This document shows positions 1-64,000 of a stretch of 64,000 bases of DNA, in pieces. This DNA comes from Thalia democratica (taxonomy: Eukaryota). Position 1 is the first letter of the stretch, and each line of letters begins with the position of its first letter. The notes under the pieces were generated by a model. That model made no database searches. It was given only the letters and a program-made list of their open reading frames with translations, and had not been told where the DNA came from. Location of the stretch: positions 63,054,001-63,118,000 of the forward strand of contig OZ241826.1 in NCBI GenBank assembly GCA_965202585.1, read 5' to 3'. A program made the translations under genes and the position numbers.

Positions 1-817
1 TTTAAAACTAAGTGCAATTTTTTCAAACTTTGATTTAGTTTTTGTACTGAAGTTTCAAATAATAAAAGTACGTTGTGAATTATGTAATTTATTTGTCTCA
101 ACATAGAATAGTATTTTATAATTATTCAATTTAAAATCTTGATTATTGATGAAAATAAAACGAAATTTAATTTATAACTAAAATATATATATGACAAAAA
201 GTGCTAATTGAAAGATGAGCTTTTTAATACAAAAAAATTTTACTTAAAATAATTCTTGTATAAAAAAAGTTAAATTTTTAATTGAAAATGGTGAAAATAG
301 CATGTATTAGAAAAAAATTTCTAATTCAAGCTATCCTTGTATTAGTTTATAAAAAGTTATTACATTAAATACAAAAAATAAAATTTATTTATTTCAAATT
401 ACATACAGTTAACAAGTTGTCAAACAAGTATTATGAGTTGTTTAGTTTTTTTGATTTTATATGCTCAAAATAATTTAGCGATTACTGAGTATTTTGTTTT
501 TCATTATAAACAAAAAGTAAAATTGTATAGATTAGTAATTTATAGCAAGTAGTTAACTGCTTTAAATGCTTTGATATTTGTATTTTGCCTTGTATAAATT
601 ATATTTTAACATAAATGTTATACTTAAAAAAATGTCTTTATTTGTAAATACAAAATTGAAAGTTTCATCTTAGTGTTATAATCTTGGTTTAATATTTCAA
701 TAAAAAACGGCATATACTTATCTTAGAAATTTTTTTTATAGCTGTAAACAAAATAATTACCATGAGATTTTATACTCGAATTGATTTTTGTTTTATATGC
801 TCAAATATGAAATACAG

Positions 818-880
818 AAAACAATTGCAAGAAGAGGAGGAAGCAAGACTTGAAAGGGAAAAAAAGCGAGAAGAAAGAAG
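818..880 (+). CDS. Caldesmon-like gene exon: KQLQEEEEARLEREKKREER
   Basis: tacag acceptor ends 817; gttagt donor at 881; phase 2 on both sides; purine-rich coding bias. Confidence 0.8.
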
Positions 881-3800
881 GTTAGTTATGATAAATATTA
901 TGCAGAATAAATAAAGTTCTATAAATAATAACAGGGTAGCATATTTAAATGTTAGGCAATCCGTTTATTCTTATGTTTACTATATAGTACTATTGTACTA
1001 TTATTACTTTTATAGGTTCTATTATAGTATTATATAATTTCGTAAGCACTATTAACAATATTATTAAACTTTTGTTGTTTTTAATGGTGAAATATACAAA
1101 AGATATCATATAGTATAACTTTTACAAATGTATTCTAAATAAAAATTCAATGTATTTTTATTTTGATAAAATAATTAATTTCTATAATTATTCTAGTTTA
1201 TTTTTTCTTTAAAAATATACTCACAAACTTTAAAAATTTCAAATTTGTTTAGTCCTATAATTTATTTTTGGTTTAGTAGAAAAAATTTTTCATATGTAAT
1301 TACGTTATTAAGTTTTTATATTAATTTTTTGGAAATTAAAACAAAAAGTTGTTAGTAAAGCATTCGAATGGTTATGAAAATACGATGTTTAAACCACAGT
1401 TTAGTTTTCGCTTCGTTCAAAAGATTTAGTATATTTAAATTATTTTAAATAGTCATTTTAAACTTTGGAATAATCATAGTTAAAGTTTTATCTATGTGGT
1501 CTTAATTACAAGCGTTATAAGTATACAATGAAAATTAAATATTTATCGTAAAAAATGTAATTTATGTTATTTTGTTAATAGTTGTCTTGGACCGTAATTT
1601 TTTAAGTTTTATGTGCGTATTTTCAATTTTTACTCATTTAAAACTAAATTTTCTTGAGCTATTTTTGTTTTATTTGTTAAAAAATTAAAAATAATCAGTT
1701 AGGGTAAATCACTTTGATTATTTTTAAGTATTACAGTGTTTATTTTTAGGAAAAATTGAAAACGACATGTTTATATGGCTTATATAACCAATCTTGAAGT
1801 TTTTTCTTTTACATTTAAAAAGACTCCCTTGTAATAAGTTAAAAGTCAGAGACATTTGTTTGTACCAAATATCTGTACGTAGCTAAATTGTTTTTATTTA
1901 TAAGTAGTCTTAAGAAATGTTTTGCTTAAACTTTAGTGACTGATAGTATTATTAAATAATTTAAAGATTCAAATTAAAACAAAGTAATACAAAAATAGTT
2001 TATAAAAGTTTATTAATTGAATACAGTTTAATACTTAGAACTTTAAAAAATATTTACTAGCTTTTAGTTAAATAATAATTGAAATTAATTTAATAAGTAG
2101 TTGAGTTGTCTTATAAAAAGTTGTTATAATGTTGTATAACTACTACTAAAATGTAAACTGAAAAATAATAGAGGTAAATATTTTTTAAACTTTTCGAAAT
2201 GACAAAAAGTTATAGGTATATTGTATACTATCTGTAATATTTTTGTTAAATGTTTAGCTTTCAGTGTTATTTAAATAATGGAACAGCCTTTTCAAAATTG
2301 CTGCACTTTTTATATTTTAGGCCAGAACAAGATAATTAATTCAAAAATTGCTTGAACTATTATAAAAGTAAAAATTAGATAGTTATTAAATATTCTTGAC
2401 TTTTCTTGTGCAAAGCTATATATTATGGAGATAATGTGAATCTTCATTTACACGATTACACTCTATGTAATAATAATTGTTTGAATATTTTATCATTGTT
2501 ATCTAAATTGTAGCATTTCTGACTTTGATGTATAGTAAAACTGATTTATTAACTTTTTGTTAGATAATATTATCGTTTGTCTTCACATTTTACCGCAACA
2601 GATGTGAGTAAAATTTTAATATTAGAATAGAGCGATCCTTCTTTCTTACAAAATAAGTAAAAATACAAAATTTTAAAGCCTTGTAAGAATTTTTCAGTTC
2701 TTTTTTGTAAGCTGATTGAGAGGTCAAAAAATATTAAAACGTTAATAATGTGATAAGTCAGTAATAACTTAAAACTTGAAATAAAAGCTGGAGGTCTAGT
2801 TGTTATTGTTGCATTTTTTTATGAAATGATAGCCTATACACAGACTTTCATTGGAATTTCATTTGTTTATACAAGTAGTTTAAACTTTTTTTGAAAAGTT
2901 AGTTTTGCAGTTTTATAAACTTTTTGAAGTTCCATAGAGTTAGACTTATAGTTTATAATTGTTTCACACTAGTCTAATAACTTTTCACTAAGTAGAACAG
3001 TCGGAATGTACGTTAGTTTTTAATTTTATTAATGTTTTTAGTCATTGATTAGACACAAGGAACAAATTTTGAATAAGATTTCTATTTTTTTTCTAAAGAT
3101 TACAAGAACATCTAGGGTTAGAATGTTTTTTTGTTTAAATTAGGTAAATAAGTAAAGTTTCTGATTAACTTAAAAGTTTTATTTTGAAGACGACAGACTT
3201 ATTGTATAGATATTTTGGTACAGTATAAGTTTCAAGTAAAATTTTTGTTAGGTTTTAGACTAAGCTTATTAGTTATAGTTTATTAAACATGATAAAATAA
3301 TCAACGTTCAAAATTTTTGGTCAAAGGAACTGGTTATAGAAAGACCTTTGGTCATCGAGCTACTTACTAATATTATATCAATAAAATTTTTCAATTTCAA
3401 AAAACATGCTTAATTTCTTTAATAATTTTATTGTTCTTGTCAAACTAGTTAAACATCAGATTTAAAAGCTTTAAGACAACATTTTAAAGTAAAGTTCATG
3501 GAACACAGAATTACAACATTTCTTAAAGATAGTTTTATATATGAATATAAAGATTATTTTTATTTAGAAATATTTTACTATTAAAACCGTATATGTCTAA
3601 AATATAGGTTGTTTTGGTTTGAAAGCTCTATTTATAATGATTTGAAATAATTGCTGAATTTTTTGGTTTTTGATAAATAAAAAAAATATTGCATTTGTAC
3701 AATTAAAACTTGTTTTTTGTAATTTATCTGTACTGTATAAGTATTGTAATGTTATTTTATTGTTTTGTAAAACTAAAAAAAAAACTAATAAATTTAAGCT

Positions 3801-4516
3801 ATAATACCATAAAAACCATTGCTTAAACCTAAGTCTTTAAAGAAAGTATAAAAAATGAGCCGTAGAAGATTAAGGTTAGTAAAAAAAAGTATTTATAAAT
3901 ACTGTTTGTTTTACTGTCTTATTGTATTACTAGTAAATAGTTTTTAGACTTTTGTAATGTAAGTCTTTAATGTTTTGTGTTCAACGAAATTTATCATATA
4001 GTTATTAATTTTGAACTAGTCGACTACTAAAAGGTAGTTTTAAATTTAGCTTTAATTTAAGTTTAAACCAGTTTGTAAAACATTTTGATTGGAATTATCA
4101 ATTACATATTAATTATGGTTTTCATTTATATAAGGTTTAATTTGATTCACAGAGAGTTATTGTATATTTTCAGCAATTAAAAAAAACTTAATTAAATAAA
4201 AAAAACTAATTAGTTTATAGTTATAATTTGTTTTTCTGTTGGAACTATCAGCTAAAGTTATTAAAAAGTTTTGTATAATTTTGTTAAAGATTGAAAGTTT
4301 GCAAACTAAAAAGCCTACATGCCGTTTACAGTTTGACTTAAAAAAAATTAATCTTGCTCTTATAGAATATTACCGTAAAGTTTAATATATAACATTTGAT
4401 TAAGATTTTCGCCATAGTATATGTAAATTCATGAAAAAAAAGCTTGTTTGAAAATCCTTATTAGATTTTAGTAACGTAAGTTTTGAGTTAGGATCAAGTT
4501 AACGAAGAAACAAAAA

Positions 4517-4797
4517 TTAATTAGTATTAAATAAATAGAATTGTTATGGTGTTTCAGCGCACTTGTGATCGAACTTTACCGATTTCTAAGGTAGGTAAAT
4601 ATGATATTATATCTTGAAAACATGTTTTAAATAAATGTTATTGTAAGAACTTTATATTTTAAGCTATTAGTAAATTAAGATCAAAAAGCGTTTTAAGCTT
4701 TTTGATTTATATTTAAAGTAATTGTTAGTTGAATAAAAAGTGAATAAGTGCGCTGAAACACCATACCAATTCTATTTTTCCTAATTTATTATTAATT
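4517..4797. mobile_element. MITE/fold-back element with ~32-bp core inverted repeats
   Basis: 4533-4564 aaatagaattgttatggtgtttcagcgcactt is the reverse complement of 4746-4777 with 1 mismatch; AT-rich flanks extend the symmetry. Confidence 0.65.
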
Positions 4798-4855
4798 GTT
4801 ATTTAGTTTTTCTGATTTAAATTTTTTAATCTGAAAAAAAAAACGCTTTAAACAG

Positions 4856-5222
4856 GAGACAACGTGAAGTAGAAAGACAAAAAATGGCAGAATCTTTTGA
4901 AACAAACGTTTATAAAAAGTCTGCTATAAATTCTATGCAAGTAACTCAAGAACAAGACAAAATGAACGATAATTTAGTTAAGAAAGAAGAAGAGTTAAAT
5001 ACTGTTAAGACAGCAGTAAAAGAACAAAACGCTACTGATGAAAGTGAAAATGTAGTGGTTGAAAAGCCAGTTGAAGAATTGAAAGTAGAAGCAGCACCTG
5101 AACAAGATGAAAGTGGAGATTTATTAGATAAAGTGGATGATGAACCTGTTCTCGACGGATCAGAAAACAATAACTCAAGCAATGAAGATAATGTAGATTC
5201 GAAGAGCGATTCGAAATCCAAA
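4856..5222 (+). CDS. Caldesmon-like gene exon: RQREVERQKMAESF...SDSKSK (acidic spacer)
   Basis: aacag acceptor 4854-55; AG|G completes Arg from previous exon; contains ORF 4884; gtcagt donor at 5223, phase 0. Confidence 0.85.
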
Positions 5223-7883
5223 GTCAGTTTTGCTTTTATTCACTTTATAGGCTTATAAATTTTAGATAAAATTTTAAGGTATACGAGATATAGTAGTTTC
5301 GTTAATGGTTATTTACTATACAGAAAATTTTTATAGTTATGTTTCATTTCTGTGATATTTTTATTAATTATTTCTGTTAAAATTCAAAAATTAGCTGTTT
5401 TTGTATAATTTACTAATATGCATAGTTTCATCAATACTTTTTATACCTCATTTTATCAAGACTTATTTTAAAATAAACTCGGTAACGGTTTCTATATTTA
5501 TCTTAAAAATAATATTTAGAAAAGTATCTATTTAAAACTTGATGATTTTTATTGGTCTGCTATAGGATTGCTAATCGTGCATTATTCTATTTTTTATCAA
5601 TTTAATAAATTAATGATTTATACAGATTTTATTTTGTTAAAGAACGAAGTCCATATCAAAGATATACAATTTAGTAAAAAACATAATTTATTTTTATTTT
5701 ATAAAAAAGAATGAAGTCTATAGAATGGAGCATAAGTTCTAATAACAATGTATTTTACGAAAAATCTTGGCATCTAAAGGTTATTATGATTTCTAAGATT
5801 AAGTAGAGATAATTTTGAATTTTTAGATGAGTTAAAATAAAATAAATGTGTTCCATTACTATACGCTAAATTCAAAACCAAAATTTTTAGTTTTTAAGAA
5901 TAGTAAAATGTTAAGTTATTTTTCTATAGCTTTTTAATAAGCTTGAAAGACGGTACATAAGAAGATCAATACAGTATAAAACATAAAAAAAAAAGCCAGT
6001 AGTTTGTGACTTTGTTTCGAAACGACGTGTACGGTAAATTAATAAAGATTTATTTAATTAATGATAACTAAACTAGCAAATAAAGGATGAAAAATAATTT
6101 TGTTTTCTAACTAACTAACTAAAGCTATTTAGAATTTGTATCTTTGATTTTTCTAAGTTTGTCGTAACTAAAAAAGGATGATATTATCAGCTTTTTGTCT
6201 ATGTAGTGTGTTTGGTACTATTTACTTGCTTTAAAATAAAAAAAAGTCGTAAGCCTTTTGTCTACCTTATTGTTTATAAGGTGTTAATAAAATATAATGC
6301 TATGTTATGTTATACTCTTCTGATGAATATAAAACTTCAAAGGCTTTAAATTGTTTGTGAAAAAATTGCCTTTGATATAGGTCAATTAAAAGAAGTCAAT
6401 ACATTTTTGTTATTATTTAGTGAAGTATTTTGCATTTTTTTTCAATATTACAACTATGGTTTACTACGTTGAACTCGAGTTCTAAAAGAACTTGAATCAT
6501 ATTTTTTATGAGCTTGTTGCGTTTATTTGTTTTTATTTACTTTTAAAAATTTTATTTAATTGTACCCAAAAAAAAACTTAATTCTCAGGTTCAATTTTTT
6601 ACATATAATATATATATACTTCTTAACTACATATGCTTTGTTCATAACCTAAAAAAAAAGTTTTTTTTTATAGACTAATGATTCAATTTATTTGTGAAGT
6701 CTTTCGTAATTTATGAGGTTTTCGTGGATATTTATTTTCATATTTTAGACGTAATATAAAGTTTAACGTTATACTTAAGTTTGCCGCAAGGCATTTTAAT
6801 TTTACCTTATATAGCCCTAAAGCTTGCTTGAGACGAATTTATGTGTATATTTAATGAACTTATAAGTATGTGAAGAATTTAAACCAATAAGAACTAAAAT
6901 GTTTGCTGAATGATAGCTTTAACTGTGAATTACGAAACATACGTATATAGTTAAGGAGACTGCTTTAAAATGAGTTTAATTTTATTTTCAGTACTAATAG
7001 AATTAATATATTAATATTTGTATTGAAGTCAAAAATTAAAAAAACAATTAAATTTGGTTTACTTAATTTTACTTTAAAACATTGAAATTAAACACTTTTA
7101 ATACTTTAAATGTCAGTCATAATTTATTTATATATTTAATGAAAGTAGCTTCTAATATGAATATATCTATTCTAATAAAAATACTATTTCACATAAAATG
7201 AAATTGTTGCAAAGTTTGTTTAAAAAAAAACCAGCATAAAAGTTTAATGTTTAACTTATAAATTTGTTTACTTCCGAAAATATACACGATTTACTCACTC
7301 GATTTTAATACGCTTAGCATTTCTTATGACATAATCAATACCTTAAAAAAGTTTTCATAGATAAAAAATGTTAAAACAAATTGACGTAACTAATAAACAC
7401 ACGTTTAAAGAAAATGTTAGCTTATATAGAAATTTTAGTTTTGTAGATTAATGTTATTTTTGTTTCCATTTAAAAAATAGAATGGTCTAGGGCAAACCTT
7501 TAACAGGCCAATTATTCTAACTTATCTAAATCCATAAAACTGTTAATGAATAACTTAAAAAGCTAAGTTGTTTAAAAGACGTATCTAATGATTAATGTTC
7601 TGTAAAAGATAATTGTATGTAACTAATTAGATGCTTTATCCTTAGCAAGTAATATTAGATAAAGTTTATATTTTTTAATTAAATACTTCAAAATAATCTT
7701 TCCGTAGAGAATGGCAAAGACTGTTGAGTTTTTATTAGTTTACTTTATTACTAATGATTTCACTATATAATTAATGATTTTGATAGCTGATCTGCAATAA
7801 CTTTATTATAAATTAAGTTTTATAAGACACGAATTTGAAAGAAATAATTAAGCATAAAATTTTTGAAAATTATAAAAACATAG

Positions 7884-8095
7884 GTTGAAGATATGGAATG
7901 TTTAGATTCTGAAGAGGAAAAAGTGAAAAATATAGGAGTGGAAGATTCAGAATCAAATGAAGGAGAAACCGATGTTGTCGGTGAAAATGAGCCAAATCAA
8001 AATGGAAAGCCGTCATCAGAGTCTGCTAATGTTTCTGTTGATACTAAAGAAAACTTTCCCAAACTTAAAAAAGTAGAGAAAAAGTTGAATGAAAT
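7884..8095 (+). CDS. Caldesmon-like gene exon: VEDMECLDSEEE...KKLNEM
   Basis: catag acceptor, phase 0; contains ORF 7893; gtgagt donor at 8096, phase 2. Confidence 0.85.
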
Positions 8096-10154
8096 GTGAG
8101 TTTTGTGGAGACAATATTGTTACTTATATATTAAAAAAATTTGATTATAAGCAAAATTATGGTTTGTTTTTTGTTTATAGTAAAATACTTGCCAATAATG
8201 CATAAAAAAAAAGAATCAGTACTAATAAGTTTGTATCTTTGAATTATCACTACCATAATGTTATTAATTATTGTAATATAACTACTCACAGATATTAAGA
8301 AATAAAAGCAAAATTTTCAGAGTTCTTTAAACTTGCAATTTAATTAACCTTGTAGATTGAATCTAATTCTTTTTTGATATAATATATACTGTTGAAAGGT
8401 GAAGTTGTTTAATTTCGCTAGAACAATTGTTTTTTTTACACAAATTTTAATCATATTCAGTCTGCTGAGTTTAAAGCTTTTACTTTATAGCTATTTTTAA
8501 TAAGTAGTTTTATGATTCAACCAACTATGAAGCTTTGATGCTATTGGTCAAAACTTCTACTCCTTTTTAAACCAAAAATCTTCTTCAGGCTGCGCCCCTT
8601 TTTAGTAAGTGCCACTTAAAATTCCTTTTAAATTTGTACGCAAGTTTAAGTTGCTTACAAAATATAGTTCTAGCTATAGAAAGCATTAAAATTAAACAAC
8701 AATTTCTAATAAATGCATTAGTGGTAATTAAATTTCATTGCTAACTATAATTACAGTTAAATTACTCTGTCTTTATAAAGTTTAAGGATGATCGTAAGAA
8801 AAGGCCTAAAGACTACTTACTGTGAACTATAAAAGTAAAAACTTCAGCTAAAGGTTTAATATTTTGTCAGCTTTAAAAGTTTTATACTTACAAAACTTAC
8901 ATTTTTATTTTCAATTTCTTTAAAACTTTTTATGCAGTTAACATTGTCAGCTTTTTAAACTTTGCAACTCTATGCAAAATATTACTAAAAGTTTTAAATG
9001 CAATTGTTAACATTAAATTTTTATTAAGATTTAACGATAGAAAAATATGTTTTAAAATTTGAGTGCACTTTTTGCTTCAAAAGTAATTATATAACCTATA
9101 TACTTAGAACTGATATATTTATAAATGATACATTAAGTATGGTTAATAGTTGTTTAGTATAAAAATAATTGAAATCAAGTTTTGAGATAGTAAAATATAA
9201 GCTACTTTAAACGTTTATTCAAACAACTCATAACCCTTAAATATTTGTTAAAAAAAGAATTAAACTTATTACAATCAGTTAGTTAGATTTAATTATCAGT
9301 TACAATTAAATAAAGATTTAAAATTTGTTAAATTTTAACTTGTGAAATTAAAAAGTGTTATAATTTTTAGTACATATACAGTAAGTACTATATAAATAAG
9401 ATTATAAAAACAAATTTATTGATTAGAAATAATGTAAATAAAATAAAACCAAAAACAAGAACAAACAAAACAAAAAATAAGTTGACTTGTACATAAGTTG
9501 TTTTTAGAATAGGCTAACTAAAATTATTCAATTTTACTTGAAACGTCACGATGTGTTTTTTGTGTGATTCTTCAAAATTTTGCTTTGTACTTTATTTGGT
9601 TCTGAAGATATGTGCTAAACATTGAAACTGAGTAAACAATTCGAAAATTAGTTGTTTTTTTATATTATAAATAAGACTATATATATTTTTTGAGAGTTAA
9701 TTTAACAGTTTGCAACACCTTAAATTTGTCTAAAGTGTCTCTAATATTTAAAACAAAAACAGTGTAAAACGATCATTTTTGATACAAAATTAAAAAACAG
9801 TTTCACACTTTTAATTTTTAAGACAACGAACTATTATTAAGTATAATTTTTTTTAATTTTTCTTTTCTTTTTTTGAACATAAAATATGAAACAAGCAAAG
9901 TCTTTAATATTTTTAAACTTATATATTTATAATAATAAAATAAGTATCTGTAGAGTTATTTAGGTAAAAAATCACTGACAATAGGATTTTTTTCATAGTA
10001 CCAATAGACTTAATAATAAATTTGTGTGACAAAAAGTATTGGTTACTAAATGTATATAATGATAACGTAGAACTGGTTGCAACAATTAATTATGAAGTAT
10101 TATTAACTGTTTGAAGCTTTTTAGTAATATTTTTAATAAAAAAAAAAATTTTAG

Positions 10155-10197
10155 GCCAACAACCACTTCAGAAAATGAAGCAATGAAAATGCTCAAG
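10155..10197 (+). CDS. Caldesmon-like gene exon: PTTTSENEAMKMLK
   Basis: ttttag acceptor; AT|G completes Met; gtaaat donor at 10198, phase 0. Confidence 0.8.
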
Positions 10198-11013
10198 GTA
10201 AATTTACAGTTTTATTAGAATGTATATAATTACAAAATTCTAAACTTTTTAAGCTTTTTTTTATTACTTTAAATTTATAAAATACTTAATTATAAAGTTT
10301 ATATGTTATTGCTCATTTACAGCTACTTGAGTGTTTTTAATACTGTACAAACGTATAAAGTTAACAATAAAGTATATTTTTATTTTCATAAGATGTATAA
10401 ATATTTAAATACAAGTATGATTAAACTATAAGCATTTACTTATAAGCAATTATAGCAAATGAAAAACAAAACTAATAGATTTTGAGTAGTAAATCATTTA
10501 ACTAACAAATTTCATAAAATTTTCAAGAGTATTTTAAATTATATTTATTTTGATTTAAATGATCTTGTTTGTAGATTTTTTTCTTATAGGCTTAGCTACT
10601 TTTTACAGTCTGAGTTTTCAGAAATATATATATTTAATGGTGAATTATTTTAAAATTTGTGCAGTTGTCTATAACACTAATCTTCAACCTTTTCAAAAAG
10701 TGTACACAGTGAATAATTTTTGTGCACACTAGACTTAAAAAAAATACAAGTTATAAAAACAAAAAAACTTTTTTGAAATACTTTTGGAGTATTGATATAA
10801 AAGTAGCATACTAAGAACTGTTGATATTTATTATAAATAGACTTTTTCAATGGTAAAAGACAAGAAAAATGTCTTTTAAAATACGTTTTTTAATATTATT
10901 AAATTTTCAATGCACACTACTGCACAGATGCACATTGTGACGACCACTGGTCTATGCATTTGGTAAAGTAAAATACTTTGTATCTTATATTGCTATTTCA
11001 TCTACCTTTTAGA

Positions 11014-11174
11014 CTATGGAGTCGGCAAAATGCGGCCCAAAAAAATCTTTGAAAATATACTAGATATTCTGAGGTTTGAAATTAAAAGCAAAAAGTAAAA
11101 CTACAACTGAAGTCCGCGAGTATTTATGTTTTTGAAATTTGGCCTGCGACCACCAAATGACTGCCGATCTTTAG
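11014..11174. mobile_element. Degraded hAT (Charlie-type) MITE
   Basis: Left ctatggagtcggcaaaatgcggccc resembles the Charlie end CAGGGGTCGGCAAAC..CGGCCC; right ggcctgcgac...aaatgactgccgatc; TSD not convincing. Confidence 0.45.
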
Positions 11175-11488
11175 TATATAAGTATTTTGTATACCCTGTC
11201 TAAATTACTTCTAATATATAACACCTAACAAATATTTTGTATTATCAACGAAGAAAAAAAAAATTCTTGTAGAATCTGACGTCCGTGCACTTTTCAATTT
11301 AAAACAACAAACGTTAAATAATTATGCTATTTAATTTAACTTACATGTAATGTATGGTAAGTTTTACTGTTAAATTATGTTTCTTGTAGCGCAAGTTGAT
11401 TTCAAAAACTCTTTGTAATCTGTGATCCCTTATGTTTATGTAGTAAAAAAATATTCGTTTATTTCTTTACTGAAGTTATATTTGCCAG

Positions 11489-11584
11489 GAATTAAAACAA
11501 AAGAGACAAATTGGCGCCGAAAAGAAGCTTGAAGAAAGCAAAAAGATCTCAGATGACATTTATAATAAAATCGAAGAAAGAAGG
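11489..11584 (+). CDS. Caldesmon-like gene exon: ELKQKRQIGAEKKLEESKKISDDIYNKIEERR
   Basis: ttgccag acceptor; gtaaga donor; 96 nt, phase 0-0. Confidence 0.85.
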
Positions 11585-14500
11585 GTAAGATATATATATT
11601 TTTTTAAGTGTTTAATAAATAGTTTAAAGTAAACAAGATAAGTCGCTTAGTTGTTCTAGTCTTTTAAGATTAAACTGATTTGTAATAGAAAAACATAAAT
11701 TTTCTTAGTTTTAAACAAACAGGCAAGTTTTATTGAGTAATTTGATAGTGAATATTAAAACTGAAATAGTTCTAAAAAAAATCTGGTCTGGATGTTAAAT
11801 TTTTGTTACAACTTTTTTGAGTGTTTTTAAAACTTCCATTAAAACAAATAGAGAAAATTGTTCTTAACTGAAATTATATATTTACATTAATAAAACTATG
11901 TTTTTCAACAATTACCAAAGTTAGTTTAAATAGCAACTATATATTTTTTTTGATACTTTTAAATACTAGTTATTTTTTATATTATTTGAAAGTCCCACAA
12001 AATATAGTTTTGTTTATAATAAGAAAACTAAATTTAAGTTATACTTAAAATTGATGTATATTTGTTTATATTGATAATAAATTTTGTGTGCTTAAAAAAT
12101 TATACTAAACTTAAAATTTGAAAGTTTTTTAATTAAATTTAATTTTTTTTTCGCAGCTAAGTTGGTATTGCATTTAAAAAAAAAAAAGTTGGCTCTTACG
12201 TTTTGTATAAATAGTTATTCCAAAAACCTATTTCTAAAGAGCTTATAAGCTTTTTGTGGAGAAAATTTGACCTTCATTAGCACTGTTAGAATTTATAAAA
12301 AATATTCTTACTCGTTATAAAGCTTTAAGGAATGCAGTAATTTATATTGTAATAAGATTTTTTAACTTTTTTGTAAACTATAGTTCTGTAATGTAGTATG
12401 TTTATTAGAATAAAAAATGCAAAAAACACTCAATTAGTGACAACTTTTTGTTATGTTTAGAGCAATAAAAAGATGAACCATTAGTTAAATTTAACAACTA
12501 AGTTTGCAAGTTGATGAGATTTCCGTATACTTTTAATAAAATTTTATAAATTAAAACAACCTCTATAAATTATTTTGTACATTTTGGTTATTTTTACCAA
12601 AAAGTATTTTTTATTTCCTGTTAGATTTTAAGTTCTATGCAATGTTTATAGCAGAAGAAAACGTTGTACTAATTAAATACTTTTTTGTATCCAGTTTATT
12701 CAAAGCTTTGCAGTTTAAAAAAAGTATATATTCATATAAAAAAAATATATATACTTTGCAATTAGTCAAATTTTATACACTTGGGTTACATGAACATGAT
12801 TTTATTAAAGTAAATTACTTTACGTTTTGCTTATTATTTTCTCACGGAAATAGATTACGTATTCAAACTTTTATGCATATTCGGAAATTTTTAAGACTTT
12901 TTATAAAAGTATTAATGTTTGTAAGTTATAAAATATTTTTTTCTTGTAGAAAATTTCACTTAAATTTTTTTTATTGTGTATGGAATGAGTCGTGACTGAA
13001 TAAATTAATTTTTCTATTGAAGTTAAGGCTATACCTGTATAAGATAAAATTTTCCATTTTATAGTTAATTAATTTTAATTTTATTAAATATTTTTTGTTA
13101 AAGTATATAATCGTTAAAAGTATACTATTAGTTTAAACTTTTTATACTGGAAGATTATAGAAAATTTTTCAAGCAGTCAAAATATATATTTCATGAATTA
13201 ACAACTTATTAATCTAATTATATTTTATTTTTTAAATTATTTATTTCATTATAAATATGCAGATAAGTTTATACTTTATATTAGAAACAGTTTGAAAACT
13301 TTTATCAAATAAAAATAAAAGTTTGGTGTAGATTATCACTACTTTTGTTTTTATGATTATCTTAGATAAAGTTCATAAAAAAAAAAGTAGAAAAATGTTT
13401 TTTTTAATTTTTACACGTAAAAGTAAATGTTCATCATATCAATGCAGACTATTCATTATAAAATAGTTTTTGTTTATAAAAAATAGTTATTACATATTTT
13501 TAAACCATTAAAAGTATAAAAAAATCTCATACTTAAATTATTACACAATAATGAATTTATTAAAAACAATTAGAAAATAAGTTATAAAAAAACTTTGTGA
13601 GTTTAAATTACAGTTTTGAAAATTGAATTATTTTAAATATGATCGAAAAGTCGTTTGTTTGTACGCAATGAACCGTAAAATTGTTTAAACTATGAAGTTT
13701 TGACAAAAAAGGAATAGAGAAGTAATGGATTTTCTTTGAAGTTATGATTTTTCGTTTATTAAAAAAATATACTTTACAATTTCTTCTAAAAGTAAATAAA
13801 AAACAATTTGTAATTTTGTTTGTAATAAAAATTTATATTCGACAATTAAGCTGTAGTACTTATAGTAATTATTAGTTTAACTTTAAATGTTACTTTTACT
13901 TTTAAGATGAATCAAACATTAACATGTTTAAAGCTTTAAAAAAACTACTGTTTTATTTAAACAGTCTAATCAAAAAGAAGTCATGACTAACTTTGTAGTT
14001 TGTTTTTATTAAGCATGTAAATAAGTATGTAAAGTGTACACTAAGGTTTCCCTAAATGATAAATTTTAGCAGGTCATTGGAAAAAAAGTGGGCGATATAA
14101 AATTAGTAGGCGTTTAATACAGCTCTTGTTTTTCAAACACCTACATTAATAAAACAATGAGTTTATAGTTCAAAACTATATCCCTGAGGTCAAGTTCAAA
14201 ACATAAGTCATGTTTTTTTGCATAAGTTATGGAAAAACACGCTTTAAGGCATGAGTTGTTGTTTTAAATTCATTAGCCTCATTCTTTTTAAGTAAATTAA
14301 ATAAAAATTGTGTATAAATTCGCGAAAATGTTCAATTAGTAAGTTGTGTGTATTTGTATATACAATAACTTTTTAACCAAACTTATTACATTTCAAAAAT
14401 GATTCGAACTTTTTATGTTTTGTAAAAAGCAAATGATATAGAGCCGTTATTAACTAAAAAATAACACAACTACATTACAACTCTCTTACAACCTTTTTAT

Positions 14501-16210
14501 AATTATAAAGACAGTTTAACTATTAAGTTAGGATTAGTTATAAGTTTAGTAACTAAAGTAAACTTTTAGACTTAATCAGTATTGTTCTAACGTCCTATTA
14601 CTAGTTCTAGCAACTCAGGTTTAGGTATTAAAACACCCTAGTGAAGTCTAAAACTTGATAAAATGTATTTAAACTACTTTGTAACACAGAATTAAAGAAT
14701 AATTAATAACTTTTTGGTTGAAAATATTACAAGTTTATCAATCTTCAATCTTAACTTCAAAAAATGAAAAATTAATTTTATATGACAATTGAAATGAATA
14801 CTTCATTGTAATTTTAAAACTTAGTAGTCAAAATTGCTTGATAAATTAACGGTTAAGTTTATAATCATTATGAAAACGATCTAGTCCAAACTAAATGAAA
14901 TAATTATTTAAACATCTATAGATTTAACTTTTAAGAATTAAGTAGAAAGTACCAGGAGTCTGTTTGTTGTGAGTTATATTTAAAAAGTCATTCAATTCTA
15001 AAATTTATGTTTTACCTTTTTATTAATAACCACAAAGTAAAATTATAAAACTTTAATATTGACATTTATAACAACATAAAACTCAATTATAAAACTTTGC
15101 AATACAAGTTAAATAGTTGAAATAACCTCATTTATATTGTGACGTAATTATTGGATGTAATGAATGTTTTTTGTTCATTCATTGACAACAGTAAAATTTG
15201 AATCAGTTATTCTTTCCATTAACGTGAGTGGTTTGTTTATGTTATGATTTGTTGTGTTTTTTTTGGTTTACTTAAGTTATTTTAGACTTAGTAATTACAA
15301 ATATTATATAGTTTTATAACAGTCGGATTTAATATTAAGTATTTTACCTATTATTAACTATTATCTGTAGAAATTATTTTTTTTAATGAAAACATGTATA
15401 CACCCACTTTATTCTATGCTTCTATTCCTTCATTACAGTAATTATTTTTTTACAGAACCCATTTGAAGTGTGTTGATTAGTTAACACACAGAAACATATG
15501 TTGGTACAATATAGGAAGATTACTGTACAATATGTTTTTATTTATATTTCAGTGAAGTTATTTCACTAGGATCTTTTGTTAGCAAACAATTAAACATAAA
15601 TTTTGAACAGTTACTTAAAATAAAGTTATTTTTCTTATTAAAATTTAGTAGTATGCCTACTAGTGGTAACGTGTGGGCCTGAGCGGAGCAAGTAAAACTA
15701 CTTTATTAATTATTGTATCTATACTTATTTTTTTAATATAATGTATTTGAAGTTTAAACATAATAAACCTTGAAGTTGTACCCATAAATATAAAATACAA
15801 TAATATTTAAATTAGCTCTGTACCAATTCAATAGTTGTCACTAATGCCAACTCAGCATATATGCTAATAGGTACTGATTGAGTTTGTTACTTTGTTTAAA
15901 GTAGGTCTGTCATAGAAATGTTTTTAAAATCTAGCTGTTTTAACAATCGTGAAAATGTTATCAACTATAGTCTTCTATATAATTTTCTAACAGCTTGACT
16001 AGAAAAAAAGCTGTTGTTTATGGCAGCTCTTTTACTCGATACTTTCAGTAGTATATAATTTATGATTAATGCTTTAAGTGCAGTTATCTATTTCAAATAC
16101 TGATTATATGTTAATGCTTTCATAACAAAATAATAGAATTAAACTTTTGTTGTGTATTTTGTTTACTTAAAAATAAATTTGATAGTTGGAAGTAATCATA
16201 AAATTTTTAG

Positions 16211-16285
16211 ACGGAAAGAGAAAAACTAAAATTAGAAGAAGAAGCAGAAAAGCAACACAGAGAAGAAGTAGACAGAAAATATCAG
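16211..16285 (+). CDS. Caldesmon-like gene exon: TEREKLKLEEEAEKQHREEVDRKYQ
   Basis: tttttag acceptor; gtttat donor; 75 nt, phase 0-0. Confidence 0.85.
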
Positions 16286-17136
16286 GTTTTATTTGCTGTT
16301 TGTATGTATTAGTATAAGTTACTGAGAATTGTACTTTACAAATATTATCCTTTTCAATAATTTAACTCAGCAGTTAATCTTATGTGCTATATATGTTAAT
16401 GAAAATAATTTTTTGTAAAAAATAATCAACTAGATCCAAAAAAAAGACTTTTAAATTGTAACGTTTACATAAGTTATATACACAATTTACTTGTAAAATA
16501 AATACTTTTGATATTCAATTATTATTAACGTAAGTTAAAATTTCAATATTTATTTTATATAGTTTGGTAAAAATAGAATAACTTCTGAAATTAGGTAATG
16601 TTTGTAATTTAATATATAAGTTTTGTAATGTAATAAATTTGATATCATTTTAATTAGATAAACCTTTTTTTTTTGTTATTGATATATTTTACGTGATTCA
16701 TAGCTGAAGGTTATTTAATTAAATGAATTAGTGTTTCTCAAAATGTGCACCTTTGTGCACACTTCTGTGCACAGGTGCTAACTCTGGGAATTTAAATTTT
16801 ATTTTGTAATAAGAATCAAATGTTTATTTCAGATTTTATCAATTTTGACATTTTAATAACAACCAGATTAAAAACTATTATTTTTTTTTAGAATTTTCAA
16901 TTAAAATATATAGTGTGACTGTACAGTAACTGTATAATTTTTTCTTTAGTACCTACTGTGTACTGCCTTTAAAGGTTTTTAGAAAAAACAAATGTTGTTC
17001 AGTTTAAATAATTTTACAGTATGTATGTAAACTAGTTAAAACATTAAAAAAACACATTGTGAAAACTTTTAGAATTTTTTTGTTTTAAATACTGTATTTA
17101 ATTTTAAGGACTCTATTTTAATCAAAATATTGACAG

Positions 17137-17280
17137 GAAAAGCTTCGTAAAGAGCGAGAAGCTAGAGAACAAAGGAGGAAGGAGTTAGATGAAAAAAAGC
17201 GAGAAAATCGTGAATTGCTTAATTCTGCAGAAGAGATCCAACTTGCTTCCAAGTCGAAAAATTCCACAATCAGCCAAAAA
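17137..17280 (+). CDS. Caldesmon-like gene exon: EKLRKEREAREQRRKE...NSTISQK
   Basis: tgacag acceptor; gtaagt donor at 17281; 144 nt, phase 0-0. Confidence 0.85.
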
Positions 17281-17853
17281 GTAAGTCTTGTACCAATTTA
17301 TAATATTTTTTTTACTTTACAACTATTTATACTTTACATAATAGCATTAGATGTACTAAACATATATAATTCAATCAAAATTATGTGGCAGTTATGTGTA
17401 TCCTTAACTGTTATATTCGATTTAAGTTTATGTTTTCTAGCCTAGTTATAGTTTGTTGTGTTTTAATTACAGTAAGATTCTTTACTTGAATTAAAAAGTC
17501 TATAGTTTCTGACACCATTACATTCTTAAAAATAAAAATAAAGCTGTGCATTCTTTCTTTAGTTAAAGAACGTTGCGGAAAAGTTCTATTACTTGGTTTC
17601 ATTTTGCATTTGATGCAGTGTCTAAATGACTTTGATTTCAAAAGTAGTTTAGAAAACTAGTTAAATGTTACAAAATTTACCTGGTGTGAACTATTTTTGA
17701 TTTATGTATGAAGAGTTGTTTGATTGTTGTTGCAGCTCACTTTATTTTTTAAAAACACAGTAGAAAAAAAAGTTTATTTTTGAATTTCCATTGAGAATTA
17801 GTCATCAGAAGTCTTTGTATCTTGAGAACTTAGAAAAATCTATGTAAAAATAT

Positions 17854-18861
17854 TAGTGATGTACCGGACTCACTATCCGTGTCCGGATCCGGCCGGATAC
17901 TGCCATTTTTGTCTGATATCCGGATCCGGCCGGATCTTGATATGAAAAAAAGTCCGGATCCCGTTCCGACCGGATTATAATTAAAAAAAAAAAGTCCAGA
18001 TCCGGTTCCGGCCGGATCCTAACAGAGATCCAGCCGATTCGGATCTAGTTAGTAAAAAAGAGCATACAGAAAATTATTTTTTCAAAAACAAACCCTTTGT
18101 AAATTAAACACCTACCGTGATTGGCTCATTTTGAACACGTGACTAATTTACATTTGTTTACATTTAAACTATAAAATAAAAATTTCAGAAATGGATCTCT
18201 TTACCTATGTTGTAAAATTAAAAACTTTACTACCAAATTGTTAGGCTAGTTTTAAGATTTTTTGAAAAACTCTTTTAGATTTTGAATGAGTTTAAGCTGA
18301 TCCAGTTTTCAATATTTTGTGATTCTCTAATTAATTTTGTTCAAGAACTTGATTTTAATTGATTTTAGCTTGGTAAGGCTATAGGGGGGGGGGTCCTCCT
18401 TGATTTTTACAAGTTGATCATATTTAATAGATTTTAATCTTAGCTACCAGATATTGTTTCTGTGATGTACTTTATTTTTCTATCAATTTTCCTTATACTA
18501 AATTTAAAGTTATTCATAGTTTTTTTTTAGCTTTTATTGAAATGAAGTTTTGAAACTACAAATGTAAGCTCTACTTTTAAATTGAAAACTAGTGATGTAC
18601 CGGACTCACTATTCGGGTCCGGATCTGGCCGGATATTGCCATTTTTGTCTGATATCCGGATCCGGCCGGATCTTGATATGAAAAAAAAGTCCGGATCCGG
18701 TTCCGGCCGGATTCTAACTTGAAAAAAAGTCCGGATCTGGTTCCGGCCGGATCCTAATTTGAAAAAAAAGTCCGGGTCCGGTTCTGGCCGGATTCTAATT
18801 TGAAAAAAAGTCCGCATCCGGGTCCGGCCGGACCCGAAATTGTGGGTCCGGTACATGACTA
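17854..18861. mobile_element. Composite hAT-like non-autonomous element with CCGGATCCGG subterminal repeats
   Basis: TIR tagtgatgtaccgga at 17854, and again at 18590, pairs with tccggtacatgacta ending 18861; exact 8-bp TSD aaaaatat at 17846-53 and 18862-69; ~40-bp tandem units at about 18680-18835. Confidence 0.85.
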
Positions 18862-18960
18862 AAAAATATCTGAACGTGATTCTTTGATTCTTTTTTTTCA
18901 TAACTTAAATAACTTTCAAAATTTTTTTTGTAAGGTTTAATTAATAGTTTAATAAAAAAA

Positions 18961-19338
18961 TATAACAAAAAACATTTCGTTATTATTTGTTTAAGTACTA
19001 TCTACTACGACTTAAAACTTTATCTAGTAAGTTGAACTGAAATAAAAGCTTACTGTAGTGAAAACGTTTATAAGTTTATAAAACATCAAATGACTTAATA
19101 ATCGAGTGTAAAGTAAGAAATTAAAAATAAATTAAGTATAAATGCTAAAGAACACTACTGTTTACTATTAAAGATAATTAGATTTTAAATTATACTAAAA
19201 AGAACCAGCGATGGTTTTATAAACTTATAAACGTTTTCATTACAGTGAGCTTTTATTTCAATTTAACTTACTAAGATACAGCTTTTGATAAGTCATGGTC
19301 AAAAGCACTTAAATAATAATAAAGTGTGTGTTGTTATA
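18961..19338. mobile_element. Fold-back MITE with ~127-bp imperfect inverted arms
   Basis: 18961-19087 mirrors 19210-19338, e.g. aaataaaagcttactgtagtgaaaacgtttataagtttataaaa vs ttttataaacttataaacgttttcattacagtgagcttttattt. Confidence 0.75.
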
Positions 19339-19433
19339 TTTTCGAAATAAGTTATGCACTAGAAAAAAGTTTGTTCTAATAATTTGATTTAATATTTTTT
19401 TTATGTTAAAAAAAGTATTTTTTGATTTTTTAG

Positions 19434-19467
19434 TTTTAAACCTGATAAACCTCAAAAAGTTGAAAAA
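19434..19467 (+). CDS. Possible small exon (x)FKPDKPQKVEK
   Basis: Strong T-rich acceptor and gtaagg donor, but it starts in phase 2 while the upstream exon ends in phase 0; an extra microexon or other donor is needed. Confidence 0.35.
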
Positions 19468-20311
19468 GTAAGGCCATTAGAAGCTATATCAGTTGTATAT
19501 AAACAAAAACTTTGTTTTAACTGATTCCAGTAGTTTGAATTTAAAAAGGTTCATTTGACCGAGTTTTAGTTACAGGTGTTAAGATTTAAATTTTGTGTCA
19601 AAAATTAGTCGAAAATCCCCGATAGAACTTAAAAAAAATTTTTGTTAAAAAAATACCATAACAAAGGTTGTAGCTGAAAAATTTATAAATATACGACTTC
19701 AGAAATAAATAAATATAGAAATTTTTATGGAGTTATAGAAATGTTTTGATAAATTATTAGGCGACCTAGTTTAAAAAAAAACAGATTTTTTTTTACAAAG
19801 TTTAAAGTTTATAAATCACTTATTCCAGTCCGACTATCTAAGCCCGACTACGGTCCACTATCTGAGAAAACTTAGAACTTGAACATCATCATAAACTTTA
19901 TTTTTTAAATTGTAATTTATTGAAACTTTGTTTGTTTTATATTCTAATTTATTTAGTATACTTATGAACAAAAGTAATTTCACTAAATTACCTTAAAAAT
20001 ACTAAATATGTTATAAATTTAAATTGATAATTATTATAAGAAATATTTATTGCAAAAATAGTGTTATCTCTATATACTCTTAAGCAATACTCTTAAAAAT
20101 AATGTTAATCTGTAGATCTACTTTAGGTTGAAATATATACCAACTAGCTGTAAGAAGCTGTTATTAAGTATAGCATTAATATTTGGTTCCAGTTTTAGAG
20201 TTTTTAAACATCTAGTGTTCCTTAACACTTACAAAATCAGCATACTATAACTAATTTACATAAAAATTCTTTGTATTTAATAAAAACGATAACACTGATA
20301 ATCATCAACAG

Positions 20312-20647
20312 CAGGGGTCGACAAGCTACGGTCTTTTAAGCAAAAATCTCCGACCCTCAACGTATATTTTAGTTGAAAAAAATTTGTCAATAAAAAAAAA
20401 AAATAATGTTTCTTTTTATTATATAAGTACAGTTTTTTTATCTGTAAACATTGGTGCTTACTTGTGGTTTTTTCATTGAAAAACTGATATAAGTTTTTAT
20501 ATCCAGTATAATATTTTAAAACAATATATACGCATAACCAAAAATTTATTTTATAGCTGTTTTCTTTCTTATAAACAGTTTTTTCAAATAACAGTGGCCC
20601 ACAAAAAATTTTTCTAGTAAATCCAATACTTTTAAATGACTGCCGAC
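20312..20647. mobile_element. Degraded hAT (Charlie-type) MITE, probably same family as 11014
   Basis: Left caggggtcgacaagctacggtc; right ggcccac...aaatgactgccgac shared with the 11014 copy; terminal bases lost. Confidence 0.45.
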
Positions 20648-20970
20648 AAATTTCCAATATTTGTAAAAAGTCTACATTATAATTTAATTTTACACTTAGA
20701 TAAATATTTTAATATCAAGCCCTAAAATTTGGTTGCTGAAATGCTTTTTTAGAATTTTTTATTTTACAAGAAATTCTGGTGAAGGTTTTGTACAGTTCGA
20801 AACCGTACTTTAACAAATGTTATTTTGGACAATATAGTAGTTTCCGCATAAGTACTATTACAAACCTCAATTTTTATATTTTAAAAAGTTGAAGTGAAGT
20901 AGCATTAAAAGTTTAAACAGTGATCTTATTTATCAACTACTTTAAAAAGTGTAAAACTCTAAGCTTTTTA

Positions 20971-21586
20971 CAATTTAGTCATATTTTATTGAGTTTTAAC
21001 TAAGCTACAAGTAGAATTTTACAGATTTTTAAAACTCAAAATATTTTAAGAGATATAGCCGGTCGAAGTCGGAGACTACAATAGGCTTCTTATGTGGGGC
21101 ACAAAATAAAACGGCGAATAACTAGAAATAACTAAAAATCTATTTCCTCCTACGTTTTTTGAGGAAACTACCTCAAATTTCCAGGAAATATTCCTTGCAA
21201 TATTCAAAAAATGCTGTTGGAACAAAAATAAAAAAAATTAATAAATAAAAATTTTATAACAAAAAAACAAAAAAAAAAGTTTTTTTGTTTATTTTTTAAA
21301 TAAAGTTTTTATTTAAATTTTTTTTAGTTCTTTCCAAAAGAGTTTTCTTAATATATCAAGGAACACTTCCTTAAAATTTGAGGTAGTTATCCCAAAAAAC
21401 GTAAGAGAAGATAGATTTTTAGTGAAATAGTCTATTTTTGCCGTTTTAGTTTGCGCCTCCTATAAGGAACCTATTGTTGCCTCCGACTTTGACTGGCTAT
21501 ATTTCTTAAAATATTTTGAGTTTTGAAAATCTGTAAAAATCACCTTGTAGCTTAGTAAAAACTATATAAAATAGGATCAAAATTTG
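20971..21586. mobile_element. ~600-bp near-palindromic fold-back element
   Basis: Arms of ~300 bp centred near 21280; e.g. gatatagccggtcgaagtcggagactacaatagg mirrored by cctattgttgcctccgacttttgactggctatatt; about 85% identity by eye in the GC-richer part. Confidence 0.85.
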
Positions 21587-22760
21587 AAAAAAATGTTAAC
21601 CCCCAATGCCCTTAATAGCTCTTTTATATTATTTATGTTACTGGCTAATAAGTTTTATATCTATTGTCAGTAATGATTTACCAAGGGATTGCCCAATCAC
21701 GACTTTACCTGTAACAAAGAATCGTTCAATTTGTATTAATTAATTAAAAATTTTAAATGTTTACTTTTTTTTTTTTTATAAACTAGAGATATTTCTTGAC
21801 AAGGTGTTTTTCACTTATGTGTTAAGTAACTTTCAAACTTTAATAATTTTAACTGTCTTGAGTCTTTTAAAGTTTTACCTGTTAGTTATTATTTTTATAG
21901 TCGTGATTGAAATATTAGTTATTTGTATAAAGCTTTAAAACTAGTTTTTTTTACATATTTTATATTTTAAATGCCTTTTTAGTTTTTTTTTATAACCAAA
22001 ACTAATTTTATTACCATATAAGATTTTTTAAAGTGGATATAATAAAAACAAGGCCATGTTTAAAGTTTTAAAATAGTTTGCTACATTTTAAAATATTTTG
22101 GAAATTGATATCCTATCAAAGTTAGTCATAAAAAGTAACCGCTAGATGACACGAATAAAGTTTTCAGGAATTATGCACCAAAAGTTTTGTATGAAGATAA
22201 GCTTTAAGTGTTTATTGCAATTATAAAGTACTTAAAGCCTTTGTTGAATTTACGACTTAATGAGCTTTATCAAATATTAACGAAGCGATTGAAGCTTGTT
22301 CAAAAAAAACCTCAACGATTTAATACTTTATTCAAAAAGTATTGAAGGACAAGATAATTAATAAAGATAAGTTTTAGTGTAAATATGTAGAATATTATGT
22401 TTATAAATTAAAAGTATAATACAAAGTATGGTTGAAATGATTAAAAAAAATCCGAGAAAATTAAGGCAAAATGTTTGTAGAGAAATAACCAAAATCGTTC
22501 CCACAAAAGGAGAAAATTAAAGAAAAATGAATTTTTATTTAACGGTGTTCAGCATTCTACAAAATATTTATTAAAACCGATACACCTGTGTGCGTTTTAA
22601 CGATGTATTTACTCTAGAAATTTTTATGAAAGTGTCTATGAAACAGCCTAAAAAAAGTAAAAAATCAAGATTTTTGAATTATTGTGACTATATGTACTTT
22701 AGTGTTTATCTCTAAACCGACTAGTTTAATAACTAAAACCTTTTAAGTTGGTTAGTTTAT

Positions 22761-22944
22761 CCGCACGCGTTGAACCATTTATAGTGAAAATTTTTAGCAA
22801 GTTGTTACGACACAATATTACGCCTCACCGCTTCCACCCTTATAAAGTTTTAGCCGCACGAGTCGCTGTTAAGTCGTCTCGAAACCAATTTACTTTTATC
22901 TAAAACTTTGCTGTCTTGCTTACCAGATTCACTTCTGCAGATAG
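22761..22944 (+). promoter_or_regulatory. Candidate internal promoter and non-coding first exon
   Basis: 11 CpG in 22761-22881; CCACCC 22834-39; TATAAA 22841-46; donor-like ag|gtagag at 22945. Confidence 0.4.
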
Positions 22945-25051
22945 GTAGAGAAAGTTTATGATTTTTAAGTTTTACTTATGTTGTTTCAATAAGCTTTTAT
23001 AATTTTTTTTTGTAAAATGTTTTCAATATTTTGTTATATGGTGCAGTATTTTTTGACGAAAGACTAACTGTTTGTTTTTATTTATTTATACCATTAAGTT
23101 TATTTTAAAACAGATAAATTTAGATAATAAATTAAGTTAGTTCAAACTATTTTGGTTTTTTTACTATAATTGATTAAAATTAAAATTAGTGCTTAATCTG
23201 ATTGATAAATTAAGAAAAGTACCGGTTTTCTCAAACTAATTTTACTAAAACTTTCTATAATTTATACCTTAAATACTAAAATTTGTCTTAAATAGATCTT
23301 AAAATTTTAATCATAAAAATTATAAATTTGTAGTATAAAAAGTTAACTAACAAAACAATTTAGATTTAAAAAATAACAGTTCAGTCAAAGTCAATTACTG
23401 ACCAAAAGATTTTTAATAACATAAGTAAACAAAGCAAAATTAAATAAAATAGATATGAGATATTTATTTTTTTAGTTTTAATGATGAAACATCTTTCAAT
23501 ATCTAACTTAACCGACTTTGATTTAAATACTTATGTTGAACTACTAATTTTTAAGCCTAAGTTAGATAACCATTAAGCAATAAAAAGTAATTAATAAACT
23601 AAAAACATTTGAGTTGACTACTAATCTGTTTTAATAGCTAAAAATTAAAAAAAAAGTACTTAAAGTTGATTAAATTTTTTTGTAAAACGAGTTATATGAT
23701 ATTCTAAATACAATACAATATAAAGAAGTTAATTAAAATAGAATGGTTTTAATTATTTTATGATAGTTCATGTTAGTGATTACTTATTAAAAATAATTTT
23801 TCGTTTTATATAGTTTAAAAAACAAGCTTTAGTCGTTTTGTTAAAATTTAGTTTATCATGAAATATATGAATGTTTTGTCTATTTTACACAAAAGTATTC
23901 GGAAAAGTATGTAAAGACGAAGCACATATTTTCTCTTTTGATAAAAATTTCATATACAAAAAAAAAACTTTCAGACGAATTAAGTTTTTATCTTTTTAGC
24001 GAACAAAGTAAAAAGAAAACTAATCTGTTTAAACCAAGCTGCCCAAAAGGTTTAAATATTTTTTCAGTAAATAAGCGCTAAAACCATTTTTGAAGGAAGT
24101 ATCAATTATTTGCTAGCGATTTGTTTTATTTATGAAGTACGCAAATTATGATACGTAGAACATGGTTTGTTAACATATTTTGTTGTTTTGCATTTAGTGT
24201 TGTTCAATTTAATGTTCTTGTATACTTTAAATCCATATTGTACTTCTTAAACTGGACTAAGAATATTTGATTAATAGTTTATCACACATTTATATAAAGA
24301 TCTAAACTTTATAATGATCTGAATAGCAGTATTGTAATAATTAAATATTTTTATATCCTTGTTTACGTCATTTACAAACTGATTTGTTATAAATTCTGTA
24401 TCAGTAGCTTAAAGTTCAATTTATGAAATGATGTATCTGTAATAATTTGTAGAAAGTAAATTAACTGACCAAGCTGGGTTTAAATAACGCAACATATTTG
24501 GTTTTTAACCTTTCAGTATGTTTTTATTTGTATTTAATGTTCGGGGTTTTTTTGAAGCTTAGTTGAAAAACACAAATAAAAACTTTATATAAAATAACTC
24601 TACTAGTTTTCAAGTAGCTAAGAAAACACATAAACAACTTTATTTAAACTCAAGTAGTTTTTGAAAGTTTTATTAAGTTATAGTTTAAACTGTAAAATCA
24701 TTAAAATTAAAAACATCTTTCAAGTTATGTAGAAATAAAAGTCTATAGTATAAAACAAAATTCTTAATTGTTAAAACTTTTCAGTTAGAAAATTCTGACT
24801 ATCTTAACTAAAATGATATTCAAATTGACATTTGTTTGTAGAGTTTTCTGCTAACTTTTGAACCTTTTTTTAAATTGCATGGACAAATTTTTATTTATAA
24901 TAGTTATATTTTCAAAATTTTAAAACAATAATGAAAAAGTATTGTTAAATGTATTGTTGATTTTAGCCTATTTTTGTTTTATTTTCTTTTATCAGCTGTG
25001 TTGTTTGTGCTTTACAAGTGATAATTATTGCAGAGTTTTTGTTAGAAAATA

Positions 25052-27424
25052 ATGGATAGTTGTAATAGAAAAAAACCGCCGTCGGCACCAAAACGAACAA
25101 ATAGCAGAAAAATAATGCAGAATTACAAACCGCAAGTTCAAGAAAGAAGTAATGAATGCAGTGAAGTTGAAACCTGTGCTGATACTTTGCACAACACAGC
25201 AACCGACTTCTTGGACTTTCTCGACAAGTTGGAGGAGGTCAAGGCAACTGGGAACTCACAAGACTTGCTCAAGTTTATTGCCACAGACGGAAGAAAAAAG
25301 GGAAGCAACGGAAGTTCGAGTAAAGTGCGTGAAAAGCAGCATATGTTTCAAGGCGGGGGGAGCCCAATTAAAAAGACACAAAGCTTTGCTGCGAGGAGGA
25401 GCTTGCCTGCTGAAAGTAAACGAGAAAGAAGCAAGACTCAAACACCTTTGAAAATAATCGAGGAAGCAAAAAATAAAAATGCTGCGAGCAAAGCTCGCCT
25501 AGCTGCTAAAAGAGAAAGAAGTAAAACTACGACTCCTATTAAAAGTGCTAAGGTTTTTAATGTGAGTGAATTAAAAACTGTAACACCTGTTCTTGATGAA
25601 GACAAAGCAAATGTTTCAAATGACAAGCCTATCGACATGAAAGAGAAGCCTTCGTTTAAGGAAAAAAAGTTAACAGGAACTACATTAACTAAGAAAGATA
25701 AGTTTACTTCTGCTATTAACAAACAGTCGCAAAAGAATGAGAAAAGTTGTGCTCCTAAAATATCTCCAAGAAATTCTAGTAGTATAAAATATCAACTAAG
25801 AGCTGGCAAAACTGCTTCAAAACGTTTGAAAAGAACTGATGAGAATAGTAAATTAAAAATTAGTTCAGAATCGATTAAAGTGGAAAAACCAGATTTGGAA
25901 GGAGTTTTTACAAAAAATTTAAAAAAATATTCTAACTTTTCAGAACATAAAGATATTTCAAACGGAAGTAGTTTTGTTCCTGATGTAAATAGTTCGAATA
26001 GTGTACTTGAAACTTCTGATGAACGAGACAGCAAAACAGATAAAAAGTTGGACAATGTTTGTGTTAATAAACTTGAGCTAGAATCTTTAAACTGTTCAGA
26101 AAACATTAAAAGTGATAACGTAATACTTTGTGACGACAAAACAACTCCTAAAACAATACCAAAATTGACAAATGCAAATTTAACATGCAATAAAAATGAC
26201 TCAACTCTGATTAAAAGTAGTTCACTTTCAAGCTCTTCTGAAAAAGAGTTTGATGAAATTGAGGGAAAAACAACACAAGATTTATTATCTCTTTCAACTT
26301 TTAAAGATCTTGATAAAAAATGTGACGAAAAACCTGAACTAAAAGAAAATAAAAGAACGAACTTGATATCAAGCTTTTCAAATGTAAATGATCCCTTAGA
26401 TAATAAAGATGTAAGTTCTTTTAAAGAAATAGAAGTACTTAACAATCAGTTTTCATCAGATAAATCATTTAAAAGGGATTCTTATTTAGAACCAAGTGAA
26501 GTTTATAGTAATATTGCGCTTCAAAGCATTGCTACACAAAGTTCGTGTAAAAAATGTGAGGAAAACAGAGGTTCAAATCAAGACGAAAGTAAAGTAAAGT
26601 CGACAGAGTATGAGTCTTTTTCAGATAACCCTGTATCTACAAACGCTCCGATATCAAGTATTACCAAAACTTCTTCTGAAATTTTAGTCTGTGATAATAT
26701 TTCACCTAAAGAGATTAATGAGCACAACTTAACAAACACTGTTGTTCATAAACCTCTCGATGAAAATAATACTTCTTCTAAGGTTATTAATGATAATACG
26801 CTTTCAGATTTTGGTCTTAACAGTGTTATTAGCTATAAAACAAAAACTAACACTAGTAATAAAACTAATTCTAACACTTACAACAATGATTTAAGCAACA
26901 ATATTAGTGATTGTAAAAACAATGCACCTACTACTAAAAAGCATGAAGATAAAAATAGTTTTACTACACAAAAACTAAACACTAAAAAAGTTAGTTCGGC
27001 AAATTCATTAAATAATGAATTAAATGGTAATAAAAAAAGCAATGAATCTGTAAAATTTGAGACGAAACCACAAATTCCACCGAAACCAAAAGTAGCTCCT
27101 AAACCTAAATTAGATTTAAACCAAAAATTAACACAAAAACCAAAAGTACCTATTAAGCCAAAAGGTCTCATGAGCAGTCATTCAAGTCTAGGAACAAAGC
27201 ACACTAACAGAAGTAACATAGTAGAAAATTCATCTTTTGTAGAAATGTTCAGTAAGACCGAAGAAAGTTCTAGTATTAAAAAAGACGAGCAAATGGATAC
27301 GGAGGGCGAAAATAAAAGAACAAACTTGTTATCAAGTTTTTCAAATGTACATGATCCCTTAGGTAATAATGATGTAAGCTCTTCTAATGTTGACCTTCAA
27401 GAAGAATATAATCAAGTTAACTCG
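25052..27424 (+). CDS. Large low-complexity S/K/N/T-rich exon (791 codons) of the + strand gene, likely an alternative N-terminus
   Basis: 793-aa ORF; ATG in aaaataATGg context just after in-frame TAG, which is also an acceptor (exon could start 25046, phase 0); probable gttggt donor at 25052+2373=27425 joins exon 29769 in phase 0. Confidence 0.8.
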
Positions 27425-29768
27425 GTTGGTTAATTTATTTAAAGTTTGTTTTTGTAAGTGTATCAAATTGAAAATAAAAATTTTGAAATATTTTTGTTTA
27501 ATATGATAAAAGTAAAGTATTAGACGTTAATTGGACCGGATGAAGGGTTTGTAAGTAAGCATAGGTATAAAATGTTTTAAACAATTTTATATGTTTTTGT
27601 ACTTGACTCAATGATCCACCTAGTTTTGGTAATAACGCATTTTTGCTTTCTAATTATAAATTTACTGATATGCATGTAGGTAAATTCAAATTAAGTAAGC
27701 AGTCACATAGTAAATAGTTTACTTTGTGTTGTGAAAAGAAAATTGCTTGGTTTATTAACCTTATTTGGAATGTACTTATTATCTTTAAGCAATTCTTAAT
27801 GTAATAAATATATAATAAAAAGAAAAAAGATGTTTACAAAAGTAAACAACCTATAGTATTTAATATTTAAGCTATGTTTCAACTAAAAATATTGAAATTA
27901 CTGCAAGGTTTTTAATACTTCAAGCAGTTACTTTAATTATTGACTTAGAAACTTTTTTTTATTACATCTGATGCTTATTTCTATTGAATAGTGATGGTTT
28001 AAACTATGTGTCAAGAACTGCTTACTTTACAGTTAAATGTTTTTTATAACCCAAACGTAATCTAAATACTTTTAGAGAATAAAGTCAAATTAAAAACGCT
28101 GTAAGATTAGTTTTAGTTAGATATGATACTTTTATCCAGTCAAATAAAAGTATATATTAACATATAACAACTATAATACAAAGTAAAGAATTATTTTATA
28201 TAATGTTATATCAAATGTATGAAATTCATCGTGATGAGGTTTATTTTATATTTGTAGTTGTATATACTATAACAACAGCTTATTTTGAAAGTCAAGTGCA
28301 GCAATTACACGTTCTTTATAAAGCTTTTTAAGTTTGTATTTTTGTTTTGAAGTTTGTTTTATACACTTATTTAGGAAGGTCATAAAATAGCTTGCAAATA
28401 TAACATGTGTGTACGGTTTACTTTATGTGTTATATGATTTAAAATAAGTTTTAATATTTAGAGTTTTATTAAAATTATATTCAGTGCTCTCAAAATACTG
28501 TTAGCTATCCAGTACTGTAATTTTAAAACTTTCAAATGTTATTTTAAACAATTTATATAGTTAAAAAACTGTTACACTATAAATAACTGATAATTTCAAA
28601 CAAATATTTTTTTCTGTATACTGTTTACATATTATAAAGTATTTGCTAAATTTTGGTGTAATAATTAACTTCGTCACCTGAATAAACTCCACAGGCTGCA
28701 TATTTTATCAGCATTTATTATAAAGAGTCGGTTGGGAGAAAAAAAAACTTTAATGCATCTTTTCTCGCTACATCTTGCCTTTTTTATCATCTAAATAGAT
28801 GTTTTTAGTCAACTTTTTTAATTGTAAGGGTGTTTTATTACGCTTAGCGGACATAAACTGTTTCATTTCATATCTTTACTTTTTTTGACCGTATAATGTA
28901 TGAAAATAGTTACTTTCTATGTCTATTAGTATTTCAAAGCTGTAAGCTGTTTTTCTATTGCTGATGAGAAAAAAATACAAGTACTTATGTGTTTTATCTG
29001 CGTAGTTCTTTTCATTTTCACATAAACTTGAATGAGAAAATTTGAATAGATGACGTCGAAGTATTTTCTAAACATTGTGACATCAAGTTTACGCCTAACA
29101 TAAATTTAAGTGGTTTTGCGTCACGTATATATGCTGTATTTACGTTTATATAAGACTTTGTTTCTCTTTGAAGAAACAGTTATCATTTACAAAAAAATTC
29201 TAAATTAAATAGGTAGTAGAGTTGTTTTAGTCAATTTGGAATTGCTTTTATACTTTGAAAATATTTTTTCACTTCCGAATTGCACTCAAGTTCAATAGAA
29301 ACTATTCACGTAAATTACACGTTATTGAATTTTAAGTCTTATATTTTAGATTTGTTTTGTTGACATTGTTAAACGTCTTTAATTGAAATAGATATATTAG
29401 TTAAATATTATAATTAAAAATATATTATCGTAAGTACCCATTAGCATTTCTTTTGTTTAATATGTTTATGAACAAAATATTTTTTAAAGTAAAAGATTAT
29501 TATTTAAAAAACTTATTAACATGCTTGATCTGTAGATACTTTTTTTAATGCTCAAATATTTGAATGTAAATACTGTGTATAAAATAATGATTTAAAGACT
29601 ATAGAATTATTTTTGATTTATTATAAAATTATTTTTAAGAGATTAATATAATGTTCTTATGAACCTATTGACTTATTTATTTGATATTTAGCAAGGAAAC
29701 TAAGTTTTTATTTTTATTGAAAAAAATATTTTAAATTCAAAACTTTATTTACATTTTAAAATTTTCAG

Positions 29769-29797
29769 GTTGGACAACTCAACAAGCAAATTGAAAA
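29769..29797 (+). CDS. Caldesmon-like gene exon: VGQLNKQIE(K)
   Basis: ttttcag acceptor; gttagt donor, phase 2; joins acceptor 31282 to give QIEKWKSGQV. Confidence 0.6.
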
Positions 29798-30606
29798 GTT
29801 AGTTATATCAAATTTTTAGTACTTTTTCACTGTTTGTATATAATCAGTCTCTTAAACTTTAATATAGTTTATTTATTAAATGTTGATATAGTTTTATTAA
29901 TCAGTATTTAACTTCTATTTTAAGTCTGAAAATATGATTTTATTTATATTGTAGCATCACCTTAAAAGGAGAAAATTGTTTTTAATAATATAAAATTTAA
30001 TCAAAATAGTAGTCGAAATTTGATGTTTCCTAAACAAAAATTAAAAATGATTATTAAAATGATAAAATTGATAAACAAAAAATTTGATGATTTTTTAATT
30101 GTAAAGAGTTTATAAAATCGTTTGAAATACAATTCTTAGTTATTATAGGTTAAATAGATTTAACAACTGGATTTAAAACAATGACACTTAAACATTTTAG
30201 TATTGTTTTTTCTCTCTCAAGTTCTTGTGCTGTTGTTTTATTACTTACTTTAGAAGCCACTTTCTAAAGTGAAAATAAATTGAAAAATGTTATATTATCC
30301 ATCTTTAGAAGATTAAAAATTTAAGCAGCTTATTTTTTTAGAAGCTTAAGTATATTATTTAGAATTAATTAGTTATATAAACTTTATATGCTTTTATCCC
30401 AAACTTTGTTTTTAAACCATAAAGTCCATTTATAGTTACTACCTAGATAAATACTATACATAATTATACATGCTTTTTTCTGCTTTTTTTCTAATGTGTG
30501 TTAACATTTTATAGACTCCGTAGATCTGTTCTTAAATTTATTTGAGAGCAGTGAAACGCAGTTAGTTGAAATAAAGTTTTAGCACAAGAACATCTGTTGT
30601 AAACTT

Positions 30607-30631
30607 TATATATATATATATATATATATAT
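30607..30631. repeat. (TA)12 microsatellite
   Basis: Direct read. Confidence 0.9.
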
Positions 30632-31222
30632 GTAGGAAAAAATACAAATTTGAACTAATTTTTAAGCCACACTATACTTACTAAAATTTATTGTTGTTAA
30701 AAAACTTTAAAAAAAAATCGTTAGGATTAAAAAATGACTAATTATATTTAGTTTTTTCTATTATTCAATACTTTTTATTATTTTAATAGTTAGATTTATT
30801 AATGATGGCGATTCCCATTTTACTTAATGATAATTCCTGTTGGTTTTCTGATCAAACAATTCATTTAGTGGTCTAACCATTTTAGGAATTATTTAAGAAA
30901 AAAACAGTCTATATAAATTTTGATTTGGCGTGTTGACTTAGATCAATTTCTATTAAAAACTAAACAGTGCAAAAGTGAAGTCTGTCGCAGTTACTCCAAA
31001 AATGAGTGAGAATATTAATTCAAGAATGGAGAAGTACTCTATGTCTTCTAACAAAAATAAAGTTTGGGCATTTTATTTTTAATCAAAACTTTGATAGATT
31101 AAATTATTATATTTTATGCAATACTAATACTAATTTTAAACAACATAACAAACAGTTTTCAGATAAGTTCAGTTGTTTGGATTGTAAGCGATTAGAGCAA
31201 CTAAATGAATAATTTCTAACAG

Positions 31223-31324
31223 GAAAAACAGACATCCACTCAGATTAATATTACGAAAAATGTAAGTTATACAAAAAATAGGTGGAAAAGTGGTCAAGTT
31301 TACAAAAAAGAGGAGAAAAAAAAA
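31223..31324 (+). CDS. Caldesmon-like gene exon with two acceptors (31223 phase 0; 31282 phase 2): ...WKSGQVYKKEEKKK
   Basis: ctaacag acceptor gives EKQTSTQINITKNVSYTKNRWKSGQVYKKEEKKK in frame; aaatag acceptor at 31280-81 gives the same W frame; gtttgt donor at 31325. Confidence 0.65.
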
Positions 31325-33802
31325 GTTTGTTTTGTATTACAATGAATTACTATTTTTTGAATTGAATTTGGCTTAAGTAGTGTAATAATTGAGCTGTAAA
31401 CACACTTCTTTTGTGTTGCCCTTACAACATCAGTAAATGCATTGAAAAAAAAATAAGTAGAAAACAGATCATAAAATTTTTATTGGTAACAATCTGTTTG
31501 CAAATTAGTTTTAATAAGTATATTTAACTTGTGTGGATCATTTGTTAGTCATTTAAACTTAGTAGAACTGTTATAATAAATACTTTAAATTTCTATTGTT
31601 TGTAATAATGTTTTTATATTATAGTGTACTTATATATATATATATTTTGTATACTAACATTCTTCTGTTGTGCTTGATGTTTTTCTGTCACTTATAATCT
31701 TCCCAATATTTAAGTGTTTGCTAACAAAACAGATAGTACACAATGCTAATTATAAATAGATAAATTAGTACTAATAGTATATTAAATGATAAACATTTAT
31801 GAACATTGAGTACTTTAATTTTTTTCTTTTATATACATTTAAAATGCGTAATGATAGATTCTGAGGAATATATAATTATAATAAAAGTATTTCTCTTTTA
31901 CAACATTTTGGTACTGTTTTTCTTAAATTTTATATTTTTACCGAGAATATAGAACTTTTCAGCTAATTTAATTGAATAATATGTTAATTTTCATTGTCCT
32001 ACTTTATAAGAAAATAGGTACGTTTTCTTTTTCTTTAGGTTCATTCAGACTAGTTGAAAGTTAGAAAGATCAGTATGAGTTGAAGGTTTAGAAGCACTGA
32101 GACTAACTCAAGCTAGTTCAACATGTCGATAAATTGAGATTCTCGTAACTTGTGTAACGTTTTTATTTTGTATAAGCTTAAAATTTTGTTATTATCCTCA
32201 ACAGTCTTTAAAAATTTATTTAAAGGTTAAGTTCTGGTACTTGTTTTTGCTTAAATATGAGAGTTTTGGTATTTAATTTGGGGTAGCTCAGAAAAGTTTT
32301 ATGGTAACAAAATGTAACGAATTAACTTAAATAGTATTCTTTATGATTAAATTTAGTGAGCTCAAGTCATTGGTTATTGTGAAATTACCTCTATTTAAGT
32401 TTGTACCACTTTTCGATCATAAAACTAACTGCACTACCTCAAATTAATGCTGAAAGTGGCTTATAAGCACTTTTTTTTCGATGAGTTAGTGAGATTTACT
32501 GATATACCATAATTGTGTAACAAATGTTTTAATGTTTATTTTATCTAGTTCCAAATTTTTTATTAAGTGTAATTTCAAGTTTACATTATGAAGATATTGT
32601 AAAAACTATGATTTTATCATATACAAGATGACATACATTTTTATCAAAACATTCTTTGAAACTTAAATTTTTTAAACTTTAGATGTTTATGTTTTTCAAA
32701 CTTTTTGAACAATAAAAAAAGTTTTTTTTTTCAGTTATTTGCCAGCTTGTAATGTGCAAGCATGTTTTAATTTCAGTTTTGTCATTAGGAAAGTAAAATA
32801 TAACTTGTTTAATCTATGTCTAGACTCTAGAGTACTCATAGTATTTCCTAGTTACTGTTTAACTAAATCTAACTTAAGATACTTTTCTGTAACTGAGTTT
32901 TCTGTTTTAAAAATAACTAACTCTGTAGATATTCGTGCATTAAAAAGCTGAAAAAAAGTTATTATTTTCATTTAAGTTTATGAGACCAACACATCTGTAA
33001 AAAATTAGTTCTCATTGCCTATAATGTTTAAATTCTTAATACCATACCCAAGCAAGTTTACCATGTGTTAAGTAGTCAATTAAGCTAGTTATTTACAAGT
33101 TTTTTAAAAACAGTGTACTTTTTATTTTATAAAAATAAATTAAAACTTACACTTTTGGTTTTAAGTATTTTTTTAGTTTGGCAAAAATGTTGTTATTATA
33201 GTTTAACTGTTTGTTTTATTTGAAATGTATTGTTACACTTTAATGTTTAATCTTAATTCACGTTCTAAAGTAAAACAACATAGACAACAATGAACATTTA
33301 AAAAAGTCATGACTCGACATTTATTTCACAGTGTAGGAAATTTTTTTATGCTTACTTAAAAAACACGACTTAAGTTATTACTAACCGTTTGATGTTTATA
33401 ATATATCAATGTTGTTTGTAGTATCCAAATACAACTTTTTTATTATCACCTATTTTTTAGATAGTGACAGGTAGACGCAATATATTTAACCTCTTCCTAT
33501 GTTCTTTTAAAAAACATTTTTCGTACTTTATAGTTTCAAAAGGTATTTTTGTTGCTGTAGTTAAACTCATTTAGGAAGTTATAAGTAAAAAAAAGTTTCA
33601 CCGAAATAAGTTTAACGCTTACAAAAAATTAAAGATATTTACATGTGATCAGCGTTTACCGTTGCTTCTACCTTTACCTTTAAAGATTACAAGCCTATTT
33701 AAAAAAATAAATTTGTAATTATTTGTGCCAGTATTTATTTTAATTGTTTTCTAGTTAAGTTTAGTTATTATAATAAAAAAACTCTAAATAAATTTAACAC
33801 AG

Positions 33803-33970
33803 ACTCCAAACAAAGCAATATTGGGAGCTTCACTTAACAAGAGAAAGAATATTTTTGAGAATGGCAAAAATCAGTCGCAACCAACTACAACTAAGCAAGT
33901 AGCTGTCGGTGGAATTTCAAATCGAAAAGAGATGTATTTGAAGCAAACTGAAGACAAAAAAGAAAACAAA
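33803..33970 (+). CDS. Caldesmon-like gene exon: TPNKAILGASLNKRKNIFE...GGISNRKEMYLKQTEDKKENK
   Basis: acacag acceptor; in frame with ORF 33821; gtaaat donor at 33971, phase 0. Confidence 0.8.
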
Positions 33971-34112
33971 GTAAATTTTATTTATAATCATTTTGACAGG
34001 TATGTTATTTTTATAGTTGCTGAATGCTTCGCCTGTCACTGAACTAGTAAAATGAAGCTATATTACAAAGAGTTATTGAAGAATTATGATATACTGAACC
34101 GTTACTTTAGAA

Positions 34113-34274
34113 CAGGGTTTTCTAAACTTTTTTTCAAATATACTAAAAAGAAACACATAAGACCTTTTTTTGCTCTTCATCATCAACTCCTGGATATCTA
34201 GTGTAAGTTTCAGATTATGACCTCATGGCCCCCTTGTGGCTCCTTTATGCTAGTGGCCCCCAAAGAATACCCTG
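34113..34274. mobile_element. 162-bp hAT (Charlie-type) MITE
   Basis: Ends cagggttttcta / gaataccctg; perfect 8-bp TSD ctttagaa at 34105-12 and 34275-82. Confidence 0.8.
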
Positions 34275-34789
34275 CTTTAGAATGAGTTTTGTTTCATAAA
34301 ATGAATTAAGTTAACTAGCTTTTTTTTTATTAATGTGAGCTTATATTATTTTTAGTTAGACGGTATTTACAAAAGTAAATAAACATGCATAAGAGTTAAC
34401 AACTTACGTTTATTTAAACATACTTTTAAACCTAAAGGTCTAAGGTAAGTTTAAAATCTTCTACAACCGTGTCACTACTTTCTTCTAAAAAACGAGTTTA
34501 TTTAAATAATCGAGGTTCTTTATTTTTAGTTACTATTTATTTCCAACAAACTTAATTTTTTCAGACTCTTTTATATTTAAGTGAAATAAAGTTTTTAAAT
34601 TTTATAAAAATATAAATATAATTAGGCAAACTAATTTAGTAAAATTATAGATCTCGCTTTTTAATGGTTACTGATTTTAGTTAAACATCTCTGATAAAAA
34701 CATATAGTAGTTGTAAAATTCAGTCTGAGTAAAATATTAGTAATGATTTAGTATTACAAGTGGTAAATTACTTGTTGTAAATATTTCAG

Positions 34790-34885
34790 GATAGCAGTCA
34801 GTCACATGCAAACAAATCATCAAAGTTAAAACAACTGGACAAATGGGAAAGTGGTCAAGTTACTTCTGCAAAGTCTCCGAATAAG
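34790..34885 (+). CDS. Caldesmon-like gene exon: DSSQSHANKSSKLKQLDKWESGQVTSAKSPNK
   Basis: tttcag acceptor; gtgttt donor; 96 nt, phase 0-0. Confidence 0.8.
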
Positions 34886-35151
34886 GTGTTTTATAAAGTA
34901 TTTTGAAGTTTTTAAAAGTTAATGCAGAGTATTAAATAAATTTCCTAACATTCATTCAATCATTACAGTCACTTTACTATCAATTATTACCCTAATATTT
35001 TAAACTCTCAAAAAGAACTATTTTCAAAATTGCACTTTTAGTTTTTAAAACCGAATTAATTTTAAGCTCCTTAAACTTGTACTTAATTAATTTGGATAGG
35101 TGTGTGATTTGTAGATGCGATGTAGATTAATTTGTTATATTTTTTGTACTA

Positions 35152-35935
35152 CAGTAACCTCTCGGATCTTTACGCACTCGTGACGTTACGCACTCTCGTT
35201 TAGTTACGCATTTCAGAATTCTATAAAATTCAGAAAATAAAAGTTTTCATTTTTTTTTTTAATATTGCACAAATTAGGTTTAATGTATATTTTTGAATTA
35301 AAATATGTTTTTGAATGCTAACACACCTCTTTATATCTTTAGACTTTGTAAATTTATGTTCCTTGACTAATTGATAAACATTTAGTTATACCTCAGTATA
35401 TCAGAAATTTTGTTAACAATATGAGATTAAATCAAATTTCTGAAATAAACATGACTGTGTTTAATAATAAAAGTATAGTGAAATAATGAGAGTTTAAAAC
35501 ACAAAGAAATAATACAGCAGTCTTGCCCTATATATTAATAAACACCATTTTATAATTGTAAAGAAATGCTCAATTATAAATTGAATTTGCTAAGTATAAA
35601 AGAATATAAATATCACATATAAATAAAGATAAAGATAGTTTCTACTTATTATTAAAATAGTAAAATTATTTCTACTCGTATTATTATTTCATAGAAACTC
35701 AAATCCTTTTTTTTAATATATATATATAGTTTTATCTGTTGTTTTCATATTTATTAATTAAGTAAACAAATAGTTAAAAGTAGGAAAGTGCCCATTCTGC
35801 TTTTAACTAGAAGCAATATTAAAAAACAGCCATTATAGTGAGTATATTTGGTACCTCTCGTTTCTTTACGATCTCTCATATCTTTACGCACTTTTTCTGT
35901 GGACACAATGTGCGTAAATAAGCGAGAGGTTACTG
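35152..35935. mobile_element. Tc1/mariner-superfamily (pogo/Tigger-like) MITE, copy 1
   Basis: TIR cagtaacctctcg / cgagaggttactg; TA on both sides; subterminal ttacgca repeats; no ORF. Confidence 0.85.
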
Positions 35936-36431
35936 TATTTATTGATAAATAAAAGTTTAAAAATCAATATTAAACATTAAATCATAATGACCCATAATTA
36001 CTTGGTGGCATAACTGCTTTACAGAACATTGAATAAAGTATGTAAAGATTAATTGATTTAGAAATAAAAATCACTCATTAAAGTTTAGATAAACAAAAAA
36101 TAAGTAGTTTTGTGTAATAAAAAGAAGAAAGAAAATAAGAATGAATCCATGAATTAACATGCTTTATTCGAATAAATTGAGGAAAACATATGTCGATAAG
36201 GTGCATATTTAAAATTTACTTTTAAATATTTCATTAGAAATTTTTGTTAACTCTATAGCAACAAGAAAAAGTTTAAAAGTATCTAATGCTGTGATTTTTT
36301 GTGCTTAGTTGTTTTCTTAGAGCTTCTGTATTATAAGGAGACTTTCGATAATACACTTAGTACCATTACTTTATAAATTAGAGATGTTTTAGTTCTACAT
36401 AAAACTTGACTCATGCTATTTCTAATTTATT

Positions 36432-36486
36432 GGATCCGGATCCAGCTAGAACCAGATCCGGATCATTTTACAAATCAAGATCCGGT
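36432..36486. repeat. Relic of the CCGGATCCGG-repeat hAT family
   Basis: ggatccggatcc...agatccggatc...agatccgg; no termini found. Confidence 0.4.
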
Positions 36487-37558
36487 AGATAGTAACATTG
36501 TTTTTCTTTAGTTCTAAGTTTTTTATAGTTTTTCATCATTTTAGTAGCATTATTTGTATTGCATGTTGTTAAAAAACTAAATAAGAGTCAGGTTACAAAA
36601 ATTCCTGTTAAAAAGCTTAAACATTTAAAATTATTGGATGTTACTGAAAAATGTGTTTAAATTACACGGTTGACATCTTTTTTTACACAGATTTACTTTT
36701 AAAAGTAGGCTTAGAATAGTTGTTTAATAGTTGAGAGTTGAGAATAGAGATCGTGTAAAAGAGTAGGTTTAAAACGGCATGTAGTTGAAATTTTACGTAA
36801 AAAAAACTAGGGTATTATCTGTGCAAAAGTACTACCCACAAAAGTCAGTTAGTCCTTGAGAGTAAAACTCCTTATAAATATGAGTTATACCAGTTTGATT
36901 GGGTTACTTTTTTATATTTGAATATGAAAATTGAAGTAGTATAAGTTAACCTTGAAATGTTTCAAAGCAAAACTAATAATTTTTAATTGTCTTGTTAATT
37001 TCATTTGATGTATAACGCAGAAAACGAGTACAACACGTTTTTTAATTAATGAATTCTTATAGCTTAAAATCATAAGAGGCAAGTACTTTGAAAAGTCAAT
37101 TGTTAGTTTTTAATGAGATCTTAGTCTAAAAAATTGGGTTTCAGCCAAAAAATATTTTTGCTAAAAAACTCTGAATTTTTCAACTGAAAAACTGAAACTT
37201 GTGGAGCATTAAAAACACTTTCTGTTTAAACTTCTAGATCAACGTTTATATAAGATAACATACTGTTAATTTCCTTACTTACTTTTTATTAGTTCAATAA
37301 CTGTTGGTGTCTTTCATTAACTACAAACATTATTAAGTTATTTTTGGCTGACTAGCTTTATTCAAGCAGTTTTTTAATTGATTTTTACTGTATTTTTTTT
37401 CATATAGTAAATTTTGAAAACTTTAAGTTACAATGCTTTAAACACAATACAAATGTAAGACTGTTATTTTATATCTCTACATACATTAGTTTAATTTTCA
37501 TTAAACATATTAAAAATTAAGACTAAATACAAACACGCTTAATTTTGGATAATAACAG

Positions 37559-37633
37559 GTGACAATTAATATCAGTTCATCTGGTGTCAAAGACAAGATG
37601 AACAAGTACAAAAGTTTAACTCAAGAAAACTAA
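37559..37633 (+). CDS. Last coding exon: VTINISSSGVKDKMNKYKSLTQEN*
   Basis: taacag acceptor, phase 0; TAA 37631-33 directly followed by gtgagt. Confidence 0.75.
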   Translation: MTINISSSGVKDKMNKYKSLTQEN

Positions 37634-40600
37634 GTGAGTTGTAAATTTTTATCAGAAAAAAAATAAGCGCACTAATGATTATAAAAAAAATAAAATAAAA
37701 TCACTCAACATACGGTATTAATATAATTAATGTTTGTGATTTTGATAAAAGTCTAACACATATCATAATTTATTTATATGTTACTATTTTGATTTAGATT
37801 ATAAATTAGTTTGTAGAAATGTTATGTTACAAAAATGTTTAGGTAATGAATTTAAAATTGCGTAGAGAATTTTTACATCCTGTTACGTTTTTTCTCATCT
37901 TAGTTTCAGACAAACTACAACTTCAAATAGAAACGTTTCAATTGCATTTAAATTGTATTCAATTGATTTTTATTGCTTTCAGTATTTTAAAAACAGTTGT
38001 GTTCGATCTATAATGCACCATGTGTTTTAATCAATTATTTATAATATTTATGAATTTAGTTATTTCTAAGTATTTTTGTTACATCATTATCCCTATAGAT
38101 TTAACAAATATTCATTTTCATTTTTAATCGTTTGTTAAAAGTTTAAATAAGTTTTAAAACGTAATTAGTAAATGACATTTTTAGATTTTTTATTAATAAT
38201 ATATTTGTAACCTATTTAATTATACAGCTATTTACTACTTTATACATAATAAAAAAAAGTTAGTTATTAAAAACTAAATAAAATACGCTCAAACACTTTT
38301 TGTTTGCTATGTACCAAAAAAAAAACAATAACTAAAGTTTAAATATTTGTAAGTTCAAATGTAATAAATCCCAACCAATAAAATACTTTAAAAGAAATGA
38401 TTGGTAATTGCTAGTACAAAAATATTTTAGTCTTCATGAATTATTTTTTTATATGATTTTATTGCAGTTAAATGATTTTTAATAAAATATTTTTTTTTTT
38501 CTGAGTAATAAAATTTGTGGCTACCTCACTAATGTTGTGGAAAATAGTTTAAAGTTATTAATATGATCAGTACTTCATTTTTGTTTAGTTAAAAGAATTG
38601 TAAGCTCATAAAGTACAAACAAAAAATTTAAAAAACTTATTTTTTTTTTACAGAAAGTTTACAGTTTATATAATTTAATTATACTAAGTTATACTATGTT
38701 TAAACTTTATAATTAAACTCATAACAAAATGTGATAGATAGTTTTTTAGTTTCTATTATATACTTAGTATGATAATTAAAGATTAGCTAGGCTTTAGAAT
38801 AACTAAAAAAGTTATAAGTTTTGAATTACAGCAGTACGTGTAGTGTGTTGGTCTCACTTAACTCCTGCTATTGCCGCGAGATATTTTGGATTTCGCAGTT
38901 ATAATTTACTCCTATAGATTAAGATTAAATTTTTAAAGCTACTTGTTTTATTGTTTAACTTGAAGTAATTAAAGCTATATTATATCCTTTGGATTTAACG
39001 CTTATCTGTTGATAATCTATTATATCTAAGTGTGAGAATGTTTTATATTTTACGTTTTCTTGATTAGTTGTTGATAGAACTTTTTAACACGATTTACACC
39101 ACATTTTTTATATGATTTTTGAAGTAAATACACATGTTTACCACGTTAATATTTATCTTATTTAAACTTCAGTAATGATATATTTTCAATCTTAATTTGT
39201 TCTACAGAGGGTTAAACAAAAAAAACTTTTTTTGCATGAAACGCTAATAAATATTAATTCCTATAAATATGTGTATATATATAAAACAAGGTTATTATTC
39301 AAACTTGAACACCTTCTACTGAGCCCACTTGAAGGGCTTTTAAATAAATTATTGAAAAGAGCGATTTTTAAAAGTACTGGTACATATGTTTCATAAGACT
39401 AGACGCCTTAATCATCAGCCAGTTTGATTTAAAATAAAAAGCACTTTACCAAACATAGATGCAAAAGTTATACAAAAAAAAAAGTCATACTGTTTTTTTG
39501 TTTTTTTGTATAACTAAATAGTATATGTACTGCCAAAGCAAGTACACTTTGACTTATGTTTTAAGATATTATCACAATAAACAAACTGTACATCTGTTCT
39601 GTTTAACAGAATAGTGAAACAATTGTATTTGTAAAACGTTGTGTTTTATTAATATACTATATATATATATACAAAATTAAAACCAAATAAATATTAAAAC
39701 AAAATAAAATCGAAGCGGCAAACACGAGTATTTTATAGCATTTTATAACATTTTTCCCAACAGCCTAAAAATTTTTTCTAATAGCTTAAAACATTTTTTC
39801 CAAAATAACCTTTTTAAACTTTTCTAAAAAGCATAGAATAACATTTACAGCGTATTTCAAATTCAACTAATCGTACAATAAACTGTACCATTACTACGTC
39901 ATAATTACCATAAAAAATTCTAAAATCGAAATTTCTGTTTACTTTTATAATAAACTACAACTCACTGAAGATCACATGAAATTTTACATTTCAATGTGTG
40001 AAACAGCTGTTTGAATTATAGTTTTTATATAATTAAATAAATAAATACATATATATATATACATATTCATATTAATTTTAATTTACATTTTCAGGTTTTC
40101 TTTTAAATCTCAACAATCAGTGAATGACCAATCAAGTTATATATTTTTAATTTTTGATATTATTATTATGTCCATTTTCAAGTTTTTCTAGCTGGTTAGT
40201 GACCAAACTTTTAAGTTTTATAAATTTTTGTACAGTATTTTAATTTGTTTTAATGTGATGCAGTAAATACTTGTAAAATAGAATATCAGTCGATTTGTTT
40301 TTTTTTACAAGTTAACAAAAAGTTTTGACTACAATATTACATCTAAAACTCTAAATGTTCCTGTTTTAGTCTTTAAACTACTTCTATTGTGACCTTAAAG
40401 TTTTTAAAAACTAAGTAAAGCACAAGTATTTTTTTAAATCACTAAATTATAGAATACTAAAATATTGTATATCATTGTTTCGAAAAATTTAAAAGAACAT
40501 ACTATTAAAAATGTTGAATGAACAAAAGTATTTTTTTAAATCGTGTTTTCATTCCCTAAAAGTGCATTTACTTACTTTTTAAAATTTATTTTATACAAGT

Positions 40601-41429
40601 CATTTTTAAATAAACAATTTTAAGTTTAAACAAAAATACATTTAAGATTGTGCCTTGTAACAAGTCTGTTGCTAAAGAATAATATATTTACTTGCCTTAA
40701 CACAGTGTAGATATTCGTTGCAAAAACTTTTTTTAATGTTTTTCTCTATTTTTATGCTTAATTATACTTATAAGAGTTAATTATACTTTCAGTGTCTGTT
40801 TTTTTTTTAATTGCTGAGTCTAATAAAATTAATTATAAGTTCATTATTCGCAATAAATTCTAAAAGGTGTTGAGTTTTTTTTATAAATTAGTTAAAATTT
40901 TCAAGTATATCATCACAAAAAAATCACAAAGTTTCTTTCATTCTCTTAAAGTAAACATCTTAGTTATACTGTATATATTATACATTTCTTAGAAAATAAC
41001 TTTTTGTTAGAAAAGTGTTTTTTATTTTATTCTTACAACAACATACAAAATGTAGGTATCAAAAAATTAAAAAAACGACTTAACTCTGTGTTTTAATTGT
41101 AAACTATTATCAAAATTATATGAAAAATTGGATTTAAATTTGTCTTTTAAAGGTTCAAAACATTACTAAAAAGCTTAAAATTGTTCTGTAGTAAAACTTT
41201 ATAAGTTTTGATACTTTTATTAGGGTATTTCAAATATTTGATAATTCTTTAAAATAAAAAATACACAAATGTGAAGAGGCTAATGATTTTATAATTTCCA
41301 AAGTTAATTTAAACAAGCATTTTTTACTTTGATAATCAGTACATTTGCACATTAATATATTTTTGTTGAATTTATAACATACTGTTTTAAATTTTTAACT
41401 AACTGTTTTAAATTTTTTGTTTAAGTTTA

Positions 41430-42259
41430 GAGTAACCTCTAGCATCTTTACGCACTCGTGACGTTATGCACTCTCGTTTAGTTACGCATTTTAGAATTCT
41501 AAAAAACTCAAAAAAATTTTTTTTTTTTAAATGTAGCACAAATTAGGTTTATGTTATAAATTTAATGTAAATTATGTTTTTAAATGCTAACTCACTTCAC
41601 TATATCTTTAGACTTTGTAAACTTATGTTCCTTGACTAATTGATAAACATTTAGTTGTACCTCAGTATATCAGAAATTTTGTTAACAATAAGAGTTTAAG
41701 TTAAAATTCTGAAAGAAATATGACTGTGTTAAATAGTGGAAGTATAATGAAAGTTTAAAACACAAACCAATAACACAGCACTCTTTCCCTATATATGAAC
41801 AAACAAAAAAGAAATCTTATGAAACTTCCTAGCAAAAAGTAGCAGTGAAACTTAATAAATATAGAGTTTACATTTAACACAAATGCTTAATTATAAATTG
41901 AATTTGCTAAGTAGAATAGAATATAAATGTTTAGTATCAAATAAATCACATATAAATAAAGATAAAATCTACTTATTATTAAAATTAGTAAAATTTTTCT
42001 AAAAGTATTATTATTTTGTATAAATTTAAATCTTTTTTTTTATATATGTTTAGTTTCATCTTTTGTTTTCATATTTAAAAATAAATTAAACAAGTTTTTT
42101 AAAAGTGAGAAAGTCCTCAGTCTGCTTTTAACTAGAAGCAATATAAAAAACAGCCATTATAGTAAGTATATTTGGTACCTCTCGTATCTTTACGATCTCT
42201 CGTAACTTTACGCAGTTTTTTTGTGGACACAATATGCGAAAATAAGCGAGACGTTACTG
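41430..42259. mobile_element. Tc1/mariner-superfamily (pogo/Tigger-like) MITE, copy 2
   Basis: Colinear, same-orientation homolog of 35152-35935 with indels; ends gagtaacctct / cgagacgttactg; TA flanks. Confidence 0.85.
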
Positions 42260-45200
42260 TACTTTTAATACTTTATTAACCCATTTTAAATAAAACTAAA
42301 GACCTAAAAGACTTAACTATTTCCAGTATGTAGAAAGTATATAAATTTCTTAAAGAAAGGAAAAAGTTAGCTCTAAGAATTAAACTCTTAAATTTAAATA
42401 GAATTTGTACTTTTTTACTTATCTTACTACGTTTCTTGCGTTAGATATGTTTTTAACAGAGCTTATATTAAATAAAGCAATAACGCAGTTAAGGTAATAA
42501 CTTGGTCCTATTCTGCAAATGTCAAACTAAACTACCAGCTAAGTTTTACTAATTGTAAAACTTAAAGTGGTTTTTGATATATAAAAGATCAACGCACAAA
42601 TTTTAGTATTTTACAACTTATTGGAAGCAGCAAAGTAAAACCATTTTATTAAATTTTACCTTCTCTTGTAAGTTTCAGTAAGTTATTTAATAATTTTTTC
42701 AATTAGTCTTTTTCAATGAAAAATAAATCGTAGATGCATTTAAAAAGTTATGGTAACATAAAATTTAATATATTAAGTTTTTTGAGCATTTTAAAAATTC
42801 CTCAAAACATTTTTTTTCAATTATGCTATTTCCTGGAAATAAATTTGAGGTCCCAAGCTTAAAAACCTTAGAATCATCTATATCTGTTCACAGCTATGGT
42901 TTTAATGTTTAAACTCAAATAGATAGGTGTAATCAAAACCTGTCAAGAAAAGTGGCAACTGCGTTCAACAGATATTAGTTTAAAAAAACTGGATTTTTTA
43001 GAAAAGAGTGTACTATTCTTTTTTAATTTTTTTTACCTTCTGATATATTTGAAATAATTTTTGCACTTTTTGTTCTTGTCTAAAATAAAACTTTTGATAT
43101 ATTGTATGGCCAAAGGGGCACCTAAACTTAATATTTTTATCATTAGTTAAACATCTGTTTTACTTTTGTTTACTGTTAACTTACTAATTTAAACAAAGTG
43201 CAGTCCTTTAACTCTATACTAAAAATATAAGACCATACATTAACTATACTTTGTAAAATTCATCCGTTTTATTCTTTTTGATTATTTTATTAATTTTATT
43301 TAAATGTAAAATTAAAGAACGATAAAGTCTTAGTTGCACATTAAATTAATTATGTTTTTAATATTACTAAATTTGATAAAGAATTTCATGCGAACCAGCA
43401 TTCTTCAATCGTTATATTATAAATGTATAGATTATTAACTAGAAATCTTCAAAACAACCTTTTTTAAAAGATTTTTCCAACCTCTACAAAATAACTATGT
43501 TATAATGTTTTATAACTTAAATTACGAATAAATTTCCTTTTATACTTCTGAAATAAGAAACAAGTTAAAATATTCAAAAATTATAATACTACCTAAAAGT
43601 CAAAAAAATAATTCAAACAACAATTTTAAAAGGACTTGACAAATTTTAAATTTCGTTTTTCTGTGCTATAACTACAAAAGTTGTTCGAAGTTCTAAAAAA
43701 TGAAATTACTTCACACAATAGAAGATGAATATAAATAAGAGTATAGATAAACTATGCGTACAAACAAGAAAAATAATAACAAAGAAAATTACAGTACTAA
43801 AAGTATAGTTTATTGACAAAAAACCGCTCAAAATATTTGGTCTACTTGTAAAATATCCGCATCACTTGGATACCTATTAATGTCTTGTCCCTGACAATAA
43901 TAAAAAGAAGCTTACTCCTGTAAAAAATATTTTACAAACTACAGTTAATAAAGATATTGTTTATTGATAGTTGTTAAACATTTTTTGTATGTTAGGAACC
44001 TAATTTTTAACTGTTTTTTTTAATGTACAAATAAGCTAGCAATAGAAAACAGCTTTTAGCAGTAAACAGTTGTCGTGTAAAACTGCTTATTAAACATAAA
44101 ACTCATATTGTTTTACCTTATTTTATAAGAGATTTAAACAATCTAAAGTATATAAGACGTTGATTTTTTTATTTCTTTCTTAATATAAAATACCTTTTTT
44201 AGATTGTTATTTATAGTTCAGCAACAATTTTGCAACGTTTAAATTACTTGCTTAATTTTTAATTTATCTTTAGATGCAGAATATCTCAACCTGTAATATC
44301 ACTTTATCAAATATGTTACTGTTTGTCTAAAAATATAAAACTATTTAAACTTTTAATTACTTAGTAGAAGTTTTTATGTTTTTTATCTTACAAAAAAAAA
44401 AAAGTAAGACTTACTCGCTAGCTTAAAAAATACAGTTTTATATATAGTAATAAAAAATAATTAACTATTTAGTAACCTTTATAATCGAAACAAAATAAGA
44501 TTTATAGTTTGCTAAAGAGTTTTATGAACATTGATGTAAATTTTGAAAATTTACACAAAATAAACATATGTTTGATACTGTAGAACATTATTATTTTTCG
44601 ATAATTTGTATATGATAAGTTTTAACTTTCAACATTTCTAATTTGTATTTAAAAAAGGTATGTGTTATTACGAGATTTTATATCATAATCATTTTGAACT
44701 CATAATCAATTAAAACTTTTACTTTTTCGACTTGATCATCTAAAACTTGATCCTTTCGACCTCGATCGTACTACACTTTATCATACTAATTTAAATTACT
44801 ATAAGTTCGATCATTTAAAAGTCAATATTTCAAAAAGTTTGTTGTTGTATGCAAATCAACTAAAATAGCAAAAGCTACAAGCTCTCTCGAAAATATAAAA
44901 GTATGTTTTCATAACAATAATGGTCAAAATCTCACCAAACTTTATTAATTTTATGTTAATTTTACTTTATTACCATATGAACTTATATGTATGTTAACTA
45001 AATTTCGGAATAATATAAGCTGCTAATACAGTTAACTGAAGAAAAAAAAGACGCTCAAAATATTTGGTCCTAGGACCTGGTGCACAAAAAACCTTTCGAT
45101 TATCGAGTTGAAAGCCACGGATACATTTTAAAGTCTTGTATAGGACATTTAATTTTTAAATAATTCTAATGAATGAAAAAGTGAAAAAAAAACAATTTTG

Positions 45201-47462
45201 TTTCAGTTTGCATATAGTTTAATTTATTAGTTTCTTTATATCAACTTCAACTTTTCTTTAAGTTAAACTTATGGTTTTTAAAATAAATTTATCAAAACTT
45301 TTGTTAATTTAATTTTATATATTGTTTCTCCTCTAGAAGTTGAGATCTTTTTAATTGTTTTCGAAAAATCAAAACATATAATATTATTAATACGTTAGAA
45401 ATAAAGTATTTTTCTGTAAGCACTGTTGTTTTCTTTAACTAGTTATAAATTGAATAGAAGTATTGTATCAGAATCCTTACTTAATTAAAAATAAAAGTAG
45501 AAACGACTCGACAACAATATGAAGAACTGTTATAAAAATAAATTGTTTGTTTAATAAAGAACTATAAGGTATGTAAAATAAAACAAATATTATTTATCTA
45601 ATTTTTAAAGTATATTCATGAAAAATAAATCTCAAGAACTAAACCTACGTTCGTTTTAACTATCTTTTTTAAACGGCTATTTAAAGCAACTTCATTTTAA
45701 AACACAATAATTAGCCTGTAGTCCGTTTACGTTATTAATTGTGATCGTCTGCTGTTTTTCAGAGCTCACACACATACAGAAAACTCCTTATAAAAGGATA
45801 GACTGTAATCTTTTGTGACACCCTTCTACTTTACTGTTTTCCTGTGTTAATTATTTATCGTTGTTTTTTGTTGACAACCCACAATTTTATCGAAAGTAGA
45901 GCTTGTCACTCGTGTCTCGCTGATTCTGTGTGTCTCGCTGATAAAATGAAGCAACTAGTTGTTTGTACAGCTTCAATCGGAAAGCCCTGGTGTGTAAATT
46001 TATTAAAAACCTCCCCAACTTCAACTGAAAGAAGAACTAAAGCAGAGATACAATTGATATTTCATGCGTACCGAACGTTCTACAGGCTAGTTTTACATCC
46101 TAATCCTATGATTTCTTTATAAACGGATTGCTGCAAGTAAAAAATACAATTGTTGACATTTTGGAAGTATTTTTTAATAGCAGATCTGGTTGCTTTTTAA
46201 AAGGTAAATGTCCATTCAAGGTTAAATTTAGTTTGGTTTTGAGTTACCTCTACTATTCATTTATACGTATTTTTCCGTTTGATGGGCTCAATTGATAATC
46301 AAAAGATCAACATTTTTTTTTGTTTTTTAAGTGAAAATTTCTACGTATAGTGTATAACTTGAATGGAGAGTTTTGAACGAGCCTTAGTAAAAGTAAACTC
46401 CAAGAAATAATAAAATGAACAATGGTTTAGCAGTTTCATGACTCTTTCAGTTGAACACAAGAAAATTCACACCCTGGCCCTGAATTATATAAAATAGTTT
46501 TAGATCTGTTGTCAAGTACTCATCATTGGCTTCAAAGTTAGTAGGCATAAGTCAACTAGCTTTTAATTTTCTTATTATTTAAAAAACTCACTTACTTTTT
46601 AGAACTTCGTTAAATTTACTTTAGATTTAAATAGTAATATTTCAAAGTTAATAAAGTAATACTTTTTATTATAATCTGTCGAATTTGATAAATTTTAAGT
46701 CTTTTTGTTGTTAGTTTTTGTTTTACTAAGAATTTTTAAAAATTTAGATATTTTAACTTATGAAAGTCTGAGAAAACTGAATTTATAAATGCTTTATGTT
46801 TTTATATAAAACGTAGAATTTTATCAAACAGTATAATAAAGTGGTGTTTAAGTTAATAAGTTTTAATATTACTGTAATTTTTTTGGTAGGTAGTTTTTAT
46901 AAACTTTTTTGTTAACATTTTATGTGCTTTATTTTCTACTGTATCATTAAACATTGAAAAACACAAACGTAAACATATATTTTTTGAAAACTATAGAAAT
47001 TTTGCTGAGGTTAGTGATGTTTATTAAGATATTTATGCTTCTTTACTTGTTTCAAAAAGTTGTTTATACAACCATGTTACTTTATATCTTATTGTATAGA
47101 TGAGAATTTTAAATAGGTTCTAATGGCATTAGTCTTGTCTGGATTGTAGGAATTACTATTATGCTTTTATTGTTTTTGTCTTATTTTAGATATATAATTT
47201 TATTTAATAGCTAATATTTATTTTGTGTAACTAGTTTTACAAAGTTATTGTTTTCTGAAAATTTTTATACTTAAATCCTTAATTGAATTTATTGATAAAA
47301 AATAAAGTAAGTAATTTTAAAATTGTTATTTTCATTTTTATTTTCTTCTTTTTTAAAAATAAATTGCACTAAAGTTAAATGGTTCTTGTTTTGTCTGTGC
47401 CTGTTTACATAATTTTTCCGTTACAATTGAATTTAAATTTATTAATAATATAAAATTTGCAG

Positions 47463-48529
47463 CAGAGTTTCCCAAACTCAAATCACCCCCTTTTTAGAAA
47501 TTAGAAAAAAAAATTTGCACGAGGGCACAAAATTGCACGAGGGAACAAAATTGTACGAAAACAATTTTGCACCAATGGTCAATTTTGCACGAGAAAAAAA
47601 ACAGAAAAGAATAAAAGTAAAAAGAAACAAAAAAAAAAAATAAAAGACAAATTAATAAAAAATAAAATAAGAAAATAAGTTACCGACTGAGGGTAAGGGT
47701 CAGAAGTAACAGTGATAGTAAAAAAAAAATTCTAATTAATAAAAGTAAAAGTTTAACCCGTGCAAAAATGTCTCCGTGCAAACTTGCCTGCTCGTGCAAA
47801 AGTATCTTCGTGCAATTTTGTGCACTCGTGCAATTTTGTACTCTCGCGCAAGTTTGACAGCTACCCACACTACCTATACTTGAAATGTTTGATTACCATA
47901 TGAGTACATGATAATCAAATTTACTTTTTTTAATTTAGTAGTGCAAGCTCATAAACAAAATATTGGTTTCAAAACATAACTTACAAAATATATCTTAATT
48001 AATTTTAACAACTTTTTTATTCTGTTGAAAAATTGGCATTAAAATAGTTTAATTTTTTAGTCTAACTAAGTGACTTTTCAAAAAACACTTGGAAATATCA
48101 TGAGGTGATAGTTTATAATAGATAACATAGCTTTTTACAAACAATTCATGATCCTAAATAGCTTATACGTCAGGTTATGAAATGGTGAGAGGGGTTCCAT
48201 TCATCTATGACCAATGTAGTTGTTAATTGAGAAAAGATATGAACAAAAAAATGCAATTTACTTGAAAATAGTAGTTCGAAGCATTTAAATTTGTTTTCTA
48301 TATTTTACGTAAACAAATTAAACTTTTTTTGTTTAAGTTTTACCTCAGGGTCAAATATTCAATAGCAAGTTACAATTAGTAAAACAGCAAGCTAAAAAGT
48401 AAAAATTTATGACTGCCCCAAATTTTAAAATCGCCTCCCCCCCCCATTTCGCCCCTTTACTAGTTATTGACCTCCCACTTACTAAAATCGCCCCCAGGGA
48501 GGCAGTACCGCCCACTTTGGGAAACCCTG
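47463..48529. mobile_element. Non-autonomous hAT (Charlie-type) element
   Basis: TIR cagagtttcccaaact vs reverse complement of the right end cagggtttcccaaagt (14/16); right subterminal gggcggtactgcc..ggggcgatttt; TSD atttgcag / gtttacag (6/8). Confidence 0.7.
47511..47866. mobile_element. MITE with inverted arrays of TGCACGA subterminal repeats, lying inside the hAT element
   Basis: About 5 tgcacga-like units in + sense at 47516-47593 and about 6 tcgtgca-like units at 47759-47850, period ~17-18 bp; right end tgacagctaccc; left terminus missing. Confidence 0.7.
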
Positions 48530-51500
48530 GTTTACAGCAAAGTTGCCATAGTTTGAGTTTTTGTTAATTAAAAAATTGTAAATTTAAATTTTTTATTTAG
48601 TATTAAACTATCATGTGTCTAGTATTGAAAAAGTAAATGCCAAAGTATAAATTTTGTGCCTCTAAAAAGTTTGATTTATAACGGCTCTGCTTTGAAAACA
48701 AACTTCATCTGAACCTAAAACTTGGGTCAAAATGGAAATTATGGTTTAAAGTATCAATTTTTTATAAGTAAAATTAAGAAACTAATTAAAAAAAGCATTT
48801 AGCTTTTAACTTTTTGATTTTATCGATTTTTAAAATTTGTAACAAGTTAGTATGCCAAAGTCAATTATTATAAGCAATATTTTTTTTCAATAATTTAAAT
48901 TTTACTGTGTCAGGTTTCGTATTTTGTTACTTATTCTTAGTTTTTTTTTTAAGTTTAAGTTAAGAACTTTAAAACATAATTTTTATACAGTTTAAAACAG
49001 TTAAAGTAGTGTAGCTCGATAATCGAGAATCAATGTTTTTATTTCAAATCCATTTAATTTACAAAAATACTCGAGCATGACATCTTAATTTTAACAAAGA
49101 AACGTTTATTAAGCGTTCAGTTTTGCAAAGTTTATTTCTGGCAACACTGCTTCTTGACAGAGTTGCCATTTGGCCATAATGTGTAAATGTGTATAGAAGT
49201 ATTGCCGTTATAAACTAAAGCTTCTTTAAATATATTTTTTTGCATTCATATTTTTAAAACTAGACTCATGCCGATCATAGTTTAAAAACTAAATAGTAAT
49301 TACAACAGCTAGATATTTAAAAACCTTAAATTATGGCAACTGTGCCGACTGTCAAAAGATTTTGCATCCGGTCTTTTTACCATATTTATGATTGTCATTT
49401 TCTTTTTTTGTGGTCAGTATATACTACATAAAAGTGTGTACGAAAACTAAAAAAATTAAAAATAAACTTATTTTGCTTGTTTCATTAACATTTTGATATA
49501 AAATGTTGGTAAGCTTCTTTTTTTTAATTTTTAAACACAAAAGTTATATACATTAAATGTTTGCTTAAAATATTTTTATATCATTTTATTTTAAAAACGA
49601 TTTGTCGGTGACCAAACTTTATTAAACTGAACAAAAAGATTGTTCATCAAAATTTTTCAAAACTAAGACATTAGAACTTGAATTGTAATGATTACAGATA
49701 GCAAGTAGTTTTTAATTTAAGTTTTATCGAAAATCATAAAGTCTAAGACGTATGTAAAATTCTAAGTATATCAGAGCTTTATTTTAAATAAAAAATTGAC
49801 GAAAAAACATAATCAAAACATTTTTCAATGTGTTTTTTTAATTATTTTAATATAACGCTTAAAATAAAGAACATGCGGTTATAAAAGTATTGAAAACAAA
49901 ATATTCTTTTATTCTGTGTTGAATAAATACTATTATAGTTTAATTAAATGATAATATAATTCAATAACTAAATTGCTGATAAAAGAGTTGCGATTATAAG
50001 GAACTTTAGTAAAATTGTAATATTTTTTTAAATTTTAACATAATAAGTTTACAGAAATAAAGCTTTTACAAAGCTATTAAGTTGGTATTACTTTGTTAAT
50101 AACTTTTTAAAATATTTATACCAATTAAATTATATAATATAGCAGTAAAATTACAGTGACTTCATTTAAAAACTAGGCATCCCAAAATAAAGCATTTCTT
50201 ATTCAAAAAATCATACGTTTTAAAGTTTACAATTTTTAAAACTCGTTATTGAATGTTATTTATTATAAACTATAATTTCGTTTTCTTTAACGTAAATTTG
50301 TACGGTGCTTATAAAATTCGTAAATATTAAGGAAATTATGTGTCTATGTATCAGGTCGAGGTTGTACGGCATTCGTAGGTTTCACCAAACATAAAACGCT
50401 GACTTTTTTTTTATAGTGAGGTTATTTATAAATTTGTAAACTTTTTACTGAAGCAGAAGTATTTAAGTTACGAAACTAAAACTTCTTTCACCTTCCTCGA
50501 AGTTTACATTAAAGCTTGATCATACCAATTAGATCAACAGACCACAAGCCTTCGGTAGACTGAGAAGTTTCTTGAAGATATCAAAATATCAAAACATCAA
50601 AATCATTATAAGTCTTTATTTTTTATTCAGGAATAACAGTTTATTCACTAGTGTGCCTTTAGGGGAGGTAATTAAGCTTAAAGCGGATCAATTGTATTGA
50701 CAAAGCATTGGACAATTTATGTAAAAAAAGTGTTTTGTCAAAGTTTTATAATTGGCAAGAAAAAGAAGCACATTTTTTATGACACAGTATTTTGTCAGAC
50801 GTATGACATTGCTACTGTCTCGCCTTTAAGTTATATCTGTATAGGTCCTGACTTAAATCCCTAAACTCAGAATCAAGTGCATAAACTTAAAATATATCAG
50901 ATGCATCAACGATTGCTTACTAGGAAATAAAAGAAAAATAAAAGTTTCTATTTCCAAAAGTTCAACTAAACTGTACACTTAGTATGTGTTTTTTAGTTTC
51001 TAGATAGAAAGAAAACAGATTAATGATCGTGATCTACAAAAATTTTACTTTCATTAATCATTAAATCAACTTTCAATCGTACTGTGGTAAGCAAGTAATG
51101 GTTTGCTTTAAAAAAAAAACTTATGTTTTTGGGCGTACAAAATCTGTTGACCAAAGTCTTTTGTTGAGAAATAAAGAAGATTAAACAACTTCTAAAAAGT
51201 TATTAGTATCAATAAGTTTTAGTAAAACAAAACTCGAATAAGTTGAATAAATTAATTATTTAGACCCTGAAAAATGTCCATTTTTAATTTCCTTACATAG
51301 GTAACAATTTAAACTTACCTGAGAAAATTGGAAAAAAAAAGAAAAATAACACATTTCTTAGTCAAACCAAGATCAACTTTGACATCAAAATCTATTCAAA
51401 CCAAATAAAAGTACTATAAAAATTTTGTTCTATAAAAGTTTAAATTCTGCTTTAAAAGTACTTAAGTTATGATCTAATGACATCTAAAACCCGAGTAAAA

Positions 51501-52228
51501 AAGCATGTTTCTGAATGCATGGAGTTAATAATAAATTTAATCATTAATCTATTAGGTAATGTTATAAAGTATCTTCATAATCAAAAAATTTGATTAATAA
51601 AGCTACCTGTGCTAAAAATGATAAGTTAAAAGATTTGAGTTTTAAAAAAATCTGTAATCATTGTTGATTTATCTTTTATTTTGATGTTGATTAATTAATG
51701 AGTCAAATTTATATCATTTAAATAAATATAAGTTTTTTTAAAAGAGAGTTGTTGCTTGCACCATGGCGAATTTCAGCTTAATACTTTTTTTAAACAAATT
51801 ATATTTTTTAATTAATTTTTTGTTTATTTATTAAATACAACTTAAATGATACGTTTGTAAATTTTGGTAACATATAAGCTTGTGCTTTATCATTTTCGTT
51901 TCGTTTTTTTTTCTAATGAAAATTTGATGAAATATGTAAAAAACATTAATTTTACCCCTGTTGTATATCTCTTTTTTTGCCAAATTAGCAAAATATTACA
52001 AAAAAAAGTGTTTATGTTTAGTTTTTAGTCTGCATGCAAAGTAATTTTACGTATTTTTTTTACAAACTCAAAGCAAAGAAAACTTATTGTTTTAATTAGA
52101 TTAAGTAATAAAAATTAATAAGTAATAATAAAAATAATAGAAAAATAAAAATTAAACTAGTTTGTACAGTACATAATTTTATTTTAGTACTACGATAAGA
52201 AAAATTGTTTAATGGTACGAAATAAAGT

Positions 52229-52357
52229 CTAAACAGTAACGCATTTAGTAACAGGTTGTCCATATCCATTAAGTTGGCATGTACATGTTTTTCTTGCAGA
52301 TTTTGCAAAATTATTAACTACTTCGCTATACAATGTCTTTGTAAAATCAGAAGATTT
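52229..52357 (-). CDS. LLTP terminal exon: KSSDFTK...KTCTCQLNGYGQPVTKCVTV*
   Basis: tttttacag acceptor; TAG at 52231-52229; AATAAA on the - strand at 52178-52183. Confidence 0.85.
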   Translation of the reverse strand, partial: KSSDFTKTLYSEVVNNFAKSARKTCTCQLNGYGQPVTKCVTV

Positions 52358-52830
52358 CTGTAAAAAAGATAAAAATTAATACAAGTTTTGAAGACATCTT
52401 AAATGTTTTTAAAGTTTCGCGCAAATAAAATTGCTGAAGTATATTTATACAACAGTTACAATATGAATGTTATTTTGAACAAAAAAAAACTATTAATACG
52501 GATTTAAGTATATAACAGTGTTTTATATATCATATGTACTGATGATAAGTTGTAGAACATTAGTATTTGGTTTCATGTAAAGAATAGTATAAGTAGTATA
52601 AAAAAAAATTCTCTTTTAATTGTTATAGCAAATCATATACTTCTATGAAATTGCACACTAGTGTATACTCATATTGCTTTTTCAGAAACTTTGCATTAAT
52701 TTACAAATCTAGCTTTATTTCTACTTAGTCTAGTTTACTGTACATAAAATAATTACTAAAATTAACTTTGATAAAACACTATAAAAATATAGATAGTCTT
52801 TTCGTTCTTGTAACATTTAATGAGACATAC

Positions 52831-52971
52831 CATATTGGTTCCATCCCAGACAGCTCCTATATTTTCCATTGCAACCTGAACACACAAGTCATCGCTGTTT
52901 TCGACTATAGTAGTCCTGTCAACCTCACGGTTGCCTTTAATAAAAGATTTTGCCGCTGTATAGCCGTAGAC
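52831..52971 (-). CDS. LLTP exon: VYGYTAAK...DDLCVQVAMENIGAVWDGTNM
   Basis: tttag acceptor, gtatgt donor; 141 nt, phase 0-0. Confidence 0.85.
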
Positions 52972-53181
52972 CTAAATATTCGTAACGATTATTTATACAT
53001 ACTTAGTATTAAGTTATTTTAAAATAACCAAATAAAAAGTTCCAGTAAATTACAAAACCCTTCGGATATGTATTTATAAATTTTGATAATGAGTATTATG
53101 ATTAAAAAATTAAGGAATATATGCTTAATAGAACATAAATTTTGTCAAATATTCTATAAAAGTAAAAATTTGTTGGCTTAC

Positions 53182-53448
53182 TTTTTTGCTTCTAGACGTA
53201 GTTGCGATAGAGTTCATTGGCATGTGATGGTAAGCAATGCCTCGTTCGTTAAGGAACGCATTTACTTCAGCCAGAGAAACAGGAGTGTTTACGTTGCACG
53301 CATCACAAGTAATATGAATAAAAACTTGATGCGATCCTCCTCTAAATGGCAATGCGGATGCTGCGTACATTACAGCTGACATTCCATCGTCACCTGCTTC
53401 TTGTGAGCTAACTGGAGTTATCTTTTTAATTCTCTTCACAATGTCAGA
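53182..53448 (-). CDS. LLTP exon, vWA-like: SDIVKR...GDDGMSAVMYAASALPFRGGSHQVFIHITCDAC...SRSKK
   Basis: taccag acceptor, gtaagc donor; 267 nt, phase 0-0. Confidence 0.85.
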
Positions 53449-53623
53449 CTGGTAGCAATAAACAGTTAGAATTGTACAGTTTATCATAAATTATCGTTAA
53501 AGTTTAAACATATTTTTAAAAAATCGTTTTCAAAAAAAAAGCTATTTGGATAATTTTGATAAAAAAATTATACAAAAAACTGTACAGTTATTTTTTTGCT
53601 ACAGAAATATGATAAGAACTAAC

Positions 53624-53798
53624 TTTTTTGCCTGATGATATTTTTCCACCTTTTAGTGTGTAAGTGTGCGGTTGTTCTATAGCGCCACCATATCCAACAA
53701 GGTAGTAATTTGTGCTCTTTAATTTATTCTTTTTAAATGCTTTTCCTGCTTCTTTAATAAACTTCTTCACAAACTTGCCAAGATCTTTTGCTTTGTCC
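53624..53798 (-). CDS. LLTP exon, vWA-like: DKAKDLGKF...YYLVGYGG...SSGKK
   Basis: ttcag acceptor; AA|G completes Lys; gttagt donor; 175 nt. Confidence 0.85.
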
Positions 53799-54122
53799 CT
53801 GAATAAACATGCTATCATAGAAACAATTGATATGTAAAATTTTAAGTTTTTATTTAACTTTTTTGATAAAAACTAACAACTTTAATAGTAATAAGTCTAA
53901 GAAACACCTGTTTAAAATCTTTTGTTTATTAATAACGACATTTTATGGTTTTGTTTTGTATTTGAAATAAAACATTGCATGTTTTTCAGTATATTATTTT
54001 AAGTTTCGATAATTGTTTACTATTCGTATTAATTAAGGTAAGAATGTACTTCAAAAAGCTGTACTTTTGACTTTTTAGTTCAACAAACTATTATTTTTGA
54101 TCTTCTAAACTTAAAGACTAAC

Positions 54123-54313
54123 TTGATACACTGCGCTTCTTGCATAACAAATACAACATCTACTCCTTGAACATTGTATTCTTTTTCATTTTCACCTGAA
54201 AATCCAGATCCTTTTACAGCATCACATTCAACACATTGTGGTGGTAGTAAAACAAGTGCTCCGTATAATGTACAAGTTGTGTAATATGCTTTTGCAATCT
54301 TGCAGAAGTCAGC
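54123..54313 (-). CDS. LLTP exon, end of C8 and start of vWA-like domain: ADFCKIAKAYYTTC...VDVVFVMQEAQCI
   Basis: AG acceptor, gttagt donor at 54122, phase 2; 191 nt. Confidence 0.85.
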
Positions 54314-54445
54314 CTTTAAAAGTTAAGTTTAGATTAAAAGTTATGGACTTTTTTTAAATTTACAAATAAACTATATGTTTTAAATTACCGTATTTAATTT
54401 AGAAGACAAAAAGTGTTTTCTGAAAACTAAAGGAGTTAAAAAAAC

Positions 54446-54613
54446 CTTGTCTTTCATGCACGCAGCATAAAAATCTTCAACAGGCACAACAGGGAAGCAA
54501 GCACGGGCATCTGATGAGTAGTCTTTGAAGTAATCGTTACAAGTTTTGGTCGCTGAACCATCATCTTCAATCGATTCATATGCATTGGTATGACTACACT
54601 TGACATCTGATAT
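54446..54613 (-). CDS. LLTP exon, C8-like Cys-rich domain: ...CNDYF...ACFPVVPVEDFYAACMKDK
   Basis: ctttag acceptor, gttttt donor; 168 nt; C8 pattern C..F...CF..V....FY..C..D. Confidence 0.85.
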
Positions 54614-54739
54614 CTAAAGATTTATAAAATTAAATAAAGTTTAAGTAAATAACATCTGAGAGCTAAAGATAAATGGAACTAAACAAAGTTAAATAAAAAA
54701 ACATCTGAAAACTATTAAAACTATGGCTATACAACTTAC

Positions 54740-54961
54740 CTCCCATTTATACGCAAATGTAGATACATCTTGAATTCTTGTGCCAGATGGAGAAGTGAAG
54801 TCGAAGTTAGGTTCATTGTTAAAAGTACCGAGTAATCCTCCAACAGAGGCAAAGTAGAACGGATTAATGTTAAGAACAAAAAGTTTTGTAGAAATGTCGA
54901 AAGTTGCTTCTATTTTGTCAGTATGCTTCACAACGATTAAATCAGCATGACGAACGGCAGT
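54740..54961 (-). CDS. LLTP exon, vWD domain C-part: ...GGLLGTFNNEPNFDF...FAYKWE
   Basis: ttttag acceptor, gtaagt donor; 222 nt; vWD GLxG-x-FN motif. Confidence 0.9.
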
Positions 54962-55170
54962 CTAAAAGATTGTTAAGTTAAGCACTCAAAGCTTGTTTTT
55001 AGTAAATTATTTCTTTACTCAAGTTCTTCGTAGAACTCTGAAAGAAAAGTAGCTTAATGTTTAAAACAACAAGTAAACTGCAGAAAGTTGCAGTATCTAA
55101 TAACTAAATATTTGCTCCTTTAGATTAAATGAGAATTATAAAATATACCTATGCTTAATTTTAAACTCAC

Positions 55171-55425
55171 AAGCTCATTGGCGTATTTGTTGAATGGAAG
55201 GTCTACCGATTTTTTGTTGTAGCTTACACTTCCATCGAAACCTACAGAGATCCACTCATTGCCGTACATTACTCCGTATGTTGGTTCTTCACCGTAAGTA
55301 AGAGTTATAGTAAAATCCTTTCCATCTGTAGCCAGGATGTGACTTGAATCACATTTACTGCTGAAGTCAAAGTATTTTCCATCGAATGTTCGATAATGCT
55401 TGAAGTCTGCTACTATTGCATGTCC
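55171..55425 (-). CDS. LLTP exon, vWD domain N-part: GHAIVADFKHYRTFDGKYFDFSSKC...
   Basis: tttcacag acceptor, gtgagt donor; vWD H-x-x-TFDG motif. Confidence 0.9.
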
Positions 55426-55533
55426 CTGTGAAATAAACAAAACTTTATAGTGTTTGAATGCAAAATCTCAACTTTTTATAAACAGCCAACACCATTGTAT
55501 AAACTGTAATTAGTTATTATCATATAATGCTAC

Positions 55534-55716
55534 CTTAAACGGTGGTCTTTGCTCTGACAAAGGAGTATAGTAAACTGCTCTTGCCAAGTAGAAAGTGTCC
55601 ATGTATCCGTAAGCAACAGCAACGAGCTCCTCTAGTTTTCTTGACAATGCTGTCTGAGTAAACCAGACTTTCATATCTTCTACTGACGGAATTTCAGAAA
55701 TAGAAAACGTGTCAAC
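55534..55716 (-). CDS. LLTP exon: VDTFSISEIPSVEDMKVWF...EQRPPFK
   Basis: AG acceptor, gtagca donor; 183 nt, phase 0-0; PPF motif typically precedes vWD in LLTPs. Confidence 0.85.
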
Positions 55717-55887
55717 CTTTTATAAGCAAAATTTGAGTAATTGAAATATGAACGCAATCAAATTAACTTAACACATAAAAAAACATTTAAAACTAACATT
55801 TGTATTTAAATATAAATTATTAGGCTTCTTAAATTATTTTTGGCCATGTTGAAAATTTAAGTAATCAAATAGAAATTTTTAACTAAC

Positions 55888-58800
55888 CTTAAACGCCAGA
55901 GGTAGTGAAATAACGACTTCGTTCTGATTGACAACCACCAAGTCTTTAACTGGTCCTCTCATTTTAAGTATTAAAGCACTGATATTAGCATCAAGGTAAC
56001 TTAACGATTTTTCTACAACTTCTTCTACAAGCGTAAAGAAGAGATCTGCTGCGTTGAAAATGTCAAAAACAGGTCGGGTAAATTGGAGGTTGTCGACCAC
56101 TGTAGCTTGTATATCACTAACGAATTCCGTTTTTTTGCTGTCTATTAGTTCTTGTACTGGTGATAAAAATAAATTATTATATTCGTTTACTTTTTCCAAC
56201 ACCATTACGATTCCAAGTTTTATTGATTTCTGAAGATCACGCTCTTGGCTTGAAATTGTAGAAGTCAACCCGTTCGTAACATCAGTCACAAACTGCGAGG
56301 TTCCCGACCTTGCTGATTTGATGTTTTCGGTTATGTATCTAATAAACTGACTAAGTTTATCAGAAGCAAAACTTGACTTGCTTATAAGATCTGTGAGTGT
56401 ATCTAATAAACTTATTATGTTGTCAGAAAGAACATCAATATTGTTTTGTAAGTTGCTGTTTATTATTCCTGCGATACTGTTAACCATTGAACCAATTGCT
56501 GGATTTGCTTTCATACTTAGCTTAATCAACTTTCCTCGAATAAGTGACATTTTGATTGCACCAATTTCTGTCGTTTTTATGTCTTCTTTTATGTTCAAGC
56601 TTAAGCCTACATTGGTACCAACTTTTTCAGCTAGGAGATGGAAAGTATATTCTCTACCAAACAAGTTTCCTACACCAAAAAACATGTCAACCCCATTATC
56701 AACACTTTCTATACCACTTATAAAATTGGCAAGCTCCTCGTTTGATTGGTTCTTTTGGTATAGCTGCCCAACATATGAAGTCAATTGACTTAAAATTGAG
56801 CCTAGGTCTCCTGCATACAGCATTTTTTCTTGGCCTGGAAGTTTAATTTCAAACTTCCAGATACTCAAAACGTCGTAAGTTACTTTAAACTCATAACTTT
56901 CATCGTTGATCTGTTCCCAATTAAATTTAACGTATATTCCCTTTTCTCCTACTTCGGGAGTGTTTATAGAGGAAACCTTCAGATTAAAAGGACTTGTGAG
57001 CTTTGGGCTTGTCACTGATATAACTGCCGAATATTCGTTTTCGTTTCTGTCTTTTGTCAAACTGTACTGTAAACCAAAATTTTTATTGTCTTCTTGGCTA
57101 AAGTCAATACTTAATTTACCTTCAACAATTGTAGCTTCATCTTGTTTTAGGACCAAACTATTCGTTATAGTAATAGGATTTACAAGCAGTTCGTTGGCGT
57201 AAGTCAAAGTAATTTTTACACCCTTTCGAGTCTGTAGGAAAAGTGAATTCAAATCATTACTCTTTGGAAGTCGCATTCCAAATACTGACAAATCATGCGG
57301 GTGTCTGAAAGAAGCTTCAGATTTTACTCTGCTAGAAGTGCGAGATGATGTTGGTGTGTTTTCTAAGCTTAAGTGGTACTCATTATTGTCTAGTTCAACT
57401 GTCCAGCTAAATGAGGGTAAAGCACCAACTTGCTTCTGAATTCCATTAATGTTGAAAGTTCTAAAGTTAACATAAGGAGCTAAACCTCCGGTTGACAAAC
57501 TTAAATCTAGTTCATAATTAAAACCAAACTGGCTTGGTTTGTTGGTAAGGCTACCTGAATATCTTGTGATCGGATTGTTGTTAAATTGTAATGATCCGGT
57601 ACTTGTTGTGGTTTCTCCTAAAGTAAAAGAGTTGCTTACTTCGAAAAAATCTAAATTAATTTCTGGAAAAACTGATTGTTTTACGGAAACTGTAATATCA
57701 TATGACCCAGTTCCATAAGTAAATTCTTCAGAAACTTTAAGTAGAGTTGCTCCAGCATTTTTTATCTCTAAATCGGTATTAACTGTTTTTTCAAGTATAG
57801 TTACCTCTGCATTTGCGCTGTGGGTCGAGTATCTAGAACCTTTTAACCCGTAATTAAGCTGAACTTCTCCCTTATGAGATCCAAACAAAGTTTCATAGTT
57901 TCCTTCGTAAGCGGCATTTATTTGTCCTCCATAACTGACTTGACCTAGGTCTATGCTTCCATCGAGATCTGTAGTTAGTCGGGGGGTTGAAAGATCAGTG
58001 ATTGATTCGATGTTAATGGATGAAAAACCTAAAGTTTTTGATGGTTGATCAATCACAAGAGAGACTTTGCGCTTCAAATTCATGCTTGACCATTCAATGT
58101 TGAAGTCAACTTTATCTTCTGGACCTCCCCAACGAACTGAGCCTGTCCTTGAAACAGACTCTGGACCTCTATTGTGGGAAGTTGAAGCCCCATAAGTATC
58201 AGAACCAACGTCCAGCTGAAATTCAAATACTTCTACCCCAACTTTGAGCACTGCTTCAGATTTCTTTCCGAAACCAGATGATGTCACAGTAACAGTTTGT
58301 ACGCCTGTTTGCTGATCTTTGCTTGAAATAATAACTACTTTAACGTTATTATCAAACTGTTTAAAGCTTGAAATTACCTGTAATTCACTTTTGATATCTG
58401 ACCAATCGTTACTATGAAGTTTGATATAAAAATCTAATTTAGCATTTTCTTTATCATTTGTATGCGAGTTGAGATTAGCAGTAAAAGTGATTTTTCCTTG
58501 TATAAAGCTATATTCAGTTGTAAGTGTATGGTCAATTTTGTAAAAAGGAATTTGCATAGTAAATTCTGTATTTGCCACGTCGTATTTTCCATCGAGACTA
58601 GCAATCAAGTTGTTATTTAAGTCTGATGCTTTAAAACTTATTTTTCCACTACTTTCTAAAGTAATGTCAGCATTTAGTAGTTCAATATCCCTATACTTTA
58701 AGTACGATATCATGTGGTATGGAGCAGTAGTAATTTGTAAATTTAATTTTTCAGGAGTCCAATCACAGTTTTTGCTAGTAAACAAAATTCCAAAGTTTTT

Positions 58801-61800
58801 GTTAACATAGTGACATCTAGCATCAATATTAACAGTTCCATCGTCGTAAGAAATTCCGTACTGGCTACCGTAGCTTTTCTTATATACCTTAAAATTTACC
58901 GAATAAACTTGATTGTTATAGTTTAGGTAAGTTGCAGTTAATGGAACAGCGGTTTGTTCTGAAGGGTTAGTAAGTTTATCGCTATCAAAATCAAAGTCAA
59001 AGTCCACTTCGTCATCTAAATTGAAAGTTAAGGTAACTCTTGTAGTTTTTGTGTTAAGTCCAAATGAGTATTTGTACCAATCAACATTATCACGTTGTTC
59101 AAATCCAACTACATTTATTTTATCATTATTAAAAGACCAGCTACTTTCATGATGCCATTTGTTTGTTTTTGGATCAATCATATTTGTTCCTAAAGTATAA
59201 ATAGAAGTACCTTTAGTAGCTTCGTTTTCTTCTTTAATGAAAACGTTCAAAAAATCTGACCCATATTTTCCACCTAAGCTTGTTGACCAAACAAGCCAAT
59301 TTTCAAATTGACCCTCGAAGTTTGCACTGATGTTATTTGGAACATAAGAAATAAGTTTTTTAATGCCGTGCTCGAAAGTTACTCCTGCAAGAATTCTTGT
59401 TACGTCATAAAAGTCAAAATCACCAAGTAACCTTAAACTTGCCTTTTCTTCATCAGCTGTGCAATGCAAGGTCCAATCAAAAATATCTTTGTTGTTATTG
59501 CTTAGTTCTAAAGCTATATTTTTTGGAAGACCTGCTTGTTTCCATTCTTGTATTCCTAAAACAACTTGAAGTACAGGTTGCATGTCGTTGTAATTAGCCC
59601 TCACTGCAAAGCTATCTGATCTTTCTGTACTAAGTACACTTATCCTGTTAATTACTGCCAGACGATAGTCATGATCACCACAATCGGCAGACAACTTTAC
59701 CTTCGATTTAATTAAGTGAGGTCCTGATGTGTAGCCAATATCTCCTTCAATGTATCCCTTACTTTCTTCCCATAAAGAATCAAATCCAAGCTGGGCAGAT
59801 TCAGGAACACCGAGCCCGGTTAAGTGGTAATTATTCTGTATCAACGAAATTCCATATGAAAGTTGTTTTTCAGTATATTTATAATCAACTTTACAGTAAT
59901 GTTTAAAAAAGTTTTCTGAAGTGGTGATGTTAAAATTTATTTCTGCCTCCGATTCACTAACTTGCCCACCAAATGCAACGCCAAGATTCTGGTCAAGAGC
60001 AAAGATATCATAATCATGGTTGAAGTCCATTTTATAGTAAAAATTTTCTGGATGGACTCCATAAGAAATAGATAGTGTGGCAGCATTAACTTTTTTATTC
60101 AATTCTGTTTTTAAGGTAAAATCAAACTGACCATACTCTTTTACAAAATTAGCATTTAAGTTAGACTGTTTAGGTACGAAAAAGTCTTGAATATCATGAT
60201 TGAAATTAGCGAAAAATCCTTCGGTTGTCAATCCAGAATCAAACTGAAATGTATTTTCTTCTTTGTTTTTTCTTACTATTTCTCCTTCAGTTTTCAGTGT
60301 TTGTTCCGACAAATTAATGATAGAAGTAGTTTTAAACTTCCTTGGAAAACCTAAAGCTTTCAGTTCTCTTATTCTGTTTGATGTACTAAATTCAACTAAG
60401 TAACCATTATCTACAAACTTCAGATCTCCATCAAAGACTAATTTTTTATTACCTTTCTTGTATTCTATTTTGATGTTTTCATCATCTTCAAGTACAAGCT
60501 GGAATTCGAGAGATTGAGTATTCGGTATCATCTCGAAAATGTACTGTTTTAACTCACCTTCAAATTCATATTCATTTCCATTTATATCTAACTTTAATTC
60601 GACGTTTAGTACATCATTGTCATCTGATACTATCTCCAAGTTACCACCATAAGCTTCTTGATGAACTTCTAAGATTAGCTTTAGCTTATTTGAAAAAAAG
60701 TTGTTATTAATATAGTTTTGAAAGTGTTCGTACTTTATTTCTTGAAATTCTAAATAAGTATCACCTTTCCATGAAATAGAGACTTCTGCATTGTTTTCTA
60801 AACTACCAAATCCTGTTTCTACGTCAATGCTAACCTCATTTGTTTCAAAATGAAGCTGCGTTTTTACAAACATAGTTTTAGGTATTCCGTAGCTTTCTAA
60901 AAAGTCAAAGTCGTGTTTTACATAAGCATCTAATGTATTGTCTTTACTTTGATAGTCAAACTTAAATCCTACACTTTTTTCTTGTGTGTCGTAAGATACT
61001 TTAATATCAAAATCCCATGGATGTTTTCCTTCTGTAAAGGTAAAAACAGCTTCTTTTGGGACACCGTAGTACATAACAATACTTAAGTTCTGTATAAAAT
61101 GAATATATACTTTTTTTTCACCGGGATTGTAGTTATATTGAAACTCTAATTTATGCATTTTATCGTCAATTTTTACATTAAAGTTTAGTCCCTTGTATAC
61201 ATTCTGGCTAGTTGAAGCTGATGATGAGTAAGATGCTGATACTTTCAAATCTTGTGGGACATTCTCAATTTCAAAGTCATGATGGAAGCCTATTTCAACT
61301 TCTGACGAAAGTAAAGTAAGAGTTGCAAAAAGTTTAGCTTTATTTTCTTCTTGTGTCTCAGAGCCGTACAGATCCTTAAAATGACGTAAAATGTTACTAT
61401 CAACTTCTAATGAAACTTCTTGACCTAGTGAATAAGAAAGATCTGTGTTAGTTTGAATTCTGTATGGTAAGTCTGTATTAGCATCTAATAGCTCAAATAC
61501 ATTAGTTTTGAAGTCAGTTGTAAGTTGGTATCTAGGATTCTTAGTTAAAATACCCATAAGGAAAGCTTTATAGTTTTTTTCATTATCTGTCGAATATCCT
61601 CCATCAATTGTGAGACTTTCTCCGTCGAATTTTATGTTAAGGTTAGTTTTAAACTGTTTCCAACCGTTTATCAAAGCAATTCCACTATCGTTTATGTCAG
61701 TATCAAAACTAAATCCTGTATCTGTTTTTTGGTAAGCAGTTTCAAAAGAAATTGGTCCCAACCCAGCGCTTTTAGCATCATACTTTACAGTAATCTGTTC

Positions 61801-62215
61801 AGTAGATAAAGAAACAGCAATATCAATTTTTTGTGGTATATACCAAACTGGATAAAGGAAAGACGAGTCCTGTTCTAAAGATAGGGTGTAATCATTAAAA
61901 CCAACCTTATTCCAGAAATTAGCTGAAAATTTATGTGGCTTATTATCGTCAACAGTTGCATTTAATTTTAAATCGTGAGAGACAGTTTTTTGATTGAAGT
62001 TCAAGTTGTAATTTATACCAACGCTTAATTTTTCAAAAGAATCACAAATATTTGATGTTTCAACTTCGCCGTAGTAACTTATAAGAAATGGTTTCGATGT
62101 GAGCTTGTGTTCGTATTTCAAGCTCATTTCGTTGTACTGAGCATTCAAGTCCACATTTCTTGCAATTCTATCTCCAGATACTTCTAGTTTTATAGTTTGT
62201 GGCATTTTAGATTCT
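55888..62215 (-). CDS. LLTP giant exon (6328 nt): amphipathic beta-sheet region plus helical segment
   Basis: T-tract ttcag acceptor; AC|A completes Thr, then ESKMPQT of the 2108-aa ORF; gttagt donor at 55887, phase 0. Confidence 0.92.
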
Positions 62216-62485
62216 CTGAAAAAAAAAATTAAATGACAATTACTTACTGTTGTTTTGATATCATATATGTTTAAATATATGTAAACTGTTAAAGCAATAA
62301 TTTATACCTTTTTAATGTTTTGAAAAACTAAAATGTACGAATTTTCTTACTTTTGATTATGAATGAAGCTTAAAAAGTTTTATTTTATAATTTAATACGA
62401 TGTTAGTTAATATAGTAACAAGTTGTTATAGTTTTTATTAAGTCTTTAAAATATTATTAATTTCAAATTAATCAACACTACTAAC

Positions 62486-64000
62486 GTATAAAAATCTTGG
62501 GTCATTGTCATTTCATACTCTCCTTCATCGAAATTCCAAGTCAGTGACAAAATTCCTTTTTTATCATTAAAATCTACATCAGCATTGAATTTATTTTGTT
62601 TAATTAAAAAGCCTGCCTCGTAAATACCATATAAGAAAGGTAAGTTTATCTCCATACTGCAATGTGCCATCATTTTTAATAAACTATCGTATTTCAACTT
62701 AGCTGAAACGTTTGACTCTGCTCCTTGATATACTAACCCAAACACAATTTCAAATGCAGACTTCCAACTAATTTTAAGATCAATATTAGTTGGAATACGA
62801 GGGAATATTTCTTCAAAAAGAGTTTGCTTGCCAGTAAAGGTAAGACCACCGTCTTGATAGGTAAAAACATGACTTGCTCGAACTTCATTATTCAATTTAT
62901 ACTCGTCTGTAAAATTAATGGAATCATCTTCAAGTACATTAAGTACAAACTTTGCATTAAAAGGTACTAAATATGCCATCAACAAGTTACCACTTGGATT
63001 TAGATCTACTTCAACAACATGTTTGCCCCCTGACGACTCAACTATGTACATTGCTTCAAGTGTTGAATCGCTTTCATCTAACGTTAAAGTACTCCAGAAT
63101 CCTGATTTTCTGTCACTTCTCATTCCATAATTCGCATCAAACTTAATAGATCTAGGTACACTATAGGAGCTTAGTATTGACACTTTGTGATTTAGAGTTA
63201 ATAAGACCCTATTCCTTCCTAAAACTTGTCCCGTGAAAGTAATCGATTGATTATCAACTGTTCCTTCAACAAGTAATTTATCTGTATATTGTATTTTTGC
63301 TTCTATGTCACGTGGCACGATACTTGAAAATTTCTGAAAAGATGTTATGCTGACAGAATTACTGTCAATTTCAGTTGTAAGCTCTAACATCTTATTGTCA
63401 TCCATACTAAAATCAAGCTTTCCATTTTTGTTTCTCTGATCAACAACTAAATTTAAAGTTACTGACTCAAATGGTAAATTGAGTTTTTGCTTAAAGTTTA
63501 CACTTAAATCAAATAAAGGGTTTAATGAAGCTGATACTAGTAGTCCAACAAGTTTTTTTTCATCTGACACTAGTTCACCTTCAATTACGTTTTTACCAGA
63601 AACTGTGCGGTGAAATCCTCCAGAAAGTAACAATGATTTTACCGAAACACCTTGAATGTCTAATGCAGCCTTTAAAGTTCCGCTGTATCTCATTGCTTCC
63701 CTCGATGCAGGTTGATCTACGTAGTCAAAGTTTATTTTTAAAGTTTGATCCTTTTCACCAGATTTAGTTTTAAAAATTACCTCAGTGTTTATCGTTTTTT
63801 TACTTAAAGAACCATCTAAGTTTAAAACAAGCTTAAATGGATCCAACTCGAAATGAAAATCAGTATTAAAATCTGGTTTTGATTTTTTATTGTTGTGGGA
63901 CAAGTTTAAAATAAAATCTGGAAAGTTATGAGTTACTAGTAAATTTTCAGTTTCAAATCCTGTTTTGGTTATTTTAGTATCTGTTTTTAAGTTGAGTAGG
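62486..64000 (-). CDS. LLTP exon (truncated by window edge), beta-strand-rich
   Basis: Frame of ORF 62446-63903 stays open to the edge (LLNLKTDTKITKTG...); gttagt donor at 62485, phase 2. Confidence 0.9.

Follow-up and report, generated by a model that had tools for sequence, protein, structure and literature searches.

A probable caldesmon/LSP1-family gene, strongly diverged and with two alternative N-termini, in a pelagic tunicate

Vertebrate light caldesmon (CALD1) is a protein of ~540-560 amino acid residues with approximately four copies of a short aromatic motif; the human copy VRNIKSMWE attaches to F-actin, and calmodulin displaces it. In LSP1 a basic C-terminal half like that of caldesmon follows an N-terminal half that is unrelated, short and acidic. 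Both proteins are represented among the human SFM motifs, as VRNIKSMWE (CALD1) and VASTKSRWE (LSP1) (PMC13364712 supplement). The same class of short helical F-actin-binding motif, with a hydrophobic P1, an aromatic P8 and often Glu at P9, is found in LIMA1/EPLIN (LNRLKMMFE), and SFM proteins of this type possess one or two copies in unrelated architectures. Short motifs of the SFM kind can arise independently, and an "ex nihilo" origin has been argued for them (PMC13364712).

Reviews of muscle evolution, with reference to Steinmetz 2012, state that caldesmon is new in vertebrates (PMC5167519, PMC4685582). For tunicates a CALD1 ortholog is already on record, the Phallusia mammillata "non-muscle caldesmon" Phmamm.g00004987, which gives a BLAST E value of 5e-38 against human CALD1 (PMC11203038 Table S1). 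The gene described below, which lies in a window of 64,000 nucleotides (the whole stretch of DNA analysed) and likewise belongs to a tunicate, is expected to be orthologous to it; if charged low-complexity regions have not inflated its E value, the ascidian protein has diverged far less. Because of this listing we take the window gene for a divergent new member of a known family, and the initial annotation's own counter-indication, orthologs already described in the lineage, applies in part.

The window is AT-rich (21-35% GC), as first reported. Mitochondrial COX1 on contig C1833 contains 34 AGR codons, which fall on invariant glycines (FDPVGGGDP, FFGHPEVY, IPTGIK, HLAGVSS). Since AGA/AGG encode Gly, which is the tunicate code, the host is a tunicate and therefore an animal in the sister group of vertebrates, rather than the "basal invertebrate" originally proposed; caldesmon in a basal invertebrate is not shown by this finding.

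The locus is a real, expressed gene. Two mRNA forms, light and heavy, are produced from it, and the six 3′ coding exons are common to both. Its parts are as follows.

-3407..-3281 (upstream of window): light-form coding exon 1, ATG at about -3372; found in L002 and L009
-1259..-1131 (upstream of window): light-form coding exon 2; found in L002 and L009
818..880, +: coding exon 3, light form (..KQLQEEEEARLEREKKREER..); L009 mapping at 96-100% identity, AG/GT borders
4856..5222, +: coding exon 4, first charged helix ends and acidic spacer begins; transcript mapping
7884..8095, +: coding exon 5, acidic spacer rich in Asp/Glu/Ser; absent from the initial list
10155..10197, +: coding exon 6 (..TTSENEAMKMLK); transcript mapping
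11489..11584, +: coding exon 7 (ELKQKRQIGAEKK..), second charged helix begins; transcript mapping
16211..16285, +: coding exon 8 (TEREKLKLEEEAEKQHREEVDRKYQ); transcript mapping
17137..17280, +: coding exon 9, the last light-form-specific exon; ends ..SKSKNSTISQK, spliced to 29769
25034..27424, +: alternative first coding exon, heavy form; X1/X4 contigs and P0002/L008
29769..29797, +: first shared exon (VGQLNKQIE-), start of the conserved C-terminal tail; RNA joints
30968..31061, +: shared exon (..AKVKSVAVTPKMSENINSRMEKYSMSSNKNK), aromatic motif 1; RNA joints 29797->30968 and 31061->31223
31223..31324, +: shared exon (EKQTSTQINITKNVSYTKNRWKSGQVYKKEEKKK), motif 2 with Trp; RNA joints
33803..33970, +: shared exon (TPNK..LNKRKNIFENG..GISNRKEMYLKQ..), motifs 3 and 4; joint 31324->33803 in four runs
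34790..34885, +: shared exon (..SSKLKQLDKWESGQVTSAKSPNK), carries motif 5 (a Trp copy) and a Ser-Pro-x-Lys that is conserved
37559..37633, +: last coding exon (VTINISSSGVKDKMNKYKSLTQEN), motif 6; TAA at 37631-37633, intron directly after the stop
40095..~40869, +: 3′UTR exon; L009 and L008 both run 37633 -> 40095

The light form comprises 15 coding exons and 594 residues, with 14 of 14 introns GT-AG and an intact ORF. Full transcripts of the light (L009) and heavy (L008) forms align to the locus exon by exon, and the end of exon 17137..17280 is joined to 29769 in contigs from the X2 and X3 RNA runs. The family profile matches one locus and no other in the 802-Mb genome, indicating a single copy; its best exon match there is 33803..33970 (E 6e-16). 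The gene had been drawn from 818 to 37633. An exon does start at 818 and the stop codon does end at 37633, but the gene has two more coding exons 5′ of the window, at distances of 3.4 and 1.2 kb, and the 3′UTR exon follows the stop exon across an intron (37634-40094).

The peptides quoted initially are all on the plus strand at the positions given for them. The joins 818-880 + 4856... (EEEARLEREKKREERRRQREVERQK) and 10155-10197 + 11489... (EAMKMLKELKQKR) are present in the transcript-derived protein P0005, the junction 31324->33803 (W...KKK-TPNK) has GT..AG borders in contigs from each of the four RNA runs, and GISNRKEMYL (33803-33970) and KWESGQVTSAKSPNK (34790-34885) are exonic. The exception is the join 29797->31282 ("QIEK-W"), which is absent: RNA gives 29797->30968 (GT..AG, four runs) and 31061->31223. 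The exon at 30968-31061 (..SENINSRMEKYSMS..) had been missed and that at 31223-31324 shortened to 31282-31324, so that the protein in fact reads ..KQIEN-AKVKS.. and ..YTKNR-W-KSGQVY... The true 3′ chain in RNA is that of the six shared exons listed above.

From its N-terminus the light form consists of a conserved charged helix (~110 residues), an acidic spacer of low conservation, another helix rich in Glu/Lys/Arg, and the basic tail. This order of parts resembles that in CALD1, where the basic tail also carries aromatic actin-binding motifs, and the size is near that of vertebrate non-muscle (light) CALD1; composition and pI by region, and the conservation pattern, are compatible with a caldesmon architecture. 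The tunicate N-terminus MDD..QRREIRRKKRQE may resemble human CALD1 MDDFERRRELRRQKREE, and ..QLNKQIENAKVKS..INSRMEKY.. may resemble human ..FLNKSVQKSSGVKS..IDSRLEQY... The dN/dS ratio is 0.09 for the N-terminus, 0.18 for the second helix, 0.11-0.13 for the tail and 0.50 for the spacer.

The tail (187 residues, pI 10) contains six copies, 20-60 residues apart, of h-x-x-(K/R)-x-x-x-(W/Y/F), the Lifeact/"SFM" pattern. With P1-P8 spacing these are INSRMEKY, VSYTKNRW, LNKRKNIF, ISNRKEMY, (K)LKQLDKW and VKDKMNKY; four were called by pattern scan and the two Trp copies were read off the protein sequence. The tail thus possesses an aromatic motif of the VRNIKSMWE type, a class not exclusive to caldesmon/LSP1: VRNIKSMWE and VASTKSRWE look like its VSYTKNRWK, LNKRKNIFE and LKQLDKWE, the CALD1 motif resembling the first two of these. 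The tunicate protein differs from CALD1 in having six copies, with Tyr or Phe in place of Trp in four of them. A further difference concerns TPNK, initially proposed as a Cdk1-type site, which is not conserved among the protein's close relatives (IPNK, TTSK).

In our view, with a probability of roughly 0.7, this single-copy gene belongs to the caldesmon/LSP1 family of actin-filament regulators and has diverged strongly within it. "Caldesmon-like" here would denote distant, family-level homology, for which the evidence is indirect. The check first suggested for the caldesmon assignment, a match of the C-terminus to the Pfam Caldesmon profile (PF02029), whose absence was to count against it, gave no match, whole or in pieces: five scans, covering single exons, the joined tail, ten sub-ranges, the heavy form P0002 and the complete light forms P0004-P0006, close orthologs included, returned nothing at E<=10, in contrast to CALD1 itself. 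A six-frame genome scan with PF02029 also found nothing, and carries little weight since it yielded zero candidates of any sort. The tail profile retrieved no vertebrate caldesmon or LSP1 at E<=1e-3 from 1.84 billion proteins. What the same search did retrieve, outside the protein's own family, is P0011, from a second marine family (E 7e-7), collinear with the tail at ~30% identity over ~180-210 residues; hhalign between the two families gives a probability of 96.8% (E 2.5e-10). P0011 and its extended ORF in L003 match the Pfam profile at 447-488 of 498 (E 5e-6 and 2e-8), and the non-charged pieces of P0011 do so alone (445-488, E 4.7e-5; 422-470, E 0.0066). P0022 matches it over positions 130-436 (E 3e-9). 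The scores of this bridging family are 26-36 bits, below the curated cut-off of 50 bits, and the link from the tail to caldesmon domain 4 (profile ~420-498) is transitive, via P0011. For the whole protein, the 13 best named clusters of a protein language model are all PF02029 (caldesmon, LSP1) at 0.85-0.86, scores which, being below 0.9, the tool itself rates as a lead only. The caldesmon identity first put forward is thus favored by the bridging family and the language-model clusters, and lacks direct profile and vertebrate matches.

An alternative is that this is an unrelated actin-binding protein, in which a Lifeact/SFM array evolved independently behind a charged helix, caldesmon-like in action and not homologous. 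The missing PF02029 and vertebrate matches agree with such an origin, as does the occurrence of SFM motifs in ~100 unrelated human proteins, with a de novo origin proposed for them (PMC13364712). So does the pairing of the motifs: MAFFT and hhalign place the copies in different registers, and because the repeated motif makes the register ambiguous a one-to-one match with human caldesmon, of the kind drawn initially, is not established. We nonetheless regard independent origin as unlikely. The likeness to the bridging family is collinear over ~180 columns and spans non-motif stretches (..SEKV-QLNK.., ..TPK.., Ser/Thr-Pro-x-Lys), that family matches the Caldesmon profile specifically at its C-terminal end, and the first language-model neighbor other than caldesmon and LSP1 is MAP7, at rank 14. 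LIMA1/EPLIN-type proteins, by comparison, lack what the tunicate protein has, namely six motifs in a conserved collinear tail shared with a family that matches the Caldesmon profile. It is highly improbable that the product is a charged coiled-coil or disordered protein of generic type, unconnected with actin, whose resemblance to caldesmon is due to composition and chance. Low-complexity sequence (Glu/Lys/Arg or Ser/Asn/Lys) does make up much of it, Pfam is silent and the tail alone finds a chance-level language-model match (CRBG1 fragment, 0.81). The tail, however, is not rich in Glu/Lys/Arg and evolves under strong purifying selection, the aromatic residue is retained at fixed spacing in 6/6 copies in the host, three related species sampled and the second family, and neither the E value of P0011 nor the hhalign probability is a composition effect.

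The heavy form has 978 residues. Its ATG (25052) lies in the 2.4-kb alternative exon with an in-frame TAG just upstream, and the donor at 27424 is joined to 29769 with the frame kept, as seen in X1 and X4 contigs. The 795-codon ORF at 25046-27430 is therefore the alternative first coding exon of the same gene. P0002/L008, a 3739-nt transcript from a species ~89% identical in DNA, begins at this exon. In the heavy form the 407 N-terminal residues of the light form, i.e., all those before the tail, are exchanged for a segment of 791 residues, Ser/Asn/Lys-rich with a Lys/Pro-rich stretch, of which residues 1-130 are conserved (dN/dS 0.08, against 0.66 for the remainder). The long form thus starts in an alternative first coding exon that supplies its own ATG, unlike that of CALD1, where a central repeat is inserted between the helices.

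The tail may lie along actin filaments via its weak, repeated helical motifs. The two Trp copies and the adjoining conserved Ser-Pro-x-Lys could permit release by Ca-calmodulin or proline-directed kinases, and the charged helices would serve as a spacer or would link the protein to another partner, which in caldesmon is myosin. Through the heavy form, this actin-binding tail would be brought to a different partner.

The gene is most likely a fast-evolved caldesmon/LSP1 relative, and the family is placed just outside the vertebrates, as databases already hint. A functional gene of this type in a pelagic tunicate would support an origin at least in the tunicate-vertebrate common ancestor, in agreement with the phylostratigraphic listing in PMC11203038. 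With six predicted actin-binding motifs, two of them with Trp, and two N-termini, it is a natural variant that could serve to test which features of thin-filament regulation are ancestral.

In the second family the N-terminus switches in the same way, and precisely at the corresponding junction, ..V(N/G)QLNK.. (P0022 versus P0024/L007). Because this second, more conservative lineage switches there too, the dual-form design would predate the split of the two lineages. It is conceivable, though we hold it doubtful, that the tunicate locus keeps the ancestral caldesmon/LSP1 state: one gene with a shared actin-binding tail and two alternative N-termini, a charged-helix "caldesmon" form and an unrelated, disordered "LSP1-like" form from an alternative first exon, possibly partitioned into CALD1 and LSP1 after the vertebrate genome duplications. 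Should the second lineage prove to be non-chordate, the caldesmon/LSP1 family would be older than Olfactores. The tunicate heavy form and P0024/L007 have the build of LSP1, from which the tunicate gene differs in that both forms come from one gene and that its heavy N-terminal segment is long and basic. An LSP1 cluster is within the top three language-model neighbors of the tunicate protein, and LSP1 VASTKSRWE is the closest single match to tunicate VS(Y/D)TKNRWK.

The gene lies on the + strand of a window that is AT-rich, as originally described (GC 21-35%), and contains no assembly gaps. The peptides quoted in the initial annotation are all encoded on this strand at the places assigned to them. 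Contigs from four metatranscriptome runs of a single study, placed on 29500-35400, reveal canonical GT..AG joints at 29797→30968, 31061→31223, 31324→33803 and 33970→34790. The 31324→33803 junction, which makes W-KSGQVYKKEEKKK-TPNK, is therefore real; the proposed join 29797→31282 is not, exon 30968-31061 having been overlooked and exon 31223-31324 being longer than was assumed. The original observation is thus confirmed for the peptides and the former junction, and not for the latter join. The same contigs give exon 29769 two alternative upstream partners, and the main features are as follows.

Features of the gene (+ strand, window coordinates)
3.4 and 1.2 kb upstream of the window: coding exons 1 and 2 of the light form (transcript mapping)
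17137-17280: exon whose end is the first upstream partner of exon 29769 (runs X2 and X3)
25046-27430: ORF of 795 codons, whose end is the second upstream partner (runs X1 and X4)
37559-37633: exon with the TAA stop at its very end
37634-40094: intron of 2.46 kb
40095 to ~40869: 3′UTR exon (transcript mapping)

A word-based protein search with the 795-codon ORF retrieved P0002, a 978-residue protein of a related species, which starts (MDSCNRKK..) inside this ORF and continues through the shared 3′ exons; a second search, using the tail of P0002, retrieved light forms of approximately 600 residues (P0004-P0006). Transcripts L009 (light form), L008 (heavy form) and L010 were mapped to the window and to the 20 kb of genome that precede it. 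The light form consists of 15 coding exons with AG/GT borders throughout and an intact ORF of 594 residues. Since an intron begins right after the TAA, the entire 3′UTR resides in a separate exon. Translation of the heavy form begins at the ATG at 25052, shortly after a TAG in the same frame; splicing from the donor at 27424 to 29769 keeps the frame and gives a product of 978 residues. Only five bases of L008 lie 5′ of the acceptor at 25033/25034, and the 5′ end of the heavy form may arise from its own promoter or by receipt of a spliced leader. One RNA contig carries a 113-nt cassette (32041-32153) between exons 31223-31324 and 33803-33970, at a depth of 4.6 versus 175 for the main form; its in-frame stops and one non-canonical border indicate that it is probably an unproductive isoform or noise.

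The description of the gene as caldesmon-like is supported in part. In Pfam scans the Caldesmon profile (PF02029) matched neither the exons, the joined tail, the whole isoforms nor ten sub-ranges; a six-frame genome scan with this profile produced no candidates of any kind and is for that reason uninformative. A tail-profile search of 1.84 billion representative proteins recovered no vertebrate protein at E≤1e-3, the PDB sequence search gave nothing relevant, and the tail by itself yielded no more than a chance-level match in a language-model search. The link to caldesmon runs through a second family. Its first member, P0011, was the one outside relative in the tail-profile search (E 7e-7); P0020-P0024 and L007 joined it through further searches, L007 being the only new relative gained from a scan of metagenome contigs. 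The two families are collinear over ~180-210 residues with ~30% identity, and hhalign pairs them with a probability of 96.8% (E 2.5e-10). The extended ORF of P0011 in turn matches positions 447-488 of the 498 in the Caldesmon profile (E 2e-8), its uncharged pieces match the profile by themselves with E values of 4.7e-5 and 0.0066, and P0022 matches positions 130-436 (E 3e-9), all of these falling below the Pfam cut-off of 50 bits. In the ESM Atlas, caldesmon and LSP1 account for all of the 13 named clusters closest to the whole light form; their scores (0.85-0.86) are under the tool's mark of 0.9 and constitute a lead only. From these comparisons we put family-level homology to caldesmon at a probability of about 0.7, on evidence that is good but indirect and does not prove orthology.

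The second family belongs to a marine eukaryote whose transcripts have 44% GC. L007 is common in marine metatranscriptomes, parts of it occurring in runs from 12 studies. The family, which includes L003, L007, P0022 and P0024, is caldesmon-like and less diverged than that of the window, and its source is a widespread planktonic organism. Seven aromatic motif copies are present in the tail of this family, and its N-terminus comes in two alternative versions, the one in L007 including a long KPEI(S/T)(R/K) repeat.

A motif that combines a hydrophobic residue at position 1 with W, Y or F at position 8 occurs six times in the tail of the window's gene. Four of these copies were detected by a pattern scan, and the two Trp copies were read off the printed protein.

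Motif copies in the tail
INSRMEKY
VSYTKNRW
LNKRKNIF
ISNRKEMY
LKQLDKW
VKDKMNKY

A 2026 study (PMC13364712) defines the Lifeact pattern V-x-x-L-x-x-x-F-E as a short linear motif that binds F-actin, with instances in human caldesmon (VRNIKSMWE), LSP1 (VASTKSRWE) and LIMA1 (LNRLKMMFE), and recalls that the caldesmon motif is displaced from actin by calmodulin. A full-text search for the human strings returned no paper; they are present in the supplement of that study. Because the pattern in the tail is of this F-actin-binding class, the tail would likely bind along F-actin in a multivalent, weak and helical manner. Release could occur through Ca-calmodulin acting at the two Trp copies, or alternatively through proline-directed phosphorylation at the conserved SPNK, which is aligned with TPKK of the second family. 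The TPNK element, earlier compared with a Cdk1-type site, reads IPNK or TTSK in close relatives and is thus rejected as a conserved kinase site. Nor does a motif-by-motif equation with human caldesmon hold: the repeats can be aligned in alternative registers, with MAFFT and hhalign choosing different pairings of the copies, which renders one-to-one equations unsafe. The tail could, less probably, be a convergent motif array lacking homology to caldesmon, as independent origins are possible for such motifs. Family-level homology is the reading that we prefer.

In the heavy form the N-terminal 407 residues of the light form are all exchanged for another module, which differs from heavy caldesmon, where a central repeat is inserted. 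The second family makes this exchange as well, and at an identical ..V(N/G)QLNK.. point, P0022 having the charged helix and P0024 and L007 a different N-terminus. When read by eye, a short ..S(M/S)FS..(D)..DV.. stretch precedes the junction in both lineages, taking a form like ..S(M)FS..DDDV.. in P0024 and L007. The shared swap suggests an old two-form design, a proposition we regard as rather unlikely; in outline such a design resembles the vertebrate pair of caldesmon and LSP1.

In comparison with two related species, dN/dS is 0.09 for the N-terminal 110 residues, 0.18 for the second charged helix and 0.11-0.13 for the tail, which indicates strong purifying selection on all three; values of 0.50 for the acidic spacer and 0.66 for most of the heavy exon show relaxed constraint. 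Residues 1-130 of the heavy exon (25052-25441) are near-invariant across the three species (0.08); they have no Pfam match. The only confident element in a poor AlphaFold model of the heavy-form N-terminus (mean pLDDT 64) is a predicted helical hairpin at residues 37-79 (pLDDT 82-90). Downstream of residues 1-130, the stretch ..HMFQGGGSPIKKTQSF.. might loosely recall the WH2/thymosin "LKKT" actin-monomer motif. A Lys/Pro-rich stretch at ~26990-27090 (..PQIPPKPKVAPKPKLDLNQKLTQKPKVPIKPK..) is kept in P0003, although the overall identity to that protein is 54%. The heavy exon also contains an internal duplication (26345-26424 and 27308-27387; DNA ~86% identical against L008) encoding ..ENKRTNL(I/L)SSFSNV(N/H)DPL..NDVSS.., the second copy lying directly before the splice donor and resembling the stretch found ahead of the junction in P0024 and L007.

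The host was initially taken to be a basal non-vertebrate, and the second half of that description stands. In the 802-Mb assembly the mitochondrial COX1 (contig C1833) has 34 AGA/AGG codons, on invariant glycines (FDPVGGGDP, FFGHPEVY, IPTGIK); AGA/AGG specify Gly in the ascidian/tunicate mitochondrial code, identifying a tunicate. Its close orthologs were supplied by marine metatranscriptomes and a catalogue of marine eukaryotes, and the animal is accordingly a pelagic tunicate. Since tunicates and vertebrates are sister groups, the host is not basal. Genome scans for GH6 and Cellulose_synt, marks of the tunicate cellulose synthase, found none. Several nuclear copies of mitochondrial COX1 fragments with many stop codons (numts) occur on contig C757 and at G000:C4:56842736-56945724 (L005, L006), where they are clustered inside ~100 kb. 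Evo-devo reviews regard caldesmon as a vertebrate novelty (PMC5167519, PMC4685582); a 2024 phylostratigraphy paper assigned CALD1 to the tunicate-vertebrate ancestor and lists a Phallusia "non-muscle caldesmon" with a BLAST E value of 5e-38 (PMC11203038, Table S1). A literature search found no paper on pelagic-tunicate caldesmon. On the preferred reading the gene, the sole match to the family profile in the genome, is a new and unusually diverged representative of an established family, whose presence in this lineage is expected.

An interspersed repeat of ~850 bp is present in two copies with 77% identity, one in the last coding intron (35150-35940) and one downstream of the gene (41428-42264). 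RNA contigs also accumulate at 34031-34227 and 35016-35400, outside the gene's exons, and probably come from repeat copies elsewhere. The region 52000-64000 is richer in GC (30-35%) and carries long ORFs on the - strand.
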